From IMG/VR virus record IMGVR_UViG_3300030524_000003: a DNA stretch of 64,000 nt; one strand, written 5' to 3'. Below, piece by piece: positions 1 through 64,000 of this stretch. The position numbers were made by a program, and so were the translations under genes. Each line of letters opens with the position of its first letter. Position 1 is the first letter of the stretch. Origin of the DNA: an uncultured virus (IMG/VR IMGVR_UViG_3300030524_000003) (lineage: Duplodnaviria; Heunggongvirae; Uroviricota; Caudoviricetes). The notes under the pieces are model-generated. The model was not told the origin of the DNA and made no database searches. It saw only the letters and a program-made list of their open reading frames with translations.

Positions 1-1
1 T

Positions 2-556
2 AAGATTGTCCTCGCCAATGCGGAAGCAGCACGCAAAAACACGGAGCCTTTCGCAAAGGTTGTATTGATAAATGTTGGAACAAGTTTGCCCGATTCTTCA
101 GGCATGATGGCTCCTCCGAAGTTTACGGCTGGTGTTCCATTTACGGTAAATTTCTCGTACCGTAACGCCGGAACTGAAGGAGCAAGCGACGTTTGGATGT
201 TTCTTGCCCTGTATGTTGCAAAGCCAGATGACGTTGATGCGCAGAATAGTCTCTCAAAGCAATTCGATGAAGATTGGAAGCTAAGAAAAATCAAACTAAC
301 TAATTCGGTGCTCCCTGCCGGAGCCATGCAGTTTTCTACATCACAAAACAATTTTTTATTTCTACCTTCGGTAGTCGGGGAGTTTAAAAGTGGGGAAAAA
401 ACCGTATACCTCTTCTTTAGGATTGAGTACACCGACGAACACGGAGAGTGGTATTCAGATTACTGCGCTGGCTATCAAAATCCGTTGGAAGGAAACGGAA
501 TAATGCATCCTTGTCTAATCAATACAAAGCAGAGATACAGCACTAAACAACATTGA
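2..556 (+). CDS. Hypothetical protein, 5'-truncated by the window edge
   Basis: Frame is open from position 2 (KIVLANAEAARK...) through the ORF-track start at 65; AT-rich. Confidence 0.6.
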   Translation, partial: KIVLANAEAARKNTEPFAKVVLINVGTSLPDSSGMMAPPKFTAGVPFTVNFSYRNAGTEGASDVWMFLALYVAKPDDVDAQNSLSKQFDEDWKLRKIKLTNSVLPAGAMQFSTSQNNFLFLPSVVGEFKSGEKTVYLFFRIEYTDEHGEWYSDYCAGYQNPLEGNGIMHPCLINTKQRYSTKQH

Positions 557-587
557 AGGAGCCATAAATGTGGAACCAGTTTATTGA

Positions 588-845
588 ATGGACTCTAAAT
601 TCAGGATGGTGGTTTGGCCCAATGTTAGTAACAATAAGTGGAACGTTGTTTCTGATTTCAAGGAGAATGAAGTGACGACCAACGGCGAAATATGGCTATC
701 TTTCGGATTAATATTCATGTTGTTTTGGGTTACGAATAGACACATAGAAAACCAGTTCAAGAGATTGCGATCTGAGCTAGCCGACTTAAAGGACTGCAAA
801 TATGGTCAGCTACCAACAGATCCACACACGGGAGACCCCAAATGA
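588..845 (+). CDS. Small single-TM hypothetical protein
   Basis: 85-aa ORF with hydrophobic stretch IWLSFGLIFMLFWV; its stop overlaps the next ATG (ATGA). Confidence 0.5.
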   Translation: MDSKFRMVVWPNVSNNKWNVVSDFKENEVTTNGEIWLSFGLIFMLFWVTNRHIENQFKRLRSELADLKDCKYGQLPTDPHTGDPK

Positions 846-2080
846 TTGCGATAGCAATGTTACTTCTCTTTCAGGCTGGTATTGCAGACAAACCTGCACC
901 ACAAACAATCGCACCACCCATCTGGAATGTCCATGTAATGCCTGCTACGATACCAACCCTTTTCAACATCTCCAAGCCGATAGAGAATCCACTGCAATAT
1001 CCTCCAGAGTGCATAGGATTCGGGGGCACGAGAAACTGCAATATGTATTCCATCGCGTTGCCTGATGGACGCACGCTGATCGTGAGACAGGACGGCGAGA
1101 TTGATATAGCCGGTATCGTCATCCCCGCCCCCGAGCCTGCGGCACCACCTGTCCAACATAAGACGCCAGCCGAACCTACCACAAGAGGTGATGAGGGCCC
1201 TTGTGCAGGCAGCAAAGGTCACAAGACTCTGGAGTGCATAACGATGGATGAAGTTGTTATCGTTTGCGACTGCAATAACTATCTACCTACCGCATCTGAT
1301 GCTATCGAAGCCTCGGCACCACCTGTCCAACATAGCTCGGCGACGCAAGGCGAGACCGGGTGGGACATTTGCTATCACCACGCCGACACTCCTGAATGGA
1401 ATGAGATTTGCCGCAAGGACGATTTAGCACCTGTCCAACATAAGACGCCACCAGCAACACGGAGCGAAGTAGAGCAACAGATATTTGAACACTGCCTCAC
1501 TGTGACACGCACCACCGCGAATGACGAATTGTGTGGACAGAACCCCGACGCTCAAAGTTTTTCGGATGAATCTACCGTGGGTTCGAGGATCTGCGTAGTA
1601 TTTCTCGGGCAAGATAGAACTCGTCCCTGCACGCAAAAAGAAGCTAGTACTCCAACGAGTTGGATGGCTGGAGAGATAAACGTTGACGACCGCGAGGCAC
1701 CTCCTGAATCAAAACCACCTATTGGCTGCGACGTACTTACCCTTCAAGGATGCGAGTACCTGAACCTCTTTCCTAAATCTGTGCACTGTCCCAAAGGATT
1801 AGCGGCAGACAGCGAAGGATGGTGCGTGCAGGAACCAAAAAGATCCGCCGCATCCGCAACCTCCTATTATGGATTCACAGACAAGCCATATAACCCCGTT
1901 TATGTGAAGAACTGCTCTAACCAGTTCGTTCCCATCTACTCAGACTCGAAACTCACAACAGTGCTTCCCAACCCTTTCACGTCGTCCCGCGACAGCAGTT
2001 TTACCGTCTTCATTACAGAAGACTGCGCTCGGGTAAGGGTGACCGAAAAGGATGTATGGGTGGAAATGCGTCGCTTTTAA
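842..2080 (+). CDS. Secreted Cys-rich modular protein with APPVQH(KTP) linker repeats
   Basis: Signal-like N-terminus MIAIAMLLLFQAG, many paired Cys, three repeated linkers. Confidence 0.65.
   Translation: MIAIAMLLLFQAGIADKPAPQTIAPPIWNVHVMPATIPTLFNISKPIENPLQYPPECIGFGGTRNCNMYSIALPDGRTLIVRQDGEIDIAGIVIPAPEPAAPPVQHKTPAEPTTRGDEGPCAGSKGHKTLECITMDEVVIVCDCNNYLPTASDAIEASAPPVQHSSATQGETGWDICYHHADTPEWNEICRKDDLAPVQHKTPPATRSEVEQQIFEHCLTVTRTTANDELCGQNPDAQSFSDESTVGSRICVVFLGQDRTRPCTQKEASTPTSWMAGEINVDDREAPPESKPPIGCDVLTLQGCEYLNLFPKSVHCPKGLAADSEGWCVQEPKRSAASATSYYGFTDKPYNPVYVKNCSNQFVPIYSDSKLTTVLPNPFTSSRDSSFTVFITEDCARVRVTEKDVWVEMRRF
1141..1450 (+). repeat. Three intragenic direct repeats, core CACCTGTCCAACATA (at about 1141-1168, 1315-1334 and 1427-1450)
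   Basis: Seen directly in the sequence; they encode (A)PPVQH(KTP). Confidence 0.85.
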
Positions 2081-2433
2081 GGGTAGAGAATTAGGTTCGC
2101 CAGCGAAGCGTTAGAACTTCCAGTTGTGGCCGCCTCGTAAGGCTCGATCGTCCTCTGGACAAAACCACAGAGCGGGCAGGTAAGCAGCGCCACGCTAGTC
2201 GCGTTGTCGTAGTCGTAATCGCGAAACACCATACACTGATTCGCTGAGTGGCCGCAGCCGAACGAATACTGGCCCGAAAGTTCGTTGAAGGGCTCGGTCG
2301 AGAAGTAATCCACGTTAGCACTGGCCTGCTGCGGGAATACGGTCGTAAATAGGCCGCCCGGCTGCGTCCAGAAGCCACCGATTCCCCCCGGCTGGGGGTA
2401 GAGACCTCCGACAACCCAATCGTTCGCTGGCAT
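2077..2433 (-). CDS. Hypothetical protein with a possible Zn-binding motif (CGH...C...CPLC)
   Basis: 118-aa ORF that follows the upstream minus-strand gene closely. Confidence 0.6.
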   Translation of the reverse strand: MPANDWVVGGLYPQPGGIGGFWTQPGGLFTTVFPQQASANVDYFSTEPFNELSGQYSFGCGHSANQCMVFRDYDYDNATSVALLTCPLCGFVQRTIEPYEAATTGSSNASLANLILYP

Positions 2434-2438
2434 AGGCC

Positions 2439-2663
2439 CTAGCTGCTCATGCAGTAGCTTTGGATCGCGCCTTCGACCTGCTGTTTTAGATACTCAGGGA
2501 AGCTCTGGCCGGCGCCTTCCGCCCAAGCCTCGAGCACGTTAACGTCGTCAGCCGCGACCAGAACGTTGATGTTGACCGAGCCATCGGGGTTTTTGACGTA
2601 GCCGGTGGCCTGCTGCTTCATCTCGGCCGAGATTTTCTGGAGCTGCTCTTTCAGGTCTGGCAT
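2439..2663 (-). CDS. Hypothetical protein, 74 aa (MPDLKEQLQK...)
   Basis: GAGGAAACAA-ATG ribosome-binding site at 2663; the longer ORF-track N-terminus overlaps the neighbouring gene. Confidence 0.65.
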   Translation of the reverse strand: MPDLKEQLQKISAEMKQQATGYVKNPDGSVNINVLVAADDVNVLEAWAEGAGQSFPEYLKQQVEGAIQSYCMSS

Positions 2664-2676
2664 TTGTTTCCTCGTC

Positions 2677-2967
2677 TTACTGCTTGGGTGGGTCTTCGTG
2701 GAGTACGGCCTTCGCCAGAGGGCTGTCAGGAACCTCGTGCGACGGTACAGATACAGGGATAGGACTTCCAGGCACAACAGCCTCGGTGGTGCCGGCATCC
2801 TTAGTGATCGCGGCAATCCAAATCTTGCCGATAATCTGCGCCGCGCCGATCCAGAGGATGACCTTCGGCGGGACCAGCGCGTTGAGAGGTGGGGCAAGGA
2901 AAGCGGCCGATGTCGCAAGGGTAGTGGTCAAAATACCCGAAACTGTTGATTTCCAGTGAGTGAGCAT
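2677..2967 (-). CDS. Small two-TM membrane protein, holin candidate
   Basis: WKSTVSGIL...TM...TM-KDA pattern seen in small phage membrane proteins; GAGGAAA RBS. Confidence 0.5.
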   Translation of the reverse strand: MLTHWKSTVSGILTTTLATSAAFLAPPLNALVPPKVILWIGAAQIIGKIWIAAITKDAGTTEAVVPGSPIPVSVPSHEVPDSPLAKAVLHEDPPKQ

Positions 2968-3041
2968 TGGTCGTTTCCTCCCCGTACCACCAAAGAGTTC
3001 CACATCAGCTCTGCAATTTCAAGCGGTTCGCCAGTATTTTC

Positions 3042-3070
3042 TTGTGCGCGATGCTTGCATGAAGTATTCT
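3042..3070 (+). promoter_or_regulatory. sigma70-like promoter TTGTGC-17-TATTCT with ATGCTTGCAT (3051-3060) in the spacer
   Basis: Canonical 17-nt spacing, directly upstream of the J-domain gene. Confidence 0.65.
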
Positions 3071-3095
3071 GCTGGCGAGACGAGGAATCTCACAC

Positions 3096-3695
3096 ATGAA
3101 GAAATTGGATGTGATTGAAGAGGCAAAACTGCGCTGGCCCGATGGCTGTAAGCGTACGCGAATTCAAGATCGTAAACCGCAGTCAGCGTGGAAGTTTGGG
3201 ACTGCGAAGTACCGCGACGGGCTCGTTGCCGAATTGACCCGGATGGGAGCCACCTCCGTGCTCATCTGCCGCGCTGAAAACGAACGACTCGACCCTGGCG
3301 TCGCGGTGTGGTTCTCCCTAAAGAAAGAAGACTTTTCCTGGCAACAAACGTTGGGGATCGACAACCCTGCGCCAACACTCGACGAAATCGACACAACGTT
3401 TCGGGACCGGGCAAAAAAGTGCCACCCGGATGCTCCTGGCGGCGGAGATCCCGCGCTCTTCAAGAAGCTAAACGAAGCGCGTATTCAGGCGAAGGCTTGG
3501 ATTGGCGGCACACACGACCAGCGCCACGAGTACGTTATGGCAATTGACCAGTATTCGGAATCGCGGCTAAACCTGTGTGCGCTCAAGTTGTCATTTTCCT
3601 ACATCCGCGGCCTTGAGCGTGTTGGCGCTCCGGCCATTCTTACTCAAACGCTCGGTGCGTTCCGTGCAAAGTTGACCGGAGGGTCCAATGTCTAG
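3096..3695 (+). CDS. Phage J-domain (DnaJ-like, HPD) protein
   Basis: LRWPDG..RT and DPGVAVWF motifs of phage J-proteins; WQQTLGI...RAKKCHPD...FKKLNEA J-domain. Confidence 0.8.
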   Translation: MKKLDVIEEAKLRWPDGCKRTRIQDRKPQSAWKFGTAKYRDGLVAELTRMGATSVLICRAENERLDPGVAVWFSLKKEDFSWQQTLGIDNPAPTLDEIDTTFRDRAKKCHPDAPGGGDPALFKKLNEARIQAKAWIGGTHDQRHEYVMAIDQYSESRLNLCALKLSFSYIRGLERVGAPAILTQTLGAFRAKLTGGSNV

Positions 3696-4161
3696 TCTCG
3701 CAGTGGTGACTCCCGCAAATCCTCAAGCGAGAATTGACTCGCTTGAGCGCGACCTCTATCAGCGCAACCGCGAAATTGCTGACCTTCGGGAAGAGCTTCG
3801 AATTGAGCGGGGGAAAACCGCACAGATGGAATCAGGCGTTAAGGGCGTCCGAGACCTTCTCTCTCCGCTCTACAAGGCGCTTCGATTGACCTTTGGTGAG
3901 ATCGACGCAATGGGACTCGGTGAAGCGCGGCCCGTAAATGCTCCAAAGAATGCAGCAGCGTGGGAGCAGTGGAAACAGCGGCTCGGTGGAGCCACAGCCC
4001 GCGCAATTGACGCTCTAATGCTCCATGGAGAGATGACGCAAGGGCAACTGCGCATCATTCTTGGCTGCGCCACGCGGACGGCGCAAAACGTGGTCGCGTC
4101 ACTCAGCCAAGCCAAGTTGATCGATAAGAACAACGGCAAGATCCGGCTCAAAGAGCTTTAG
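3688..4161 (+). CDS. Coiled-coil plus C-terminal winged-HTH protein
   Basis: Heptad-rich N-terminus; MTQGQLRIILGCATRTAQNVVASLSQAKLI wHTH-like C-terminus. Confidence 0.6.
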   Translation: MSSLAVVTPANPQARIDSLERDLYQRNREIADLREELRIERGKTAQMESGVKGVRDLLSPLYKALRLTFGEIDAMGLGEARPVNAPKNAAAWEQWKQRLGGATARAIDALMLHGEMTQGQLRIILGCATRTAQNVVASLSQAKLIDKNNGKIRLKEL

Positions 4162-4490
4162 GCTCCAAGCAGAGCCTTGACCTCGTCGATCGCGGTGCCA
4201 GCGGCTACCATTTCAGTCGTGTAGCGGAAAACCCTCCAGCCTAGCCGGGCGGCGGCGTTGTACTTGGAGCAGTCATTTACAAAACCCTGACCGCGAGAGT
4301 GGCGCGACTTGCCGAACGCTGTACCTCCCTCAATCTCCACGCCAATCATCTGGTCGGGCCATGCGAAATCGAACCGCCACTTTCGCCCCTCGACGAATTC
4401 ATACTCGCGCACTGGCCCTAGACGCATGGCGCGGCAATGCAGGGCGAACGTTTCTTCTCCTACGCTGGGAGCCGTTGGGATTCTCGGCAT
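4158..4490 (-). CDS. PD-(D/E)XK endonuclease (DUF559/Vsr-like phage family)
   Basis: EYEF..GRKWRFDFAWP...VEIEGG...D..KYN.A..LGWRV.R motifs. Confidence 0.8.
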   Translation of the reverse strand: MPRIPTAPSVGEETFALHCRAMRLGPVREYEFVEGRKWRFDFAWPDQMIGVEIEGGTAFGKSRHSRGQGFVNDCSKYNAAARLGWRVFRYTTEMVAAGTAIDEVKALLGA

Positions 4491-4494
4491 AGAA

Positions 4495-4968
4495 TTACGC
4501 GGCATTCAAGAGTGCTATATCGTCGGCTGCGCGGTTTGGCACCTGCTGAGCCCACAGGGATTGCCCGGCGTAGATGGCGGCCTGCTTGTAGTTTCCGGCA
4601 TTGATCGCGCCGATCTCGCGATGGAACTGGCTGAAGGTCGGCAGGCCCATATTGAAAACTTGATCGACGATCACCGCCTGGACGTTGTCGGGCATCGTCA
4701 TGAAGGTCGGAAACAGGGTCATCGCCTCGGAGACTGCCTCGTGGAACTGGTAGTCGAATATCTCGTCGATCTGCGCGTCTGTCAGCGTGGCCGTGCCGTC
4801 TAGCAGTCCCGGAAGGCTTATCCCGAAGTGATCGCAGATGTCTTGCGCGTCAGCGTCACGAAGGTTGAACCCGATTCCGATTGTTGGAATGCCCTTCGAA
4901 TCTAAGTACACCGCCGCCCGGCGTCCCTCGTGCTTTGTGATTAGCTGCTGGATAAATGGCTCGTTCAT
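4495..4968 (-). CDS. Endolysin, GH24 (T4-type) lysozyme
   Basis: HEG-RR-AVYLDSKGIPTIGIG catalytic E-D-T motif, FNMG, W..QVPNRA. Confidence 0.9.
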   Translation of the reverse strand: MNEPFIQQLITKHEGRRAAVYLDSKGIPTIGIGFNLRDADAQDICDHFGISLPGLLDGTATLTDAQIDEIFDYQFHEAVSEAMTLFPTFMTMPDNVQAVIVDQVFNMGLPTFSQFHREIGAINAGNYKQAAIYAGQSLWAQQVPNRAADDIALLNAA

Positions 4969-4976
4969 GCAAGCAT
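4967..4976. promoter_or_regulatory. ATGCAAGCAT motif overlapping the endolysin start codon
   Basis: Exact copy of the recurrent motif, between divergent genes. Confidence 0.6.
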
Positions 4977-5012
4977 GATAGTCTAATTGCGACTTCACGG
5001 AAAACTCTTTTT

Positions 5013-5441
5013 ATGGACATTTTGTGGGCAGTTACGATCGCCGCAAACACCACCCTCCTACTCCTGCTGCTCCGGCGGAAAGAGTACCTCGACCTGCCGT
5101 TCCTGACGTTCCTGGTCGGCTTTAACGTCATCACGGCGCCGATCATGTGGGTGCTCTACGACCGATTTCCCGACATGTACGCCATTGTCTACGACCCCAA
5201 GGTCTACTGCATGTTCGTCCTGTGGTTTGCTGTCACGCTTGAGGCTTACTATATGGGCGAGGGAAAGATCGCGACGCCAGTAGAACTCTATGCGCTCATC
5301 AAGGTGTTTGCCGCAGTATTCAGTCACGCTGGCCTCGTTCAGGCAGCGTATTGGATCAATAATAGTATGCGGATCTTCAATCTGGCGGTAATCTTGTGGT
5401 GGATTTCTATCTTTGCGAGAGAGGAGAGAACCTATGAGTGA
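5013..5441 (+). CDS. Multi-pass membrane protein (about 5 TM)
   Basis: MDILWAVTIAANTTLLLLLLRRK..., several hydrophobic helices. Confidence 0.7.
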   Translation: MDILWAVTIAANTTLLLLLLRRKEYLDLPFLTFLVGFNVITAPIMWVLYDRFPDMYAIVYDPKVYCMFVLWFAVTLEAYYMGEGKIATPVELYALIKVFAAVFSHAGLVQAAYWINNSMRIFNLAVILWWISIFAREERTYE

Positions 5442-5541
5442 CCACAAAAAGCCGTGTGATCCACCCAAGCCCGTTGATCCATCGGAAGATCCAGAGCCAG
5501 ACATCGACGGTGGAGAACCGGCACCCCCAATCAGGCATTGA
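5434..5541 (+). CDS. 35-aa Pro/Asp-rich peptide (MSDHKKPCDPPKPVDPSEDPEPDIDGGEPAPPIRH)
   Basis: GAGGAG RBS, overlaps the stop of the membrane gene, followed by a terminator-like hairpin; below the ORF-track cutoff. Confidence 0.5.
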   Translation: MSDHKKPCDPPKPVDPSEDPEPDIDGGEPAPPIRH

Positions 5542-5544
5542 GTG

Positions 5545-5571
5545 AAACGCCTCCATTTCGGGGGCATTTTA
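5545..5571 (+). terminator. Intrinsic terminator-like hairpin between convergent genes
   Basis: GCCTCC-ATTTC-GGGGGC followed by ATTTT. Confidence 0.45.
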
Positions 5572-5886
5572 CTTTAAGTGGGTCGCTACCTGGGCGATAA
5601 GGATTATCAGTCCGGTGACGGTGGCGAGTGCGGCACCCAGCAGGAGGTTCATCTTGGTATCTTTGCGCTGCCGGTCTTCCTTCTCGGCGATCGCCCGATT
5701 CGTGTTTACCAGTTCGAGATTTGTCAAACGGCCCTCCGCTTCTTTCATTCGAGTAGTTAAACCAGGCAGACCGTTGCCTCGGTAGAGGTCTTTTTCGTGC
5801 TGTTCTACAAGAGCTGCAACACTGCGAGGTCTCTCTTCGTAATGTTCAACTGACACATTGATCCCCCCAGCGAAAATAACCATCAC
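5569..5886 (-). CDS. C-terminally anchored coiled-coil membrane protein (holin/XhlA-like); start possibly GTG 5856
   Basis: LYRGNGLPGLTTR motif, coiled coil and one C-terminal TM, a common phage lysis-region architecture. Confidence 0.55.
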   Translation of the reverse strand: MMVIFAGGINVSVEHYEERPRSVAALVEQHEKDLYRGNGLPGLTTRMKEAEGRLTNLELVNTNRAIAEKEDRQRKDTKMNLLLGAALATVTGLIILIAQVATHLK

Positions 5887-5982
5887 CCGTAGGCTGCCCC
5901 ATTACTGGGCCGATGGTAAACAGGTCTTAGTGTCCTTCACCTGCCGTTGATTATTCAACACTTACGCGCATAAAATCTTTTG

Positions 5983-7845
5983 CTACTGTGATACCGCTCT
6001 TCCGGTGAGTCCTACAGGCCCTAAGATTGATGAGGTTACGCCGAGAAATTGCGCCGCGCCGGCCGAGGTTGGGTTCACTCTCGCCTTGCCAAAGTAGTCG
6101 GTTACGATCCCCGAGATAAGCGGAGATGACGCTCTGGCCGGCGAACTCGAGCTTAGGTTGAAGTTGAAAGCGTCCCCAAAACTGTCGCCTACGTTCGTCG
6201 TGGGGGGAGCCTCACCCACCAGGAGCGGGTCGACGCACTGGTCCGTGCCAGCGCAGGTGTAGCCGAAATAGTTGTAGATTGTGTTATTGCTCTGCTCTGT
6301 CGCGGTTAGCGTATTCCAGACCGTCGGCGTGTGGACTGAGCCGGTGTTCGTATTTAGGTATCCAACCATTACATTGTTGTCGAGGTCGAAGATGCAGCTC
6401 GTGCAGGTGCCGGTGCCCTGAATTTGGAAGTCGATCTGCACCCCGGTATAGGTGTACATAAAACTGTTTTGTATCTTGATGGTCTCATTTGAGCCGCCAC
6501 CCAGCCAGTTGACGCCAACCGTGTCGCCAGCCGCTCGGCAGAGGTCCGTCGTTGGGTACGTGAATCCGGCCGGCAACCCCGTGATCGTAGCCGCGGCGCG
6601 GCGGCAATTCCCGAGCGAGACGCTGTTGATAATCGAGGCAGACTGACCGCCCGATTTGAACGTGCCGCCGAAGTTTCCCCAGCAGATCGAAGCGGTGAAC
6701 GTCACCGATCCCGGCTGCTGGTTGTGGCCAACATCGTGACAGTCCTGCGCGTTGAAAGCGCCGGTAAAGTTTGTCACCGTAAAGGTTCCGAAGCTCGAAC
6801 CGGGAGTCGCCACGCCGTCGCCGTCGCCACCGATACTCTGCGACGAGACAAGATCAACCGGGATCGCTGTGACAAAGGGCCATTTTTGGTTATAGCCATT
6901 GAAGTCTACCGTAACGTTGGTCTCTACAATCTGAGCGCCAGCCGGGAGCGGATCGGTTCCGTCGTCGAAGTTAATTCCAGCCTCGATATTGTAAGAGGCT
7001 CGAACGTTGTTCAGCTTTACGAGCCCCGTCGCACTGATGGGCCCAATGGTTCCAGAGTCCTGCATACCTGAAATCCAGACGTCTTGGATGTTGCAGCCGT
7101 ATGTTCCCGTACAGGATGTCGAACTGAAGCGGATCCCCTCTGAAGCGTAATTCGAGAGCGGCGGCGCGTCCGATGGCGTCTGGCAAAACGGCACCGTGGT
7201 CACCGAGCCGGTGTAGTGGATAATGCAGTCGCCGTGCGTGGTGATGTGAATGCACTCGACATCCACATTTGTAGTTCCACTCAAGTCGATTACAGTGTTG
7301 GCCCCGAAATCGCCATACATCTCAAACATCTTCGTTGGGTCGGGCACGAGGGTCATGTAAAGTCCCCCAGGGATCAACGCCATGGTCGAGCAGTTGCCGT
7401 GATTCGCACCCCAGATGTGCGTAGGATTCGCTGTTGTTCCTGCTGGCGGTGGAGGTGCCCCACAACTGCTGCCGACGCCCTGGCACCATGTAAAACCAGC
7501 GCCACACCCAGCGCCAGAGCAAGGTCCGCCGAAGTCCCACCCAATACGGTTTGGAGGCCCAGTCGAAGCCGCCACGAGTCCTGAGACTGCAGCGATCGAG
7601 GCCGCCGACTCCAGGATGACGGTGTCGCCACCCGCAATGATCCACGCAATTGTTCCTGCCTGATTATCCCAGAGCCACCGCGCATCCTTGAAGCCACATG
7701 GCTGGCCTGTGCCTGTGCCGGAGTAAGCTGCGTCGGTCGTCCCGGTGCATTGCGATCGCGTTCCGCCGTCTGCGCGAACATACCAGGTTGCAGCATTCAG
7801 CATCGGGCAGAACAAGAGTAGGGCGAGCCACCTGAAACTCTTCAT
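5983..7845 (-). CDS. Secreted right-handed beta-helix (pectin-lyase-fold) protein, spike/depolymerase-like
   Basis: Signal peptide MKSFRWLALLLFCPMLNA; TWYVRADG start; Asn/Gly-rich coil repeats; FNLSSSSPA...DYFG.AR ending. Confidence 0.7.
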   Translation of the reverse strand: MKSFRWLALLLFCPMLNAATWYVRADGGTRSQCTGTTDAAYSGTGTGQPCGFKDARWLWDNQAGTIAWIIAGGDTVILESAASIAAVSGLVAASTGPPNRIGWDFGGPCSGAGCGAGFTWCQGVGSSCGAPPPPAGTTANPTHIWGANHGNCSTMALIPGGLYMTLVPDPTKMFEMYGDFGANTVIDLSGTTNVDVECIHITTHGDCIIHYTGSVTTVPFCQTPSDAPPLSNYASEGIRFSSTSCTGTYGCNIQDVWISGMQDSGTIGPISATGLVKLNNVRASYNIEAGINFDDGTDPLPAGAQIVETNVTVDFNGYNQKWPFVTAIPVDLVSSQSIGGDGDGVATPGSSFGTFTVTNFTGAFNAQDCHDVGHNQQPGSVTFTASICWGNFGGTFKSGGQSASIINSVSLGNCRRAAATITGLPAGFTYPTTDLCRAAGDTVGVNWLGGGSNETIKIQNSFMYTYTGVQIDFQIQGTGTCTSCIFDLDNNVMVGYLNTNTGSVHTPTVWNTLTATEQSNNTIYNYFGYTCAGTDQCVDPLLVGEAPPTTNVGDSFGDAFNFNLSSSSPARASSPLISGIVTDYFGKARVNPTSAGAAQFLGVTSSILGPVGLTGRAVSQ

Positions 7846-7852
7846 GGTTCTC

Positions 7853-8206
7853 CTATCGGACAGAGACTACAAACGCCCCTTCGGTCATGGCAACTTTGTT
7901 CAGCGCGGCCGCCAAAATCGGCTGCTTCACCTGGCCCGCGTGGTAAGCGACATAGAGGCGGTCGGCATCCTTGAGCGCTTCGCTGAAGGCGTCCAAAGCC
8001 TCGTGTTGGGGTAGGGTTAGCGTAGCTGCATGCATCGACGTCGAGCCTTCGAATGCGTGGGCTTCAGCGAGCGAGGAGTACACGCCACAGTCGAAGTCCG
8101 CAACGTTGCAGGGTGCCATCGCAGATGCGGCAGTGTGGACTCGCGCAGACTTGCACCCGCCGAGGCAGAGTGCAAAGAAGAGGACGCAGGGGGTAAGGTT
8201 TCTCAT
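7853..8206 (-). CDS. Predicted lipoprotein (possible spanin component)
   Basis: MRNLTPCVLFFALCLGG-C lipobox. Confidence 0.55.
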   Translation of the reverse strand: MRNLTPCVLFFALCLGGCKSARVHTAASAMAPCNVADFDCGVYSSLAEAHAFEGSTSMHAATLTLPQHEALDAFSEALKDADRLYVAYHAGQVKQPILAAALNKVAMTEGAFVVSVR

Positions 8207-8207
8207 G

Positions 8208-10691
8208 TTAGTAGTTGAATCCAATAGTACAAGACCCTAGACCGGCACTCGCTACCGGAGTTATCGCTGCGGTGATGATTCCGTCCGCTCCGTAGCTGAA
8301 CGGCAGAGCGCCCGTCGCAACGACCGTGGTTCCGGCTGTCGTTGTCCCGTAGATCAAGGTAATACCCATGTTGGTCCTGGTCGCACCCGGAGCCGCAGCG
8401 TAAAAGAAGTTCACCGTTCCATCAGCCGCGCCGACGCCTTGGCTAATACACCGCATCGTGAGGTTCGAGATAGAACCACCCGTGTGCGGGAGCATAAAGC
8501 CTGCGCCGGTAGACGGAGCAGTGGCGCATGCTGGGCCACCACCGAAGTTGAGGAATCCGCCCGTTACTGTTGTGGAGATCGCTCCGGTGCAGTAGCCAGA
8601 CTCCCAGCGTGCTGTCGCCGCGCCAGTAGAGCCCGCCACTACGTTGCCGTTAGTATCCGTGCCTAGCAACGGCTGGTTGAGCAGGTTCGGAAAGAAGAGG
8701 TTTCCCACGCCGAGATTCACGGCATAGTCACGGTTCATATTCGTTCCCATGTTCGTGCACGTCTGGTCGTTGCCGTAGACGGAGACCAGCGCTGGCCAAC
8801 CTGACGCGCCTGGAGCCACAGGCCCGGCACCCGCTACAGTGAACTCCTGATAGTCAGGTGATGCCGCGTTTCCAGGGCATAGCTGGTTGTTTGCTGCGAT
8901 GTTGGCGGCGTACGCCGTCGTTGGGAATTGCCAGATAACTCCGCCTGGGAGGTGTTGCCCGCCCACCTGAGTTACCGCGCTCGTGTTGGTGAAGCTGATC
9001 CCCTTGGCCGTCGAGGTATTGTCGATCTTGAAGACGATGCTGGCGATCGTGTCGGCCTCAGTACCCTGATAAGAACCGCCACCTTGAATCTCGATACAGT
9101 TTTGGACCAGGATGCAGTGGATGTGAGTGTAGACCGTGTTGGCTCCAAAGGCCCATGATCCAGTGATACCGGATGCAGCCTCGAGGTGCGTGACGGTCGA
9201 GTCGCTCATGTCAAGTTTTACGCCGTAGGTGACTTGGACCTGCGGGATAACGAAGATGTCCGGAGCCGCGCTACAAGTGCCACCGCTAATTACAGGCACC
9301 GTCGCCACGGCTAAAGTGCTAAAGGTCGGCGTCCCCAGCACCGGTAGAACAGAGCATAACGAGTGTGGGTCGTTCACCCCCGCCTTAGCCACCGCCTGCT
9401 GGCCAGTGCTATAGCTGCCGCCCGCGCCCACGGTAATGCTTGCCACGGACGTGCCCGACATTACGGCGGTCAGGGTAGCGAAAGTAGTTGGGTTGATGCC
9501 GTATGGCGGCTGAATGCTCAGCGTGTCGATGTCGACATCTTCAGCGAAGACCGAGGCGCTGTGATTACCAATCTGGACGTAGTGGTCGAGTCCGGAGGTC
9601 GCTGTCGGCAGAACGTTCTGGCAGGCAATATGCGAAATCTGTCCACCCGCAGCGACGCCAGCCAGATAGTCAATGCACGAACCAGCGTTATTATTGGCAT
9701 CAAAGGTAATATCGCGCAGGATGAAGTACGCCCCCGTGGTGCCCAACTTTGTAATCATCGGCGAGGTCGGAATCGAGCAGGTCTGCCGAATGAACGTAGC
9801 ACTCATCCCGGCACCGTAAATGTCCACACCCCAAAAGCCACCCGTCGGCTGAGACCACTCATTGCACTTTGTATATCCATTGAGTGCGCCAAACATGAGT
9901 GCGGTTGTATTGCTGGTGCTGTTCGAGAGATTGAGCGCCCCGAGCCAGGCGCAGTCAGCCTGGACTGTGCCTCCGGTGCAGGTTCCACCAAAGCCATCAG
10001 CCCAGATGCGGTGCGCCATATAGTTTGGGTTGAAGTAGGTTCCAGACGATTGCGTCATGTTCTGCGTGCTTGCCGACGCGAGTAGTACCGATCCGCCACC
10101 GCCCGTGATTGAAGCGCATCCGGTGGCATTCCAGTTTATGTCGACGCCCGTAGGCGCCATGCCGGTCGCGCACGATGTTCCAGCCGCCGCCGCCGCCGTG
10201 GCTGTCGCCGCGTTTCCCGATATAGAATTTGTCAGCGTTCCGGCGCCAGCAATATAACTCGCCGTTGGAGTCGGGAGTTGGCTGATGATAAGCGTGCCGT
10301 CGATCTGCGAGAAGTTGTAGTCGCCATTCTCTGCGATGACAGCGCCCGCACGCCCGAAGACCGTAGCCACCCCTCCAGCCGGAGTGCTGCACGCGCCATT
10401 GAATGCCAGGTAGCCCGATGTACATCCAGACCACAACGCGACGATATCAGACGCCACACCCACGCGAGTCGTCAGGGTGCCCGTACGGAAGACTATCCCA
10501 TTCGTACCCGGAAGCAGGCTGTTGAATGTCGTATTTAACGTAATGAAGTTGTTGTTGAGGAGAGTGCCCCAGCTAGGCGTGCCCTGTGTGGGGGTATTCA
10601 AGTTGAGCGGCCCGCCAGTCGTCTGAGCCGAAACGAACCCAGCCAGCATCGCCATTGCGAACAGAATTCCGAGTTGAACAACCCTCTTCAT
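8208..10691 (-). CDS. Tail fibre/spike-like protein with a Sec signal peptide
   Basis: MKRVVQLGILFAMAMLAGFVSA-Q; VATVFGRAGAV..ENGDY fibre repeat; IYGAGMSATFI/ITFDAN beta-helix motif. Confidence 0.7.
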   Translation of the reverse strand: MKRVVQLGILFAMAMLAGFVSAQTTGGPLNLNTPTQGTPSWGTLLNNNFITLNTTFNSLLPGTNGIVFRTGTLTTRVGVASDIVALWSGCTSGYLAFNGACSTPAGGVATVFGRAGAVIAENGDYNFSQIDGTLIISQLPTPTASYIAGAGTLTNSISGNAATATAAAAAGTSCATGMAPTGVDINWNATGCASITGGGGSVLLASASTQNMTQSSGTYFNPNYMAHRIWADGFGGTCTGGTVQADCAWLGALNLSNSTSNTTALMFGALNGYTKCNEWSQPTGGFWGVDIYGAGMSATFIRQTCSIPTSPMITKLGTTGAYFILRDITFDANNNAGSCIDYLAGVAAGGQISHIACQNVLPTATSGLDHYVQIGNHSASVFAEDVDIDTLSIQPPYGINPTTFATLTAVMSGTSVASITVGAGGSYSTGQQAVAKAGVNDPHSLCSVLPVLGTPTFSTLAVATVPVISGGTCSAAPDIFVIPQVQVTYGVKLDMSDSTVTHLEAASGITGSWAFGANTVYTHIHCILVQNCIEIQGGGSYQGTEADTIASIVFKIDNTSTAKGISFTNTSAVTQVGGQHLPGGVIWQFPTTAYAANIAANNQLCPGNAASPDYQEFTVAGAGPVAPGASGWPALVSVYGNDQTCTNMGTNMNRDYAVNLGVGNLFFPNLLNQPLLGTDTNGNVVAGSTGAATARWESGYCTGAISTTVTGGFLNFGGGPACATAPSTGAGFMLPHTGGSISNLTMRCISQGVGAADGTVNFFYAAAPGATRTNMGITLIYGTTTAGTTVVATGALPFSYGADGIITAAITPVASAGLGSCTIGFNY

Positions 10692-10700
10692 GGCAGGCTC

Positions 10701-13700
10701 CTAATTTGCTGAGCAAACGAAATCGTAGGTCATCGAAGCGGTTGCTACATGTGTGAGCGTGATCGAATTGGTAGCCTTCGCCGAAATATAGCTTGTCGCA
10801 ATGTTAGTGGCCGCGCCCGCGTTAGTTGCAGCCATCGAGCAGTGTCCGCCTGACGTCATACCCGTAATCGTGATGGTGTCGGAAGTTGCCGCCGTGGTGA
10901 CCACCGAGCCCACCAGAATGCCAGCCGCAGGGCAGTTCGTGCCATTAGCAAGACATACCTGCTGGCTGTTGATCGTGCTCGAAGCATCCAGCGCCGTTGG
11001 CCCCCCGGTAAGAGTGAAGCTATTTAGGTTCTGCGTGAACGTGCTTTGAGCCGATGTTGTCTGATTTGTAATCTGCTGAAAGCAGGTGTTGAGTGCGCAC
11101 TTGCTTTCCTCAAAGTAGTTCTGTCCGCTTACAGGTCCACCCTGCTGAAGATCCGTTGTCCCCAGCCCAAGAGTCCAAACGCTATCGGCAGAGCCGCTAG
11201 CGGCGTTGTTCTCAATCGTCACGGTCGTCGCGGACTGCTGAATGATCGAGAACCCGTTCGTTGCGGTTCCGCCGCCAATAACTGATTGCCACAAATCTTG
11301 GCCGGGAATTACGCGCTGCTCATACCCGCCCATCGCAGAATCGAACGTCCAGTCCCACAGGAAAGCTCCGAGATACTGCTGGTTCTCGCAGTTCGCATAC
11401 GCTCCGCAACCATGCATCGAGAAAAGTTGAGCGTTCGATACGGGAGACCCGTCATCTCGAATCCAGAACTGAAACAGTCCACCATCACCTTCGAGCGAGA
11501 TGATAGTTCCGTTTACATTGCGCGTTCCGCCTCCACCTGCAAGCCACGACTGCGGAATATTGCCAAGCCCGTACTGCATGAAGGTCATGCCATCGGGCGG
11601 AACTCCCACAACAACCCAGGCGTCGTTGACGAAGCGGTCTGAAGCGGAGGCTGGAGTCTGGAAGCCGACCAGCGTGTTGTGGGTGAAGAGGCCGACTTCG
11701 CCACCCGGCTGCGCCTCGATCGCGTCGTTAGTTGTAATGGTGTAGTTATTTGCTTCAGTCACCACTCCGGTCTGCGCGAACGTTGTAGGATTCTCGGCCT
11801 GGACGATCACTGGCGCGGGCATCATCTGCACCGCATTGGCTGGCAGGCCATTCTGCGAGATAAGAGCGATCGGGTTGCAGCCTGTGGTCGACCCGCCCGA
11901 CCCGGTGTTCGCCCAGGTGAGGGTGGTGGCTCCCTGTGTGATCGGCCCAAAGGTTCCGTTGTAGCTCGAGTCCGAGCATCCCGAGACAAGGATGTTGTCG
12001 CCGTTGACGGGGATAAAGTTGTCGCCAGTCGTGTTCAGTGTAACCACATTCGCCGATCGAGTCAGCGTTGGCGCGGGGATTGGACCCGAGGGATAAACTG
12101 CACCGTTCTGAATCGAGTCCCAGCCACCAGAAGCGATAACTAGCGAGTAGTCGATTACGTGCGAACTCGGAACACCAATAACCTTCGCCATGTAGCGCAC
12201 CGGGCACGGAGCCAGCCCTGTCGGAGTTGTCGGGCAGTCCGCAGTGGTTGGTACATAGCCAAAGGTTTGATTGGCCAGCAACTCCAAGCCTTTACATGCG
12301 TTTGGCCCCTGGGTGACGATGCCCGTCTTTGGTGTTCCCGAGATACTAAGGTTGTACGAGTGTCGCAGCGCCAGCACTACCGTCTGAGTGATATTCGGCG
12401 AAGTCCCAGAGGGTGAGCCAGCCGATACCACCTCAGCCTCTTCGTTGTACTGCGAGTCGTTCACGCAGGCTGTCGGGAAGGTTGAATTTTTGACAATCGC
12501 CGCGGTCAGGTTAGTCAGGTTGATCGTTTCGTTTGTCGTCGCGCCGATATACTGCAGCGGTGTATTGATCGTCTCGACAAACGAGCCAAACGTGTCGGTC
12601 GAGAGCGTCTCAAGCACTGTCGCCTGGCCTGGATTCGATGCACCACCCACGTAAGGATTCACGATCGTGGTCATGTGCAGAACCGCGCCAGCCTGAAACG
12701 GCAGGGTTAGGTAGTTGCCCTCGCCGGGAAGCGTGCCCGAGATGTTCTGCAGCGGAAGGTTGGTCGCCCCCTGGCCGGGATTCGCTGTCGCATTGAACAC
12801 CGCAGGGAAGGTCGCCTGGGTGTATTGCGTGCGGGTAACCTCGTGGCACTCGTCCGAAGGCACCTTGCATGATCCCGAGAAGATTCCAGCGAGATTCATG
12901 ATCTGCTTATCGCCGTCGCCGTAACTGAAGAGGTTGATACTGAGGCCAGATCCGATGCCCGAAGCCTGAGTAACCATAAAGAGGTTCGCAAGCGCATGGA
13001 CCGTCTGGTCGCCGTCAAAGTTTTCCTCATTCTTTCCACAGCAGTGAATCACCAGATAGGTCTCGGCGTAGCTCCACTGTCCACCCGCGCCAGACTGCTG
13101 CGGCGTGTTGTCCTGCAGGAACATGTCGTAAACGTTGGGGTAATTCGGTGTTGGGTTGTAGTACACCGACCCAATGGACCCTGGACGGCGATCCTGGAGA
13201 TAGGTATTGGCTCCAATGGCCGGCGGAAGTTGCTCGATTCCGTTGGTGCCGAACGGCGTTCTCCAGTAAGCTGCGGTTTCGTATGAGTACGTGACGGTGC
13301 CTGAAGCTACCGACCACGGAGTCGTCAAGGTCGCGTGGGTCGTGTCGGTGACCGAGGCGATATTCTGACACGTCCCCCCAGAGATACAAATTGGAAAGCC
13401 CACGTTACCGGGAAGGAAGTCCGTACCCGTGCCAACGATTGCCGTCGATCCATTGGTGACCGTCACGGTTCCGGGGCCCTGAGACGCCGGCCACTCTATG
13501 CCGGGGTAGTTCGGGTCGGCAGAGCCTACCGTCGAGCCAGCCTGAAGCTCGGCAACGATGCCCGTGTTGGAGTTTGTGGTCGGCTGGTTGAGAAATGCCG
13601 ACGGCATCGCGTTGGTCGACTTGTCGATGAAGTCGCCATTTGCATTGAGAAGAGAGGCTCCGCCGCCGAAGGTGCTTGCATCCTGCTGAAACTGGGTGCT

Positions 13701-14126
13701 GTGGAACACGCCGCCTGGGTTTCCACCGCCACCCCCTCCGCCGCCAACCGTCGCCGAGGCCACATAGCTGTAGGTTCCCGATCCAGTGACCGTAAACTGC
13801 AAAATGTAGTATCCGGCACTAACAAAGATGTTGTAGTTGCCTCGGCTGTCGGTTGTTATCGGGTTCGAAATGACATGCGTGAGCGCCGGGTCGGAGTAGA
13901 TGGTGGATAGCGGGCTGCATGGAGTTCCACCACCGGTCTGAGCGCAGACGCGGAGCTGCGAAAACGGCGCTGGCTTGCCGGTCTGGTCGACGATCTGGCC
14001 ATAAACGGAAAATCCGGTCAGGGTTTGAGCGTTAGCACTCAACGTCAGCAGAAGCAGGATTATTACGCCGAGAATTCCTGCGGCAGTTCTGGCACCAAAG
14101 CGAATTGCGTGGCTGGTTGCTCTCAT
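10701..14126 (-). CDS. Large tail fibre/spike-like protein with a Sec signal peptide
   Basis: ...GILGVIILLLLTLSANA-Q; IYSDPALT..ISNPITTDSRGNY head-binding-like motif; poly-Gly linker; GTVTVTNGSTAIVGTGTDF module. Confidence 0.7.
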   Translation of the reverse strand: MRATSHAIRFGARTAAGILGVIILLLLTLSANAQTLTGFSVYGQIVDQTGKPAPFSQLRVCAQTGGGTPCSPLSTIYSDPALTHVISNPITTDSRGNYNIFVSAGYYILQFTVTGSGTYSYVASATVGGGGGGGGNPGGVFHSTQFQQDASTFGGGASLLNANGDFIDKSTNAMPSAFLNQPTTNSNTGIVAELQAGSTVGSADPNYPGIEWPASQGPGTVTVTNGSTAIVGTGTDFLPGNVGFPICISGGTCQNIASVTDTTHATLTTPWSVASGTVTYSYETAAYWRTPFGTNGIEQLPPAIGANTYLQDRRPGSIGSVYYNPTPNYPNVYDMFLQDNTPQQSGAGGQWSYAETYLVIHCCGKNEENFDGDQTVHALANLFMVTQASGIGSGLSINLFSYGDGDKQIMNLAGIFSGSCKVPSDECHEVTRTQYTQATFPAVFNATANPGQGATNLPLQNISGTLPGEGNYLTLPFQAGAVLHMTTIVNPYVGGASNPGQATVLETLSTDTFGSFVETINTPLQYIGATTNETINLTNLTAAIVKNSTFPTACVNDSQYNEEAEVVSAGSPSGTSPNITQTVVLALRHSYNLSISGTPKTGIVTQGPNACKGLELLANQTFGYVPTTADCPTTPTGLAPCPVRYMAKVIGVPSSHVIDYSLVIASGGWDSIQNGAVYPSGPIPAPTLTRSANVVTLNTTGDNFIPVNGDNILVSGCSDSSYNGTFGPITQGATTLTWANTGSGGSTTGCNPIALISQNGLPANAVQMMPAPVIVQAENPTTFAQTGVVTEANNYTITTNDAIEAQPGGEVGLFTHNTLVGFQTPASASDRFVNDAWVVVGVPPDGMTFMQYGLGNIPQSWLAGGGGTRNVNGTIISLEGDGGLFQFWIRDDGSPVSNAQLFSMHGCGAYANCENQQYLGAFLWDWTFDSAMGGYEQRVIPGQDLWQSVIGGGTATNGFSIIQQSATTVTIENNAASGSADSVWTLGLGTTDLQQGGPVSGQNYFEESKCALNTCFQQITNQTTSAQSTFTQNLNSFTLTGGPTALDASSTINSQQVCLANGTNCPAAGILVGSVVTTAATSDTITITGMTSGGHCSMAATNAGAATNIATSYISAKATNSITLTHVATASMTYDFVCSAN

Positions 14127-14355
14127 CGAAGATCCGTTCATCCGAGGTGTCCCCCAACTGCCCTTCCGTAGATGAAACCGGCCCGCCGCAAGGTCCCGCA
14201 CACATACCCCCCTGACGTGCCCAGAGAACTCCCTTTCGCCGGCGGATCTCCGCTCGTCCAGCCGGGTTGGAAAGGCAGGTCTCGTGTCCATCGTTATGTT
14301 TCCTCGTCGACGTCTGTTGCTTCGGTCTCACGAACCTCTTGGCTGCTGCTCGCAC
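14032..14355 (-). CDS. Small HNH-like/Zn-finger protein overlapping both neighbours
   Basis: RRRK.VLWARQGGMCAGPCGG ... LWCQNC Cys pattern resembling phage HNH proteins. Confidence 0.45.
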   Translation of the reverse strand: MRAAAKRFVRPKQQTSTRKHNDGHETCLSNPAGRAEIRRRKGVLWARQGGMCAGPCGGPVSSTEGQLGDTSDERIFDESNQPRNSLWCQNCRRNSRRNNPASADVEC

Positions 14356-15085
14356 GTAGGCTCCTCCGTATGTCCCTGAGCTTTAGAGCAAGTTTTATCC
14401 GCAAGTCTGCAGGGACGTACTCGCGGGATAGTTGATGGGCTAACATGTGGAGCTCGGCGCATGCCCGGTCGATCACCGCCACGTCCGTCATGCGGTCAAA
14501 CCGGTCGGCAACCAGCATTTCGAGCGCGTGGCCCGGTGTTGCCAGCCCTTCACGGCTCATAAACGAGTCGACCATCTCCTCAATCGCATTTTTCGCGGTG
14601 TAGGGCACCTTCCAGCGAACGTACGTCATTGGCTCCCGCTCAATGCCGGCCGTCTGGTTCCGCATGACGATGTTTTCGGCAAACTCGTCCGAGGTCAGCC
14701 GCTTGGCTTCCGCCACCCACGGGTAGTCTGCCCAGATCGCATGGTCTACGGTGATAAGTAACTCAGCGTTGCCCACCGTAATCTGCTGAAGGTCGTCAAA
14801 TGTGAGATTGTAGAGCGCTTCGCCGATGCGCAGGTATTTGTACCATGTTGATTGCGGGATGCCGAGATACTTCCGGCAGGTATCCTCGTCGGCGAAGCCA
14901 AGTTCGTTCCAGCCGTCGGCTTCACGTACCCGGCAGCCCCAATACGCAATTAGCATCAGGCTTGTTTTTAGATACTTCGCAGCCGTCTGCAGGTGCGCAA
15001 ACATCTTCTGCACGTCCGGTCGGGGAGACAGGATTTCGGGGGAATTAGTAATCTCGCAGGTGGTTACCAGTGTGCCCATTCGCAC
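14294..15085 (-). CDS. Hypothetical DNA-binding-like phage protein
   Basis: 263-aa ORF; GW.ELGF...CRKYLGIPQSTWYKYLRI helix-turn-helix-like segment. Confidence 0.65.
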   Translation of the reverse strand: MRMGTLVTTCEITNSPEILSPRPDVQKMFAHLQTAAKYLKTSLMLIAYWGCRVREADGWNELGFADEDTCRKYLGIPQSTWYKYLRIGEALYNLTFDDLQQITVGNAELLITVDHAIWADYPWVAEAKRLTSDEFAENIVMRNQTAGIEREPMTYVRWKVPYTAKNAIEEMVDSFMSREGLATPGHALEMLVADRFDRMTDVAVIDRACAELHMLAHQLSREYVPADLRIKLALKLRDIRRSLRASSSQEVRETEATDVDEET

Positions 15086-15131
15086 ATCTTAGCGAGGAAT
15101 GCAAGCGGTTGCCACGCCTAAGCGGACTATT

Positions 15132-15752
15132 TTAGTTGAGGGTTCCCCACTGGTCGGCCATCGCCGCGGCAGGTCCAGGGTATGTCTCTGCGCGAGCCGC
15201 TCGGCGGTCTTCCGGGTCCTTAGTTGGCCCTAAACGATTCTGCCCGCTGTCAGTTTGGTTCGCCCAACGCGGCTTTCCGTTGACCATCCGGGGGGGGCAA
15301 TAGCGGGTTGGGAGCAGGATGGGGAGTAGCTGGAGCCAGAGGCATGTGAACTTGCTGGCGTCATCGCCAAACCAGTTCGGTTGAAATATCTGATCGGGCT
15401 TTCTCCATCGGGTGCTCATTATGCCGATGGGATTCTCGATCGCCACGCGCCCACTGTAGCGGGTGCAGAGCATGAAGTCGGCTACCGCCTGCTCTCGGTC
15501 TTCAACGGTCCTCTGACCCGGCTTTCCAGTCCAGTGCTGGCCTGAAACCGTAAGACGTCGACAAACGGGATGAAGAATTATTAGGTCCGGAGTCCAAGGC
15601 AGGCGCCTCAGCGTCTCGTGAACCTCCCCTTGGATGTGTCGTGAGGGGTTTAGCCGCCCCGGTTTGAAGTCGCAGGACCAAGAGTTATGGCCGCGCCCCT
15701 CGAAGGCTCGCTGGATGACCTGCGACTCCTCCATACCGATGAAGACATTCAT
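15132..15752 (-). CDS. Phage DNA cytosine methyltransferase-like protein
   Basis: MEESQVIQRAF..RGH.SWSCD, HIQG, DLIILHPVC, AIENPIG, RWANQTDSGQNRL, TYPG.A.AMADQWG. Confidence 0.75.
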   Translation of the reverse strand: MNVFIGMEESQVIQRAFEGRGHNSWSCDFKPGRLNPSRHIQGEVHETLRRLPWTPDLIILHPVCRRLTVSGQHWTGKPGQRTVEDREQAVADFMLCTRYSGRVAIENPIGIMSTRWRKPDQIFQPNWFGDDASKFTCLWLQLLPILLPTRYCPPRMVNGKPRWANQTDSGQNRLGPTKDPEDRRAARAETYPGPAAAMADQWGTLN

Positions 15753-16318
15753 CCCTTGGCAGGCTCGTCATGGTAGAGTTCGCGGAAATTAGCGTACCTC
15801 TGACCCCAAAACATCGGGTACGAGTCCACCAGCGACCCCCAGCCGCCCATCGCCGTCACCGTGCGCGTAACCTCTGGCGGAACCGGAGGAATCGGCACCT
15901 CGACAAACTTCGCGTCCTTCATTGTCGATCGTGGAGCCAGCACCGCCACCCCCTGCTCGTTGTACTTTACGTGCTTGGTCACCAGTTCGGTAACCAGTTC
16001 CCACGCCTTTGCGACTGAAGTTGGCTCCACATACGCTACTCCCGCCAGCCGCCGCATTGTAGCCACGGTTGGTCGACGGTCGCAGCTTTCAATCGCCTTT
16101 TCGACCGTATCGTTGAACCGCTGGAGTCCGATCTCGTTCGCCAGTTCAACCATCAACTTCAGTTGCAGGCGAGCAGCCTCATCACTCATCAACTGACCGG
16201 GAATCATCTCCTTGATGATAAGCAGTCTACCGGCTACCCACGACTCGATGGAGCTGGTCCCTCTCAGATCTATAGCCGTTTTGGGGCTGGCGTTCCCAAG
16301 TGCGGGGGTCGTTGTCAT
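15749..16318 (-). CDS. Putative helicase loader / replication protein
   Basis: AIESCDRRPTVATMR...AWELV...TVTAMGGW pattern; lies downstream of the initiator-like gene. Confidence 0.55.
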   Translation of the reverse strand: MTTTPALGNASPKTAIDLRGTSSIESWVAGRLLIIKEMIPGQLMSDEAARLQLKLMVELANEIGLQRFNDTVEKAIESCDRRPTVATMRRLAGVAYVEPTSVAKAWELVTELVTKHVKYNEQGVAVLAPRSTMKDAKFVEVPIPPVPPEVTRTVTAMGGWGSLVDSYPMFWGQRYANFRELYHDEPAKG

Positions 16319-16889
16319 AGCGTCTCTCCTTGAAGAATTTCATGGGCCCTGGAACATATTGAAGGTCTGCCTCCGGCCATCTTGCCACACACTCGGCAAA
16401 GCGGATGACGCGGATGCGGATATAGCTCGCTGCGGCTTCTCCATGCGTAGAGTGCAAGCATTCAATGCACTCGCTGATGACCCGCAGTAGCGGCATGTAC
16501 GTGTCGAGATTCGAAGGCACCACCTTGATCCCGTTAGGGTAAGCGTTTAGTATCTCGACGCAGTCCGTCAGGTCTTTGGGCACTTCGGTGAGCGCATTCC
16601 GCAAATAGCGTGATTGATTAAACCACGTCGACGGGTACGGAATGTGTCTTGACTCGCGGTTGAACATCATTGATCGAGCTTCGGTGGCCGCGTCGCGAAG
16701 GTAGAAGATTGCCTCCTCTTTCGTGCGCGGTTTTCCGTCGATCTCTCCAGCCACGATGCGGTCGAGCGCCATCTGGATCGAAGCCAGCGCGGTAGCGTGC
16801 TGCTTCTTTCTCGGGTAGGCCTTGTAAATCGTCTCGACTGCGGCGGCTGCCCATCCCTCGGGGGCTGGAAGCAGTTCGCCCTGGGTCAT
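16227..16889 (-). CDS. Replication initiator/replisome-organiser-like protein with two tandem YP(R/N)...P.P.TW domains
   Basis: IYKAYPRKK...IPYPSTWFNQSRY and ILNAYPNG...YVPGPMKFFKERRY. Confidence 0.65.
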   Translation of the reverse strand: MTQGELLPAPEGWAAAAVETIYKAYPRKKQHATALASIQMALDRIVAGEIDGKPRTKEEAIFYLRDAATEARSMMFNRESRHIPYPSTWFNQSRYLRNALTEVPKDLTDCVEILNAYPNGIKVVPSNLDTYMPLLRVISECIECLHSTHGEAAASYIRIRVIRFAECVARWPEADLQYVPGPMKFFKERRYDNDPRTWERQPQNGYRSERDQLHRVVGSR

Positions 16890-17167
16890 AGCTTCTCTAC
16901 CGCTTCCAACTTCTCCATCACGACGGCGACAATGGTTTCGAGGTTGACTGCCTTTTCAGCCTCTTCATCGTCGATCTCGATGTCGAACTCTGTCTCCACT
17001 TGCATGATGAGTTCGATACAGTCGAGGGAATCGCCGCCAAGGTCGTTGACTAGGTGCCCTTTTGGGGTCACCTCGTCTTCGTCGACCAGCAGTTCGTCGG
17101 CGATCAGGGTGCGGATTTTCTCTGTCACTTCCTCTTGTTTGGTCAGTATTTTCTTCGGCATGTTCAT
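16886..17167 (-). CDS. acpP: Acyl carrier protein
   Basis: DLGGDSLDCIELIMQVETEFDIEIDDEEAEK, the phosphopantetheine-attachment motif; acidic 93-aa protein. Confidence 0.9.
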   Translation of the reverse strand: MNMPKKILTKQEEVTEKIRTLIADELLVDEDEVTPKGHLVNDLGGDSLDCIELIMQVETEFDIEIDDEEAEKAVNLETIVAVVMEKLEAVEKL

Positions 17168-18531
17168 TTCTCCAGGTTTTCGAATCGGGTTATGTCGGCT
17201 AGGTATGCGAGGTCTACTTTCCCAGTTGGCCCTTCGCGCTGCTTTGCGATAGTAATCTCCGCCAGCCCTTTAACTTCAAGGTTGTCCGGTTGGTAGTACT
17301 CCTCGCGGTGGATAAACGCCACGACGTCGGCGTCAAATTCGATCTGGCCCGACTCTCTGAGGTCTGCGAGAGACGGTCTCTTGTTGCCGCTCTTCTCGCT
17401 GGCTCGACCCAGAGATGAAATCGCTAGAACCGGGACGTGCAGTTCCTTCGCCAACGCTTTCAGCGATCGTGAGATTAGCGACACCTCAGCAGTACGGTTC
17501 TCCACTTTGCGCCCGGCAGTCATCAACTGGAGATAGTCGACCACGATAAGGTCCAGGCGCCCCTTGCTTGCCTTGAGGCGCCGCGCTTTGGCCCTCATCT
17601 GCATCGGCGTAATGCTCGGGGTGTCGTCGACCATGATGTTGAGTTGGCCAAGTTCTATGGCCGCGCTGGTTAGCTTTCGCTTGTCTTCCTGCTGGAGCCA
17701 GCCCATTAGCGCCCTGCGAGCTCCTACGTTGGCAACAGACGAAATCATGCGCTTGTAGAGCGCCCGCTTCGACATCTCGATGGTGAATACCGCCACAACC
17801 TTGGCCGGATCTTCGAGGACAACGTTGGTGACGATGTTGATAGCCCATGCCGTTTTCCCGATCGAAGGGCGAGCTGCAAGAATGATGAGTTCGGACTCCT
17901 GTAATCCACCTGTCATGCCATCAAAGTCGGTGTAGCCCGTTGCCAGTCCAGTCATCGCCTTCGCGTCGAAGGTTCTGGAGATATAGTCGTCGATTCCGCC
18001 GCGGAACTCTTCGAGTAGTGTTGTGAACTTGCGCACCTGCATCCCGTCGGCAATCGACATCAGATTCGATTCGAGAGTCTCCAAAATGGCCGGAGCCTCC
18101 AGCGTGCCAAGAGCGCACTGCGTTATTGCGGTCTCGCACTCGGCTAACGTGCGCCTTCGCTGCGATGCGTCTTTTACGATTCGGACATAACTCTCGATGG
18201 CGAGCTTACGTGGCAAGCCTTCGCTGAGAGATGCTATGTAGGGTAATCCACCAACGTCCTGCAGATGCCGAAGCCTCATCAGGCGATCAGTAATCGTTAC
18301 AATATCAACCGCTTCGCCGTCATCCATCAAATCAAGCATGGCGCGGTAGATTTTGCGGTGCGAGTCCAGCATGAAATCCTGATCTTCTAGGATCTCAGTT
18401 GCATCATTGAGAGCTTGGGGGTCAACAAGGCACGCACCGAGGATCGTCATCTCTGCAGACGTCTTCGCCTGCACCGACAGTGCCTCTTCGAAGCCTTCGA
18501 AACCACCCTCTTGAACCTGTGCCACGCTCAC
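17164..18531 (-). CDS. dnaB: Replicative DNA helicase DnaB
   Basis: LIILAARPSIGKT, IVVDYLQLM, ISRSLKALAKEL, DLRESGQIEFDAD, IAKQREGPTG; GTG start overlaps the upstream stop. Confidence 0.95.
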   Translation of the reverse strand: MSVAQVQEGGFEGFEEALSVQAKTSAEMTILGACLVDPQALNDATEILEDQDFMLDSHRKIYRAMLDLMDDGEAVDIVTITDRLMRLRHLQDVGGLPYIASLSEGLPRKLAIESYVRIVKDASQRRRTLAECETAITQCALGTLEAPAILETLESNLMSIADGMQVRKFTTLLEEFRGGIDDYISRTFDAKAMTGLATGYTDFDGMTGGLQESELIILAARPSIGKTAWAINIVTNVVLEDPAKVVAVFTIEMSKRALYKRMISSVANVGARRALMGWLQQEDKRKLTSAAIELGQLNIMVDDTPSITPMQMRAKARRLKASKGRLDLIVVDYLQLMTAGRKVENRTAEVSLISRSLKALAKELHVPVLAISSLGRASEKSGNKRPSLADLRESGQIEFDADVVAFIHREEYYQPDNLEVKGLAEITIAKQREGPTGKVDLAYLADITRFENLEK

Positions 18532-18746
18532 ACCTTCGAAATTGGATATTGGCCCTTGATTCGGGAGTTGTAGAACTGCGTTGCAGAATCGGCGCGCTCG
18601 AACTCGTTCGCGGTGTCCTCGTCGAACTCCGTAACGGCGTAGGTGCCACCGCGAAACTGCACAGTGAGAGTCTGCGTGTCGGCATCGTAGACCGCCTGTT
18701 TTACGTTGTTTGACCCGGACGTGTGCTTTAGAATACGTGGAGCCAT
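18528..18746 (-). CDS. KTSC-domain protein
   Basis: SNNVKQAVYDADTQTLTVQFRGGTY...FERADSATQFYNSRIKGQY. Confidence 0.8.
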   Translation of the reverse strand: MAPRILKHTSGSNNVKQAVYDADTQTLTVQFRGGTYAVTEFDEDTANEFERADSATQFYNSRIKGQYPISKV

Positions 18747-18748
18747 CC

Positions 18749-18955
18749 CTACCTCCTTTGATCGTCACATCCAACACCAAAAGCCTCTTCGCGCCGTTGC
18801 TTGATAAGCCTACGTCCCTCGTTTGGGTCCATCCGACGAATTCTCATCGTGCAAGGGAAGCAGTGCTCGGAGTCTAGTACAGAGCACTGCTTGTTTTCGC
18901 AGTCTGGCGTGACGCAGTTTGGCCAGAGGTGGACGTTGTTTTTGTCGATCCACAT
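18749..18955 (-). CDS. Small Cys-rich hypothetical protein
   Basis: MWIDKNNVHLWPNCVTPDCENKQC...CFPC; fills the gap between operon genes. Confidence 0.55.
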   Translation of the reverse strand: MWIDKNNVHLWPNCVTPDCENKQCSVLDSEHCFPCTMRIRRMDPNEGRRLIKQRREEAFGVGCDDQRR

Positions 18956-18957
18956 GC

Positions 18958-20238
18958 TTATACCCTCGTAGAGCGAACTGCGTTGTTGCGCGACATGATG
19001 CCGGGGTACTTGGCGTTGGCTTCGAGCGCCTTGCATGCCTGGTTGACCGCCGTCATATTGGCTTCAAGGAAGTTGATCGGAGCGTGTCCGCCGACGTTGC
19101 CGCTGGCCTTCATGCTCTTGATCCCCTCGGCCACATCAAGCACCAGTGCCTCAAAGTCGGTGACTTCGCCGCCCCAGTTCTTTCTCTTGCTGACGCCCTT
19201 CGTGATCGGAGCCTCGGTGTAGACGCGCTCGGCGTAGACGGGCTGAGACGGTGCCTCAATCGGGTCGGCAAACAGCCGCTCCGCTGCGTCCGTGTCACCA
19301 GCTTGGAGATGGTCGTCGACAGCCGCGAGGGTCAGCCGCTCACTCTCCTGCCTGCGCCGAGCCTCAGAAGCCTCAGCAGCAGCCTTGTCCGCAAGCCTCT
19401 GGCGCTCACGCGCTTCGTTTTCCAGTTTCGTGTCGTAGGCGTTGAGAACTTGGTTCGCAACCCTGATTGCAGCGTTGAGCGGGTCGAGCGCTTCCTTCTG
19501 CTTCGTCTGGACAGCGTTGTAGGCCCGGTAGAAGGTCTCCCGGATGGGGTCGATGACAGCCGCGATGTCGATGCCGTGCTGCTTGATCTCTTTTACCGTC
19601 GTCTGCACGGCGAGATAGTCGATGTTGTTCGTGACAACAAATGGCCGGGCCAGAAGTACAGCGCTCCTCGTCGCGAACACGCTCAGTTGCTTCGACGCCG
19701 TTGCCAGCTTGCCCATAACCTCGTTGATGGGAGCCACTGTGACGAGCGCAGTTTCGACTACAACTTCAGGCTCGACGACTGCCGCACCGCCAGCAACTTC
19801 CAGCGCGTCGTCCTCGGGGATGGCGTCAAACGCAGCCTGGGGCGGCCAGTTAGGATCTTCCTCAACAACCATTATCGGCGACGGCTTATCAGAAAAATTG
19901 AGCTCAAAGTCGGTCTCGACGCGAGTAATATCAAACGGCTCACCCTCAATTGTCTGCTCAGCCATGCTTGCCCTGAGTTGATCCTTTACTGGAGTCTCGG
20001 GCATCTGCGCTGGCAAGTCTTTGTGATTCAACGATTCAAACTTGCCCTTAATGTTCCTATTATAGAAAGACCCCTTTGACGGGGACCTCAGAAATTCGTC
20101 GTACACCTCTGGGGGCACGTCCGAATAACTATATGAATTTTTATTGTGCATGTGGACGTCCAACGTCCACGTGCTCTCATCGAACTGGACGCTTTCGATT
20201 AGGGACGATTCCTCTTTGCTGTATCTGACGGGTTCCAT
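18958..20238 (-). CDS. KTSC domain fused to a long coiled-coil phage domain
   Basis: SSLIESVQFDE.TWTLDV...YSYSDVPPEVYDEFLRSPSKGSFYNRNIKGKF, then coiled coil and GVS.RKNW..EVTD. Confidence 0.75.
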   Translation of the reverse strand: MEPVRYSKEESSLIESVQFDESTWTLDVHMHNKNSYSYSDVPPEVYDEFLRSPSKGSFYNRNIKGKFESLNHKDLPAQMPETPVKDQLRASMAEQTIEGEPFDITRVETDFELNFSDKPSPIMVVEEDPNWPPQAAFDAIPEDDALEVAGGAAVVEPEVVVETALVTVAPINEVMGKLATASKQLSVFATRSAVLLARPFVVTNNIDYLAVQTTVKEIKQHGIDIAAVIDPIRETFYRAYNAVQTKQKEALDPLNAAIRVANQVLNAYDTKLENEARERQRLADKAAAEASEARRRQESERLTLAAVDDHLQAGDTDAAERLFADPIEAPSQPVYAERVYTEAPITKGVSKRKNWGGEVTDFEALVLDVAEGIKSMKASGNVGGHAPINFLEANMTAVNQACKALEANAKYPGIMSRNNAVRSTRV

Positions 20239-20258
20239 GTTGTTTCTCCTCGGTCTAA

Positions 20259-20305
20259 ACAGTATCCATTATGCAAGCATCAAACAAGGGTATCTTTGGT
20301 AACCA
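20259..20305 (-). promoter_or_regulatory. sigma70-like promoter TTGTTT-17-TACTGT with the operator (20271-20280) in the spacer and an upstream TGGTTACCAAAGATACC box
   Basis: Canonical spacing, then GAGGAG RBS; the upstream box is identical to the one at 32668-32684. Confidence 0.65.
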
Positions 20306-21101
20306 GTGGCATTGGACACGCAAATTTTCCATAAAACTCCAGTTCGTCTTTTCTCCTCTGCTCCTTAGCGTCTTCCAATAAGTCAAACCTTCCACGTACA
20401 ACCCTCTTTTTATCAAGAACGATGATAGCTAGCCATTTATCGCCATCCCGAATGACCCCCTTGAAACCGCTTAACCCGCCCTTATACCTCGTATTCCTTG
20501 CACTCTCCACATCGTTGGCTCGACGGAGATTTTGTCCGGTATTATCCAGCGTATCGTGATTCTGGTGATCACCTTTTCTTTTGTCCCCAACTTTCAAGCC
20601 AAGGATTTCCCTGTGCATCAGAACGGTTCTCCTGGCGGGACTGTATTCGTCCCGTAAAGCATAGTAGCTTTTAGTGCTCTTATTCCAACGCGCAGACCAG
20701 TTCGATTCCATTAGCCACTCGTAGATGTGGGCGTTGACGGTAGCGGCCTGCCCTTGAGTAAGGGCGATCCGGCGTTTTGATGGATCGGTTGGCTGGATTA
20801 TCTCTGGCCGATTCTGTTTTCCGTGATGTCCTGGGATATACCGCACCGGCTCCCCCGCGCGGTGCCCCGCTCTGTTGTTTGTATTTTTGGCTATCTTTGT
20901 CTTTCTACCGCACCTGCAATGACAGTAGCCGTATGGGACACCGGAGGCGGCGATTGACTTGGCCGACAATGTGTACTTGTTGTGGCCGTTCACGAATCGT
21001 TGCGGTTGCCCTTTTACATGTCCGAGCCGTTTGCATGTGGAAGCAGCGATTCCAGTTTTTCCACCGCAGCCGCAATGGCACTCTCCAAGCTTTATATCCA
21101 T
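20280..21101 (-). CDS. HNH homing endonuclease with N-terminal CxCxCG repeats and a C-terminal AP2-like domain
   Basis: CHCGCG/CHCRCG repeats; MHREIL...DHQNHDTLDNT..NLR; SGFKGV...KW.A.I. Confidence 0.85.
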   Translation of the reverse strand: MDIKLGECHCGCGGKTGIAASTCKRLGHVKGQPQRFVNGHNKYTLSAKSIAASGVPYGYCHCRCGRKTKIAKNTNNRAGHRAGEPVRYIPGHHGKQNRPEIIQPTDPSKRRIALTQGQAATVNAHIYEWLMESNWSARWNKSTKSYYALRDEYSPARRTVLMHREILGLKVGDKRKGDHQNHDTLDNTGQNLRRANDVESARNTRYKGGLSGFKGVIRDGDKWLAIIVLDKKRVVRGRFDLLEDAKEQRRKDELEFYGKFACPMPLVTKDTLV

Positions 21102-21185
21102 CTCATCCTCCAAAGGTAGGGCGAGCGACTGGGCCTTTGGTTCCACAGTCGCTCTGGACGGGTTATAAAGCCGTCGTGTCAGACA

Positions 21186-21824
21186 TCATACTAGCATCTG
21201 CCATAATTTTTGCCCTTGTCGCAACCTGCCATGAACATTTATTAGAGCGCTCGTGAACATTTGGGCGTCCCATTGGTGATCGGTGTATTCCTGGATTCGG
21301 TACGTTCCATTCTTGCGGAGACGGCAGGTGATTCGCTTTAGTTCTCCACACCGCGGCCTACCCGTTAGACACATCTCCTGTCCAGCAAGCTGAAAGGGCC
21401 AACTCGGCTGGATCGTATCCGAGCACTTCAATTCGCAGATTGTTTTAACCCCATTGAATATGCCCAGGCGGTCTATCTTCACGCCGAACCGGAACCCATG
21501 GATTACACCCACACTCTGCCACTCCACGTATTCGCGAATCGGCTCGAATCCAGATTCGCCACGAAACTTCAGCCAAGCGTTGTAGTATCCCTCATTCTGC
21601 TCGTTGAGCCATGAAGGATCGATTTCTCCATGAAGATCAAAACTTTCGGTAAGGCTATGCACTTCCGTGCCCAAAATAGACTTGGCCGCCAAGACCTCTG
21701 GCTTGACCATCGAAAAGTCCACCAACCCCTGAAGCTTCAGGATTTGCGTGCAGCTCGGAAGGAAAACCCCGTCCTCCCAGTAGAGGTGGTTGACGTCATC
21801 GAAAAAATAAGAGGGTTTATCCAT
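21186..21824 (-). CDS. Phage PD-(D/E)XK exonuclease (partner of RecT)
   Basis: FDDVNHLY..DG..LPSCTQIL, GTEVH, G.IDRLG, ELK, QLAG motifs. Confidence 0.75.
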   Translation of the reverse strand: MDKPSYFFDDVNHLYWEDGVFLPSCTQILKLQGLVDFSMVKPEVLAAKSILGTEVHSLTESFDLHGEIDPSWLNEQNEGYYNAWLKFRGESGFEPIREYVEWQSVGVIHGFRFGVKIDRLGIFNGVKTICELKCSDTIQPSWPFQLAGQEMCLTGRPRCGELKRITCRLRKNGTYRIQEYTDHQWDAQMFTSALINVHGRLRQGQKLWQMLV

Positions 21825-22362
21825 TTCTTGCCGCCCGCCTTCTATCGCGAACTCCCTGCATGTATATGCGGCTTCTTTCGTTGCTGCAAATATGGCATAC
21901 AAATCTCCCAATGCCGGGCACAAACCTTTTGTTCTCTGGAAGCCAAGGGTGGCCATTCTTGCAATGTGTTCTGGCTGCGTGTCGCGCCGTGGTGACCGCT
22001 GGGCCGTCACCACGGGCTAGGTTTTCCGCGCGAGTTGTCGGTTCGAGGTGATCCGGATTTACGCACGGTCGATTGCGGCACTTGTGATCCAGATCCATTC
22101 CTTCCGGGATAGGGCCAAAGGATAGCTCGTAAGAAAAAACGTGGGCGTTCACGCATTTTCCATCTACCCATATTTTCCCGTATCCACCACGAGGCCCGTA
22201 CGCTTGAGGATTCGCTCCCTTTTTAGAGCTTCCAATCCACATCCAGCATGGAGTCTTTAGTTCTGGAAAGGTTGCGGAGTTGGGAATGGGACCATCTTTA
22301 TTGATGGACGCCCAGAACGTTTTTTCTACTTCTGCTCGTGGTTTATAGTGACCAATAGGCAT
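21817..22362 (-). CDS. HNH endonuclease
   Basis: CWMWIG, GYG, AHVFSYEL..GPIPEGMDLDHKCRNRPCVNPDHLE, THCKNGH. Confidence 0.9.
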   Translation of the reverse strand: MPIGHYKPRAEVEKTFWASINKDGPIPNSATFPELKTPCWMWIGSSKKGANPQAYGPRGGYGKIWVDGKCVNAHVFSYELSFGPIPEGMDLDHKCRNRPCVNPDHLEPTTRAENLARGDGPAVTTARHAARTHCKNGHPWLPENKRFVPGIGRFVCHICSNERSRIYMQGVRDRRRAARNG

Positions 22363-22433
22363 CGGTTCTCTCCTACAAGAGACTTGTACCGTCGAGCCCC
22401 GCCAAGGGCTTCGGTGACGATGCCGTAATTCTA

Positions 22434-22682
22434 TCACTGCCGAAACCTCTTCTCCTGCTCTGCGAGAAACTCCGCGATCGTGTGCCGCGCTGGACCGCTC
22501 AACTCCGCTATGGCCGAGTCGGGCATCTTCCTGAATACGTTGGCGAGGTTGTTTACAGCCCTCGTCACCGCTTGCTTGGGTGGACAGTCCTCAGACCCTT
22601 CCAGTAGCGCAACGATTACGTCGTCGGTGCCGATTTCGATCTCGATTTCCTGGTTATACTCGATCCACTTGATTATCTTCAT
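22434..22682 (-). CDS. Hypothetical protein
   Basis: GAGGAG RBS; 82-aa globular-looking ORF. Confidence 0.65.
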   Translation of the reverse strand: MKIIKWIEYNQEIEIEIGTDDVIVALLEGSEDCPPKQAVTRAVNNLANVFRKMPDSAIAELSGPARHTIAEFLAEQEKRFRQ

Positions 22683-22709
22683 CAGCAAAGCTCCTCTTCG
22701 TAAAACTTT

Positions 22710-23083
22710 TGCAGGGGATAGGTTTCGGCACCTACTTGCTTGCCACTACCGCTCCTCGGGCATTATTGCTGCTGCTTTTCGGCTATCGGTCACCGGTACG
22801 GCCGGACGCATGCCGTGACTAGGGTAAGAGCTTCTACTTAACCAAGCGCACGCAAAGGGTTTATCGCCCCACGTTGCGCCTAGCATCCGCATAGACTTTT
22901 TACGACCGAGCTTCACCGGCGGTAATTCCGGGCCGCCTCGCGGAGTGAGAATTACCAAACTCCGCTTCCGGCGTCTTCTAGCCTCTCGTTCGTTTTTCCC
23001 CGTACGGTTAGTCATACGTTCCTTTTAGCGGGTTCCCTCGCGTGCCTACTCATACAGCCCGTGTCCATCCACGGCGCCCCTGC
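22710..23083 (-). ncRNA. Candidate tRNA-like RNA of about 374 nt with a large structured insert replacing the anticodon arm
   Basis: GCAGGGG/CCCCTGC-A acceptor stem, D-arm CCGT-GGATGGAC-ACGG, T-arm GTAGG-TGCCGAAA-CCTAT; many internal hairpins. Confidence 0.55.
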
Positions 23084-23211
23084 AAAACTCAATTCATTTA
23101 CGGTGGTCATCCCTCCCCGGAAGTGACCACCGTTTCCCGCCCAGGGGAACCCGTCAAGGACCCCAAGCGTGAAGCTTTATTTGGGACTTATATACATGAG
23201 TCCCTTTCGGG

Positions 23212-23463
23212 TTATCTGCCATGAAACTGCGCACTCACCGCTTCGGACATCTTTTCAACGTCAGCCTCGGTTGCCTTTCGCAGGGTTACCCACTGGCCGT
23301 CTGGATGGCGATAGATAATCCACCCTGCAAGTTCATGTTTCGAGTCTGGATAGCAATACATCATCTCTTTTCCGCTGGACTCGAAGCGCAACGGCGCGAC
23401 CGCCAACTTGCGCCTAACAATTTCATCCTGCTCCTTGTGGTACTTCTGCTGTTCCGCCGTCAT
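23212..23463 (-). CDS. Hypothetical protein
   Basis: 83-aa ORF with AAGGA RBS. Confidence 0.65.
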   Translation of the reverse strand: MTAEQQKYHKEQDEIVRRKLAVAPLRFESSGKEMMYCYPDSKHELAGWIIYRHPDGQWVTLRKATEADVEKMSEAVSAQFHGR

Positions 23464-23509
23464 TTCATTCCTTTCTTGATACCCAGGGAGTTAAGTATGT
23501 AATTCCCCT

Positions 23510-23902
23510 TTATTTCTTCGGATCTGGATTTACCTGCTTCACCTGCGGCGCGATCACGAAGTTGCCAATATCAAAATTCCACACATACTGGTCCGCCAAG
23601 CCAAGCTCTTTCTTTGTTTTGATAATCAGGTCGAGGGCTTCATTCCGCTTCTTCTGCGCGTTGTCCTCGGCCGTTTTCGTGGCTATTGGGATCTGGCCGA
23701 TGGCCGCGTTTGCTTCAGCTACAGCTACCCTGCAGTTGTCGATCAAGTGCTGCCGTTTTAGACTCTCAATCGTTTCCGGTTCGGGCGCTGCCTGCGATGC
23801 GACTACAGGCGTGGGTGGAGTCGCAGGCTTCTGCGGGGTTTTGGTGGCTTGCGCAACGGCGAAACTTGCCGATAGCGCGACGATGGCGATGAGTACCTTC
23901 AT
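23510..23902 (-). CDS. Secreted hypothetical protein
   Basis: Signal peptide MKVLIAIVALSASFAVA-Q; GGAGG RBS. Confidence 0.7.
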   Translation of the reverse strand: MKVLIAIVALSASFAVAQATKTPQKPATPPTPVVASQAAPEPETIESLKRQHLIDNCRVAVAEANAAIGQIPIATKTAEDNAQKKRNEALDLIIKTKKELGLADQYVWNFDIGNFVIAPQVKQVNPDPKK

Positions 23903-23950
23903 GTGTTTCCTCCATACCGCAGGTTGATGCTACACAAAACTGATGCCGTC

Positions 23951-24829
23951 CTATCCGTTGGCTCCCGGCTCATCTTGCATTGAAGCCTTTGGCGTCGTAG
24001 CCCAAGCCATCAACGACTCGGTAAACTTCTTCGGCACCTCGTAGCTGTACTTGATTCCATCGCCACACAAACGGGCAATCTCGGCCTTCGACTCTTCAGG
24101 AAGATAGCCGCTGGCAGAATACTTGCGGTAGAACGCAGTCCCCCACTCTTTACCGGCAGGCTCCTCGCCTTCCTTCTCGATTTTCTGCTCGGGAGTTAGT
24201 TCTGCGGGTGGTGGAGGTGGCCCCGGTACAGGCTTCTGCGTCGACGGGGTGATGTCACCCTCGATCGTTGGATAGTCCATCGCCTCTTCCGCTAGGACAA
24301 GACCTTTAAGGATATCTGGAAAGGCGTCACGTAGAGCAAACCCACGGGCACGGAGCTGCAGCATACGGTTGGGGTATGTGCGCCACGGGGAATCTTTGCC
24401 CAACAGACCGGCAATCTTCGCATCGTCAAGAGAAAAGGTTCGCTTAACCTCTTCTGGAGACCCGCGCCGCTTTGCGCGACACACCGCCTTGCCAGCCTTT
24501 TTTATATCTTCAAGGTCCTGCTCGATGACGTACTCGCAAACACTCTTCGAGAGGCAGAGAGCCAGCGCAGCGTCGCCCCAAATGCTTGGATTGCCATTTA
24601 TGTTGGCAATGTTTTGGAGACTTTGCATCGGCTGCAACCCAAGTTCTAAGCCGAACTGAAGCGCCACCACGATGGATGCAGCCTTTTTCCCAGCGTATGC
24701 TTTGGGTGCCATTCCAGATTCTAAGATCATCTCCGCGAACTGAATTGCTTCTGTAATATTGCGCGGCGCGAAAGTCTCGTTTCGCTCAAGGGCTTCGGGG
24801 CGAGTAACCACTATTTCACTAGTTGCCAT
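23951..24829 (-). CDS. recT: RecT/Red-beta-like single-strand annealing protein
   Basis: GLELGLQPMQSLQNIANING.PSIWGD, W..YP.RML..RA.GFALRDAFPD.L.G...EE. Confidence 0.85.
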   Translation of the reverse strand: MATSEIVVTRPEALERNETFAPRNITEAIQFAEMILESGMAPKAYAGKKAASIVVALQFGLELGLQPMQSLQNIANINGNPSIWGDAALALCLSKSVCEYVIEQDLEDIKKAGKAVCRAKRRGSPEEVKRTFSLDDAKIAGLLGKDSPWRTYPNRMLQLRARGFALRDAFPDILKGLVLAEEAMDYPTIEGDITPSTQKPVPGPPPPPAELTPEQKIEKEGEEPAGKEWGTAFYRKYSASGYLPEESKAEIARLCGDGIKYSYEVPKKFTESLMAWATTPKASMQDEPGANG

Positions 24830-24858
24830 TTTGACGGGTTCCTTTCGTTTCGAGATTT

Positions 24859-24938
24859 ATACTACGCAGTTTTGTGGATTATGCAAGCATAACAATGGTA
24901 ACCTTTTCCTTGATTACCCACCATGCAAGCATTATGAT
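24859..24938. promoter_or_regulatory. Divergent promoter pair with two ATGCAAGCAT sites (24881-24890, 24923-24932)
   Basis: Plus strand TTGATT-17-TATGAT; minus strand TTGCAT-16-TAGTAT. Confidence 0.65.
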
Positions 24939-24944
24939 TCGGCC

Positions 24945-25187
24945 ATGATGAAGAAAGGTAAAGATGCCCGTAGGAGCCCCGAAACCGACTCCGCAGAAGC
25001 CACGAAGCGAGAGGGTTCTAAAAAAGACGCCCCGGACTACTACGTCACTACTGGCCAACTCGGCGGCCGAAGTACGCTTACGAAGAAGGGCAGTGATTTC
25101 TTCTCGCGCATTGCGAAGCTTCGTCACAAACGGAACCGGGATGCCCGAACCGCTGCTCTCCGGAAACCAACAGATAAGCCTGCCTGA
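24945..25187 (+). CDS. Small basic KGG/GsiB-repeat-like protein, probably leaderless
   Basis: DYYVTTGQLGGRSTLTKKGSDFFSRIAK resembles the KGG repeat; ATG lies 7 nt after the -10 box. Confidence 0.55.
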   Translation: MMKKGKDARRSPETDSAEATKREGSKKDAPDYYVTTGQLGGRSTLTKKGSDFFSRIAKLRHKRNRDARTAALRKPTDKPA

Positions 25188-25815
25188 GCTTGCCAAGGAA
25201 CTCCGCGTCAGGCCCGAACGTCTCAAACCACTCTTCGAACATGGCTACCTCCGTACGGGAGAAGGTTTTACCGTCATAAAACCGCCGCCGGCCGCGATGT
25301 CGTGGCTCCGCACCATGTTTACCCCCATCATGATGCGCCCATTCCTGCCAACGCAGATGGCCGCAGACCTCACTGGATGCGCCATAAAGGACTTGCGGAG
25401 CCTCTGTCTGCTCTACAATATCCCACTCCACCAGGACGCCGTCTTCGGCGAGCTCATCAGCGTCAACGGGTTCCACAAGTTCTTTGAGGCGCTCCATCAC
25501 TTCAGGGAACCGTCCAGATTTGACCGCCAGGCACTACTTGGGATGCTGCTCACCGCCCGGCCCGACTACCGGCGCGCTCCAAAGGCGTTGCGCTTCAGCC
25601 GACGCCTCGATCGCGAGATCGCCCGTATCGCAAAACTGAAAGAGCCAGACCGCACGGAGCGAGCACTGGCCCTTTGGGAGTCAATTTCGGACGCGAAGAC
25701 GGTTGCCGCTGCGGTCGATCCCGAGACGCCAGATATTCTCGGCGTAGAAAAACTGCGCGATGTGCTTGTTGAATCGCTCGGCGAAGGATTTACCGACGAG
25801 TCACTTAACGAGTAG
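25141..25815 (+). CDS. Putative DNA-binding protein (two HTH-like segments)
   Basis: ISLPELAKELRVRPERLK and LPTQMAADLTGCAIKDLR. Confidence 0.6.
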   Translation: MPEPLLSGNQQISLPELAKELRVRPERLKPLFEHGYLRTGEGFTVIKPPPAAMSWLRTMFTPIMMRPFLPTQMAADLTGCAIKDLRSLCLLYNIPLHQDAVFGELISVNGFHKFFEALHHFREPSRFDRQALLGMLLTARPDYRRAPKALRFSRRLDREIARIAKLKEPDRTERALALWESISDAKTVAAAVDPETPDILGVEKLRDVLVESLGEGFTDESLNE

Positions 25816-26076
25816 GCACGCCGCTATATAGTTGATCTTATCGGTGGCGCGGATAATCTGCCCCGGCATGACGTAGTAGAAGCCGATCTGCCCCTTGTTG
25901 CCCACTGGCTGCACGTAGAGCCCGTAGTTGACGTCGTCGCACGTCACGATCGACCCAGTCTGCTCAATCACGTAGGCTTGGGCGGGCTTGATGGTGGTCA
26001 CGATGACCGGAGGCTTCGACGAGACGATGTGACGCGCTGGCGGGGTTGCCAACAGCAGTAGCAGCAGGGCTATCAT
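25801..26076 (-). CDS. Small secreted hypothetical protein
   Basis: MIALLLLLLA N-terminus; AAGGAG RBS. Confidence 0.6.
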   Translation of the reverse strand: MIALLLLLLATPPARHIVSSKPPVIVTTIKPAQAYVIEQTGSIVTCDDVNYGLYVQPVGNKGQIGFYYVMPGQIIRATDKINYIAACLLVK

Positions 26077-26086
26077 GTGGTGCTCC

Positions 26087-26857
26087 TTAGAGCGTCTTCA
26101 TTGCGGCAAGAAGCCCGTTCAAATCCAATCCCGATGGCGACTTACCCTGAGCATTAACCCACGCCGGAGAAACGATACAGTACGCCTCGTCCATGTACTG
26201 CAAGAGGAAGTTCCACTGGAACGGGATGTTCATACCCCAACTGATGAGGTGTCCACCAGCGCTCCCCTGGCCAGTACCGTCGACGCAGTGACCGCCGATG
26301 ATCGGGGAGTTTGGCTGATACGTCCAGTTCGATGTGTCATCCTCTGCCGACTGTGGCAGGTTGATGCCGAGGTACGTCCCGCCAAACAGGTCGTTGGCAT
26401 ACCGGATCTGCGGGATGCTCGAGAGGTCGAGCGAAGCCCACCCGATAATCTTGTGGACGACTTCCTTGCCATTTTTGTCGGTCACCGTGATGCCGGTGTT
26501 CTTCCAGTACTGGAGCATCGAGAGCAGATCGGTTCCTTGATCTGTCGGGTTGTTGCCCGACGGCCCGGCGTTGATATCGAATCCGGTGACCGCGCTGTAG
26601 AGGTCAAGCGTTTGCTGGAGGGTTCCGTAAAGCGGATTGCCCGTGTTCGCCGTTTCGACTTGGATCAAGTGCATCGCGCCAGCAGCAGCGCAATCGCCCC
26701 AGGTGTCGTTCCCGAGGATATTCAGGTCGGCAGGGTTGACGGCGTACTCCCAACCCCGCGGCGCCACTGCTGGCCAAGTTGTTGCCTTCGCAAGAAAATC
26801 TCCGAAGGCGGGCGTGGACATGAGGCGACGCGGGGCTTTTTTACCAAGCTTAGGCAT
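26087..26857 (-). CDS. Papain-like (C1-fold) cysteine peptidase
   Basis: GND.WGDC (catalytic Cys), DQG, GGHCV (His), ISWG. Confidence 0.75.
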   Translation of the reverse strand: MPKLGKKAPRRLMSTPAFGDFLAKATTWPAVAPRGWEYAVNPADLNILGNDTWGDCAAAGAMHLIQVETANTGNPLYGTLQQTLDLYSAVTGFDINAGPSGNNPTDQGTDLLSMLQYWKNTGITVTDKNGKEVVHKIIGWASLDLSSIPQIRYANDLFGGTYLGINLPQSAEDDTSNWTYQPNSPIIGGHCVDGTGQGSAGGHLISWGMNIPFQWNFLLQYMDEAYCIVSPAWVNAQGKSPSGLDLNGLLAAMKTL

Positions 26858-26873
26858 GGGAGTCCTTTACTGC

Positions 26874-27398
26874 TTACTGAAGTTTTGAAATCTTGTATTC
26901 GGGATGAGCTGCGACGATGGCGTTGAAGCGCTTCCGGTATTCCTTCGCGCTCTTCGGTGGAGCGTAGCCAAGCTGGACGTGGCGATGGGGAGTATGGGCG
27001 ACCGCTCCATAGGTGCCGGAGGCAAGCGGTGCGGGCGATGCGGGGAGTAGCGCGATAATCGACTCTGCCGTGGCAATGGCGAGGTCAATCAGGGGCGCAT
27101 ACGCGCTGGTGATCGGGAAGAGGTTGAGGTCGTCTTCGACCACGTTCAGTACTTCGATGACTTCCTGAGTTGGAGAACCCGCCTTCCAGTTGTCGATGGC
27201 GGTTACGGCCGCGCCGGTATCGGTCAGAAGTTTTGACGCGAGGCTTGCGTTGCCTTCAATCGCTGCAATCTGCGATGCGGAGTTGCCGAGAGTTTGAACG
27301 AGATCGGCAATGGTAGTCGAGCTGCAACCGGTCAGCGATGGCAGGGCTAGAATCGCGACGGAGGCTGCGGAGGATTTGAGGAAGAGGCGACGGTCCAT
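26874..27398 (-). CDS. Tat-exported lipoprotein
   Basis: MDRRLFLKS twin-arginine motif plus LTG-C lipobox. Confidence 0.75.
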   Translation of the reverse strand: MDRRLFLKSSAASVAILALPSLTGCSSTTIADLVQTLGNSASQIAAIEGNASLASKLLTDTGAAVTAIDNWKAGSPTQEVIEVLNVVEDDLNLFPITSAYAPLIDLAIATAESIIALLPASPAPLASGTYGAVAHTPHRHVQLGYAPPKSAKEYRKRFNAIVAAHPEYKISKLQ

Positions 27399-27419
27399 GG
27401 TGGGTTTCTCCTGTGCATG

Positions 27420-27448
27420 ATGCTTGCATGAAGGTGGTGAGGTGTCAA
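27420..27448 (-). promoter_or_regulatory. Promoter with a perfect TTGACA -35; the operator (27420-27429) covers the -10 position
   Basis: TTGACA at 27443-27448 (minus strand), motif about 17 nt downstream, then AGGAG RBS; the -10 match is weak. Confidence 0.55.
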
Positions 27449-27509
27449 GAAGAAAGCCTCCCCGGAGGGAGACTTGTCTTCGGGCAAACCGATAAGCCCG
27501 GCTTGCCGA

Positions 27510-27956
27510 CTATGGTCCGGCAGTAACCGTCAGGCTGGTTGGCGCTGCCGGTGTACCGAACACAAGGTTGAGAATCGGCGCTGATACTGTTGCGCTCGAT
27601 GCTGCCCCGCCAGCGGTGAACGTATCGGTTACCGCATAACAGTACACGGCGGCCACGGTTGGTGCAGAGTCGCTGAAGGTTCCAGCATTCGCAGCGGCCG
27701 AGGTCACCGCCACCGTTCCGATCTGAGTATAAGCCGATGTGCCGACGCTAAAACTCGCACAGCTCGCGACGCCGGAAGTAATCGTTGCTGCTGCCCGGTA
27801 AACGGTCGAAGTGATGGGCCCTGACGTCTGCACACCGCTCGTCTGGCCCACGGTCGTGGCCGCGCCAGGCGATGTCCATGTCAGGTTGATGTGCTGTGCG
27901 AACGCGGGTACGGCTGCAAGCAGGACGGCGGCAAGGAGTGCCTTCAGGGTTCTCAT
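27510..27956 (-). CDS. Secreted single FN3-like domain protein
   Basis: Signal peptide; INLTWT, VYRA, FSD, YCYAVT; C-terminal PAAPTSLTV. Confidence 0.7.
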   Translation of the reverse strand: MRTLKALLAAVLLAAVPAFAQHINLTWTSPGAATTVGQTSGVQTSGPITSTVYRAAATITSGVASCASFSVGTSAYTQIGTVAVTSAAANAGTFSDSAPTVAAVYCYAVTDTFTAGGAASSATVSAPILNLVFGTPAAPTSLTVTAGP

Positions 27957-27975
27957 GGCTGGAATTGTACTCCCC

Positions 27976-28012
27976 AAAAGAAAGGGTGCCTCGACATTTC
28001 TGAGGCACCCTT
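27976..28012 (-). terminator. Intrinsic terminator
   Basis: AAGGGTGCCTC-N9-GAGGCACCCTT followed by TCTTTT on the minus strand. Confidence 0.7.
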
Positions 28013-28031
28013 GAAGGAAAATGGAAAATTC

Positions 28032-28403
28032 CTAGTTCTTGGTAATTGAGATGCGTTTCGCCCCACCTGCGGATTTAGGCGGAAACTTGGTGCGATCGTC
28101 TTCCTCGAGAACTGTCCCGTCCTCGTATTTGGCTGTAAACGCCTTCTTTGTTACTGGCTCGGCAGCCACCGCCACTGGAGACTTCCCAGCGTCAGCACGA
28201 TTGAGAGTCGCTGGAACCGCGTGGGGATCGGTCACAACTGGCTTTGGCGCGATCTCTTTGCCCTCAAGCTTGGCTATGCCCATCCTGATCTTCTGGAGGG
28301 TAAGGGCTACCCAGCTCTCGGGGTAACCGGCGGCGCTGCTGTTGGCGAGGTCAGCCTCAGCACCTTTAAAATGGGCGAGTGCTTCGTTGTTCTGGTCAGA
28401 CAT
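28032..28403 (-). CDS. Hypothetical protein
   Basis: 123-aa ORF coupled to the upstream GT gene. Confidence 0.65.
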   Translation of the reverse strand: MSDQNNEALAHFKGAEADLANSSAAGYPESWVALTLQKIRMGIAKLEGKEIAPKPVVTDPHAVPATLNRADAGKSPVAVAAEPVTKKAFTAKYEDGTVLEEDDRTKFPPKSAGGAKRISITKN

Positions 28404-29145
28404 TTTGGAGCTCCTTTTGCTTCAGATTTTGCTGCCACGTCTCGTAAAGCAGAAACAGATCCGAACTATTGCCCAGATCCAACGATACCTTCGAAATTCT
28501 ACCCCTCGTCGCGATGCGATGCCCAATATACTTCGATGCCGGCCCAGCGCTGAAAAGTACCAGGGGGGCATCTACTTCGTAAGCTTGGGCGATAACATCC
28601 TCTGATTGCCGCCAGTTGTCCATCTGGATATAGGAGGTTTTTACGCCAAGAAGTTCGTGCGCCCGGTCAGCTAGAGCTGCGTAAGAGTTCGGGTTGCGGT
28701 GGATGAACAGGATGTGGCCAGCAGCTTTGTAGAGATTGATCTTCATCTCTTCGGTCCACGCATTACACCAGAAGTTGTCGACGTAGCGGGGCCGGGAACG
28801 GAACCGGTTGTAGAGTTCGAAGTCCTCTCGAATGATCCCGCTGATCGACGGTGCAAACCATGTGCATTCATTCGCTGCAAGTTTTATCCTGTCGTGCAGG
28901 TCGCACTTGTCGATCCCGAGGCATCCCAGGCGTCCCATCCAGTCATCATCTTCAACGTCACGAGTGCTGGCTGGTAGACCCTCGAGGTAGTCCATCAGCA
29001 GTTTCTCTCCGTCCCCCATTCTGACGATGCTGAGCGGCTCTCGCCTTAGAACCGCGTTCGCAACCATCATGTAGAACGTGCTGGTGGAGATCGTGTCCAT
29101 GCAGCGATAGACCTGAGACTGGCTAAGCAGTGTCGGTTCAAACAT
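28396..29145 (-). CDS. GT-D-fold (DUF1792-like) glycosyltransferase
   Basis: PLSIVRMGDGE motif; LFSAGPASK; LDLG. Confidence 0.65.
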   Translation of the reverse strand: MFEPTLLSQSQVYRCMDTISTSTFYMMVANAVLRREPLSIVRMGDGEKLLMDYLEGLPASTRDVEDDDWMGRLGCLGIDKCDLHDRIKLAANECTWFAPSISGIIREDFELYNRFRSRPRYVDNFWCNAWTEEMKINLYKAAGHILFIHRNPNSYAALADRAHELLGVKTSYIQMDNWRQSEDVIAQAYEVDAPLVLFSAGPASKYIGHRIATRGRISKVSLDLGNSSDLFLLYETWQQNLKQKELQNV

Positions 29146-30142
29146 GCTTTCCCTCGATAAATTCATTCCAGACGAGCACTGAATGCTTCACGTACTCCTC
29201 CAGTGCTGCATGGTTCAACGCTACCCCAACCTTGTCAGCGAGATGCATCGCATCTGTGATGTTGTTCGAGCTGTCGTACTTCGCCTTCGATCGCGCCGGC
29301 AGCCAACGAATTGCGTCGGAGCCGACCAGGGGAACCCCCATGCTAACCGCGTCCGCAGCGCAAATGTCGAACGTCTCGGAAATGGACACCTGGAGGCAGA
29401 TATCCATCGACTCAACGAGTTCAAGGAATTCATCGTGGGGAAGCCACGGGTGAAGAATTAGCCGCCCGCCAGTGTTGTCGATGACAGCCTTGATCGACTT
29501 CTTGATCGCGTTCACCTCTACGCCATCAGGAGCATCGTTCATGTGGAAGTGGAGCCTTTTGTTTTTGTCCTGCGCCCACTTCGCAGCAGCAAAAGCCTGC
29601 TCGGTCTGATTCTTTAGAATGCGCAACGCTCCGAAGCATCCGACGTTGACGTGGTGCTCGTGGCATCGAGGCTCGTGGCGGAGGCGCTGCATGGGATAGT
29701 AGTTCGGCAGGTAGACGCTGTCACCCAGAAGCATGAAGTCGTCCCGTGCGTAGATCGAGTTGAAGGCTACGTCAATCCCCAGCGCCATGAAATCAGCAAT
29801 CCAGAGCACGCCAATTCCTTCTTGCGCCAAAAATGGAACTTCTGAATTGATCCGCACCACAAAGCGAACCTTTGGGAAGGTCTTCTTTAGCCACTCCATC
29901 TTCTTCGGAGTCACCCACAACGCCTCCAGAATCACCAGTGTTGGGTCTAGATCAAGAATGAAGGTCTCAACTGAGTTTTCATCGCTCGCCTCGGCGAGTT
30001 TTACCCTGTGGCCTTCTCGCTTCAACATCTCAACGATGAAGAGCGTCGCCGTCTTCAAACTGTTATGCCCCTGGTTGTAAGCACCGTACGACTGATGGCG
30101 CTTGATGATAAATAATATTAACGGCGAACGGTGCTCGGGCAT
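29138..30142 (-). CDS. GT4-like (GT-B) glycosyltransferase
   Basis: GCFGALRILKNQ; MDICLQVSISETFDICAADAVSMGVPLVGS. Confidence 0.8.
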   Translation of the reverse strand: MPEHRSPLILFIIKRHQSYGAYNQGHNSLKTATLFIVEMLKREGHRVKLAEASDENSVETFILDLDPTLVILEALWVTPKKMEWLKKTFPKVRFVVRINSEVPFLAQEGIGVLWIADFMALGIDVAFNSIYARDDFMLLGDSVYLPNYYPMQRLRHEPRCHEHHVNVGCFGALRILKNQTEQAFAAAKWAQDKNKRLHFHMNDAPDGVEVNAIKKSIKAVIDNTGGRLILHPWLPHDEFLELVESMDICLQVSISETFDICAADAVSMGVPLVGSDAIRWLPARSKAKYDSSNNITDAMHLADKVGVALNHAALEEYVKHSVLVWNEFIEGKHV

Positions 30143-30253
30143 GGTGTGGCCTTCTTGCAGGGGGTGAATTGTAGGATGCCGATTTCTCGTGCAGGGTTGG
30201 CGGCTCCCTTGAAGCCGATACTACCACGCAGCCAAATTGTGCAAACGTGAATT

Positions 30254-31180
30254 TTAGTTGTCAGTGCAGTACGCGGTAACCGTCATGTTGATGTAGAAGC
30301 CAGAAGGAACTCCCGCAGGCATAAAGAACCTCACCTGAAGCTGGTCGTTCGCGTTTACGGGGAACGAAGGAGACGCCACCGACTCCACCGTTACCCCCGT
30401 CCACGTCTGCGTCACCGCCGAATTTGGAATGGCGATGCCCTGCGTGATATCCCACATTTGAATCGTTATTGGCGTAGAAAGTCCGCCGCTCATACGCGCA
30501 TCGTAGACGACCCGATTGAGGCTACAGGCGTTTGGAGCGAGGTACACCATGTCCGGGTTGTGGCCGAGCGCTACCAGCGACCCGAGATAGTAAGTCGTGG
30601 TCGGCGAGACGACGATGTTGGTCGGAGCCACAAACTTGAAGACGTCCACCGGAGCGTTGAATAGCTGGCGGAAGGACGATCCGTTCTCTGAGATTTGGAG
30701 GATTCCGTTGCTTCGGCACAGCGTACTCGAACCGGGAGTCGTTGAGGTCGCCGCGGCACTCAAAACGCACGCTGGAGTACCGTCGCAGAATATAGCTTGG
30801 CCTGGGTCTGAGGACGAGAAGTAGGAGCACACCGCTGGAGGCACCAGCGCGCTCACCGAATTCGAAGGCGAGGATACAAACCCGGCCAGAACAGACTGCA
30901 CGTAGTAGCAGTAGGACGATCCGGCAGCCACCGTGACATCGGTATACGGCCCACCAGCCGCTACCCCGGAAGCGAGTGTTGAGAATGTCTGCCCCGTCAC
31001 ACAGGCACCGGGAGCGCGAGAGACGGTGATCGTGGTTCCCGCTGTAGTCGATGCCGCCCAGTTGAGGACAACTTCGCTTGGCGCGGTCGCAGTCGCGCCT
31101 GTCGCAGTCACGGCTAAGTTTGTCTGGCTGAAGGCCGCTGTGGTCAGGGCAAGGAGAGCTAGGGCTAGGCGACGGAGCAT
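30254..31180 (-). CDS. Secreted FN3-domain protein with a C-terminal beta domain
   Basis: Signal peptide MLRRLALALLALTTAAFS-Q; VVLNW, YTD..V..G.SYCYYV, S.PSN. Confidence 0.7.
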   Translation of the reverse strand: MLRRLALALLALTTAAFSQTNLAVTATGATATAPSEVVLNWAASTTAGTTITVSRAPGACVTGQTFSTLASGVAAGGPYTDVTVAAGSSYCYYVQSVLAGFVSSPSNSVSALVPPAVCSYFSSSDPGQAIFCDGTPACVLSAAATSTTPGSSTLCRSNGILQISENGSSFRQLFNAPVDVFKFVAPTNIVVSPTTTYYLGSLVALGHNPDMVYLAPNACSLNRVVYDARMSGGLSTPITIQMWDITQGIAIPNSAVTQTWTGVTVESVASPSFPVNANDQLQVRFFMPAGVPSGFYINMTVTAYCTDN

Positions 31181-31203
31181 CGGAACCACCTCACGCTGAC
31201 AGT

Positions 31204-31716
31204 CTACTGCGTATTTCTGGCCAGCATGATAAGATTCCGCGCCTTACCACGCTGATCTTCGGGGATGTGGTCGAATATGGTTCCACCGTTTAGGTGCTCA
31301 ATCTCGTGCTGAACGCACCGAGCTGCAAGGTGGGAGAGTTCGATGTCGATCTCTTTCCCGCTTGGGGTTGTCGCCACCAGACGGACGCGCACCGCACGCT
31401 CCACCATCACCTTGATCGTCGGTGGTAAGCTCATACACTCCTCGACCTTCGAGACGCGCTCGTTGCTCTCCCACACGATCTCCGGATTCACAAAGATGCT
31501 CTTGGTTTTGAGGCCGAGAAGCTTCGTATTCAGCACGAAGACGCGGTAGAGCGAACCGATCTGGTTGGCCGAGAGGCCCACGCTCTTCCGCTTCACCTGC
31601 TTCAACGCAGCCATCAAGTCTTCGCCCACCTGTCGGGCGATGTCGTCACGACCTTCAGGAACCGGGACGCAGGGTGTAGTCAGGATTGGGTTGGGGTATT
31701 GGATGATGTGCGGCAT
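31204..31716 (-). CDS. def: Peptide deformylase
   Basis: VGLSANQIG, EECMS (EGCLS variant), QHEIEHLNG. Confidence 0.9.
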   Translation of the reverse strand: MPHIIQYPNPILTTPCVPVPEGRDDIARQVGEDLMAALKQVKRKSVGLSANQIGSLYRVFVLNTKLLGLKTKSIFVNPEIVWESNERVSKVEECMSLPPTIKVMVERAVRVRLVATTPSGKEIDIELSHLAARCVQHEIEHLNGGTIFDHIPEDQRGKARNLIMLARNTQ

Positions 31717-31967
31717 TAGACGGGTAACCCTCCCTCGCGTCGGGCAAGCTTCTCACCCTCTGCCATGTCCATCACCCGAATGACAAACTTTCCGCCACGG
31801 CAGTCAGCCACAACGCACTTCTCGTTGTCGCCGAGCCGCAAGACGTCCTCGGACAGAATCTCCACATCGGTCAGGCCAAACTTCAGCATGAGAACGCCCA
31901 CGATCTTGTGCCAGTTATCGTGGGTGAGCCGCGTGACTGGATGATCGGGATTTAGTTCGTCACCCAC
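31716..31967 (-). CDS. Hypothetical phage protein
   Basis: 83-aa ORF translationally coupled on both sides. Confidence 0.65.
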   Translation of the reverse strand: MGDELNPDHPVTRLTHDNWHKIVGVLMLKFGLTDVEILSEDVLRLGDNEKCVVADCRGGKFVIRVMDMAEGEKLARREGGLPV

Positions 31968-32167
31968 TAGCGGTTGAACCTCTCGATCCTGCGACGGAGG
32001 ATATCCCTGTACACCGTCATCGCTGCACGTTGATCGACAAGATGCCGCCGGTCTATCTTGTCGAGGTTTTTGAAAATACTGGAGTCCTCGATGAAGACGT
32101 GTAGTTTCTCCAACTTTGCGTCCAGTTCCTCATGCTCGTCTACGACTCGCTGCTGATGTGCTTCCAT
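31967..32167 (-). CDS. crAss001_48-like small phage protein
   Basis: HQQRVVDE..EL..KL.KL..FI...L..Q..AM..Y..IL..RI..F. Confidence 0.7.
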   Translation of the reverse strand: MEAHQQRVVDEHEELDAKLEKLHVFIEDSSIFKNLDKIDRRHLVDQRAAMTVYRDILRRRIERFNR

Positions 32168-32188
32168 TTTGGTTTCCTCGTCAAAATG

Positions 32189-32631
32189 TGGTGGGCAGAG
32201 GCGGGGTGTACAACCCCTGGCTTCCTCTGCCTTTTAGCATGCCCCGTTTACCCCGCACGAGACCCCTATCGCGTGTACTTGCCCTTGACGCCGGGCTTTC
32301 TGGTCAGGTCTTGGTTCGCCAAGCCGTTGCTAAAAACTTTAGTTGGGGTGACGGTCCCCGTTTACTCATCTGCCAGCCTGTACTCCGATGTGAGTTGGAC
32401 TATCACCGCTAACTTTGCCGCCGTCATTCGGCTCGGGTGAAGCTCTGTCGCTTTTCGTCTCTCAGCCCACTGGCCTTCGCGTTGGGTATATGTTGTGTCC
32501 TGAAACTTTGGGCCATTTTCGTATTGAAATAGGCCTCCGTCAAAGTCATCGAATTTCGCTATAACCCGAGAAATAGCCGCTCGCGTAGGACATTTATAAG
32601 GTCCGTCTTAGAAGCGGGCTCATCCAGACCT
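32189..32631 (-). ncRNA. Candidate structured non-coding RNA of about 443 nt
   Basis: No sense-strand ORF of 60 aa or more; own promoter; several long-range complementary pairs; ends in an 8-bp stem plus CACCA. Confidence 0.65.
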
Positions 32632-32637
32632 GAAGAC

Positions 32638-32684
32638 AATCTACCGCATCATGCAAGCATGCGCAATGGTATCTTTGGTAACCA
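32638..32684 (-). promoter_or_regulatory. Promoter TTGCGC-17-TAGATT with the operator (32651-32660) in the spacer and an upstream TGGTTACCAAAGATACC box
   Basis: Same architecture as the promoter at 20259-20305. Confidence 0.7.
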
Positions 32685-32712
32685 AAAAGAACCCACCCCG
32701 GCTAGGGTGGGG
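32684..32712 (-). terminator. Intrinsic terminator insulating the ncRNA promoter
   Basis: CCCACCC-TAGCCG-GGGTGGG followed by TTCTTTTT on the minus strand. Confidence 0.65.
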
Positions 32713-32820
32713 AGTAGAGAGTTTCCCTTGGTTTACGTTCGCTGCGAATTTTCCAAGTTCACATCGAATGCCGCGATTCTAGGCATAGAAAAACCGGGCG
32801 TCAACAGGTTTATTCGATTA

Positions 32821-32952
32821 TTACCCATCGGCGGGCGGTATCTCGACTGGTTGACCGGGGGATGTGCCGGACGACCCCGGCGGCTTCAATGGGTTCGATG
32901 TGCGCGTCATTGGACCGAAAAAACCCACGAGTGTAAGGATGATTGCTAACAC
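32821..32952 (-). CDS. 43-aa peptide with a hydrophobic N-terminus and a Pro-rich tail
   Basis: GGAGG RBS and GTG start: MLAIILTLVGFFGPMTRTSNPLKPPGSSGTSPGQPVEIPPADG. Confidence 0.45.
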   Translation of the reverse strand: MLAIILTLVGFFGPMTRTSNPLKPPGSSGTSPGQPVEIPPADG

Positions 32953-32956
32953 GGGT

Positions 32957-33124
32957 TCACCTCCGCCTCTTTGACTTCCTGTTTGCGCTGCGATGCTTCA
33001 CGCGCTTCGGGAGCTTGCGCTTGCCAGTCTCGCGCTGCCACTTCTTTGCGGTCCCACGCGGCAGTTCTCCCCTAGCCTCTTTGGCGTAGAAAAGTCGTCT
33101 TTGAGCCTCGCTCTTAAATGGCAT
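32957..33124 (-). CDS. 55-aa basic phage protein (MPFKSEAQRR family)
   Basis: MPFKSEAQRRLFYAKEARGEL..AKKW.RET..KLPKRV, a recurrent small phage protein pattern. Confidence 0.7.
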   Translation of the reverse strand: MPFKSEAQRRLFYAKEARGELPRGTAKKWQRETGKRKLPKRVKHRSANRKSKRRR

Positions 33125-33127
33125 GGC

Positions 33128-33277
33128 CTAGCGGAGTCCACCGCGAAGCAGCAGGATGATAAGGATGATGAGCAAGACGGTTCCGATGCTGAAGCCACCG
33201 TTATAACCCAGCCCCGGCCCGGCATACCAGCCGCCGCCGAAGCAGAGCAGTACGAGTACGATGAGAAGAATAAGCAT
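33128..33277 (-). CDS. 49-aa DUF3309-like membrane protein
   Basis: MLILLIVLVLLCFGGGWYAGPGLGYNGGFSIGTVLLIILIILLLRGGLR; GGAGG RBS. Confidence 0.7.
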   Translation of the reverse strand: MLILLIVLVLLCFGGGWYAGPGLGYNGGFSIGTVLLIILIILLLRGGLR

Positions 33278-33291
33278 TGTAGCCTCCGTGT

Positions 33292-36200
33292 TCACTGAAT
33301 GGCGTGAGTCCTACGTCGTGCTGGCCGCCGATGCCGAATGTGCTCCGACTTCGATTCCTCTGGCTTCGCCGGTCTGAAAAAAGCTTCTACCGTTCCAACG
33401 GGTGCAATTTCCTGCTTTGCGAGGTCTGCGAGGATTTTACTCCTGCGCTCCTCAGTCGATGCCTTATGGTGAACCCCGTCGTCCCCAAACGTCTTGTAGT
33501 AGTTGATTCCCGCCAGTCGAATATGATCTAGGTCTGAGGCTAGGATGCCGCCTGATTCCTCAGCGGTTGCAAACTCCAGTCGCTTCTTCGTGTCGAACGA
33601 CTTGATATCCTTCGGCTCGTGCGTCGCCAGCCGGTCAAACATGACCTTGGCAGGATAGATTCCCATGCCATACGACACGTTGCCAAGCTCGAGCCAGAGC
33701 GCATCCTGGGGGTGTTCCTGAATACCTTCGAACCGGCGTAGTTCTTCGGCGGCCGCTTCGGGGTTTTTCTTCTTGTTGATGCCATACTGCATGACGCGAA
33801 GGCCCATACCAGCCGCTCCGAAGCCGATCAGCCAGCGCCCCAGAGCCTTATAGTCCTTCTCTGTCCAATCCGGGTTCTTCATGCCTTCAAACACGGTGCG
33901 ATTCACTAGGTTCGCCGTCTTGAAGGTGTAAGTTTTGAGCATCCAGGTCAGCCGCATTAGTGTATTCTGCTGCTTGCTGATTGGGTGGTCGGCGGCGTAG
34001 CGAACACTTGGGGGCAACTCTGAGGGTCTGCCGCTACCCGTCGTCCAATCAGCAGCCGCAATCATCGCCCTGCGGACGTCGGAAGTGTTATAGCCCGACG
34101 CCGCGATCCGGTCCATATCTTCGTCCGAATACGCATAGAGGTCCTGAAGCTTCCGACGGAGCTGCACATCCTTCGGGTTCGCCTTGAGCGCCGGCGCGGC
34201 GTAGCGCTCGAGGAAGACACGCCCCGCGGCCGAAGAAACAATCCGCGATATCCAGATGGCCGGCGTGAATCCGGTCAGGGTCAGCATCTTCTGGTCGAGG
34301 CCTCCCGCGTGGAGTCCATACTCCATCATCATCGCCTGGCGCACGTAGTCGGTGAGGATGCCTGCGTCCCGCGCCATGCGCGTCGCTTCAATCGGGCTCG
34401 TGGCCGTGCTGAAAACACCTCCGGCCAGGGATCGCAAATTGGTTACAAGTCCGGTTTTGGCCATGTGATACGGCAACTTCAGCGTGCTCAGGCCCATCTT
34501 CGACAATACGACCCATTGCGACGCTGCGCGCAGGAGCCGCTTGTTGCTCTCACCCACAGACGAGGGGTTTAGGTCTGCGCTCACTACGCTGTCGACCACC
34601 TGCTGAGTAGCCAGCGGGAGTTGGAGGATGAGTGGATTCAGCTTCTCGCGCTCCTGCCCAACGGTCTCGATGTTTGCCAGCATCGACGCTACCTGGTCGA
34701 CGTAGACATTCATCGCACGGTTGGTGGTGTCGTAGTCGGGGATGCTGGTTCTGCGGCCTTTTTCGAGGTTGCCCGACAAGCGAACGCCACGGCGATTCTT
34801 TTCAAAGAACTTCGCTGCATCGACAACGCTGATTCCGCGCTTGCCGGCATAGGCTTCGATCAAGTCTTGGCGGCGCGCATCGTTCGTCGGCATGTCGTGG
34901 ATCTCGCCAAGTGTCGTAACCGTCGGCTTTGCACCGTTTTTGCCTTCGATGAGGATCGGCTTATTCCAGTCGTAAATGTGTGGCCAGTAGTTCGGGTCAT
35001 CCGCGATCTGCTTGTAAGTCACCGTTTGCTCTTTGCCGTCGCGGTAGAACTTCATCTTGGCGCCAGCGTCTCCGAGACGGTTCCGCACGTACGAAAAGAA
35101 CGTGCGGTAGCCGTCCACGGCCTTCAGGATGGCAGGGTCAGTGCTCTCTGCCTTGCCTTCGAGAACCTTCACAACGAGTGGGTGGTCGCTGGGCCGGATG
35201 TCACCGATGATGTCGGACACTTTGGCCAGCAGTTCGCCCTGATGGTCAGTCTTCAGGTGGCTACGCTCGATCAACCGCCGCTGCACCTCGCGACCCTCGC
35301 TCGGGAAGCCTTCGTGGGCCATAATCTTGCGAATTGCCTGGTCGCCCGACGTGTGGCGCAGGTACATCCACTCACGCGCAAAGTCCTTCAGCGCCGCAAG
35401 CTGTTTGCCGGCCGTGTGCTGGAAGAAGAGACCGCGCTCACCTATTGCCAGATCGAAACCGATCTTCGAATCCTTTGCTGCGCGCTCGACCGCAGGCACA
35501 ACCGGCTCACGCGCTACCGCAGCTTTTGCGCCCTCGATCGCTACATCGGCGGAGATGGCTGGCGTGTTCGCCAGATACGCTCTACGCATAGAAGGTGGTA
35601 CATCTTCGAGGTTCCGCTTCATCGCCTCCGAGGTGCTCTTGTCGATGGGATCGTCCACCGGCCCCTGATAGAGACGCTTCGGCTGGGCCTTATACTTCAT
35701 GCCTTTATCCTTGCCGATTGCGTCCTTGGCCCGTGGCAGTTTCAAGTCCTCTATGCGCGTGAAACCTACTCCGGCCCCGCGCTCCTCAAACTGCGCGGCC
35801 TCCGGCGCAGATTCGTTGCCCATCTCGTAGTCGATTGCCTCTTCCGAGATGCCGACCGACTCGCGCAGACTCTTTGCAAGTCTGCTCTCGACTACCTCGC
35901 CACGCACAACAGCGTTCAACGCCCGCATGCGCGGGAGGATTTTGGTCGTCAGCACCTTGATTTCGGGCAGCGCGTCGGATGTTAGGAAGATTTTGGCTAC
36001 GTTCGACTTCGTCCCGTAGCGCCACGTTCGGCCGGTGCTCTGCTCGAACATGATTCCAGACCACGGCAGGCCAAGGTGGATGTCCATTCTTGGACGGTCG
36101 CCAGCGCGATCGTGAAAACTAGCTCCAACACCGCCGGCAGCGTAGGTCGTATAAACGCCCTTCTTGGTTCCGTCCATGAATGCCTGGCGTTCTTCAGCGC

Positions 36201-39200
36201 GAAGCTCGTTTGCCGACCCAGCGAAGATCCCAATGTCCTGCTTCAGTCCATCGCGCATCGCCTCAACCACATCAGGCAGCGCTGGCAGCATCTTGTTGAG
36301 GTGGTCTGCCATTCCAGCGGGCAGACGCTCAAAGAACTTCATGCCTTCAGACGTCCCTGAGCGGTACTCGCTGTAGATCACGGGGTTCCAGCCGTCCGCA
36401 ATAGCCTTCTTGGCCATCTCGATCGCATGCGGTAGCCGCGCCGACTCGATGTATCGCTTGAGGTAGATGACCTCCTGGGCCTGGGTCGCTCGTGCCATCG
36501 ACGATTTGCCCTGTTCGCGGAAAATCTTTCCAGCAAGGTTGAATACGTCGCGAATCTTCTTCACGCCATCCTGCACCTCTGGTGTCTGCTCGACCAGTCC
36601 GACGTGCGCGGTGACGCCATCAAGGTCGCGGTGCAGCGATGCCCATTGGCCACGCTCAATAAGCTGCTGGCGGAGTTTCAAAAGCTTCTTTGGAGCGTAA
36701 CCGCCTGTGTAGGAGTTGGGTCCGGTTTCGACCACGCCGAATTGACGGGCCCACTCGAAGAATCCGCCCTCCGGCCACAGCCCAAGCTTGTCCATATAGC
36801 CGATTTCGACAGCAGTATGAAACGGCGTCGCGCTCATGTAAACCGCTTTCTTCGCCGCCCGGCCTAAAAGACGACCACTTTGGCCCTGCTCTGACTCCAT
36901 CCACTTTCGAAGCTCTGCCGACTCGTCGAAGATCACGAAGTCCCACGGGATCGACAGCATATCCTTGTCACCGCGAATCTGGGCGTAGGTCGTCGCGTAC
37001 GTTCCGCCGCCTTGGACGTCGTTCATTGAGGCTGGTAGTCCTTCGACTGAAACTCCAAGCTGCTTGCCCACGTCTACATAGCCATCTGAATCGTGGATGA
37101 GGTTCCGGCTCCGAGTAACGATGAGTCCGACCTTTTCTCCAGAATCTCCTAGCAGTTGATCGGCGATCGCGAGCGCTTGGAACGTTTTCCCAGATCCGGT
37201 TGGACTCGCAACCACAACGCCGTCATACTGTTGCAGTCCAGAGAGAGCGACTTCGATAGCTTCCGGTTGCCCCGGAAAAATCATTAGATTGCGCAGGTCA
37301 TCAGGCAACCTCACTGTCGGCGCTGGAGTACCCTCTGGCAACCCGAGAGCCTCCGCGTAGTCTCTCCATGCCTCCGGCGACGCCAGCGGGGTGCCGCGGG
37401 CGCGCTTTGGCGCAGCCAGCGATGCTGCTGGCATCTTTGCTAGGGGGAGACTGGCTGCTCGTTTTCCGTCAGCAGTTTCCTCTCCTCTTCCACTAGGCTC
37501 TGGATGTCCTGGTAGAACCCGTCCGGTGGTCTCATCCCGCCCGTCGGCCGCTCCGGTTCGTTCAGGAACTTCCGCAGTTCGAGTAGCGTCGGGTAGCCCA
37601 GCATTTCCATCAGGTACTTCTCGTACGTTTGCCCTTTCGCCATCGCGTCCTCCAAATTCCGTGGTGCCGTACACCTGACGCGCCGACATCGCCTGCGCAG
37701 GGGTGGTTGGCTCCTCCATGTGTGGCATTTCCGCCACACCATGCACTGCATTGATTACTTCTGAATTTGCCCTCTCTGGCGTACTGCCGAAGATGAGCGT
37801 GGAACCACCCAGTCGATTCTCAACACTGGCCAGTTGCGCCCGAATCTTCGCCTCTTCGCGGGGATCAGTTGTAGTTCGGAGCCGCTCCTCAAGTTGCCGA
37901 GCCTGACGAGCAAGGTCCCCGATAGATGCCGCTCCGCCCTGATAAAGCCGCTTGCCAACCGTCGAAGCCTTGACATAGAAGTTACCGTCCTTCCCGTCGA
38001 AAAGCTGGTAAGTGCGAATTGCCTGATTGTTGCGGTCGATGAAATCGTCTGCCGATTTGCGATCAGTGAACACAAAATTTCGGGCGTTCGGGTCGATGTG
38101 CGCTGTCTCGTCCAAAATCCTCGCACCCTCTGGAATGGCGACTTTGGGGTCCTTGACCGACTTCTCGAGCGCGTCAACGTCGACACGCGCCGTAATCGGC
38201 TTCCGCTCCGACCGGGTCCAGTCGTACCAATTGTCGAACATCTTCTCGACTTCGGGAGAAGCCTTCGCCAGACCACGGCCACGCACCGCATCGTAAACAG
38301 CCTGAATTGCCTTGTGGATGGTGTCGAAGGCCTTTTCGAGAGCGCCGCGGCGTCGGCCGCCATCGTAGTGATACCGCTCGAAGGCCTCCGCAAACTTCTC
38401 TTCCTGCGCCGTCGTCCACTCTGCACCCGGTCTGGCCTCGACAAACTGGTTGAGAATCGCCTGATCGCTTCCGTTGAGGTAGTGCCGGATAGCGTGCGCA
38501 GCCTCGTGGATGACAGTCGAGGTGTCCGCTTTGTCGAAGAGGTGAATCAACTTCGATCCGTCCTCCATAATGTCGGTCGCACCGCGAGCTCCACGGTCTT
38601 CGCCGCCAAAACGGAAGCGAATCATCTTGTTCTTGAGGATCGTGTCGAACGACTCGCCAATAGCGCGTGGCAGAACCCGCTCGAAGATATCTCCAACCGC
38701 TTCAGCCTGCTCGTCGGTAAATCCGGGGTGGTCAGCCAACGCCTTGCGGAAATCGCGCACACTGGTGGGTTCGAAGCCTTTCTCGTTCTCGATAACCGAA
38801 CTGGAGTCCGGCTGGATTGCCTCTTCCACAGCTTCAGCCGCACGCGCTGGTTCCACCGGAAGTCCGTTCCGCGCCTCTTCGATGATCTCCTTGGCTGCGT
38901 CAGGGAGCCCACCAACCATGCCCCACTCTTCAGGAATGACCTCCATACCGTACTTGCTGGCAATCTGCTCGGTGAATACATCTGCCGGGTGGATGGCTCC
39001 GAACATCGTCACGCCGCCGCGCTCCGCCTCTTCGGCGTAGTCGCCAATCATGTTGGCGTACTCGCGTGGAGTCTCTTCGAGAGCTCGCGCCAGAGATTCA
39101 ACCGCCGGATGGACCGGTGGGTGTGTTGCCTGACCATCAAAACTCAGATCGAAGTTCGAAAGGCGATACCGCTCTGGATGGAGAAGACGCTCGATAAGCG

Positions 39201-42200
39201 ATTCGCTGCCGTGAGACTCGTCCTTGGTGACATCTCTTCCTTCGAGTTGATTCAGCCTTGCGGACTGGTCTTGTGCGCGGGTCATCAGTTCGACCGCATC
39301 CGTGTTGTAGCTCGCTAGATTCCAGATTTCACCAGCCGAACGCATGATGACGAAGTCCATGCCCACGCGGCCAAGCTTGTCCTTGATCGCCGCGCTGGTT
39401 CGACCGAGCACCTGCGGATTCGAGACGGCGATTCCCGCTAGGGTGTTTTCAATGAGCGCCTTCGCGGGCTCCGTCAGGTCACCATCCTCGGTGAAGTAGG
39501 CTGAGCGCTTCTTTGGATCAACCAGACCGGCATCGCGAAGGATGTCAGCAAGGTCGGCAGAACGCGCACGCATCGCCGTCCGCAAGCTGGAGTCTCCGGA
39601 TACCGACCGAAACACGTTCGCCATCCGCTCGACGACGGATGGAGTCAGTAGCCGTGAAAGAGCCGCCGATTGCTCGGTGGAGCTCATCCCCTGGCTGGGG
39701 TCGCGATTCATCTCGATGCCATACCGCGCCAGCGTGGCAGGGTCGGTCACCGTGCGGTCCATCACCCGGACAAGCACGGGGTTGCGCATCTCGAAGATGG
39801 AAGCGGGGTCGATACCAAACGCCTGTGCGCGGTCAAGGATCGAGGCTCGAACCTCTTCGTACCGGCCACGCTTCTGCGCCAGCTTCATGCTCTGCGTGCG
39901 TCCGTTTCCCGACAGCACCGTGCCGTCAGGCATAACGATCGGTGGCCCATCCACCGGCAACACGGAGTTGCTGAGGATCTGGTCAGCGTCAAGCGCGCCA
40001 GCACGCTCCTCTACAGCCGCCTGGAGTTCCGGTTGATCTTGGTAGTTGCGCGGTTGCGCTTCCTGCGGGTAGCGCGGGTCTGGTGTGTAATTTTCAGTAC
40101 TACGATGAGAAGTAATAAGATTATTAGAATCGACAACCGCATAGTGGACTGGCACCTCTTCGCCAGAGTTCAACCTGACACGAGTTTCTCGGCCTAGAAT
40201 GGCCGGCATTTTTGGATTCGTCTCGCGCTCCGTACGTGGTTTGACCACCTCAGTCGCCGCGACAATCTCATCCTCTTTGCGCTGGATAAAGTCAGCCGTG
40301 TCACGCAGCGCCTCGGCTTCAGCCTTCTGCTCCGGTAGTGCCTCGGGACCACCCAGACGGTCGGCGGCCCGGTTGATGACCTGCTTCTGGTCTTCAAAGT
40401 GGACTACCTCACGCGCAGCTCGTTCAGTGCCAGATTCAATGTCGGTACGCATCCGCGAGATGAGGTCTTCCCGATAAGCATCGAGCACCTGACGCTCAGC
40501 CGCAGCACGGGTCTGCCGCATCTGGCTCATAAACTCGTTCATGTCCGGAGAGCGCTGGCTCTCGGGTATCTTCCGAATGGCGCGCTGCACGTCAAAGATG
40601 TCGCGTGACCCGCCAACATCCTGAAGGTTGATGCGCTCTGCCAAACGGGTCAGGCCTTTCGCCTGGTTGGTTAGGGCCTCCCCTGCTCCAGTCTCCGCCG
40701 ATGTTGCATTGGTAATCGTGTTGCGAATCTGCTGCACATGGTCTGCGCGAGCTTCACGCACTGCCTGCCCGGCAAGCTCCTGATCGACCTGTGCGCGGGT
40801 CGAATCGCGATAGGCCATCAGCGTGTCGACCTGCTGCCTGTCGCGTAAAGACGCCTCGTAGTTGGCAACGTCGATATGCTCACCGCGAGAGAGACGGTCA
40901 GCAATCTCTGGCGTGGTAAACGCTTTGGCGCGTGCCGGATCTTCATTGAGGAAGCCAGCCAGCGCGGACACCTGATCGCTCTTTTCGATGGCGTCGAAGC
41001 TCTTGCCGAAGTTTTTCTCCGAGTACTCCGAAAGTGCCCGGTAGATGTCGGGTGCGGCCTTCATCGAAGCTGCAATGTTTGAGTGCTCGAGGATGACTCG
41101 TGCCAAGCCAGCAGTCTCATCCGCTCCCGGCGCCAGGGGTTCGCCTGTACCTTCGTTGCGGTTCATCCAGCGCGTGACGGCTGGCCTCGAAGCTTCGACC
41201 ATATCGGCGTGACGGCGATACGCATCGTAGGCTGGCGTCGCTTTGAAGGCGTCCCACTTCTCCGGCTGCTCGCGCTCAAACTTCGATGCAACCTCGCGCT
41301 GGCGATCAAGCGGCAAGCTCGAGAATGAGGCCCCAGCGTTCTCTTCGGCATACTCCTGCACTGGCCGCTCCAGTTCGGAAGCAGTCTGAATTTCGACCGA
41401 TCCTGGAGCGGTGCGCTTGTCCACCACTTTGACGCCACCCTCCATCGGCTCGGGACTGGGAGCGTGGACGGGTTCCGTTTCCTTTTCGGTCGTCTTGACC
41501 AATCCTCGATCACCACGGGTGTTGCGTCGCTGATCGTTGACACCGAATCCGCGCTCTTCAGCGGCCGGGGTAATCTCGTCGGCCTTAGCAGCCTGATACT
41601 GTGTGCGTCGCTGGGCTTCTTCGTTGGCTTTGACTTTAGCCTCAGCCGCCGCCTGCGCCTGCTTGTACTGCTCCGCCGCCCGCTGACGCTGTAATTCTTG
41701 GCCTAGAACAGTTTTGGCCGCCTGCAATCTGGCGGAGTTGGCTTTTGCTCGGTCGTTCATCCACTCGATATCAGCCTGAGCGTCGCCGCGAGTCTGCGAC
41801 TTGCGAATCTTGTCCGTCTCCTGGTCCACGCGCTTGCGAAACCCTGGACTTTGATCCTCTACTGAGGAGTAGAGTGTATGCGCCTTCTCGGGGTCGGTAA
41901 GCTGTTTAAATGGCTTCTTATAGAGGTCCTTCGCTTTATCGTTGAGTCGAGCGGTATTCTCGCCGCCCTCGGCGATCTTGCCACCAACGTGCGGAACGAC
42001 GATCATGGCGACGTTTGCCGCCATCTCGCCCCAAGCTTCGTTTTCTCCGGCATCGTCCCCACGCTGACGAGCTTCGTGGATCTGGTGCGCGGTATCGACG
42101 ATACCCTCGCCCATAGTCGGCATCATCGCCAAACCAACGGCGTGCATCGCGGACGCAACATACTCGCCACCCTTGACCACCGCAGCGCCCGGAGCGGCCA

Positions 42201-42657
42201 TCATCGCGACTTGTGTGGGCGACGTCATCCCAGATACAGCGCGGGATGCTCCCTTCGAAAGTTGCCCCAGCTTCGTCTTCGGGTTGACTGGGAATAGCTC
42301 TTCCACCGCTACGAGCGGGTGGTTGACAAAGTTGCGAAATGCCGCGGTATAATCGCCGGTAACCTGCGCAGCCTGCTTCGCTTCACTAACAGCGCCGCTG
42401 GCTCCGGAGTAGCCCACCGTGTTCTTTACACGCTCCCACCATGTCGGGTTATAGGCGCTGATCGACGCAGTCGGAGCTTCAGTTTTCGGTTTCTCGGCAG
42501 GCTTGTCGAATGAACCGACGACAGCGCCGGCTGGAAGACCCTTGATCTTCGGCGCGTCGGTGTGCTTTGGTTTAGGCTGCGGCTTTGAGAATGAGCCGAC
42601 AACGGCTCCCGGTGGAAGTCCCTTCACTGCGGGCGGGTTTACTTGCTCGTCTGCCAT
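33292..42657 (-). CDS. Large polyvalent internal-virion protein (ddrB-like ParB, HExxH zincin-like motif, Strawberry-notch-type SF2 helicase)
   Basis: HYAVVD..LITSH...QPRNY...GPPIV..DG.VLSGNGR; STVIHEAAH; SPTGSGKT, FDESA, SATP, GGVGASFH, PWS...EQ..GRTWR. Confidence 0.85.
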   Translation of the reverse strand: MADEQVNPPAVKGLPPGAVVGSFSKPQPKPKHTDAPKIKGLPAGAVVGSFDKPAEKPKTEAPTASISAYNPTWWERVKNTVGYSGASGAVSEAKQAAQVTGDYTAAFRNFVNHPLVAVEELFPVNPKTKLGQLSKGASRAVSGMTSPTQVAMMAAPGAAVVKGGEYVASAMHAVGLAMMPTMGEGIVDTAHQIHEARQRGDDAGENEAWGEMAANVAMIVVPHVGGKIAEGGENTARLNDKAKDLYKKPFKQLTDPEKAHTLYSSVEDQSPGFRKRVDQETDKIRKSQTRGDAQADIEWMNDRAKANSARLQAAKTVLGQELQRQRAAEQYKQAQAAAEAKVKANEEAQRRTQYQAAKADEITPAAEERGFGVNDQRRNTRGDRGLVKTTEKETEPVHAPSPEPMEGGVKVVDKRTAPGSVEIQTASELERPVQEYAEENAGASFSSLPLDRQREVASKFEREQPEKWDAFKATPAYDAYRRHADMVEASRPAVTRWMNRNEGTGEPLAPGADETAGLARVILEHSNIAASMKAAPDIYRALSEYSEKNFGKSFDAIEKSDQVSALAGFLNEDPARAKAFTTPEIADRLSRGEHIDVANYEASLRDRQQVDTLMAYRDSTRAQVDQELAGQAVREARADHVQQIRNTITNATSAETGAGEALTNQAKGLTRLAERINLQDVGGSRDIFDVQRAIRKIPESQRSPDMNEFMSQMRQTRAAAERQVLDAYREDLISRMRTDIESGTERAAREVVHFEDQKQVINRAADRLGGPEALPEQKAEAEALRDTADFIQRKEDEIVAATEVVKPRTERETNPKMPAILGRETRVRLNSGEEVPVHYAVVDSNNLITSHRSTENYTPDPRYPQEAQPRNYQDQPELQAAVEERAGALDADQILSNSVLPVDGPPIVMPDGTVLSGNGRTQSMKLAQKRGRYEEVRASILDRAQAFGIDPASIFEMRNPVLVRVMDRTVTDPATLARYGIEMNRDPSQGMSSTEQSAALSRLLTPSVVERMANVFRSVSGDSSLRTAMRARSADLADILRDAGLVDPKKRSAYFTEDGDLTEPAKALIENTLAGIAVSNPQVLGRTSAAIKDKLGRVGMDFVIMRSAGEIWNLASYNTDAVELMTRAQDQSARLNQLEGRDVTKDESHGSESLIERLLHPERYRLSNFDLSFDGQATHPPVHPAVESLARALEETPREYANMIGDYAEEAERGGVTMFGAIHPADVFTEQIASKYGMEVIPEEWGMVGGLPDAAKEIIEEARNGLPVEPARAAEAVEEAIQPDSSSVIENEKGFEPTSVRDFRKALADHPGFTDEQAEAVGDIFERVLPRAIGESFDTILKNKMIRFRFGGEDRGARGATDIMEDGSKLIHLFDKADTSTVIHEAAHAIRHYLNGSDQAILNQFVEARPGAEWTTAQEEKFAEAFERYHYDGGRRRGALEKAFDTIHKAIQAVYDAVRGRGLAKASPEVEKMFDNWYDWTRSERKPITARVDVDALEKSVKDPKVAIPEGARILDETAHIDPNARNFVFTDRKSADDFIDRNNQAIRTYQLFDGKDGNFYVKASTVGKRLYQGGAASIGDLARQARQLEERLRTTTDPREEAKIRAQLASVENRLGGSTLIFGSTPERANSEVINAVHGVAEMPHMEEPTTPAQAMSARQVYGTTEFGGRDGERANVREVPDGNAGLPDATRTAEVPERTGAADGRDETTGRVLPGHPEPSGRGEETADGKRAASLPLAKMPAASLAAPKRARGTPLASPEAWRDYAEALGLPEGTPAPTVRLPDDLRNLMIFPGQPEAIEVALSGLQQYDGVVVASPTGSGKTFQALAIADQLLGDSGEKVGLIVTRSRNLIHDSDGYVDVGKQLGVSVEGLPASMNDVQGGGTYATTYAQIRGDKDMLSIPWDFVIFDESAELRKWMESEQGQSGRLLGRAAKKAVYMSATPFHTAVEIGYMDKLGLWPEGGFFEWARQFGVVETGPNSYTGGYAPKKLLKLRQQLIERGQWASLHRDLDGVTAHVGLVEQTPEVQDGVKKIRDVFNLAGKIFREQGKSSMARATQAQEVIYLKRYIESARLPHAIEMAKKAIADGWNPVIYSEYRSGTSEGMKFFERLPAGMADHLNKMLPALPDVVEAMRDGLKQDIGIFAGSANELRAEERQAFMDGTKKGVYTTYAAGGVGASFHDRAGDRPRMDIHLGLPWSGIMFEQSTGRTWRYGTKSNVAKIFLTSDALPEIKVLTTKILPRMRALNAVVRGEVVESRLAKSLRESVGISEEAIDYEMGNESAPEAAQFEERGAGVGFTRIEDLKLPRAKDAIGKDKGMKYKAQPKRLYQGPVDDPIDKSTSEAMKRNLEDVPPSMRRAYLANTPAISADVAIEGAKAAVAREPVVPAVERAAKDSKIGFDLAIGERGLFFQHTAGKQLAALKDFAREWMYLRHTSGDQAIRKIMAHEGFPSEGREVQRRLIERSHLKTDHQGELLAKVSDIIGDIRPSDHPLVVKVLEGKAESTDPAILKAVDGYRTFFSYVRNRLGDAGAKMKFYRDGKEQTVTYKQIADDPNYWPHIYDWNKPILIEGKNGAKPTVTTLGEIHDMPTNDARRQDLIEAYAGKRGISVVDAAKFFEKNRRGVRLSGNLEKGRRTSIPDYDTTNRAMNVYVDQVASMLANIETVGQEREKLNPLILQLPLATQQVVDSVVSADLNPSSVGESNKRLLRAASQWVVLSKMGLSTLKLPYHMAKTGLVTNLRSLAGGVFSTATSPIEATRMARDAGILTDYVRQAMMMEYGLHAGGLDQKMLTLTGFTPAIWISRIVSSAAGRVFLERYAAPALKANPKDVQLRRKLQDLYAYSDEDMDRIAASGYNTSDVRRAMIAAADWTTGSGRPSELPPSVRYAADHPISKQQNTLMRLTWMLKTYTFKTANLVNRTVFEGMKNPDWTEKDYKALGRWLIGFGAAGMGLRVMQYGINKKKNPEAAAEELRRFEGIQEHPQDALWLELGNVSYGMGIYPAKVMFDRLATHEPKDIKSFDTKKRLEFATAEESGGILASDLDHIRLAGINYYKTFGDDGVHHKASTEERRSKILADLAKQEIAPVGTVEAFFRPAKPEESKSEHIRHRRPARRRTHAIQ

Positions 42658-42685
42658 GTACGCCAATCATAATCGGAAGCTTGTA

Positions 42686-44359
42686 CTACAGCGCTTGAAA
42701 TTCTCCGTTGACCGCCCATCCGATCAAATGCTGCTTGTCGTCGTACACGGGGGCAGATGCGCCCTTCGGCGGCTTGTGCCCCTGCACCTCCGGCAGCCCG
42801 CCGTCTTCGTGCTTGGCGGTCTCCGTTTTGGGGTTCTCCGGGGGCTTAGCATCGGTATGAGCGTAAGGCTTCATGCGGCCAAGCACTACCTTACGATCCT
42901 CCGGTGATATCCCCCCGCCCACCTTGGGGTCGTTGAGAACATCTTTGATCTGCTGCTGCAGATCCATCTCAAACTTTTGAGCCTGTTTCTTGTCGAGGTT
43001 TCCCGAGTATTTCCCGTTTTTATCCGGTTGTCCAAGGTATTTACCGTACGACCGCATCCCGTCGCCGTCACGCGGAACGAAGTTGGCGAGCTTGTCGCTG
43101 AAGTCTTTGTCGTCGCGGTACTGAGGAAGCGACTGCAGGCGCTCGATCGCCGAACTGAGCACCTTGTTGTCAAACTGAACTGGCTCCTGAGTCGCGCTGT
43201 ACGACTGACCCTCGTCATCCGAGATCGACTTCTTGATCGCCATCTTATCAGCTTCACGATCAAGCTTGTCGTCATCCCAACCGGGGTTATGTTCTTTCAG
43301 ATACGAGCGTGCCTGACCATACGCTTTTTCGTAGCGATTAGATCCGGTGCCGCTACCGCCGCGGCCACCGCCGCTCCTCCCCTTAGCTGCGTACTCCTTC
43401 TGTGGTCCGCGCAGTTGCTTGTACGTTCCATCCCCATTGTCCATGAGGATTTCACCCTCGCGGGTGACCGTCAGCTTTGTCTTCGGCCCGGTAGGGACCT
43501 TGTTGAGTTCGAGGATCTGTTTGTCTTGGTCGGTGAGCTTGTAGTTTGGGTCTTTTTCCAAACGCCCAAAAACATCATCGAGAGCGCGCTTCGCCTCGTC
43601 CCCTGGCTTTTCCGCCACAGGCTTCGCGACGGGCGCGATACGCTCTTCGAGAGACGTGAGCCGCGTGTTCTGATCTGCCGTGCGCTGGCCTGCCGGAATC
43701 TGCAAAAGCTTGTCACGCTCGGCCACCGCCTGTTGATGGCTGAGGTCGTTCTGATCTTTGAGTGTCTTCGCCTGTACCGAGGGATCGGCTGCGCGCTGCT
43801 GCGCCTGCCGCTGTCCCATCGCAATCTGCCCGTAAACTGGTGGGCCAGCCTTCTGACTGAGTTCGAATAATGCCTGCGTCTTGACGTGCGGGTCAGGACT
43901 ATTCAGCCGGTTCATCAGGGGCTCCTGAGCGGCCTGCTGCGCCTTCTTTCCACCCTTACCCTTTTGCTCTTGGACAATGAACGGACGCCGGAAGTCTTGC
44001 AACGCTCCCCAGCTACCATCCACCGCATTCTTGGCCGAGACGTACTCGGGACTCTTTGGGTCAACTCCGGCCTGACTAAGTTGGAAGAGCCGCGTCGCAT
44101 CCTGATTGTAGGACGCCTGGAGGTTGTCGTCCTTCTTTTTGAACTTCATCACGTCGGCGGCTTGCTTGTACGCACGACCGGCCATGACGCCGCGCAGCAG
44201 CCCGTCCGCAATGGTTGCGATCGCGCCCGAGTGCTTTACCGCTCCATTGGCTTCTGGAGCCTGTGTCGGGATAGGAGATGGCATCGCCACCGGAGACACG
44301 TCCGGCAACACTGGAGCCTGATAGGGGGTTGAGGTGGTTGGATCATAAGCTTGCGGCAC
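42686..44359 (-). CDS. Internal virion / DNA-ejection protein
   Basis: Hydrophilic helical 557-aa protein between the pilot-like gene and the giant gene. Confidence 0.6.
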   Translation of the reverse strand: MPQAYDPTTSTPYQAPVLPDVSPVAMPSPIPTQAPEANGAVKHSGAIATIADGLLRGVMAGRAYKQAADVMKFKKKDDNLQASYNQDATRLFQLSQAGVDPKSPEYVSAKNAVDGSWGALQDFRRPFIVQEQKGKGGKKAQQAAQEPLMNRLNSPDPHVKTQALFELSQKAGPPVYGQIAMGQRQAQQRAADPSVQAKTLKDQNDLSHQQAVAERDKLLQIPAGQRTADQNTRLTSLEERIAPVAKPVAEKPGDEAKRALDDVFGRLEKDPNYKLTDQDKQILELNKVPTGPKTKLTVTREGEILMDNGDGTYKQLRGPQKEYAAKGRSGGGRGGSGTGSNRYEKAYGQARSYLKEHNPGWDDDKLDREADKMAIKKSISDDEGQSYSATQEPVQFDNKVLSSAIERLQSLPQYRDDKDFSDKLANFVPRDGDGMRSYGKYLGQPDKNGKYSGNLDKKQAQKFEMDLQQQIKDVLNDPKVGGGISPEDRKVVLGRMKPYAHTDAKPPENPKTETAKHEDGGLPEVQGHKPPKGASAPVYDDKQHLIGWAVNGEFQAL

Positions 44360-44368
44360 TCAGTCCTC

Positions 44369-44527
44369 CTAGAAAGTCGGCGTGGGATTCCATGCCGAGA
44401 AATCAATAGTAGCTGGATTATATGGTGCGCTACTAAGTCCCATCGGATTACCCGCTCCAAAGTTGAGGCCAAGAGGGTCGGCGCCCGCGTTAGGATTGGA
44501 CGGAGGTGGAGCGTTAGGGGGTGTCAT
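44369..44527 (-). CDS. 52-aa Pro/Asn-rich hypothetical peptide
   Basis: ATGA-coupled to the upstream gene and fills the gap exactly. Confidence 0.4.
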   Translation of the reverse strand: MTPPNAPPPSNPNAGADPLGLNFGAGNPMGLSSAPYNPATIDFSAWNPTPTF

Positions 44528-45054
44528 ATAAACGCTGCGCCCACTGTGGCAGCATCCGTGCCCAGCGACGTCAGCGCACCGAGTTGGGCACCTTTTTGCT
44601 GGATCTGCTGCTGACCCAAAGCTCCAAGACCCGAGTTTGCACTGTTGTAGCCCGAGATGCCGGTTCCGGCTGCAGCGGTGGATTCTCCCACCCCTTGACC
44701 GGATAGCTGCGCGAGTGCGTTGAAGGAATTCAGATAGCTTCCAGAAGCGGCCTTGCCTACCTCTGCGCCCTGATTGACGTCAACCTGCTCGAGTGCAAGA
44801 TTTTTTTCACCGCCAGCCGGGCCTGTGCGCAGGATGTTAGCCTTCGCCTGGTCCGATGCCGTTTGAATCTGCTGCGTTGCTGGAGCGATCGCCGTGGCGA
44901 TCTTGCCTGGGTCACCTGTCGCGATTGTGGAGTAGAAATTTTCTGCAGACTGGAATCCGGGAAACGCCGCCTGGTAAAGCTGATCTGCGTTACCGGCCTG
45001 CTGCTGAGCGATTGCCGTTAGAGCGTTAGAGTTGGATAGTTCGCCCGCTTGCAC
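44524..45054 (-). CDS. DNA-ejection (pilot-like) protein, Ala/Gly/Gln-rich; true start possibly ACG at 45084
   Basis: Composition and position after the GNAT gene, as in P22/T7-type ejection modules. Confidence 0.65.
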   Translation of the reverse strand: MQAGELSNSNALTAIAQQQAGNADQLYQAAFPGFQSAENFYSTIATGDPGKIATAIAPATQQIQTASDQAKANILRTGPAGGEKNLALEQVDVNQGAEVGKAASGSYLNSFNALAQLSGQGVGESTAAAGTGISGYNSANSGLGALGQQQIQQKGAQLGALTSLGTDAATVGAAFI

Positions 45055-45148
45055 TGCTGGAGAGAGGCCGCTGGATTTTCCCGTATCGCTACCGCTCCTT
45101 CCCCAAAACGCAGTCTTCCCTGCATCCTAGAGGCAGAACAGATAATCA

Positions 45149-45772
45149 TCAAGGGATGTGCAAGCTATTTTCTCGGCTGAGAATCCTGTTGCGAGACGTA
45201 GTGGCCGGATCGACAAAGGCAACAACCGCTTTGGGATGCCGAGCCTGTAGAATCGCCCTCTGCTTTTCGAGTCCCACGGGGTCTCCGGCCAGCACTACCG
45301 ACTCCTGAACTGGGGTTCCATTAGGGAGAATTGCCTGAAGCACGACGACGTACTTGTCCCTGATTTGATCCTTCGTGTAGATGTGGCCCAATAGACTGCC
45401 ATGCCGACCGTGTAGCGCCTCTTTGGCGATGGTCGCCGCCGATATTTTCGAGGGTCTAAAGATGTACGTTCCCGCGCCGCGCCCTCCAACTTCAACAGAT
45501 TCCATGCCTTCAGGAATAGCTGGCGTGTAGCGGGAGCGCGCTGGGAGCATAACCACGTCGATGCTGCCCGAACGCAGTGAGTCCATCTGCGCATCTATCG
45601 TGGCAACGGACTCCTCGACGACCGGCTCTTCGGACGAGCCAACAAGGAGTTCCGAGTCTACTTTTTTTGGGAATAGGCCTCGATTAGAACTTTCTCGACA
45701 TAGGCTTCGAAGTCTTCGCGGAGGAGGCAGGACGTTACGCAGGGCACGAGAACGCCTTTTTTCATCTCCCAT
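45149..45772 (-). CDS. Hypothetical protein (true start probably downstream of 45660)
   Basis: Globular-looking C-terminal 150 aa; the N-terminus overlaps the GNAT gene. Confidence 0.55.
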   Translation of the reverse strand: MGDEKRRSRALRNVLPPPRRLRSLCRESSNRGLFPKKVDSELLVGSSEEPVVEESVATIDAQMDSLRSGSIDVVMLPARSRYTPAIPEGMESVEVGGRGAGTYIFRPSKISAATIAKEALHGRHGSLLGHIYTKDQIRDKYVVVLQAILPNGTPVQESVVLAGDPVGLEKQRAILQARHPKAVVAFVDPATTSRNRILSRENSLHIP

Positions 45773-46284
45773 CGAGGGTGAAATCCGGTGTCTTTGAAGC
45801 CGAAACGTGTCAGAAAGTGCTTTGTCTGGTGGTTGTCCTCATAGCGGATGCCGTGTACCACCTCGAGCTTGAGTTCTTGAAACATGAAAGCCAGACCCAG
45901 CAGCCCCAGCGCCTCAGCGTCAACCGACCCCCAGTACTCGCGAAAGAAGGCATACCCCGCCATGATACCTTTGCCGCCGGCCACGGTCACAGTCCGGAAG
46001 ATAATGCCAGCCGGCGTGAACTCCTCACCGTCCCACCGGCCCATAATAACCAGCGGCGTCTTGCTTAGGTAGGAGGTGATTGAGTCCCATGAGATGTCCA
46101 TGCCGAAAAACAGCGATTCGAGTATCCCCGTGCCATTTGGGTTGCGATTCGAGTAGCGATCGCCCTTCAGCTTTTGATAGATGAGCCCCAGATAGCCTTC
46201 AGGGAAATCCGTGCGCAGATAGCCCCGCGCATGGAGATCCCCGACCCTATACTTGTCTTCGGTGAAAGCGTCGAGTATCGACAT
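45658..46284 (-). CDS. GNAT-family acetyltransferase-like protein
   Basis: GYAFFREYWG...FMFQELKLEVVHG.RYEDN..TKHFLTRFGFK.TG. Confidence 0.75.
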   Translation of the reverse strand: MSILDAFTEDKYRVGDLHARGYLRTDFPEGYLGLIYQKLKGDRYSNRNPNGTGILESLFFGMDISWDSITSYLSKTPLVIMGRWDGEEFTPAGIIFRTVTVAGGKGIMAGYAFFREYWGSVDAEALGLLGLAFMFQELKLEVVHGIRYEDNHQTKHFLTRFGFKDTGFHPRWEMKKGVLVPCVTSCLLREDFEAYVEKVLIEAYSQKK

Positions 46285-46722
46285 TTACATCCTCATGAAG
46301 ATCATTGCGCTGATCGAACCAAAGATGAAAAGTACTACCGCCGAAACGCCCAGCGCCCACGTCAGGCAGTAACGATTGAGCGTGTATGTGCTCCGCCCCG
46401 GCGATCCATCACGCGGGTAGCGCGAATGCAGGTAACTCTCATACGAGAGGGTTAGCCATAGGTTATAAAGCAGCGCGTAGATGGATGCCGACAGCAAAAA
46501 TACCGTCGACATGCCATCGCCAAACCTGGAAAACAGGAGGCTCCCAGCCATGCCGAAACCGAAGATCATCCACGCGATCTTGGCATACCGATCGTAGATG
46601 AAGCTAAAGGTTCCGTGCGACGTGTCGAAGTCGAACTCGAACCTCACGTTCGGGAAGCTGACCCGAGCAATCAGGAAGGCCATTAAAAATGGCGTCAGGA
46701 CGATCGCGAGGGTTGTCATCAT
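46285..46722 (-). CDS. Four-TM membrane protein
   Basis: Four hydrophobic segments. Confidence 0.65.
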   Translation of the reverse strand: MMTTLAIVLTPFLMAFLIARVSFPNVRFEFDFDTSHGTFSFIYDRYAKIAWMIFGFGMAGSLLFSRFGDGMSTVFLLSASIYALLYNLWLTLSYESYLHSRYPRDGSPGRSTYTLNRYCLTWALGVSAVVLFIFGSISAMIFMRM

Positions 46723-47003
46723 CCCCGTGGCACCATCTGCGGACGCTGCCCTTGCTGCGGTACGGCGAGTCCGCTCTCGCCCTTCCAGCCAGCTTCGGCC
46801 GCCGTGACGTGACCGATCGCGTTGGCGGTCGAAATCGCCTTCGGATTGTTGATCTCGGTCAATCCTTCAAGCAGCATGGCTCCGAAGGACTTGTTGAGAA
46901 AAACCTTGATGTCGTGCAGGGCGTTTGCCAGTTGGCTTTCGGTGGGTGCTCCACGGAAACTGATCGCTTCCAGTTTGATATCTTTGAACTCGGTCTCTGC
47001 CAT
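46719..47003 (-). CDS. Hypothetical protein
   Basis: GAGGAG RBS directly behind a promoter. Confidence 0.65.
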   Translation of the reverse strand: MAETEFKDIKLEAISFRGAPTESQLANALHDIKVFLNKSFGAMLLEGLTEINNPKAISTANAIGHVTAAEAGWKGESGLAVPQQGQRPQMVPRG

Positions 47004-47019
47004 GTTTCTCCTCGTCGTG

Positions 47020-47059
47020 ATGCTTGCATGAATGTACAACATGCTTGCATGCTCGGCAA
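47020..47059 (-). promoter_or_regulatory. Promoter TTGCCG-17-TACATT with two operators (47041-47050 in the spacer, 47020-47029 over +1)
   Basis: Two exact motif copies 21 bp apart. Confidence 0.7.
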
Positions 47060-47065
47060 GGATTT

Positions 47066-47293
47066 TTAGTGTGCCACCGCCATGGTCGGTTGTCGCCGCT
47101 GTCGGCCGGCCAGTTCGAAGTCCCTCTCATCCTCTGAGAGCCTCCGAACTTTGTGCTCGTCAAGCGCGTGGTCTTCGATCCATAAGTCGAAGCAGGTTTG
47201 ACACATCAACGTGTCGTCGGCCTTCCAGACCGGCTTACCCGCCACCTGCCTGCCCTTCAGTTTTTTACATCTCTTACCGGCACAGTCACTCAT
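47066..47293 (-). CDS. Small Zn-finger-like protein
   Basis: CAGKRC...CQTC; ATGA-coupled to the upstream gene. Confidence 0.55.
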   Translation of the reverse strand: MSDCAGKRCKKLKGRQVAGKPVWKADDTLMCQTCFDLWIEDHALDEHKVRRLSEDERDFELAGRQRRQPTMAVAH

Positions 47294-50200
47294 GGATTCA
47301 GTTCTCCTATCGCGTAGCTCGCCCCTTCGGCAACCGCCTTGAATTCAACTCTCGGGTTTGCCCAGTCTTGGTAGGGCGCCGTGCTCGTGCCGATCATGCG
47401 GAAGGTGCGCAGGATGACCGCCGAATTCACGCCGTCATTCTGGCCAAACCTCACGCGCACCACTGCCCGATTTGGAGCCGCAGGCAAGGTGAAGGTGTAA
47501 TACGGTACATCGCTCCCATCCGCGTAGAGGTTGTAGATAATCGGCGCGGTCGACTGGTAATCGAAGTAGCCCTGCTTCACCAGCTTCGAGGCATCCGTCC
47601 CAAACTTGATCCAATACGTATCGCGGCTGGTCCGATAGCCTGCGAGCACCGCGACGTAGATATTCTCCTGATAGAGAACCGGCGCGTTGAACACGTTCAT
47701 GGTGTGCTGAATGCTCATCGAGTACGCTTGCTGCCCGTCGCCATCGTTGATCTGGAGTTGATTCTTTTGGCGCACGCCCTCAGTGTTGAAGGTGTCCAGA
47801 ACAAGCGATACCGGAGGCTCCGTGTCGAAGAGCAGCGTCGTCGCCATATCCTGACTCGCGGTACTTGCATCGGTCTCAAGCACGTTGAACTGGTTTGGGA
47901 AGTGAGAGCTTCCGCGATACGGCGTTTGAATGTCCAGGGCGATCGGCAGGGTCGTTAGCTGTGTGCCAGCCCACCCGCCATCGTCAGAGTCGCCTACACC
48001 CTCCTGCACAATGACGTAGTTGGCTGACGTACCCAACTGCTTCGCCGTCAGCAAAAGGTTGGTGTCCTGCTCCCAGAGCATCGCAGTTGCCGGGATATCG
48101 TCATCGCGGAACCGGTTGTAGCTTGTGTTGTAGATGAGGCGATACCGCTGGCCGCTGTTATTCAGGCTGACATACGACAAGTAGACATCGTTGTTCCAGA
48201 ACGCCATAACCACCTGCGAAAGCTGTGTGGTGTCGACAAGCGGAATCGGCGTCACCTGCGTAGCCGATGGGAGACGATAGAGCCACTCCACCTCCAGCGT
48301 CATGTACGTGCCTTCAGACCCACGGAAGAGTCTTTGACCATCCGCTGCCTGATACCAGATGCCACCCTCGGCCTGCGTCCAGCCCTTGTTGGCCACGATG
48401 CCGTGGATTGACCCAGTGGGCTGCCATCCCGGCGTTGCACCCCCTGTGATGACGTACCACGATAGCTGAGTACCTACGTAGAGCGTCCCGCGCCAGTTGA
48501 CGACCGCATTGATGATGTCGCTGGAGCTTCCAACCTCGAGATAGTCCTCCGGCCCAAAGTTCTCCGGATATCCTGGCTTAGAGTAGTAAAGGAAGTTCGG
48601 ATTGTTCTTATCGCCCGCCAGCCACACCTGGCCGTAAGCGAACGCGCACTGGTCGCATGGCGTTCTCGGCGTAGAAAATGCATACACTGGTTCGCCTGCG
48701 TTGTGCTGAAGCCTCAGTATCCCGGTGAACGATCCTGTACCACCCGTGATGACCTGAATCTCTTCAAGGTTCACCGCGTTGCCAATAACGACGGTTTGAT
48801 TTGCAACGAAGACTGCCGACGCTTGCGCGACACTGATGAGTTGCGGGACGAAGGCGCTGTAGAGAGAGCTTCCCGGCGAACTTGTCGGCAACGATAGCGT
48901 CGTCGCGATCGGGTCTTCGAGTGAGCTCGTCACCGGGGGGTCGTTATCCAGAATGAGTCCCGGCGCTTGCGCCAGAGCCGCGTCGGGGATGACGTCCTTG
49001 TAGCTGAATGGATTGAACCTCGCGACAGCGTTGATTACGTTCGGGATTTGGTCAATATTGAGCCAGTTGTTTGGGTAGATACCGCCGCGGCGGTAGATGC
49101 GGACGTGAGTCACCTGCGGGTCATTTGAGTAAAATCCGTTGACCTGCGCGGCCTGACGCAAAAAGAAGGGTGCCGCTAGCGACGCGAGGTAGCCGAACTG
49201 TGTATTGAACTCCTGCTCCGGAGTTCCGTTCGACTCAGTGCCGGTGTTCGCGTCGTAGTATGTGGCCCGATAGTCGTATCCTGTCCCCCCGAAAGAGCTT
49301 GGCCCGTAGCCCCACTGGAAATAGAGGCCGTTGCATGCGACCGTCGACGAGCCAACCGTGTTGGTGGTGATAACGAGTTGCCATCCAGTGACCGCTGTCC
49401 AGTCAGAGCCAGACTCTCCGGCGTTCCCAATCGGCGTGAAATCCCCCCTGCGCAGATAGATCGTTTGCCACGACCCCTGACCAGTCGAGATGTTGCCAGG
49501 CTGCAACTGCGCTGTCGTTGAGTTAGGCACTTGCCCCGTCAGGAGTCCGAGGGTATCGGCGAAAATCTGCTGCTCAGTCGTGGTGTAGGCATCCTGGAGC
49601 TGCTGAACCCCTGCCTGATAGAAAACTGGCGAGATATCCTTGTAGTAGTAGGCCGAGGTATAGCCCGATCCGTTGACGTCAAACTGGATGCGGATATTTG
49701 AGATTGCCGCTGGATCGCCCACTGCGAGCGTGAGCACAATGAGGTCATCATCGGTCGCCTGATTATTGATGTTTAAATTGATTGGAACGGTAACACCAAC
49801 CGTCGCAGTTGTATTCTGCGCAACCGTGCCAACGAACGAGCCAACCTGAAACGCCGTCTCTGTGGTCGGCACCTGCTGATAGAAGCCCCATGCCGACATC
49901 TGCGGCGGGTAGGGATTCGAATATTCTGCCGTCAAAACGCATGTATTCGGTGCGGCTGCTCCGCCGTTGAGGGTTCCGCCCGTCGCGCTCAGCAGTGCGC
50001 CTGACTTGTAGGGAACCGTTAGCGTGGTCGCGCTCGAAACGGTAGCTGTATAGAACCCATCCAACAGATCGTTTGAGCTTCCATAGATGGAGATGCTGGT
50101 GGTGCCCGTCAGTCCATGCGGCTCCTGTGTCGTAATCAGGAGTGCGGTGTACATGCCAAACGCAAATCCACTGGTCACGATCGACGAGATTGGCACTTGC

Positions 50201-51339
50201 ACAACAGTGTTCGTATTAAGGACGCTCAGCATCCCGTTGGTGATCTGATTGAAGACGTCGGGTGCGGTGATGACCGCGTTGATGTCGAAGGTAGTCGCAG
50301 TGCCGCCAACTGTCCCGGCTGTGGCGATAACCGACATCGTCGACCTGATCTGGAGGGTGTCGATATTGCTGAGTCCGGGGATATTGAGGCTGGGGCTGCC
50401 GCCAATCTGTTGATTGGAGCTACCGGTCTGGCTGAAGAAGTTAGTCCATGTCACACCAGAGTTGATGGAATAGTCGAGTGAAATTGTGCGCGAGCCGGAA
50501 TTGCCGGGGATCCCACCAGTGGGAACGTTGACGAACATCGACAGCGATACGGTCTCAGTCCCGGTAACCGGAGCGGACGCGAAGCCGGAGTAAATCTGCA
50601 CGTTGCTTGTCGAGCCTGGAGCTGTAACGCTCGCGTTGTTCGCGCCTCCGGCAATCGAGAAGGTGCCTGCCCCAAATGGCTGCACTCCAAAAAAGTCGGT
50701 GAAATCGGTGACGGTCTGGCCGGAAGAGGCTTGCAGCTTGGTCACCGCGCTATAGGCCCATCCGCCCGAGAATCCGCTCGTGGTGTAGGCGTTGCCAGGG
50801 GCAAAGTTATCGATCAGGGTTAGCAGGGGCGAGTAGGGTACAGTGTTGAGCGTGTACGGCGAGGAATCAATTCCGGTAAGTTCCGGCGTTCCAGTACCGG
50901 AGTCCTTGATTGAAGTGTTGGCGTCGTAGATGAAGAGGTAAGGGAGGCTCGACTCGAAGGTGCTGCCATCCAGCCAGCCAAACGGAGACCCTGATAGGCC
51001 AGTGAAGATGTTGGTGTACTGCCCCTGCGTATTGCCAGTCCTTCGATAGAGGTTGCCTTCGGAGTCGCCTGCATAGCGATATGCATTCGTCTTGTAAGTC
51101 AGGCGCGCCAGCGTGGTGATCGGGTCAGGGAAGAAGTAATTACTGGTCCCCACGCCAACCGGGTCGCGGTTGATGATCTGGGTGCCATAGCGCGAAGACA
51201 TGGAGTTCTCGGCGCGCTCGTACGCATTCATTAGATTCAGAAAAGTTCCCGGCGGGCATTCGTCAGTGACAGCGCGGGCTATAATCCCCTTGCTCTCGTA
51301 CACCATCTCTACTGGTTTGTATTGAGTGTCCTGGCTCAT
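47290..51339 (-). CDS. Tail nozzle / DNA-stabilisation (P22 gp10-, T7 gp12-like) protein with inserted domains
   Basis: 1349 aa; ...LYYSKPGYPENF propeller-like repeats; YDYRATYYD..TG.ESN/IYRRGG insert; position in the module. Confidence 0.65.
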   Translation of the reverse strand: MSQDTQYKPVEMVYESKGIIARAVTDECPPGTFLNLMNAYERAENSMSSRYGTQIINRDPVGVGTSNYFFPDPITTLARLTYKTNAYRYAGDSEGNLYRRTGNTQGQYTNIFTGLSGSPFGWLDGSTFESSLPYLFIYDANTSIKDSGTGTPELTGIDSSPYTLNTVPYSPLLTLIDNFAPGNAYTTSGFSGGWAYSAVTKLQASSGQTVTDFTDFFGVQPFGAGTFSIAGGANNASVTAPGSTSNVQIYSGFASAPVTGTETVSLSMFVNVPTGGIPGNSGSRTISLDYSINSGVTWTNFFSQTGSSNQQIGGSPSLNIPGLSNIDTLQIRSTMSVIATAGTVGGTATTFDINAVITAPDVFNQITNGMLSVLNTNTVVQVPISSIVTSGFAFGMYTALLITTQEPHGLTGTTSISIYGSSNDLLDGFYTATVSSATTLTVPYKSGALLSATGGTLNGGAAAPNTCVLTAEYSNPYPPQMSAWGFYQQVPTTETAFQVGSFVGTVAQNTTATVGVTVPINLNINNQATDDDLIVLTLAVGDPAAISNIRIQFDVNGSGYTSAYYYKDISPVFYQAGVQQLQDAYTTTEQQIFADTLGLLTGQVPNSTTAQLQPGNISTGQGSWQTIYLRRGDFTPIGNAGESGSDWTAVTGWQLVITTNTVGSSTVACNGLYFQWGYGPSSFGGTGYDYRATYYDANTGTESNGTPEQEFNTQFGYLASLAAPFFLRQAAQVNGFYSNDPQVTHVRIYRRGGIYPNNWLNIDQIPNVINAVARFNPFSYKDVIPDAALAQAPGLILDNDPPVTSSLEDPIATTLSLPTSSPGSSLYSAFVPQLISVAQASAVFVANQTVVIGNAVNLEEIQVITGGTGSFTGILRLQHNAGEPVYAFSTPRTPCDQCAFAYGQVWLAGDKNNPNFLYYSKPGYPENFGPEDYLEVGSSSDIINAVVNWRGTLYVGTQLSWYVITGGATPGWQPTGSIHGIVANKGWTQAEGGIWYQAADGQRLFRGSEGTYMTLEVEWLYRLPSATQVTPIPLVDTTQLSQVVMAFWNNDVYLSYVSLNNSGQRYRLIYNTSYNRFRDDDIPATAMLWEQDTNLLLTAKQLGTSANYVIVQEGVGDSDDGGWAGTQLTTLPIALDIQTPYRGSSHFPNQFNVLETDASTASQDMATTLLFDTEPPVSLVLDTFNTEGVRQKNQLQINDGDGQQAYSMSIQHTMNVFNAPVLYQENIYVAVLAGYRTSRDTYWIKFGTDASKLVKQGYFDYQSTAPIIYNLYADGSDVPYYTFTLPAAPNRAVVRVRFGQNDGVNSAVILRTFRMIGTSTAPYQDWANPRVEFKAVAEGASYAIGELNP

Positions 51340-51629
51340 TCGAAGGTCACCACCTGGCCTTTGAAACTATGAGCGACGTTTGTCATTAGGTCGATGTGCT
51401 GCTTCCGCGCCAAAGCCTCCGCGTGACGCTCTTTCAGCCACTTCGACATCGCTGCCTTTATGCTCTCCGGCGTTCGCGGCCCATCGCCGTGGTAGGTACG
51501 AAACAACGCGTGCGGCCAGAGTCCATGAGTTTCTTCAGGGCCAAAGGTGTCGCCATCCCTTACGCGAAACGTGACCTGAAAGTGTCCGGTCATACCGTCG
51601 ACGTCCGACTTCACGATCTGGATGGCCAT
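51336..51629 (-). CDS. Hypothetical protein
   Basis: 97-aa ORF with GAGG RBS, ATGA-coupled. Confidence 0.6.
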   Translation of the reverse strand: MAIQIVKSDVDGMTGHFQVTFRVRDGDTFGPEETHGLWPHALFRTYHGDGPRTPESIKAAMSKWLKERHAEALARKQHIDLMTNVAHSFKGQVVTFE

Positions 51630-51646
51630 GGCAACCTCATTCTAAT

Positions 51647-52615
51647 CTACAATCTGGCGACGATACGATTCCCGTTATTCTGCGCGGCGGGCACGGTAGC
51701 TCCGGCGGCACTCTGCGTCGTCACCACGCCGCCGGCGTTGATGACGACGACCGCGATCAGCACTTGCCCGTCTACGTTAGCTGCAAGACGATTCTGTTGG
51801 CTATCGCTGCTAAAGGGTCCTGAAACCGCTAAGGTGTGGCTTGGATTCTTGAGGTACACGTAGTAACACCCGCCTGTTGAAGCCGCGCCTCCGGTAGTTG
51901 TCCCATCGGCAAAACCGGGCTGGGCCCACGTCAGCGTCGTACCTGAAGCGCTAATAAGTTCGAAGGTTCCATCAAACGACGAGTCCAGCGCACCCAGTTC
52001 ATAGATCGACTCACCCGCCGACAGTCCAGTAAATACGCCTGTGGCCGTGACTACGCCCGATGTCCGCGTCATCGACGTAATCGCCTGTGAGCTTGGTAAT
52101 GGAACCGTGTCGGAGAACGTGCCGTAAGGGACGATCGAGCCATCGACATAGAGGTGGAAGCCTGCGCTGATAGTGAAAGTTACTGATCCACCTGATGGTG
52201 CTCCAGCCGAGACAATCGAGGTATTGGTGGTCGGTGCGGTGTTGGTCACGCCATTGAGGAAGGTGCTGTAGCTCTCCTGCTGTGTCTTCGAATTGAGCGC
52301 CCGATACGTCTTGAGGCCAGGACCAGTTTTTGTCCCAGCCTCAAGTTGAGGAGCAAGAGCCTGCGCAGAGTAGTTTTTCTCGGCATGACCCTTGCTGATG
52401 GCGTCAGTCGGAGATTGTGGCTCCCCAACCCCGCTCACCGTCGCACCTTGCATGTCGATTCCCGCTGGCAGCGCAGTCTTTCCGGCTGATCCGTTGCCTG
52501 CGTTGATCGCATTGGCGAACTGCTGCATCACCGTGTTGAAGTACCCCATATTGGGGTCGTCAAAATCTGCCTTGGTGAAGTTGCTGAATTGAACAGGGGC
52601 AGGCTTGTTAGCCAT
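51647..52615 (-). CDS. Virion structural protein (fibre/needle-like)
   Basis: VSGVGEPQSPTDAISK fibre-type motif; ITSMTRTSGVVTAT module. Confidence 0.6.
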   Translation of the reverse strand: MANKPAPVQFSNFTKADFDDPNMGYFNTVMQQFANAINAGNGSAGKTALPAGIDMQGATVSGVGEPQSPTDAISKGHAEKNYSAQALAPQLEAGTKTGPGLKTYRALNSKTQQESYSTFLNGVTNTAPTTNTSIVSAGAPSGGSVTFTISAGFHLYVDGSIVPYGTFSDTVPLPSSQAITSMTRTSGVVTATGVFTGLSAGESIYELGALDSSFDGTFELISASGTTLTWAQPGFADGTTTGGAASTGGCYYVYLKNPSHTLAVSGPFSSDSQQNRLAANVDGQVLIAVVVINAGGVVTTQSAAGATVPAAQNNGNRIVARL

Positions 52616-53787
52616 TAGCGCCTCCCGCTCTTCATCGCCAGCATATTGTCGATGTACCGGTTGGTCGTATCCACCCCACGGTCGAACCTCCCTTTGCAGT
52701 AGTTCGCAAGCATCGGCTGAATGCGAACGCCTTCCTTGGTAAACATGTACTCCATCGTTTTGTAGATGACGTAGTGGAGGCAGACGTCGGGGACAAGGAA
52801 GCCATCGGTCAGCAGCAGGGTGTCGGAGTCCCGAGTGGCGGTCAGGATCTCAATCGGGAAGTTGCTCGACGGTGGCGCGTTAAGTCCAAACTGGTAGAGT
52901 CCGGAGCGATCTTCGAAAAAAGCAGTGGGGTTGTTCGCGTAGTCGTTTCGCCAGTTCCGGTTCTGCATAGTGAGTTCAGCCATCGTGATCTCGTACAGCC
53001 GGACCCAGTAGTAAATGAGCGCCGTGTCAGTGGTCGAATCGGGGCCAATCTGGTTGTAGGTAAACGTTGTGGAGTTGATAACGCTGGCAACCTGAAAGAC
53101 TCCGGTAAACGACGTGTCGGCAAAGGTACTTCCGCCGTACCCGCCCTCGCCGAATCCGCCTTCGCCATAGCCCTCGCCTGACGAACTGGGCGCCACGTAG
53201 ACGAAGAAGGTGCTGCCGACGACCAGTACGCTTGGGTCGTTCGTTACCGCGGTCACTACGCCGCCCGTGCGAGTCAGCGATACCGTTGGGATGTAAACGG
53301 TGGAGATGGCGACGCGGTCGATTTGGGTTGCCGTGTCGGGCAGTGATTGAAAGATGTTTCCGTAGAGCGCGTTCTGCTCGTAGATGGTGTAGAAGGCTGG
53401 CACCTTCGACAGAAACTCGTTTTGAGCTCGCGCCAGATAATCAAGTATCTCCGCCTGGGTGAAGTACGGGTCGGTCGGCTGCTGCGATGGAAAGGTTGCT
53501 GCAGTAACCGTCTCGCCCGATGCGTGGCCAAAACCGAAGTTTGCCTGAATCTCGTTGGTCTCCGGGTTGGCGGTTACGACCGTGATGATTTCGAGGTCGG
53601 CGCCGGTTCCCACCACAAGCATCGCGCCAGCGTAGACGGCGTTGTCGAAAGAGGCTAAAGGTACGGTTTGCAGTCCGGTGGATACGTCCGCGGCCAGGGT
53701 GGTGCTGACGTAGTTTTCACACAGTCGGAGACTGATTTCGATGAGGACGTCGTTTGCAGTTCTGTACCCGACGCCCGTCGTTGCCAT
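52615..53787 (-). CDS. Head-tail adaptor-like protein with insertions
   Basis: FTQAEILDYLARAQNEF...VPDVCLHYVIYKTMEYMFTKEG adaptor-type helices. Confidence 0.6.
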   Translation of the reverse strand: MATTGVGYRTANDVLIEISLRLCENYVSTTLAADVSTGLQTVPLASFDNAVYAGAMLVVGTGADLEIITVVTANPETNEIQANFGFGHASGETVTAATFPSQQPTDPYFTQAEILDYLARAQNEFLSKVPAFYTIYEQNALYGNIFQSLPDTATQIDRVAISTVYIPTVSLTRTGGVVTAVTNDPSVLVVGSTFFVYVAPSSSGEGYGEGGFGEGGYGGSTFADTSFTGVFQVASVINSTTFTYNQIGPDSTTDTALIYYWVRLYEITMAELTMQNRNWRNDYANNPTAFFEDRSGLYQFGLNAPPSSNFPIEILTATRDSDTLLLTDGFLVPDVCLHYVIYKTMEYMFTKEGVRIQPMLANYCKGRFDRGVDTTNRYIDNMLAMKSGRR

Positions 53788-53811
53788 CGAAATTATCTCC
53801 CGTCGCCTAGC

Positions 53812-54492
53812 TTACACCGACGCCAGTTCTTCGGTCTCCACCTTTGCAGGCTCCGGCTTCATCCCGTACTTTGCCATGGTCTCAACCTTCTCTGTAACGC
53901 CCATCGTATCCCAGATTCTCCACGCAAAACCCTTCGGCTTCTTCAGTGTGGTGAGGTCGATGGATTTCGGATCTACAACGACTACGGCCTTGGAGTTCAT
54001 CTCCTCGATCGCGAGTTGAAGACCAGATTTTTCAACCAGTCCCGGCCCGGCCGTAATTGTGATCTCGCCGCCAAAGACCTCGCCAACGGTCGACTCAGGG
54101 GTGAATCCTTGCGACAGACCGATTACGTTAATTTCTACGCCGAGAATTTCCGGTTCCGCCGTGGCGCCGGCAGTGATCTCCTTGAAGAGCTTCTCCGCGT
54201 CGTCGTCATCCTCTTCGACCACGGCAACAGTCTCAACTACAGGTGCGTGCTCCTCGTCCCAATTGTCAGGCTTCCGAACGGAGAAGGTTCCGCTTCCGCC
54301 ACACTTGTCGCAGGTAGACTTCATATCGCCGGCCGCCGCTCCAGCTACCGGGACGGTTGTCTGGCCGGTGCCTGAGCATGCGAGGCATACTGCCACAAAA
54401 CCTCGGGAGAAACAGTTCTTGCAGCCCATGGGTACGTCTGGATTGGTGCAGTGGCATCTCGATACAACTCCGTGAAAATCGGTTAGTTTCAT
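53812..54492 (-). CDS. DnaJ-type CxxCxGxG zinc-finger protein with an acidic linker
   Basis: CKNCFSRG, CLACSGTG, CDKCGGSG. Confidence 0.65.
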   Translation of the reverse strand: MKLTDFHGVVSRCHCTNPDVPMGCKNCFSRGFVAVCLACSGTGQTTVPVAGAAAGDMKSTCDKCGGSGTFSVRKPDNWDEEHAPVVETVAVVEEDDDDAEKLFKEITAGATAEPEILGVEINVIGLSQGFTPESTVGEVFGGEITITAGPGLVEKSGLQLAIEEMNSKAVVVVDPKSIDLTTLKKPKGFAWRIWDTMGVTEKVETMAKYGMKPEPAKVETEELASV

Positions 54493-54497
54493 CCTCG

Positions 54498-55184
54498 TCA
54501 CCTTCGTTTGATTGGATTGACCTGCATGGGTGCCCCGGTAGCGCGAGACCAAATGTAAATATCGCGGCGGTCCTGAATCTGCGTCATGCGCGCCGCCTGG
54601 TCTAAAAACGATTGGAGCATTTTATTGCTCTCGCTGAATTCATTTCCAGCCTCCTTGAACCGTGCGTAGTGCGCGGCATACTCCTGAAGCGCCGAAAAGA
54701 ATTGGTCCTCAAACGGCACCGTCTGCGCTCCATCATAAGGCCAAGTCTCGGTCGAAGGGTACTGAATTCCAGTGAGGAGCACTGTTTGGCCCGTGTAGAC
54801 CGAGGGATGCACCACAAACATATTGAAGCCGAGCGGAGCCCAATGCTCGATGACATCGCCCATATCCTGCTCCCAGTCCGATCCCCATGAGTTTTGGAGA
54901 TAGTCGAGGTCTTCAAGCGTATACTTCCACGCCTCCGAAGCCGCACCTTGAACGTTGGTGATGCAGAGCATCCCTTTGGGGACGAGTTGCCACGGGGTAT
55001 TCGGCACGATCGAGAATGGCTGGCTGACGATCTGCGTTGGTCGTCCCACCAGAAGCATCAGTTCGTTGCATGCCTCGACCAGGCCGGGGTAAATTTCGGT
55101 CGCGAGCTTCCAGAATACGCCTGGCCCCACGGGCTCCTCTAAACGATTCTGAACGTCGGCCGCGAGTGAAGCGATGGTTGCCAT
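54498..55184 (-). CDS. Head-tail adaptor-like protein
   Basis: TIASLAADVQNRLEE...W...EI...L.EA; VPFEDQFFSALQEYAAHYARFKE. Confidence 0.65.
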   Translation of the reverse strand: MATIASLAADVQNRLEEPVGPGVFWKLATEIYPGLVEACNELMLLVGRPTQIVSQPFSIVPNTPWQLVPKGMLCITNVQGAASEAWKYTLEDLDYLQNSWGSDWEQDMGDVIEHWAPLGFNMFVVHPSVYTGQTVLLTGIQYPSTETWPYDGAQTVPFEDQFFSALQEYAAHYARFKEAGNEFSESNKMLQSFLDQAARMTQIQDRRDIYIWSRATGAPMQVNPIKRR

Positions 55185-55188
55185 AATT

Positions 55189-57312
55189 TTAGCGGGACGC
55201 CGCGCTACCTATCGTAACAGCCCTGCCTGATACGTTGAGAGGTGGCGATATGGTGACCGCATAACAATCTGAAGCGTTGAATGCAGTATTCGGCGTCGTG
55301 CCACTACCGTCTGGAGTTCCACTCATCGTGTTCAGATAGCAGTCCATCGCCGGGATGCTGTTGACCATGCCACCCAGCGCCATCGCTGAGGTTCCGCCTG
55401 CGCACTGGCTGTTATTGACCACCAAATAACCGTTATAGGTTCCGCTCGTACAGACCAGCAGGTTTCCACCGGTCACGTCGGGGCCGATCAACGGCCAAGG
55501 CTTTGCGGCTGGGATAAATGATGGTTTCGATGAGAATGCAAACGATGCAGGCATTGCGCTCTGACCTGCTCCGGTGTCACCCAGGGTCGGGACTGCACTC
55601 TGATAGGTTCCGATTGCTGTGGGAATCTCAGAGGTAGAGGAGCAGGTCGTAGACCAGCCGGTATCGGATGAGTTGCCGCACCATCTGACCGCGTTCGTCT
55701 TAGCATCCCAGTTGCCCCACCGTAGAAGGGTTGAGGCCACACTTGGAGCGGTCGTGTCGTTGGTTACGCCATCGCCCCAGCCGAGGTCGTATATTTCACC
55801 GGTGGTATTAGATGTAGTGTCGGTACCCTGATACACCGAAGCGAATCCCGGCTTCCCGATTACGTTGCCCACGATGCTCAGCGCACGGTTATAGCTTAGT
55901 GCAGCAAAAGCCCAGTTCCAGAAACCGTCATTATTCGCATTTGCCGAGCCAGCAGACCACCCATAAACCTGATTGCGGAAGTAGGTAGACATACCGCCAG
56001 AGCCGTGTACGTCGTCGGACTTGTAGCCGGGGGTTATATTGCCTTCCCAGAGAACGTCCATCACTCCGGGATTGTGGTTTGTAGTCGTTAGCCCTAGAGG
56101 CCCACCGGGTGTTGTATTCGGTGCGCCTGAAGGTGAATTGCACTGCGTCCCGTTCTGGCAGAACAGGTCGAGAATGTCGTAGTTGTAGGCCCTGACCGTT
56201 CCCGTATCCAGTTGGGTCATCTGTGGCGAGGAAACCTGCTGGTAGATGTTGTTGACGATCAGATTGTCCGAGGTCAGAAAGCTCTCATGCCCGTAACTTG
56301 AACTGAGCGCGTTCTTGGTGCCCCAAGCATAGTTGTTCATAATCGTGATGTGCGCAGCGTCGGCAAGCTGGATATGTGATCTTCCGGGTAGGTAAGTCGC
56401 TAGTCCAGTAGCCCAATCATTCGCGGAATTGAAGAATGAAATATTGAGCGAACTGGAATTTCCCGTATCCAGGCGGTCATCGATGGTCAGGTTTTCTATT
56501 CCGGCGTTCTGCACGGTAGATGAAGGCCACCACGCGCCCGGATTGTTACTGCTAGACCAGTTCTGTCCGTACAATCCGGGTGATATGGTGAAGGTCGATC
56601 CTGACGTACACGACGGGGAGCACGCGGTAATCTGCACCATCTGCGCAATACCGTGATCTACTCCGCTAACCACGCGGAACCCATTACCGGGCTGTATGGA
56701 GCACGTTGTAGGGTTCGTGTCACAAAAGAACATGTTGCCCGTAGGCGAGGCTACGTTGGCTTGGTCGAGGATGATATATTTGCCGACGCTGAGTCCGTTG
56801 CTGCCCACAGAGGTGAGGGTTATATTGGTAGTCCCCTGCGTGAATCCTGCCGTCCAAGTCGCTGCATTCGAGCCACCCGGTTGGACCGTAGACGCACCGG
56901 AAAACGTGTTCGAATCCGATGTAAAGCAGACAATGGCTGAACATGCACCACCCGAATACCCGCCCGCAGGGACGACCAAAAGGGTCTGGTTCGCGCCGGA
57001 GCCCCTTAGGGTCACATTTGACTTCAGATTGATCGACGCCGTGATGCTATAGGTTCCAGGATTCAGTAACACTACTTCATTCGATGCGCATCCAGTGATC
57101 GCTGAGTTGATGTTAGCGGCAGTCACCGACTGCGCAAAGCTTGGTGCTTGGCCAGCCGTTCCCAGGGTTGAGCAGATTGTGCTACGTGTAGGAATACCGC
57201 CAACTACACCGGCAGATGTCCAGTCTATAGTGCGGCTTGAATCAATGACTCCGGAGGTTAGTTGCGCTGCGCACGGAAGCGATAGGAGGAGGAAGCAGAT
57301 AAATTTTCTCAT
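55189..57312 (-). CDS. Secreted pectate-lyase-fold beta-helix protein
   Basis: Signal peptide MRKFICFLLLSLPCAA-Q; INSAI..C...VVLL.PGTY...INLKSNVTLRGSGA..T; AGIENLTID. Confidence 0.8.
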   Translation of the reverse strand: MRKFICFLLLSLPCAAQLTSGVIDSSRTIDWTSAGVVGGIPTRSTICSTLGTAGQAPSFAQSVTAANINSAITGCASNEVVLLNPGTYSITASINLKSNVTLRGSGANQTLLVVPAGGYSGGACSAIVCFTSDSNTFSGASTVQPGGSNAATWTAGFTQGTTNITLTSVGSNGLSVGKYIILDQANVASPTGNMFFCDTNPTTCSIQPGNGFRVVSGVDHGIAQMVQITACSPSCTSGSTFTISPGLYGQNWSSSNNPGAWWPSSTVQNAGIENLTIDDRLDTGNSSSLNISFFNSANDWATGLATYLPGRSHIQLADAAHITIMNNYAWGTKNALSSSYGHESFLTSDNLIVNNIYQQVSSPQMTQLDTGTVRAYNYDILDLFCQNGTQCNSPSGAPNTTPGGPLGLTTTNHNPGVMDVLWEGNITPGYKSDDVHGSGGMSTYFRNQVYGWSAGSANANNDGFWNWAFAALSYNRALSIVGNVIGKPGFASVYQGTDTTSNTTGEIYDLGWGDGVTNDTTAPSVASTLLRWGNWDAKTNAVRWCGNSSDTGWSTTCSSTSEIPTAIGTYQSAVPTLGDTGAGQSAMPASFAFSSKPSFIPAAKPWPLIGPDVTGGNLLVCTSGTYNGYLVVNNSQCAGGTSAMALGGMVNSIPAMDCYLNTMSGTPDGSGTTPNTAFNASDCYAVTISPPLNVSGRAVTIGSAASR

Positions 57313-59291
57313 GGCGTCACCGGGTATTCTGCTGCGCCCGACCACTGCACTGCTACACCGTCGATGCAGATCGTGTTTCCGGCATCGCCGTTATCACCAC
57401 CGAACCCAAAGGCGAAGTTGGTCGGTGATCCGGATTGCGCCGGGTTAGAGGCTTTCTGCTGGGTCGAAAGCAGGTTGCCGAGAGAGTCGTAAATCTCTTG
57501 TGTATGCGCCGAGGTTGATACGTTTCCGGTCGATAGCGATCCGCTGCCGAAGGAGTTGATGCCAGTCATGGTCAAATTTGTTCCCACGTTGGACGTCACG
57601 ATTCCGGTTATGCCGTTCGTCGTCCCGTTGAAGAAACTGACTACGGTATTGGCAGCTAGGCCTAGCGCGGTGGCAGTCGTGATCGTGCACGATCCCGTGA
57701 CCGCCGTGCAGGATGATGTGCCTGTGGTCGCAACATTATAGCCAACAAACTGCTCGTTGATGTAATACCAGGGGATGATGACCCAGCTTGTCGCCGTACC
57801 GCTGCCGTAAGCCTTATGCGAGTTGACTACTAGCGTCGTTCCGGTATCAGACGTGACTTGTGCCAGCATCGCCCCAGACGCTGTGCCAAGGTTGTTGCTG
57901 GTTGCAATCTCCACCCAAGTGCCAGCAGCGAGGCCTAATGATGTCGCAGTGGTAAAGGTCAGTGCCCCCGTCCCCACCGTGTTCGAAGTGGTCGAGGAGC
58001 CGGTCGTCCACTGGAAGGCCCCGTTGGGGATCGTTCCGCCCAGACTTGTAGCCGGGTTTGCGAAGTCATCATTCCCGTTCAGGTTCAGGTGGGTCTCGAC
58101 ATAGAGCGTCCCGTTGTGGTGCATCAACGAGGAAAAGTCACCGCCGTTATTAGGCCCGAACATCGAATAGAACGTTCCCGTTTCGCCAGCAGCGATGAAG
58201 GGCAGATCCCATGCCGCAATCAGCATTACATTAGGGTTGGCCGGGAGCGCCAGCGGCATCACGTATTTCATCTGCGCGGAGAGGTTGGCTGCTGCCGTGA
58301 TATTCGCCAGCCCTCTCGTGCCGGAGGAGTCGGTGTTCGAGGTTCCAGCAATATTCTTTCCTGTTATCTGTGGTGGCGATTGACATGCCGATAAAATCTC
58401 TTGTGTCCCCGGTGTAGTTGCTGGAACTGTAAAATTGCCCGATGCGCCATTCAACTGTCCCGCGCTCACCGCACTCGCTACCGCAATAGGCTGTGTGATT
58501 GCCGTACCACTAGTTGAAGTCTCGAAGTTGAAGAACAGATCGAAGGTATTTCCAACTGACGCAGGCAGAAATCCAACTTGGTTCACCGCCGCCACACCCC
58601 CCGTAGTCCACGACCATGTTCCGTTGATTGCCGCAGCGGTAGTCTGCACATCATAGGCAAGCCCGTAAGCGGTCGTGTTCGACACATTGAAGTGTGAATT
58701 AGTAATGGTATAGGGAGAGGAGACTGTCGGTCCTGCCGTGGCCGAACCATTCGCCCAACTAGTTACGATAAGGTTATTGGCGCTTACCGGAGTCATCGAA
58801 CCTGCTGCAAGGGTGCTGACACTTGTAGCCGCTCCAGCCTGCGTGAACTGGCCTATGGGAGCCGAGTGAGCCACCCCGGAGAAACAGGCAATGGCGCTCG
58901 ATGCAAAGGTAGTTCCAGTCCATGTAAAGGTCTCGGAAGCATTTGTGATTAGGTTTGGGGCGTAGTAGACGCGGTTGTTTTCGGTTCCTCCGCCGCAGGT
59001 CGTATCGCATTGCAGGTAGGGTCCATACCAGATGTTGCCCGCGAGATCGGCAACCGATCCGGCAGTTCCGTTCGAACCGAAGTCAGAGACCGTCCATATA
59101 CAGATATTTGCGCCAGTAGTGTTGACCGCGCTCGTAGTGCAGTTTCCTCCGCTCGACGTGTTGTTGCAGGAGGTATTCGCAATCAGGCCGATGCCGGTAA
59201 CCCCCTGCATATTCACAATGTAGGAGAGCATCTGCGCTCTCGCGGGGAGGCAGAGCGCCAGCAATATGATAAGAACTAGTGGTTTATCCAT
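57309..59291 (-). CDS. Secreted Thr/Gly-rich beta-sandwich fibre-like protein
   Basis: Signal peptide MDKPLVLIILLALCLPARA-Q; duplicated T.S.T...GS.T.TTAT.LGLAA.T module. Confidence 0.7.
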   Translation of the reverse strand: MDKPLVLIILLALCLPARAQMLSYIVNMQGVTGIGLIANTSCNNTSSGGNCTTSAVNTTGANICIWTVSDFGSNGTAGSVADLAGNIWYGPYLQCDTTCGGGTENNRVYYAPNLITNASETFTWTGTTFASSAIACFSGVAHSAPIGQFTQAGAATSVSTLAAGSMTPVSANNLIVTSWANGSATAGPTVSSPYTITNSHFNVSNTTAYGLAYDVQTTAAAINGTWSWTTGGVAAVNQVGFLPASVGNTFDLFFNFETSTSGTAITQPIAVASAVSAGQLNGASGNFTVPATTPGTQEILSACQSPPQITGKNIAGTSNTDSSGTRGLANITAAANLSAQMKYVMPLALPANPNVMLIAAWDLPFIAAGETGTFYSMFGPNNGGDFSSLMHHNGTLYVETHLNLNGNDDFANPATSLGGTIPNGAFQWTTGSSTTSNTVGTGALTFTTATSLGLAAGTWVEIATSNNLGTASGAMLAQVTSDTGTTLVVNSHKAYGSGTATSWVIIPWYYINEQFVGYNVATTGTSSCTAVTGSCTITTATALGLAANTVVSFFNGTTNGITGIVTSNVGTNLTMTGINSFGSGSLSTGNVSTSAHTQEIYDSLGNLLSTQQKASNPAQSGSPTNFAFGFGGDNGDAGNTICIDGVAVQWSGAAEYPVTP

Positions 59292-61432
59292 ACGCCAAAT
59301 CCCGCCCCAAATGCGCTGTAGTGAGTTGAGTCAAGACCTTCGATGCAAAGCGCATCACCTTTTGCACCGCCCGAAACCAGCGTTCCCGTCGTCACCGTTC
59401 CGTTAGTTCCCCCATAAGCGATAAAGACGCTGGTGGTTGACGTGATCGTTAGAACACCAGTCTGACCGGGATAATTTGTAAAGCAATACGTCTTTCCTAA
59501 AACGGGAGCATCGACGACCCAATTGAAAGCCCCCCCACTATTATTGACGTAAACGCCAGATACTCCCGTCAGCGTTAGCGGTGATCCGCTCGTCGATACT
59601 ATTGTCGGCGTAATGTTCGTGTAGGCTGTCGTCGCTAGTTTGGTTGAGTTGTCGCCAGCAGTCTGAGTGGTTGCGGTCACGCCGTTGGGTAGAGCTGGCG
59701 TTCCCGAAAGGTTGGCCGCAGTTCCAGAGATGCTGCCCGAAGGGATGACGTAATCCGTACCTGCCGTGGCCGCCGAGAGGCTTCCAGCGGCATCCTTTAG
59801 TAGTCCGGTCAAAGATGATGGTCCCTGAGTTGTCCCGAGATTGCCCGTCAGTCCAGAGAAGGCTGTAACCGGAGTGATCCACGAACATACGGACTGCGTG
59901 ACTCCATTGACCGTACCGGGAACCGCAAACGCCATCACCTGCCCCGCTGTCGGGCTGGCTGCACACATCTGCTGAAAGTAGGTTTGCGTGCCAGTAGTGG
60001 TGCCAATCCAGCCGTTGTACGCGGTCGGCAAAAGGGTAGTTGGAACCGTACCCGATCCCACGCCAAGAGCAAATGCTCCCTGCGTGCTGCCCGTCGACGC
60101 AAACCCGCCAGCCGAAGCGATACCGCCGGCACCACCGTAGGTCAGCGTGTTTGCTGTCGTCTGGCTGTCGTCGAGGTTGGCGTCCGAAGTTGGAGCTGCA
60201 CCAGCCCCACCACCAAGAAGAAGGTGCCCTGCCGCAAGTACGGCCGATGAGGTCAGCACGGTCGCGCTCGAGAAATATGGGATGCCGCCGGAGTTGGTCG
60301 TGCCAGCCACGGTCTGCGGGAAACTGATGGAGCCGCCAGTAATCGAGTTGCAGCCAAAACCGGTGCCCGTCGTCCAGATAAGGGCACTACTCCCAGCCGT
60401 CGAGCAGGACGGCATAGGCAGCGCAGATGGAGACCCGCTGGCGATCGCGCCTACAACCGTGTTAGCCGCCTGCGATGCTAGGCCGCTCAAGCTTAGGGCT
60501 GCACTGAGGCTGCCGGCGCTCCCTGACGTGTTCGCAGCGTTGTTCGGGATGTCGGATGAGACAAGAGCACGGAAGCTATAAGCCCCCGTCCCGCCAGTGG
60601 CAGGCCCCGCAAGCACCGAATTTTGAACCGCGGTCGAAGCCGTGAATGCCAAGGCCGGCGCGGTCGTCGGATTGGCCCCCAGAGCTGCCGTGAAGAGTGG
60701 GGATAGGTTACCAGTGGTGAAACTCGTTAGGCCGCCCGTGACCGTCGATAGCGCCCATGCTGTACCCGTCCAGTTCAAGTAGCCGGTCGTTAGAGACGGC
60801 AAAAGGTGATTGATTAGTCCAACGACCTCGGTCGCCCCACCGGTCGAGCCGCTGATCGCGTCTCCGGACAACTGGTTGAAGGTTCCGGTTCCACCGCAAG
60901 ATCCCCACGCAGTCGTAAAGCATCGGAAGGTGTTGTCAGTGACCCGGAAGTACTGGCTCCCGCCTACGCCTGGGACTTCAGTGTCGTTGTACGCGCCAGC
61001 CAAACTGTTGACAGCGATGCGCGGCGCCACGATGACTGCGTTGATTTGGGTTGTGATGCTCTGAGACGCCCCTGTCACCGCCAGGGGAGTCGTTGAGTAG
61101 CAGGGCGTGTTCGCCATCTGAGGACAGACTTTGAGGGACCAGCCGCTTGCCGGAGGGTTCGTCGCTGGAGTCGTTCCGGTGGTCGACGTCACCACTTGCG
61201 AAAACGACCCGGTTCCATCGAGGGTGCCGGAGAAGGTGAGCGTAAATGCCTGGCCCGCGACTACGGGGACACCGCCAGCCGGGTTGTAGACAAAGGTGAG
61301 CACGTAAGTGCCGTTCGCCCACGCCTGACTATCGGAGTCGGTTACGGTAGCAGAGAGAGTCGTTGTCGCCGCGAAGACTGCAGGGGTAATCGCTAGGATT
61401 ATGAACCAAAACAGTTTTCGAAGCGCCTTCAT
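59276..61432 (-). CDS. Tail fibre protein with a Sec signal peptide
   Basis: MKALRKLFWFIILAITPAVFA-A; NSVLAGP..G....FRALV..DIP and TATTQTAGDNSTKLATTAY fibre motifs. Confidence 0.75.
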   Translation of the reverse strand: MKALRKLFWFIILAITPAVFAATTTLSATVTDSDSQAWANGTYVLTFVYNPAGGVPVVAGQAFTLTFSGTLDGTGSFSQVVTSTTGTTPATNPPASGWSLKVCPQMANTPCYSTTPLAVTGASQSITTQINAVIVAPRIAVNSLAGAYNDTEVPGVGGSQYFRVTDNTFRCFTTAWGSCGGTGTFNQLSGDAISGSTGGATEVVGLINHLLPSLTTGYLNWTGTAWALSTVTGGLTSFTTGNLSPLFTAALGANPTTAPALAFTASTAVQNSVLAGPATGGTGAYSFRALVSSDIPNNAANTSGSAGSLSAALSLSGLASQAANTVVGAIASGSPSALPMPSCSTAGSSALIWTTGTGFGCNSITGGSISFPQTVAGTTNSGGIPYFSSATVLTSSAVLAAGHLLLGGGAGAAPTSDANLDDSQTTANTLTYGGAGGIASAGGFASTGSTQGAFALGVGSGTVPTTLLPTAYNGWIGTTTGTQTYFQQMCAASPTAGQVMAFAVPGTVNGVTQSVCSWITPVTAFSGLTGNLGTTQGPSSLTGLLKDAAGSLSAATAGTDYVIPSGSISGTAANLSGTPALPNGVTATTQTAGDNSTKLATTAYTNITPTIVSTSGSPLTLTGVSGVYVNNSGGAFNWVVDAPVLGKTYCFTNYPGQTGVLTITSTTSVFIAYGGTNGTVTTGTLVSGGAKGDALCIEGLDSTHYSAFGAGFGVWINH

Positions 61433-61442
61433 TTGAATCACC

Positions 61443-62006
61443 TCAAGCTTGCATGAACCCTGCTACAAACGTATCTCCACTGGTGCCGTCAATCCAGAAC
61501 TCGCTCGTCTTGAGCGTGTCCGCCAAGTCAGTTGCCGAGAGGTACGGGTTTGCTCCTGTCGGAAGGTTGACTACCCAGAAAACGGACGAGTCGCCAACTG
61601 CGACCGTAGAGGCGTTGCCCAGATACATCGGGCTGGTCGACGTCACTGGCTCTACCCAAACCTTCATCGCGTCTTCGTTGACCACAACATACTCGCCGCT
61701 GGCGTGATTCTTTAGTAGGCCGGATACTGTGATCGACGGGGTTACCGTATTGATCGAAGCGATGATGCCGAGGTCAAGCGCGCCGCCGGGAACAAAGGCC
61801 GCCTTTAACCCAACAAGCACATGATCGCCCGTCTTCATGCCGACGATCGACACCACCGGCAGAACGGTCTGCGACGGGTTGCTGCCTGGATTCGTATTTT
61901 GAGAGTATGGGTCGAGTGTCTGCACCCCAGCCCCGTTCATGGTGGTGCCGAAGACTGGTTGCGACGCTGCCCCAAGTGCCTGAATTCCCCTATATGGACG
62001 AATCAT
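61443..62006 (-). CDS. Putative virion structural protein
   Basis: 187-aa beta-rich ORF in the structural operon. Confidence 0.6.
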   Translation of the reverse strand: MIRPYRGIQALGAASQPVFGTTMNGAGVQTLDPYSQNTNPGSNPSQTVLPVVSIVGMKTGDHVLVGLKAAFVPGGALDLGIIASINTVTPSITVSGLLKNHASGEYVVVNEDAMKVWVEPVTSTSPMYLGNASTVAVGDSSVFWVVNLPTGANPYLSATDLADTLKTSEFWIDGTSGDTFVAGFMQA

Positions 62007-62350
62007 TAGTCATCACCTCTCCGGCGGGTAATCGGGTTGCGACCGTAGCTCATAGGAGCGCAGCAGTCGCCGAGGTCGGATTGGCGCTCACCCTCTTTCC
62101 GATTTTCGAACGAGCCTACAGCGCGGATATCCCCCACCGAAGCTCGCACGTTGTCCATAATCGAGGCAGTCTCGACGCGCTTCACGTACTTTCCCATCTT
62201 CATCGGATTCTCGCTCGGGACGTAGTCGACGCAATCCTTTGTCCGCAGACGGCTGCGATCAACGAAGAAGTTATCCGTCGCGGAGTGCGTGTTCACCGGA
62301 ATCTCAACGCCGTTACCTGCATCCAACTTGCGAAATGGCTGATATGCCAT
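62006..62350 (-). CDS. Hypothetical protein
   Basis: GGAGG RBS; coupled to the downstream gene. Confidence 0.6.
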   Translation of the reverse strand: MAYQPFRKLDAGNGVEIPVNTHSATDNFFVDRSRLRTKDCVDYVPSENPMKMGKYVKRVETASIMDNVRASVGDIRAVGSFENRKEGERQSDLGDCCAPMSYGRNPITRRRGDD

Positions 62351-62352
62351 GG

Positions 62353-62691
62353 CTACCTCCCGTTGTAGTGAAACTTTCTTCGGTACGTCTCCTTGATCCC
62401 CTGTTTTCTCGCCTGGGGCGGAGCATTGAAATTCTTCGCGTCCATGTTGCGGACAACACTCGCAAAGTTATAACGCTGCTCCGCCTCGCCGAGCTGACGC
62501 GCACTCGTGACTCGGATGGGTTTCCCGTGCTCGTCGTGTACATGCTGAATCGTCAGGTCGGCATAGGGGTTGGTGCAGGTAGCTTCCACCTTCTCGCGGA
62601 CGCACCTGCAGTCTACGCCTAGAAAACGACCCGCCGTAAAGCGAACTCGAAAAACGATCTCCCCGCACTCATCACACGTCAACGCGCCCAT
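62353..62691 (-). CDS. Zn-ribbon-like hypothetical protein
   Basis: CDEC...CRC; I.VTS.RQL.E.E motif seen in phage head-module proteins. Confidence 0.55.
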   Translation of the reverse strand: MGALTCDECGEIVFRVRFTAGRFLGVDCRCVREKVEATCTNPYADLTIQHVHDEHGKPIRVTSARQLGEAEQRYNFASVVRNMDAKNFNAPPQARKQGIKETYRRKFHYNGR

Positions 62692-62692
62692 A

Positions 62693-63706
62693 TTAATAGT
62701 CGTCCCATCCACCACCTCCGCCGGCCATGATCGGATGCATCGCATCCCATAGACCGCCGCCAGGGGTATAGTACGGCAAACCTTCGCCTGGATATATAAG
62801 ATTCGTTCGATACAGGTTCTCATCATTGTCGGCCATCTTCAATAGCTCAGCCTCAAAGTCAGCACGTTTGCGCGCAGACTCCGCCGCATCGTAGTACGGA
62901 TTCTGCCTCGGGCCACGCCAGATCAGAGCCTCGGCAATCGCGTGCTTGATGACCACGTCCGCCCGTATATAAGGCGGGAGCGCATCCGAATCGTTGACCA
63001 GATTCGGCGGCTGCGTGTACGCCAAAAACGGAAGCGCCTGCTGAATCCACGACAACGGGTAGAGTTCGATGATGTAGTTTCCGTTTGAGTCTGGTGGCAC
63101 CGCAGCGACGCCCCACGGAAAAACTCCGCCCGACTGCCTCCATGGGTCAATATTGTTGAGGAGGTCCTGGGTCAGATTCAGGCGAATCTTGATCGCCTGA
63201 ATCATATTCACCATCGTCTTGATGTACTTGATGTTCGGCCCGATATTGAAATAGTACTGCGCGATGAAGTAGCCGCTCGAAACCGATGGCGAACCCCACG
63301 GCATCTCCAGCGTCAACACCTGGTTCACTGTGTCCACGCCGATGATCGTGTAGATAGGATTGTTGTAGCCGATACGGAACTGCCGACCGACTACATCGGC
63401 TGTCCATGCGGTGTTCGTCCCCACCACTGAAGCCGATCCCAGCGTCGTCGCCGCAGTACCGCCAACAATCGCGGCAGGGCAAACAACCTGGCCTTTAGTG
63501 AATAGCCCGTACCACGTCTTGCGATCGTAGATCGTCCTGACGGCGTCGTTGATCCATTGGCCGGCGATCGCCGTCGCATCTGGATTCACAGAATTGATTC
63601 GCCCGATCATCTGGCCGAAGTTCATCTGGTTGACGTAAGGATTTACGCCCTGAGTTGGAAGAACTTGGTTTGGGATTTGGACGGAGGTGGAAGGGATTAT
63701 CGGCAT
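62693..63706 (-). CDS. Head-tail adaptor-like protein with an inserted beta module
   Basis: MNFGQMI...WINDAVR.I; IELYP; LVNDSDALP; insert GTAATTLGSASVVGTNTAWT. Confidence 0.65.
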   Translation of the reverse strand: MPIIPSTSVQIPNQVLPTQGVNPYVNQMNFGQMIGRINSVNPDATAIAGQWINDAVRTIYDRKTWYGLFTKGQVVCPAAIVGGTAATTLGSASVVGTNTAWTADVVGRQFRIGYNNPIYTIIGVDTVNQVLTLEMPWGSPSVSSGYFIAQYYFNIGPNIKYIKTMVNMIQAIKIRLNLTQDLLNNIDPWRQSGGVFPWGVAAVPPDSNGNYIIELYPLSWIQQALPFLAYTQPPNLVNDSDALPPYIRADVVIKHAIAEALIWRGPRQNPYYDAAESARKRADFEAELLKMADNDENLYRTNLIYPGEGLPYYTPGGGLWDAMHPIMAGGGGGWDDY

Positions 63707-63736
63707 AGAACGACTCTCCCTTCCTTCCGGATTAGA

Positions 63737-64000
63737 TTACTCGCCAGAGGCGTAAACGATGACACCGAAGATGAAGGTGGTCATATCGACTGCGTTTGCA
63801 ACTTCAGCACCAGCGATATAGGCCTGGACCTTACCAGTCTGCTCGTTGTAGACAATGGTATAACCAGCGCCAGCCGTGTTGACTGAAATCTGACTTATAC
63901 CAATGATGCCGTTACTCGTGGCTCCTGGACCACCAGTTGCAGCCAAACCCCAAAGCGCACCAGTCACGGCAATACCGCCAGTGGCGTAGACTCCGAGACT
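63737..64000 (-). CDS. Putative head decoration/structural protein, 5'-truncated by the window edge
   Basis: Frame open to position 64000 (SLGVYATGG...EVANAVD). Confidence 0.5.
   Translation of the reverse strand, partial: SLGVYATGGIAVTGALWGLAATGGPGATSNGIIGISQISVNTAGAGYTIVYNEQTGKVQAYIAGAEVANAVDMTTFIFGVIVYASGE

Follow-up and report, generated by a model that had tools for sequence, protein, structure and literature searches.

Six large cysteine-rich proteins with predicted signal peptides in a podovirus-like soil phage are candidate exported depolymerases and fibres

Six large proteins encoded by a podovirus-like phage fragment begin with a signal peptide or a signal-peptide-like segment, and their sequences suggest that, in contrast to ordinary tail fibres of phages, they probably acquire their fold outside the cytoplasm. 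The reading we prefer, to which we give an even chance of being right, is that the six are late-made exported depolymerases and fibres acting in the envelope or after lysis, and not virion parts assembled in the cytoplasm. The host of this soil phage probably belongs to the Acidobacteria and is most likely an Acidobacteriaceae bacterium. All six ORFs, singled out in a first-pass annotation of the same DNA, were recovered on the minus strand at the coordinates in Table 1, where they occupy approximately 14 kb of the 64-kb window (the whole stretch of DNA analyzed). These ORFs and the tail genes crowd together, neighbours overlapping by 4 or 16 nt or standing 4–10 nt apart, which leaves the ORFs no space for promoters of their own. 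GT-D and GT4 glycosyltransferases are encoded in the same phage genome. Searches with Pfam and PHROGs found no integrase or repressor in the 68-kb contig, which is itself incomplete. No cultured relative is known, and four of the six large proteins had no match among GenBank phages by tblastn.

Table 1. Features of the phage contig (↓, predicted cleavage site).
Feature	Coordinates	Strand	N-terminus	Description
Endolysin	4495..4998	-		Downstream of the P3-P2-P1 block
P1, 620 aa	5983..7845	-	MKSFRWLALLLFCPMLNA↓A	Predicted signal peptide (LNA↓A), then probable right-handed beta-helix; mature part with 20 Cys
Lipoprotein, 117 aa	7853..8206	-		Lipobox LGG↓C; between P1 and P2
P2, 827 aa	8208..10691	-	MKRVVQLGILFAMAMLAGFVSA↓Q	Predicted signal peptide (VSA↓Q); N-terminal LNLNTP..W..LNNNF fibre motif, VFGRAGAV..GDY, C-terminal part; 20 Cys
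P3, 1141 aa	10701..14126	-	MRATSHAIRFGARTAAGILGVIILLLLTLSANA↓Q	Long predicted signal peptide (ANA↓Q); N-domain, large central domain, C-terminal tip; 22 Cys
Small exported protein (predicted), 130 aa	23510..23902	-		AQA↓T
Lipoprotein, 174 aa	26874..27398	-		RRLFLK in the n-region (twin-arginine-like); lipobox LTG↓C
Small exported protein (predicted), 148 aa	27510..27956	-		AFA↓Q; 2 Cys
Exported protein (predicted), 308 aa	30254..31180	-		8 Cys; adjoins two glycosyltransferase genes
p322, signal-less fibre-like tail protein, 322 aa	51647..52615	-		1 Cys; conserved in the clade; segment in common with P3
SU10-type adaptor, 228 aa	54498..55184	-		Begins 4 nt past the SP3 stop
SP3, 707 aa	55189..57312	-	MRKFICFLLLSLPCAA↓Q	Predicted signal peptide (CAA↓Q) and right-handed beta-helix glycanase; 16 Cys
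SP2, 660 aa	57309..59291	-	MDKPLVLIILLALCLPARA↓Q	N-terminus resembling a signal peptide (ARA↓Q), with an n-region of net charge 0; 10 Cys
SP1, 718 aa	59276..61432	-	MKALRKLFWFIILAITPAVFA↓A	Predicted signal peptide (VFA↓A); N-domain, mosaic shaft, tip; 10 Cys
Tail-module protein, 187 aa	61443..62006	-		0 Cys; directly upstream of SP1; kept in related phages
SU10_adaptor match	62693-63706			Profile match

Signal peptides were called with a heuristic of our own, based on the n-, h- and c-regions and the -3/-1 rule. It flagged five of the six large proteins, in which the n-region carries a net charge of +2 to +3 and an uncharged h-region of 8–16 residues (mean Kyte-Doolittle value, 2.4–3.1) lies within approximately the first 30 residues. 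SP2 missed the call solely on the rule of a net-positive n-region, in which D and K cancel (MDKP...); its h-region is evident from the translation and went unscored because the charge rule failed first. AxA-type -3/-1 sites were present in all six proteins (Table 1). In a control with neighbouring host proteins the heuristic flagged 6 of 68, indicating that six signal-bearing proteins out of six (five by the heuristic) is far above chance.

Good SD sequences were found upstream of the starts at 7845 (P1), 10691 (P2) and 61432 (SP1), and the start at 57312 (SP3) overlaps the preceding stop (ATGA), as that at 59291 (SP2) overlaps by 16 nt; of the 12 internal in-frame starts close to the cleavage sites, none had an SD. 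For P3, the SD at 14126 is weak, and the one before an ATG farther upstream, at 14291, is good. Initiation at the latter could give a long form of 1196 aa, with an N-extension of 55 residues, and a similar extension is present in some homologues. The signal was found at the annotated start in 65 of 84 SP1 homologues, and in 102 of 120 members of the SP3 family and 103 of 150 P3 representatives; this property was conserved in the three families though the signal sequences diverge. The five P2 homologues, whose N-termini were read by eye, are all signal-bearing.

Dutton et al. 2008 reportedly used an even-cysteine bias as a criterion for disulfide-bonded exported proteins. The mature parts of all six proteins have even numbers of cysteines (Table 1), locally paired. 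The ten in SP1 make five local pairs, and its Cys103/Cys111 pair is either present or absent as a whole in most alignment rows. The signal-less virion proteins are poor in cysteine, with none in the 3124-aa, 557-aa and 187-aa proteins, one each in the 337-aa and 322-aa proteins, and five in the 1349-aa protein. Even counts outnumbered odd ones by 63:3 in SP1 homologues with a signal, compared with 10:8 in those without, and by 93:10 in signal-bearing P3 representatives and 67:35 (a weaker bias) in the signal-bearing SP3 family, although the homologues are mutually related and these statistics therefore overstate independence. The bias was confined to signal-bearing homologues. Across viral contigs, cysteine made up 1.45% of signal-bearing fibre ORFs and 0.14% of signal-less ones, a tenfold difference. 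The parts of PMC2823432 available to us likewise use an even-cysteine bias as a criterion for disulfide-bonded exported proteins.

These results bear out the first-pass annotation in its claim that the six ORFs open with a basic-hydrophobic-AxA signal peptide (the n-h-c layout and the AxA site occur in all, SP2 having an uncharged n-region on balance), and the check it proposed on homologues found the signal peptide kept in most of those counted. Cysteine pairing, which it had noted in several of the proteins, proved stronger than stated, and its caveat that the true starts might lie downstream of the hydrophobic segments was not borne out by the internal starts. Signals at real starts, their retention in three families and the even, paired cysteines together support export and oxidative folding in the periplasm.

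SP3 is a right-handed beta-helix protein with predicted glycanase activity. Its AF2 model (pLDDT 90) gave its best Foldseek matches with the phage capsule depolymerases or tailspikes 7w1c, 9k4a, 4ru4 and 8bke (top matches, E 4e-13 to 3e-10 and TM 0.31–0.46), after which bacterial GH110, GH28 and AlgE ranked. The Pfam match to PF12708 was weak (21.8 bits, under the cutoff of 27), and the same family is precomputed in several homologues. Homologues of SP3 were present in 9 of 151 Acidobacteriaceae genomes; among the loci inspected, which cover five of these nine, 5/5 lay inside EPS/O-antigen clusters with GT1/2/4, Wzx, Wzy_C and sugar-nucleotide enzymes, and the five proteins are all signal-bearing. 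Mature SP3 begins with QxWSGIIDPSRAIDW right after the cleavage site, as do the bacterial homologues, and the protein is a full-length member of this secreted glycanase family, with no extra docking domain. Because every inspected homologue lies in an EPS cluster, SP3 has the look of an EPS enzyme captured from the host. P1, too, is probably a right-handed beta-helix, and probably an enzyme: its ESM Atlas features scored 0.98 to Acidobacteriota clusters labelled 'right handed beta helix', and it had no match in Pfam, PHROG, NCBIfam or a PDB sequence search.

SP1, P2 and P3 are mosaic fibres and are probably trimeric. In SP1, the signal peptide is directly followed by a conserved beta-rich N-domain (a beta-sandwich, residues 22 to ~140), a mosaic fibre with the shaft motifs LAGP..FRALV..DIP and TQTAGDNSTKLATTAY, and a variable tip. 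In VIA-align comparisons the N-domain reached Z 7.0 with 9e7m_Ta (lambda Stf-like) and 7.7 with the neck fibre 8keg; transthyretin-like domains of many secreted proteins scored equally or higher, up to 9.1. The fold appears to be a generic one, of the kind seen in the lambda Stf N-domain and phage neck fibres. No S74 fibre chaperone domain was matched in SP1, and one is present in some signal-bearing homologues (P0024, P0075). Another protein, P0363, fuses an SP1-type N-domain to a P2-type C-part, and the C-terminal tip domain of P3 (~100 aa) is widespread. SP2 gave weak ESM Atlas leads only, and BLASTP found no N-module common to the six proteins. Phage fibres that have neither a signal nor cysteine there can also begin with an N-module of either type (L011, 272 aa; P0025; P0046), so that these could be virion-docking modules. 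A PDB sequence search with IYSD..NP.TTD.RGNY, called head-binding-like in the first-pass annotation, returned two scFv antibody-fragment matches only, which we took as chance.

The slot between tail proteins that holds SP1, SP2 and SP3 also holds a signal-bearing fibre in a related phage. In the related phage L006 the flanking tail proteins are 41% and 50% identical to those of this phage. What the fibre between them has in common with SP1 is a mid-shaft module only, and its N-module is unrelated. As a test of docking, this comparison indicated that the N-modules are not conserved along with the flanking tail proteins. Signal-bearing, cysteine-rich fibre ORFs sit in the tail modules of many uncultured phage contigs, including the usual places of receptor-binding proteins (in L009 they follow the genes for tape measure and distal tail, and in L038 they lie within the baseplate genes). 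Homologous genes were also found in bacterial genomes within prophage-like loci, and in such loci of Acidobacteriaceae a terminase is adjoined by a giant fibre and a beta-helix, both signal-bearing.

The fibre motifs listed in the first-pass annotation are present in the translations of P2 and SP1, and three of the genes do lie between adaptor genes (SU10_adaptor in both cases). Its description of all six as fibre- or spike-like holds for SP1, P2 and P3 and not for the two that appear to be beta-helix enzymes of bacterial type, and about eight smaller exported proteins or lipoproteins were reduced to five clear ones. It had offered two inferences, fibres attached to particles at lysis or an adhesin/depolymerase coat on the infected cell. 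The evidence leans to the second, taken as an exported depolymerase/adhesin set, because the SP3 family occurs in EPS clusters without a docking domain, because the L006 fibre carries an unrelated N-module between conserved flanks, and because the signal-less p322 is conserved in the clade.

According to the preferred reading, the six proteins would be synthesized late from transcription units that also carry tail and lysis genes. Sec would export them to the periplasm, where signal peptidase I would cleave them and where they would fold and form disulfide bonds. SP3, apparently copied from a glycanase of host EPS/O-antigen clusters, would together with P1 degrade polysaccharide of the host itself, in the periplasm or once released at lysis, and the thinning of capsule or matrix could allow progeny to escape, avoid trapping on debris and reach neighbouring cells. 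SP1, P2 and P3, whether free or attached to the cell, might bind glycans of the envelope or matrix. The cleavage, final location, substrates and benefit to the phage in this scheme are what we infer. It is a counterpoint that a periplasmic enzyme needs lysis or a further secretion step to reach EPS beyond the outer membrane, and another that the six genes are co-transcribed with tail genes.

A rival reading is that they are virion fibres that depend on export, folding and forming disulfides in the periplasm and then binding to finished fibreless particles at holin opening or lysis; virions would thereby gain disulfide-stabilized receptor-binding proteins. The genes lie in tail or late modules in this phage, as they do in contigs of sipho-, myo- and podo-like type, much of the window is spent on them, and the prophage-like Acidobacteriaceae loci place both protein types beside the terminase. 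P22 heads accept tailspikes late, in vitro. Mosaic modules are common to the signal-bearing and signal-less fibres, with the N-modules N-terminal in the latter too, and the S74 chaperone of P0024 and P0075 points the same way, but these N-modules differ between related phages with conserved tail proteins, the six proteins have none in common by BLASTP, and SP3 lacks a phage-specific docking domain. Moreover, a conserved fibre-like protein without a signal, p322, is already present, and our literature search found no description of export-dependent fibres in tailed phages. We consider this explanation rather unlikely.

It is improbable that the exported fibres and enzymes, with the glycosyltransferases and small exported proteins, serve the lysogen or infected cell by remodelling or masking glycans against superinfection, or as adhesins. 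Tight packing with tail genes leaves no room for separate promoters, and the incomplete contig yielded no integrase or repressor; yet this genome encodes GT-D, GT4 and five small proteins that are exported or lipoproteins, homologues occur in prophage-like loci of bacteria, and the mosaic adhesive trimer (MAT) fibres discussed below are cell-surface adhesins. Outer-membrane morons such as lambda lom also sit among tail genes. Finally, the hydrophobic N-termini might be mis-called starts or buried helices of ordinary cytoplasmic fibres. The SP2 n-region without net positive charge and the ambiguous P3 start would fit, but the long starts are backed by SD sequences or stop-start overlap where internal starts have none, the signals persist while their sequences diverge, and both the even-cysteine bias and the tenfold cysteine content go with the signal. 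This last explanation is disfavoured and highly improbable.

Among known phage proteins, Klebsiella phage K1 lyase (7w1c), phiK64-1 S2-4 (9k4a) and LKA1 gp49 (4ru4) are right-handed beta-helices like SP3. These depolymerases carry a particle-binding domain at the N-terminus and are built onto virions within the cytoplasm, and we know of no signal peptide in any of them, whereas SP3 has a predicted signal peptide and no particle-binding domain. The g3p and g8p of filamentous phages are signal-bearing virion proteins, and g3p, the receptor-binding protein, reaches the particle through the membrane; however, those phages assemble at the membrane, and the phage here is tailed. Phage-encoded Sec substrates also include two small outer-membrane proteins from tail regions of lambdoid phages, lom and bor. 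The gene for lom lies among tail genes, but neither protein is a fibre or an enzyme. Judged by analogy, P2, P3 and SP1 share the build of the MAT surface fibres of Bdellovibrio bacteriovorus. As described in the accessible parts of PMC10769870, these have a signal peptide directly followed by a conserved beta-rich N-domain of ~130 aa, a mosaic phage-fibre-like shaft and swappable tips; the tips contain disulfides, and some members have an S74 chaperone. SP1 and its homologues have the same layout, a match of architecture only. MAT genes belong to the chromosome of a predator, a bacterium that displays the fibres on its own surface (PMC10769870, same parts), whereas those here lie in phage tail or late operons. 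AlgL, PslG, PelA and BcsZ are signal-bearing glycanases of EPS clusters that cut the polymer made by their own cluster, according to the sections available of PMC8829089, PMC4928890 and PMC9075953. SP3 resembles them in its signal and in the cluster context of its homologues, and differs in being carried by a phage beside tail genes and in its beta-helix, which most of the four lack. By this analogy, the role of SP3 may be that of a cluster glycanase such as AlgL, PslG or PelA.

Annotation pipelines rarely look for export signals on the tail fibres or depolymerases of tailed phages, which are assumed to be proteins of the cytoplasm. The first-pass annotation claimed Sec signal peptides on six large fibre- or spike-like proteins of this phage (P1 to P3 and SP1 to SP3), and all six were indeed found, each showing a short n-region followed by an uncharged hydrophobic stretch and then an AxA-type site. 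Signals were called with a simple, purpose-written heuristic based on n-, h- and c-regions and the -3/-1 rule. It flagged five of the six ORFs and missed SP2 because D and K cancel in the n-region (the sole failing); in a control set of 68 unrelated host proteins, it flagged six, namely three membrane proteins and three false calls. Good SD sites preceded P1, P2 and SP1, and the SP3 and SP2 starts fell in the stop region of the preceding gene. True starts further downstream were rejected, since an SD-like site was present at 0 of 12 in-frame ATG, GTG or TTG codons around the cleavage sites; SP3 had no such codon.

The start of P3 was the one ambiguous case. The ATG at 14126 has a weak SD site and the ATG at 14291 a good one, and a start at the latter would add 55 residues ahead of the hydrophobic segment, the reading frame staying open through the 165 bases 5' of the P3 signal. 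A similar-looking N-extension (M-D/E-x-K-F/Y-V-S-P-T ... VCVRD..AG.F.LR) was seen, by eye only, in the P3 homologues P0216, P0214, P0240 and P0243; the N-extensions stayed unaligned when the long P3 form was compared with P0216 by BLASTP. Either a long form of the protein or a leader could be what is conserved here.

Coordinates of features in the window
Feature	Position	Strand	Assigned by
P1	5983-7845	-	
P2	8208-10691	-	
P3	10701-14126	-	
Open extension 5' of P3 signal	14127-14291	-	
SP3	55189-57312	-	
SP2	57309-59291	-	
SP1	59276-61432	-	
SU10-type adaptor-like protein	54498-55184		Pfam + PHROGs
SU10-type adaptor-like protein, N-part only	62693-63706		Pfam + PHROGs
Endolysin	4495-4998		Pfam + PHROGs
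Acyl carrier protein gene	16886-17167	-	
Surface-related gene block	26874-31716	-	
3124-aa ddrB-ParB + helicase protein	33292-42666	-	Pfam + PHROGs
557-aa protein	42686-44359	-	
176-aa protein	44524-45054	-	
Zinc-finger-pattern tail-module protein	53812-54552	-	

Dutton et al. in 2008 reportedly took even cysteine counts as a marker of disulfide-bonded exported proteins. The paired cysteines noted at first pass were borne out: most cysteines of the six mature proteins lay in local pairs, and every count was even (20, 20, 22, 16, 10 and 10). In SP1, the pairs were 103/111, 171/179, 343/361, 490/516 and 650/696. Signal-less structural proteins were almost without cysteine, with none in those of 3124, 557 and 187 aa, five in 1349 aa, and one each in 337 and 322 aa. 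An even count is a marker in use for disulfide-bonded exported proteins (PMC2823432).

Homologues mostly kept the signal peptides. In the SP1 family, a signal was called at the annotated start in 65 of 84 homologues, and even and odd cysteine counts stood at 63:3 with a signal and at 10:8 in rows without one called there; in 12 further homologues the called start was longer and a signal followed it (about eight of these convincing by eye), and seven had none. The corresponding values were 102 of 120 listed homologues and 67:35 for the SP3 family, in which Gln occupied position +1 in 74 homologues, and 103 of 150 and 93:10 for the P3 family (50% representatives). All five P2 homologues had a signal (printed N-termini, by eye). 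The binomial p-values for parity were 1e-15 (SP1), 0.002 (SP3) and 5e-18 (P3), which overstate independence because the homologues are related to one another. In an alignment of SP1-type N-domains, the signal sequences diverged freely with the cleavage site in register, and Cys103 and Cys111 were both present or both absent in most rows.

The only Pfam match of SP3 was a weak one to PF12708, and an AlphaFold2 model (99-row alignment; pLDDT 90.1) predicted a right-handed beta-helix. Foldseek ranked phage capsule depolymerases and tailspikes at the top (7w1c at E 4e-13, then 9k4a, 4ru4, 4ru5, 8bke and 4y9v), followed by GH110, GH28, AlgE and RbmB, at modest TM-scores of 0.31-0.46. Of 262 sequence matches, the best 120 were listed, at 35-97% identity and mostly over about 97% of the length, on contigs of up to 2.2 Mb and from sources including Candidatus Sulfotelmatobacter and Polyangia. 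SP3 was rejected as a common core host gene, with a homologue in just 9 of 151 sampled Acidobacteriaceae genomes (E<=1e-20). At all five loci inspected among those nine genomes, the gene lay mid-cluster among polysaccharide biosynthesis genes for GT1/GT2/GT4 glycosyltransferases, a Wzx-type flippase, Wzy_C, RmlC, GDP-mannose dehydratase, UDP-glucose dehydrogenase and acetyltransferases, and all five products carried a predicted signal peptide. SP3 aligned with its bacterial homologues from the first mature residue and so lacks any phage-added domain. Most simply, SP3 would be a predicted glycanase captured from a host polysaccharide cluster, signal included. One Acidobacteriaceae genome carried an SP3-like gene in pieces (G004:C3:45821-47327, L123-L125), with two internal TGA stops in one of the three matched pieces.

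The remaining five proteins (P1, P2, P3, SP1 and SP2) matched no family in Pfam, PHROGs or NCBIfam, and a PDB sequence search with all six returned nothing meaningful, the scFv antibody-fragment and MBP-fusion rows being chance. The nearest ESM Atlas clusters of P1 were Acidobacteriota "right handed beta helix" proteins (0.98, 205/256 features), a lead short of a fold that hints at a beta-helix. SP1 is a mosaic, in which residues 1-180 were common to about 16 homologues and module 360-420 to up to 59, at differing positions. Its N-domain (residues 21-140; pLDDT mostly 74-95) was modelled as a transthyretin/carboxypeptidase-regulatory-like sandwich, a generic fold matching secreted bacterial proteins, the SusC N-extension, a cyanophage neck fibre (Z 7.7) and a Ur-lambda tail-tip chain (Z 7.0). 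P2 has the motif LNL..P..W..LN.NF directly after its signal, and in the homologue P0363 an SP1-type N-part is followed by a P2-type C-part. In P3, an N-domain is followed by a large central domain and then, at the C-terminus, by a tip of about 100 aa that also terminates hundreds of other proteins, and one P3 segment matched the signal-less tail protein p322 by BLASTP. A docking N-module common to all six was rejected, as BLASTP detected no similarity among them.

The window spans bases 3746-67745 of a 68,449-base virus record. It also encodes DnaB, RecT, an HNH protein, an exonuclease, a peptide deformylase and two glycosyltransferases (Pfam and PHROGs); searches of it for Rfam families and tRNAs were negative. 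The contig is incomplete and carries no portal or capsid gene; it breaks off inside a gene whose homologue in a related phage lies 3' of the capsid gene. The exact P2 protein was on record in 31 contigs, the largest of 97 kb. The nearest relatives were IMG/VR contigs: two near-identical ones, L006, and G001, a complete 96.5-kb genome with terminal repeats and tail proteins 46-63% identical to those of this phage. By tblastn, GenBank phages had no match to SP1, P2, P3 or SP3, nor to two signal-bearing fibres of other contigs; no cultured relative was seen for the four proteins of this phage. The host is most likely an Acidobacteriaceae bacterium, because the fibre modules of SP1 matched 48 loci in GTDB genomes, mostly Acidobacteriaceae or Terriglobales MAGs with some Bacteroidota.

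The replication module includes an acyl carrier protein gene, and a pentapeptide-repeat/DUF5758 protein is encoded outside the window, at the left end of the contig (L110:31-789, +). The Cys-free 557- and 176-aa proteins precede the 3124-aa protein, also without cysteine; this trio closes the tail module in G001, and may be ejected internal proteins. The surface-related block encodes a lipoprotein with a twin-arginine-like signal (RRLFLK, and LTG followed by C), two small exported proteins, GT-D and GT4 glycosyltransferases and a 308-aa exported protein (8 Cys), and then the deformylase. About eight smaller exported proteins or lipoproteins had been claimed, and we found five clear ones in the window; a deformylase alongside eleven signal-bearing proteins in one phage may be no accident. 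A DnaJ-type CXXCXGXG zinc-finger pattern (8 Cys) marks one tail-module protein, whose conserved counterpart in G001 has 167 aa and an acidic tail; this protein may be a folding helper encoded by the phage itself.

The pattern extended to other phage contigs. A permissive scan of in-frame starts at 56 IMG/VR loci with a relative of the SP1 fibre modules gave a signal-like start in 30 (one call, L016, being doubtful) and none in 26. After truncated and duplicate ORFs were removed, 21 signal-bearing ORFs had 1.45% Cys, with even counts in 16, and 15 signal-less ORFs had 0.14%, seven being Cys-free. The signature is a signal peptide with about tenfold more cysteine, mostly even, in about half of the fibre-like ORFs at these 56 loci. 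For 17 signal-bearing ORFs, 119 neighbouring genes were scanned against PHROGs (L013 and L057 were left out, their target ORF being missing from the gene caller's list); the 17 lay next to tape measure, baseplate, tail tube, adaptor, neck, portal and terminase genes on sipho-, myo- and podo-like contigs. Some neighbours were also signal-bearing and Cys-rich, and the signal-less neighbours were Cys-free. On a podovirus-like contig, a signal-less, Cys-free 272-aa protein with an SP1-type N-domain at its very N-terminus (L011:8695-9513, +) directly precedes a signal-bearing 903-aa fibre (L011:9479-12190, +); this natural pair could serve for comparing the two folding routes. In a P2-like baseplate operon (L038:1182-5653), a signal-bearing 496-aa fibre and a signal-bearing 239-aa glycine-rich protein lie between a baseplate-wedge gene (PHROG 120) and a downstream gene whose N-terminus is baseplate J-like by eye.

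The proteins that carry the modules in Acidobacteriaceae genomes are about 1900-2000 aa in size and have long signals, which the heuristic called at 28 of 48 loci. At three of the seven loci with scanned neighbours, a signal-bearing beta-helix of 811-858 aa adjoined the giant protein, followed at L062 by a Terminase_6C protein; these loci look prophage-like. Four MAG loci (L062, L067, L097 and L070) repeated the order dual-specificity phosphatase, signal-bearing fibre of about 2000 aa (with a BppL_N match in L062) and signal-bearing beta-helix of 811-1329 aa. A 514-681-aa protein came next in the first three (the Terminase_6C match in L062), and then a HipA-like kinase in L067 and L097. The recurring layout suggests a family of prophages or of elements derived from phages.

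We favour, at about an even chance, the reading that the six proteins are exported and lie outside the virion. This leans towards the adhesin/depolymerase coat proposed at first pass. The reading is favoured because SP3, and probably P1, are bacterial-type secreted enzymes without a docking domain. It is also favoured because in L006, where the flanking 187-aa protein and adaptor homologues are 41% and 50% identical to those of this phage, the fibre between them has only a 138-residue shaft module in common with SP1 and an unrelated N-module; because the SP1-type slot is empty in G001, which has a 336-aa signal-bearing fibre elsewhere in its tail module; and because the signal-less, fibre-like p322 is conserved, with 41% identity along its whole length.

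The other first-pass proposal, virion fibres that attach to particles at lysis, is rather unlikely. It draws support from genes in the tail modules of many phages, co-transcribed with tail genes, from modules (including both N-module types) in common with signal-less phage fibres, from S74 chaperone domains on some signal-bearing homologues and from the large coding investment. Its wider form, an unrecognised broad class of tailed phages whose receptor-binding fibres and depolymerases pass through Sec, acquire periplasmic disulfides and dock on cytoplasm-built particles between holin triggering and outer-membrane rupture, seems doubtful; the contigs of this proposed class are Acidobacteriota- and Bacteroidota-like and metagenomic. 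A role of the six proteins in conversion or exclusion is improbable, and their not being exported at all very improbable.

About a fifth of the window is spent on these six predicted exported, predicted disulfide-rich proteins. If they prove to be virion parts, a categorically new possibility arises: virion assembly would span two compartments, and the one-compartment view of tailed-phage assembly would be overturned. If they are free enzymes and fibres, as we favour, they would represent a phage strategy to dismantle or bind the host polysaccharide matrix from the envelope; one enzyme would have been taken from the EPS cluster of the host itself, which would open a direct path to EPS-specific depolymerases for soil Acidobacteria, a poorly studied group. 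On either reading, cysteine parity offers a cheap, sequence-only means of sorting phage fibre-like proteins by folding compartment.

A full-text literature search returned no report of Sec signals on tailed-phage tail fibres, and a term search of text from the Tunturi virus paper, on Acidobacteriota virus isolates, gave no occurrence of "signal peptide". Passages in PMC6199706 describe phage DGR target proteins without signal peptides and use this absence as a mark of phage origin. What is new here is the carriage in phage tail and late operons of two known kinds of protein, exported fibres like the mosaic adhesive trimer surface fibres of Bdellovibrio and EPS-cluster glycanases. Glycanases are common in EPS clusters, as excerpts of PMC8829089, PMC4928890 and PMC9075953 indicate for AlgL, PslG, PelA and BcsZ, among others; like these, the five inspected SP3 homologues are predicted signal-bearing enzymes of EPS clusters, with the role of SP3 a predicted one.

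What the first reader, a model, noticed from the sequence alone, without database searches (positions are those of the whole stretch)
32189..32631. Free-standing ~443-nt structured RNA with its own promoter, a group-I-like core signature and an ACCA 3' end
Seen: the minus strand has no ORF of 60 aa or more here. It is preceded by a terminator and a well-spaced promoter (TTGCGC-17-TAGATT) that carries the phage operator. The predicted 5' end AGGUCU can pair with AGACCU (32306-32311). CUCGGGU (32564-32570) lies in a GCUAU/AUAGC hairpin loop and can pair with ACCCGAG (32432-32438), which would form a pseudoknot. UUUUAGCA/UGCUAAAA (32328-32335 / 32232-32239) closes a 3' multi-hairpin domain. GUAAACGGGG occurs twice. 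The RNA ends in GGCAGAGG...GGGG-UUGUACA-CCCC-G-CCUCUGCC-C-ACCA, which resembles a T-arm and acceptor minihelix. Established: group I introns carry R (..AGAGACUA) and S (..AUAGUCC) elements that form P7. Here CUGAGAGACGA (32455-32465) and GAUAGUCC (32397-32404) occur in that order with one mismatch, followed by a P9-like hairpin. No interrupted gene flanks the element. Inference: this may be an undescribed large phage ncRNA, possibly a repurposed group-I-derived ribozyme with a tRNA-like 3' handle. I could not identify convincing P1 or P4-P6 elements.
Basis: partly seen in the sequence, partly recalled or inferred. Interest (0 to 1): 0.85.

Follow-up and report, generated by a model that had tools for sequence, protein, structure and literature searches.

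The report
Modular structured RNA in peat phage
This gene-free stretch of a peat phage encodes a string of conserved folded RNA modules, one of them a kink-turn/pseudoknot element found in many other phages near their tRNA genes and listed in no RNA family catalogue, but it is not a group I intron relic.

Summary
It is not a group-I-derived ribozyme. Rfam 15 gives no relevant hit, and the proposed R/S elements are not conserved in the one homologue that covers them.

The 443 nt are a string of separately conserved RNA modules behind an operator-bearing promoter:
- **Module a (32632-32569):** a kink-turn-like hairpin whose loop forms a pseudoknot with downstream sequence. A pattern scan found at least 119 IMG/VR stretches. 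In 62 distinct sequences, 90.6% of 805 cells are paired, against 30-50% in slid controls. It also occurs in Stenotrophomonas phage Pokken (inside the tRNA island) and Salmonella virus PAT1.
- **Module c (about 32477-32336):** shared with one other phage, with little covariation.
- **Module b (32335-32232):** In 4 distinct sequences, 17 of 24 pairs show compensatory changes.
- **3' hairpin plus CACCA (32231-32189):** stable, but not detectably tRNA-like.

The modules occur alone or in other orders elsewhere, often beside tRNAs, which is the genomic setting described for GOLLD and ROOL. Function, transcript ends and expression remain untested.

The parts
32776..32804 (-). Promoter-like site TTGACG-17-TAGAAT that heads a separate short unit upstream of the finding.
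   Evidence: 10 of 12 consensus matches.
32685..32770 (-). Short ORF-free unit of about 85 nt ending in an intrinsic-terminator-like hairpin (32711-32692). It is a candidate small RNA and is not part of the 443-nt RNA.
   Evidence: for the terminator. for the fold: -26 kcal/mol, z -1.84.
32638..32666 (-). Promoter TTGCGC-17-TAGATT with the repeated operator-like motif ATGCTTGCATG (32660-32650) in its spacer.
   Evidence: Similar blocks precede the homologous RNAs in L022, L024 and L058. The site is below the threshold of the scan.
32569..32632 (-). Module a. Outer stem AGGUCUG/CGGACCU, then a GAU bulge and tandem GA/GA (a kink-turn-like sequence). [quoted passage not shown]
   Evidence: CM R3, built from 62 other sequences, scores it 35 bits at E 4.7e-7.
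32478..32568 (-). Middle segment containing the GCUAU/AUAGC hairpin and the GACUUUG/CAAAGUU helix. There is no comparative support beyond a hairpin-plus-GAUAA-like arrangement seen after module a in other phages.
   Evidence: Centroid fold. The flanks listed were read by eye.
32336..32477 (-). Module c. Blocks CAGUGGGCUG, CGAAUnnCGGCG and CACAUCGGAGUA, a GUAAAsGGG hairpin with loop ACCGyyA, and AAAGUUUU. All are shared with L058.
   Evidence: Sequence blocks are conserved, but only 1 of 18 predicted pairs shows a compensatory change.
32232..32335 (-). Module b. A four-helix junction (P1 to P4) with conserved unpaired CUGACCAGAAA and UACACGCGAUAG and the loop GCGGGGUAA.
   Evidence: CM hits. 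In 4 distinct sequences, 94.7% of 94 cells are paired and 17 of 24 pairs changed on both sides.
32189..32231 (-). 3' hairpin GGCAGAGG...GGGG-UUGUACA-CCCC...CCUCUGCC followed by CACCA.
   Evidence: -21 kcal/mol, z -2.97. No tRNA call.
32185..32193 (-). Tail CACCACAUU, identical to the 3' strand of the closing helix of the module-b domain in L043. In the window, CAUUUUG can pair weakly with CAAAAUG at the next gene's start codon.
   Evidence: -4.6 kcal/mol, z 0.04, so there is no energetic support.
31967..32167 (-). First downstream gene, a crAss001_48-related protein of 66 aa. Its start codon lies 21 nt after the ACCA, and no terminator intervenes.
   Evidence: PF21825, E 2e-19. Sequence.

Best explanation
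**What is shown**
- Window 32189-32631 (minus strand) is non-coding.
- It carries at least two RNA modules whose base pairing is maintained by compensatory changes in other phages.
- Module a is a kink-turn-like hairpin whose loop pairs with downstream sequence.
- Module b is a four-helix junction with invariant unpaired nucleotides.
- A third block, module c, is conserved in sequence.
- None of these matches any Rfam 15 family.

**What is inferred**
- The stretch is transcribed from the operator-bearing promoter at 32666-32638, as the 5' part of the transcript that runs on into the crAss001_48-like gene.
- It works as RNA: a string of independently folding units comparable to a tRNA island, not one large ribozyme.
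- The modules behave as cassettes. Module a occurs alone with its own terminator, between tRNAs, or at the head of an RNA of about 1 kb. Module b occurs alone in front of a PNKP or a dUTPase gene.
- The units are probably trimmed out or stabilised by the host's tRNA/RNA-processing enzymes. They would then act in trans as folded RNAs that bind a protein, an RNA or a small ligand connected with tRNA or translation.
- The stable 3' hairpin would mark the boundary with the mRNA.

The molecular target is unknown.
For: **Non-coding**
- No minus-strand ORF above 41 aa lies in the interval.
- The small ORFs on either strand have no Pfam family.

**Module b**
- CM hits in three other phage lineages: L022 at 54.7 bits, L058 at 87.3 and L059 at 52.5.
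- 89 of 94 cells are paired and 17 of 24 pairs changed on both sides. Slid controls gave 37-46% paired and 2-6 such pairs.
- P1, P2 and P3 also appear in the independent MFE folds of the window and of L022.

**Module a**
- The pattern scan returned at least 119 IMG/VR stretches.
- In 63 of 64 distinct sequences the outer stem is extended by 3 further pairs, using 12 pair combinations.
- A pseudoknot helix of 6 bp or more forms with a sequence's own partner in 46 of 57 cases, against 12.6% of 3112 cross-pairings.
- 90.6% of 805 cells are paired and 178 cells changed on both sides. Slid controls gave 30-50% and 16-55.
- The window scores 35 bits (E 4.7e-7) with a model built without it.

**Modularity and setting**
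- L087 has module a followed directly by a terminator.
- L085 has tRNA-Met, then the motif 6 nt later, then about 960 nt, then tRNA-Glu.
- In Pokken the motif lies between tRNA-Gln and tRNA-Arg.
- L058 has four tRNAs, a promoter, about 1 kb of RNA carrying modules a, b and c, a degenerate tRNA-like element and a terminator.
- 13 of 80 loci hold a tRNA or tmRNA within 1.5 kb, always on the motif's strand.
- Relatives of the giant gene carry tRNAs at the equivalent position: L009 has three tRNA-Leu, and L016, L028 and L032 have tRNA-Lys.

**Absent from Rfam**
-.
Against: - No transcript data exist. All 24 listed sequencing runs that hold the stretch are DNA.
- The promoter is weak by the sigma-70 consensus and was not listed.
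- No terminator separates the RNA from the next gene. Three of the four module-b instances sit directly upstream of a coding gene, which fits a cis-acting leader equally well.
- Thermodynamic folding gives no signal for the whole RNA or for modules a, b and c: z +0.26, +0.49, -0.65 and +0.08.
- Module b rests on only 4 distinct sequences, aligned by a model derived from the proposed structure.
- The module-a set was collected with a pattern taken from the window and two relatives. The conserved strings are therefore partly there by construction, and the kink-turn assignment rests on recalled consensus rules.
- Module c has almost no covariation.
- All close copies of this phage are 100% identical, so the 3' hairpin and the middle segment have no comparative test.
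Confidence: 0.6

Rival explanations
1. Cis-acting structured leader. The modules, module b above all, are a 5'-UTR element such as an orphan riboswitch or a protein-binding leader. It would control transcription, stability or translation of whichever gene follows, and no stable free RNA is made.
For: - Module b is followed within about 25-35 nt by a start codon in L022 (PNKP) and L043 (dUTPase), with no terminator between.
- In the window the first gene starts 21 nt after the ACCA.
- A junction with invariant unpaired nucleotides is typical of ligand-binding aptamers (recalled knowledge).
- The tail CAUUUUG can pair with CAAAAUG at the start codon.
Against: - The downstream genes are unrelated to each other: PNKP, dUTPase and a crAss001_48-like protein.
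- In L058 module b lies inside an RNA of about 1 kb that ends in its own terminator, with no gene after it.
- Module a also occurs between tRNAs and as a free-standing unit with its own terminator.
- No convincing expression platform was found, and the start-codon hairpin has z 0.04.
Confidence: 0.3
2. One reading: one 443-nt ribozyme derived from a group I intron, carrying a tRNA-like 3' handle.
For: - The strings CUGAGAGACGA and GAUAGUCC and the ACCA-ended hairpin are present.
- The hairpin is very stable.
Against: - Intron_gpI, tRNA, tmRNA, RNase P, GOLLD and ROOL all gave no hit at E<=10 or at gathering score.
- The R and S strings fall in non-conserved columns of the alignment with L058.
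- No P1 or P4-P6 elements and no flanking exons are present.
- ARAGORN finds no tRNA at default or '-ps' settings.
- The parts of the RNA occur independently in other phages.
Confidence: 0.03
3. Decayed remnant of a tRNA island or other junk spacer with no present function. The conserved pieces would merely be carried along by recombination between phages.
For: - Relatives carry tRNA genes at the same position.
- Degenerate tRNA-like elements occur in L058 and in E. coli E2348/69, where one is annotated as 'pseudogenic tRNA-Gly'.
- The window itself holds no tRNA.
Against: Compensatory changes that keep helices in module a (62 sequences) and module b (4 sequences) indicate selection on structure. 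Modules a and b bear no resemblance to tRNA.
Confidence: 0.05

Closest known systems
GOLLD (RF01998) and ROOL (RF03087), large ornate phage/prophage RNAs
   Same: - They are phage-encoded, non-coding and of unknown function, and are often next to or inside tRNA islands. tRNAs sometimes lie within GOLLD's variable linker (passages read in PMC5737381 and bioRxiv 10.1101/2024.12.08.627333).
- Relatives of this RNA reach about 1 kb: L058, L085, and the PAT1 gap, which I read as running from a promoter to a terminator.
- They sit among tRNAs or carry tRNA-like elements.
   Different: - There is no sequence or structure match to either model at E<=10.
- The RNA here is short (443 nt) and built from cassettes that occur separately and in varying order.
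- Nothing is known about multimer or cage formation.
Phage tRNA islands and polycistronic small-RNA strings (for example the dicBF/DicF precursor of prophage Qin, or T4 stable RNAs C and D beside its tRNAs; recalled, not read here)
   Same: - A promoter drives a row of independently folded small RNAs.
- tRNAs or tRNA look-alikes sit within or at the end of the row.
- Content varies between related phages.
   Different: The units here are not tRNAs and do not match DicF or any Rfam sRNA. Processing has not been shown.
Kink-turn plus pseudoknot architectures in riboswitches (SAM-I, c-di-GMP-II; recalled)
   Same: In module a, a kink-turn-like GA/GA bulge sits at the base of a hairpin whose loop pairs with a downstream strand.
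   Different: - No match to those Rfam families was found.
- Module a often stands alone or between tRNAs, not before a defined class of genes.
- No ligand is known.
Group I introns (RF00028)
   Same: Only two short strings resemble the R and S elements.
   Different: There is no CM hit, no P1 or P4-P6, no exons, and the strings are not conserved in the homologue.

Membership tests
Group I intron (RF00028) | Match to the covariance model of the conserved core (P3-P9, including P7 formed by R and S). | tested here: not met
   No Intron_gpI hit at gathering score or at E<=10 on 31900-33000.
Group I intron (RF00028) | R and S elements conserved among homologues. | tested here: not met
   In the alignment with L058, the window's CUGAGAGACGA faces a gap or unrelated letters, and GAUAGUCC faces non-identical columns.
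Group I intron (RF00028) | Interrupts a host gene (flanking exons, P1 with the splice site). | tested here: not met
   The flanks are a terminator and promoter upstream and an intact 66-aa gene downstream.
tRNA / tRNA-like 3' element | Cloverleaf, or at least a T arm with a canonical T loop, detected by ARAGORN or the Rfam tRNA model. | tested here: not met
   ARAGORN finds 0 genes in the window and 0 in the region at default and '-ps' settings. There is no tRNA-clan hit at E<=10. The loop is UUGUACA.
tRNA / tRNA-like 3' element | Acceptor/T-type coaxial minihelix ending in NCCA. | tested here: inconclusive
   An 8-bp plus 4-5-bp hairpin followed by CACCA is present and stable. There is no comparative support, and the same tail is a helix strand in L043.
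tmRNA | tRNA-like domain formed by the 5' and 3' ends, plus a tag reading frame. | tested here: not met
   ARAGORN finds none and Rfam gives no hit.
GOLLD / ROOL | Match to the family covariance model. | tested here: not met
   No hit in the window, in L058, in L085, or in PAT1 and Pokken.
GOLLD / ROOL | Phage or prophage location near tRNA islands. | tested here: met
   This holds for relatives: L058, L085, Pokken, and 13 of 80 module-a loci. The window itself has no tRNA.
Module-a family (kink-turn-like pseudoknot, defined here) | Outer stem NNNCUG/CGGNNN, GAU bulge plus GA...GA, loop-to-downstream pseudoknot, linker UAAAUGUC. | tested here: met
   R3, built without the window, scores it 35 bits at E 4.7e-7. 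The outer stem is 7 bp and the pseudoknot is CCGCUU/GAGCGG, 6 bp (row L121).
Module-b family (four-helix junction, defined here) | P1-P4 with CUGACCAGAAA, UACACGCGAUAG and the GCGGGGUAA loop. | tested here: met
   The window is the founding member. Three further lineages match at E<=4.4e-14 and show covariation.
Known riboswitch or self-cleaving ribozyme classes in Rfam (hammerhead, twister, pistol, hatchet, HDV-like, c-di-GMP-II, SAM-I and others) | Match to the family model. | tested here: not met
   No hit at E<=10. Self-cleavage and ligand binding themselves cannot be tested with these tools.

The most novel reading that the evidence does not exclude
The window's RNA may be one member of an undescribed, widespread superfamily of modular phage 'RNA islands'. 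Its kink-turn/pseudoknot module, found from peat phages to Schitoviridae and epsilon15-like phages, would be a new functional RNA class. One possibility is a self-processing or RNase-guiding element that sets RNA ends next to tRNAs. Another is a new aptamer. The four-helix junction (module b) would be a second new class.
Probability: 0.15. Interest if true: 0.9.

Novelty: new variant of a known kind. Interest (0 to 1): 0.72.

Why it matters
- Phage tRNA islands are known to harbour large RNAs of unknown function (GOLLD, ROOL). This finding suggests the phenomenon is broader and modular.
- A compact kink-turn/pseudoknot element with strong covariation occurs in at least 119 IMG/VR stretches and in cultured phages of Stenotrophomonas, Xanthomonas, Salmonella and Klebsiella. 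It is annotated nowhere that I looked and is absent from Rfam 15.
- Because cultured carriers exist, expression, processing, binding partners and phenotype can be tested directly.
- For genome annotation, it explains gene-free gaps of about 0.4-1 kb in phage genomes as RNA genes and not as spacer.

Tried and rejected
**Rfam**
- The only hit in the region was LLnc147, at E 7.5 on the opposite strand, which is at chance level.
- Weak hits elsewhere were all far below gathering scores and are treated as chance: YrlA at E 2, mascRNA at E 3.8 and Tymo_tRNA-like at E 5.8 in L058; SNORD35 at E 5.4 over module a in L085; Methylophilales-1 at E 0.033 in PAT1.

**Microdiversity**
- Two IMG/VR contigs, two JGI contigs, and Logan contigs of 4 runs laid at 80% likeness were all identical to the window. 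No covariation can be drawn from close relatives.

**Expression**
- No RNA holder was listed among the 24 runs.

**Wider searches**
- BLAST of 31900-33300 against GenBank phages found no match.
- Module-b patterns in genome contigs gave 7 matches, none confirmed by the CM.
- In viral contigs, L040 and L044 were chance matches.
- Module b is absent from 63 module-a and cultured-phage loci.

**Rows dropped**
- Of the 80 module-a loci, 6 were dropped as probable coding or chance matches: L073, L092, L097, L117, L130 and L136.
- The window's own copies and L058's copy (L121, L134, L115) were left out of the model.
- My six-frame 'ORF-free span' measure over-calls ORFs in GC-rich DNA and was not used.

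**Other checks**
- Another genetic code is not needed, because the 3124-aa gene and its neighbours read through under table 11.
- No 5' partner for the CACCACAUU tail was found in the window.

**Literature**
- Four searches found no description of either module.
- A search of the supplements of PMC10690425 also found nothing, but 3 of its files could not be searched. A prior listing among those 10,006 candidates cannot be excluded.

Full report
**Setting**

The window is most of an IMG/VR phage record of 68 kb. A JGI contig of 97 kb carries the same sequence (L025), and the runs that hold it are peat metagenomes.

The finding lies in a 789-nt stretch, 32168-32956, with no plausible gene. Upstream is a 3124-aa gene (33292-42666, minus strand). 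It is followed by two small genes: a 49-aa hydrophobic protein with a weak DUF3309 match (33277-33128) and a 55-aa basic protein (33124-32957) that is conserved in L009. Downstream is a crAss001_48-related gene (32167-31967), an 83-aa ORF and a peptide deformylase gene.

**Checking the observation**

- The only minus-strand ORF inside the interval is 41 aa.
- A terminator-like hairpin lies at 32711-32692. It ends a separate short unit that starts at a TTGACG-17-TAGAAT site.
It does carry ATGCTTGCATG, which occurs 10 times in the window against 1.31 expected. Similar promoter/operator blocks precede the homologous RNAs in other phages.
- Taken alone, the pairings are unremarkable. The 443 nt fold no better than shuffles (z +0.26), and complementary 6-8-mers occur at chance frequency.
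- Rfam 15 gives nothing at gathering score for the whole window. At E<=10 on 31900-33000 it gives only a chance hit on the other strand. ARAGORN finds no tRNA or tmRNA.

**Finding relatives**

- Close copies are all 100% identical: two IMG/VR contigs, JGI contigs, and Logan contigs from four runs.
- I therefore searched through the neighbouring giant protein.
- Relatives with about 40% identity have ordinary genes right after it.
- Several relatives carry tRNA genes at that spot: three tRNA-Leu in L009, and tRNA-Lys in L016, L028 and L032.
- Contigs with 54-55% identical protein gave the first nucleotide matches inside the finding. L020, L022 and L023 match window 32307-32247, and L024 matches 32634-32584.

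**Module b (32335-32232)**

- In L022, the same kind of operator promoter is followed by about 100 nt that share CUGACCAGAAA, AGUACACGCGAUAG and UGCGGGGUAAA with the window. The sequences differ in between.
- The MFE folds of both sequences independently give a closing helix P1 and hairpins P2 and P3.
- A covariance model built from the window alone, with P1-P4, aligned L022 with 47 of 48 cells paired and 12 of 24 pairs changed on both sides. Slid controls gave 0-3 such pairs.
- Pattern scans added two more lineages: L043/L059 and L052/L058.
- With 4 distinct sequences, 94.7% of 94 cells are paired and 17 of 24 pairs show double changes. Slid controls gave 37-46% paired and 2-6 pairs.
- The genes that follow module b are unrelated: PNKP in L022, dUTPase in L043, and the crAss001_48-like gene here. 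In L058 module b lies inside a longer RNA.

**Module a (32632-32569)**

- L024 and L058 share the window's 5' end: a stem AGG(U)CUG/CGG(A)CCU around GAU-GA...GA, then UAAAUGUC.
- By recalled rules this is the sequence signature of a simple kink-turn: a canonical stem, a 3-nt bulge and tandem G·A pairs.
- In 63 of 64 distinct sequences, three further flanking pairs are kept through 12 different combinations.
- The 3' part of the hairpin loop is complementary to the sequence just after UAAAUGUC-yAcG. A helix of 6 bp or more forms with a sequence's own partner in 46 of 57 cases, against 12.6% of 3112 cross-pairings.
- On a MAFFT alignment of 62 sequences that excludes the window, 90.6% of 805 cells pair and 178 cells are double changes. 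Slid controls gave 30-50% and 16-55.
- A model built from those 62 sequences scores the window at 35 bits (E 4.7e-7). It scores L024 at 55, L058 at 59.5, Pokken at 70.7 and PAT1 at 33.3.
- The window's 5' AGGUCU therefore pairs locally, not with 32306-32311.
- No Rfam family covers the motif.

**Where module a lives**

- L087: the motif is followed directly by a terminator.
- L085: tRNA-Met, the motif 6 nt later, about 960 nt, then tRNA-Glu.
- L065 and L076: a tRNA begins about 110-120 nt after the motif's start.
- Stenotrophomonas phage Pokken (Schitoviridae): the motif is in the unannotated gap between tRNA-Gln and tRNA-Arg.
- Salmonella virus PAT1 (Uetakevirus): the motif is in an unannotated gap of about 1.1 kb, which I read as running from a promoter to a terminator.
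- Of the 80 loci, 13 hold a tRNA or tmRNA within 1.5 kb, always on the motif's strand.
- Parts of the PAT1 gap recur in 1983 of 5426 complete E. coli genomes, without annotation. In E2348/69 a 'pseudogenic tRNA-Gly' is annotated inside it.
- Module a itself is in only 6 of 5426 E. coli genomes.

**The best relative, L058 (G002)**

Its order is: four tRNAs, then a TTGCAC-17-TACATT promoter with an operator-like core, then about 1 kb without credible ORFs. That stretch carries module a, a shared CAAUACGA block, module b, about 330 unique nt, module c and a further closed domain. It ends in a degenerate tRNA-like element that ARAGORN calls only at lowered thresholds, followed by a strong terminator.

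The window has a, c and b in a different order and ends in the hairpin plus CACCA. Module c is conserved in blocks but has only one compensatory pair.

**The 3' end**

- The hairpin is stable (z -2.97) and has 8 + 4-5 stacked pairs followed by CACCA. This resembles an acceptor/T minihelix only loosely, since the loop is UUGUACA and no detector calls it.
- In L043 the identical tail CACCACAUU follows a different hairpin, and there it is the 3' strand of a perfect 10-bp helix closing the module-b domain. The window has no such partner.
- I therefore treat 'tRNA-like handle' as possible but unsupported. An RNase P-type cut 5' of the hairpin is a testable inference, not a finding.

**Interpretation**

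What is shown:
- The interval is non-coding.
- Modules a and b are under selection for structure.
- The modules are separable cassettes.
- Relatives sit in or beside tRNA islands.

What is inferred:
- Transcription starts at the operator promoter.
- The RNA functions as a row of folded units.
- Host RNA-processing enzymes trim or stabilise the units.

The main rival is a cis-acting leader, favoured by the lack of a terminator before the next gene in three of four module-b instances. Two earlier notes of this scan describe comparable 'RNA operons' in E. coli prophages. I used them as leads only.

**Comparison with known systems**

The nearest known kind is GOLLD/ROOL: phage or prophage RNAs of unknown function near tRNA islands (passages read in PMC5737381 and bioRxiv 10.1101/2024.12.08.627333). 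This RNA matches neither model and differs in being short and modular.

I found no description of either module in four literature searches or in the searchable supplements of PMC10690425. Three supplement files could not be searched.

Noticed in passing
window 3051, 4966, 20270, 24880, 24922, 27420, 32650, 47020, 47041, 61445: The near-palindromic motif ATGCTTGCATG occurs 10 times against 1.31 expected. It mostly lies just upstream of gene starts, in either orientation, and occurs twice in the divergent region near 47030. It is likely the operator of a phage regulator that controls several operons.
   Followed up: partly
window 32685-32804 (-): A separate unit of about 85 nt with a good promoter-like site (TTGACG-17-TAGAAT) and an intrinsic-terminator-like hairpin, and no ORF. 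It is a candidate small RNA. L009 has a similarly placed promoter-to-terminator unit of unrelated sequence ahead of its three tRNA-Leu genes.
   Followed up: partly
window 33292-42666 (-): A giant 3124-aa protein with ddrB-like ParB (PF18763) and helicase domains. It has about 20 relatives of 2400-4100 aa, almost all from metagenomes. Some relatives carry additional domains, including Hint/intein and lytic transglycosylase Pfam hits.
   Followed up: no
window 31204-31716 (-): The phage encodes a peptide deformylase (PF01327, E 1.4e-36) in the operon downstream of the RNA.
   Followed up: no
window 32957-33277 (-): Two small genes lie after the giant gene: a 49-aa hydrophobic protein with a weak DUF3309 match, and a 55-aa basic protein beginning MPFKSEAQRR. 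Both have counterparts in L009, in swapped order.
   Followed up: partly
L183 2080-3140 (Salmonella virus PAT1) and E. coli genomes: An unannotated gap of about 1 kb lies between the portal and terminase genes of an epsilon15-like phage. A piece of about 90-150 nt (query 263-418) recurs in roughly 2000 complete E. coli genomes, including plasmids of about 92 kb, without annotation. E2348/69 has a 113-nt 'pseudogenic tRNA-Gly' inside the homologous region.
   Followed up: partly
L127 179-541; L123 (about 260-675 nt after the motif): Phage contigs with module a also carry a permuted (alpha-type) tmRNA gene nearby, on the same strand.
   Followed up: no
L022 1950-2699: In a related peat phage, module b directly precedes a polynucleotide kinase/phosphatase gene (AAA_33 + HAD_PNKP), an RNA-repair enzyme. 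tRNA-Met and tRNA-Lys lie further downstream in the sister contig L024.
   Followed up: partly
L058 3330-3432 (-) (L058rc 4578-4680): A degenerate tRNA-like element with acceptor, D and T arms (T loop TTCAAAT) and a 37-nt insertion in the anticodon region. It sits at the 3' end of the roughly 1-kb RNA, just before its terminator, and ARAGORN calls it only at lowered thresholds.
   Followed up: partly
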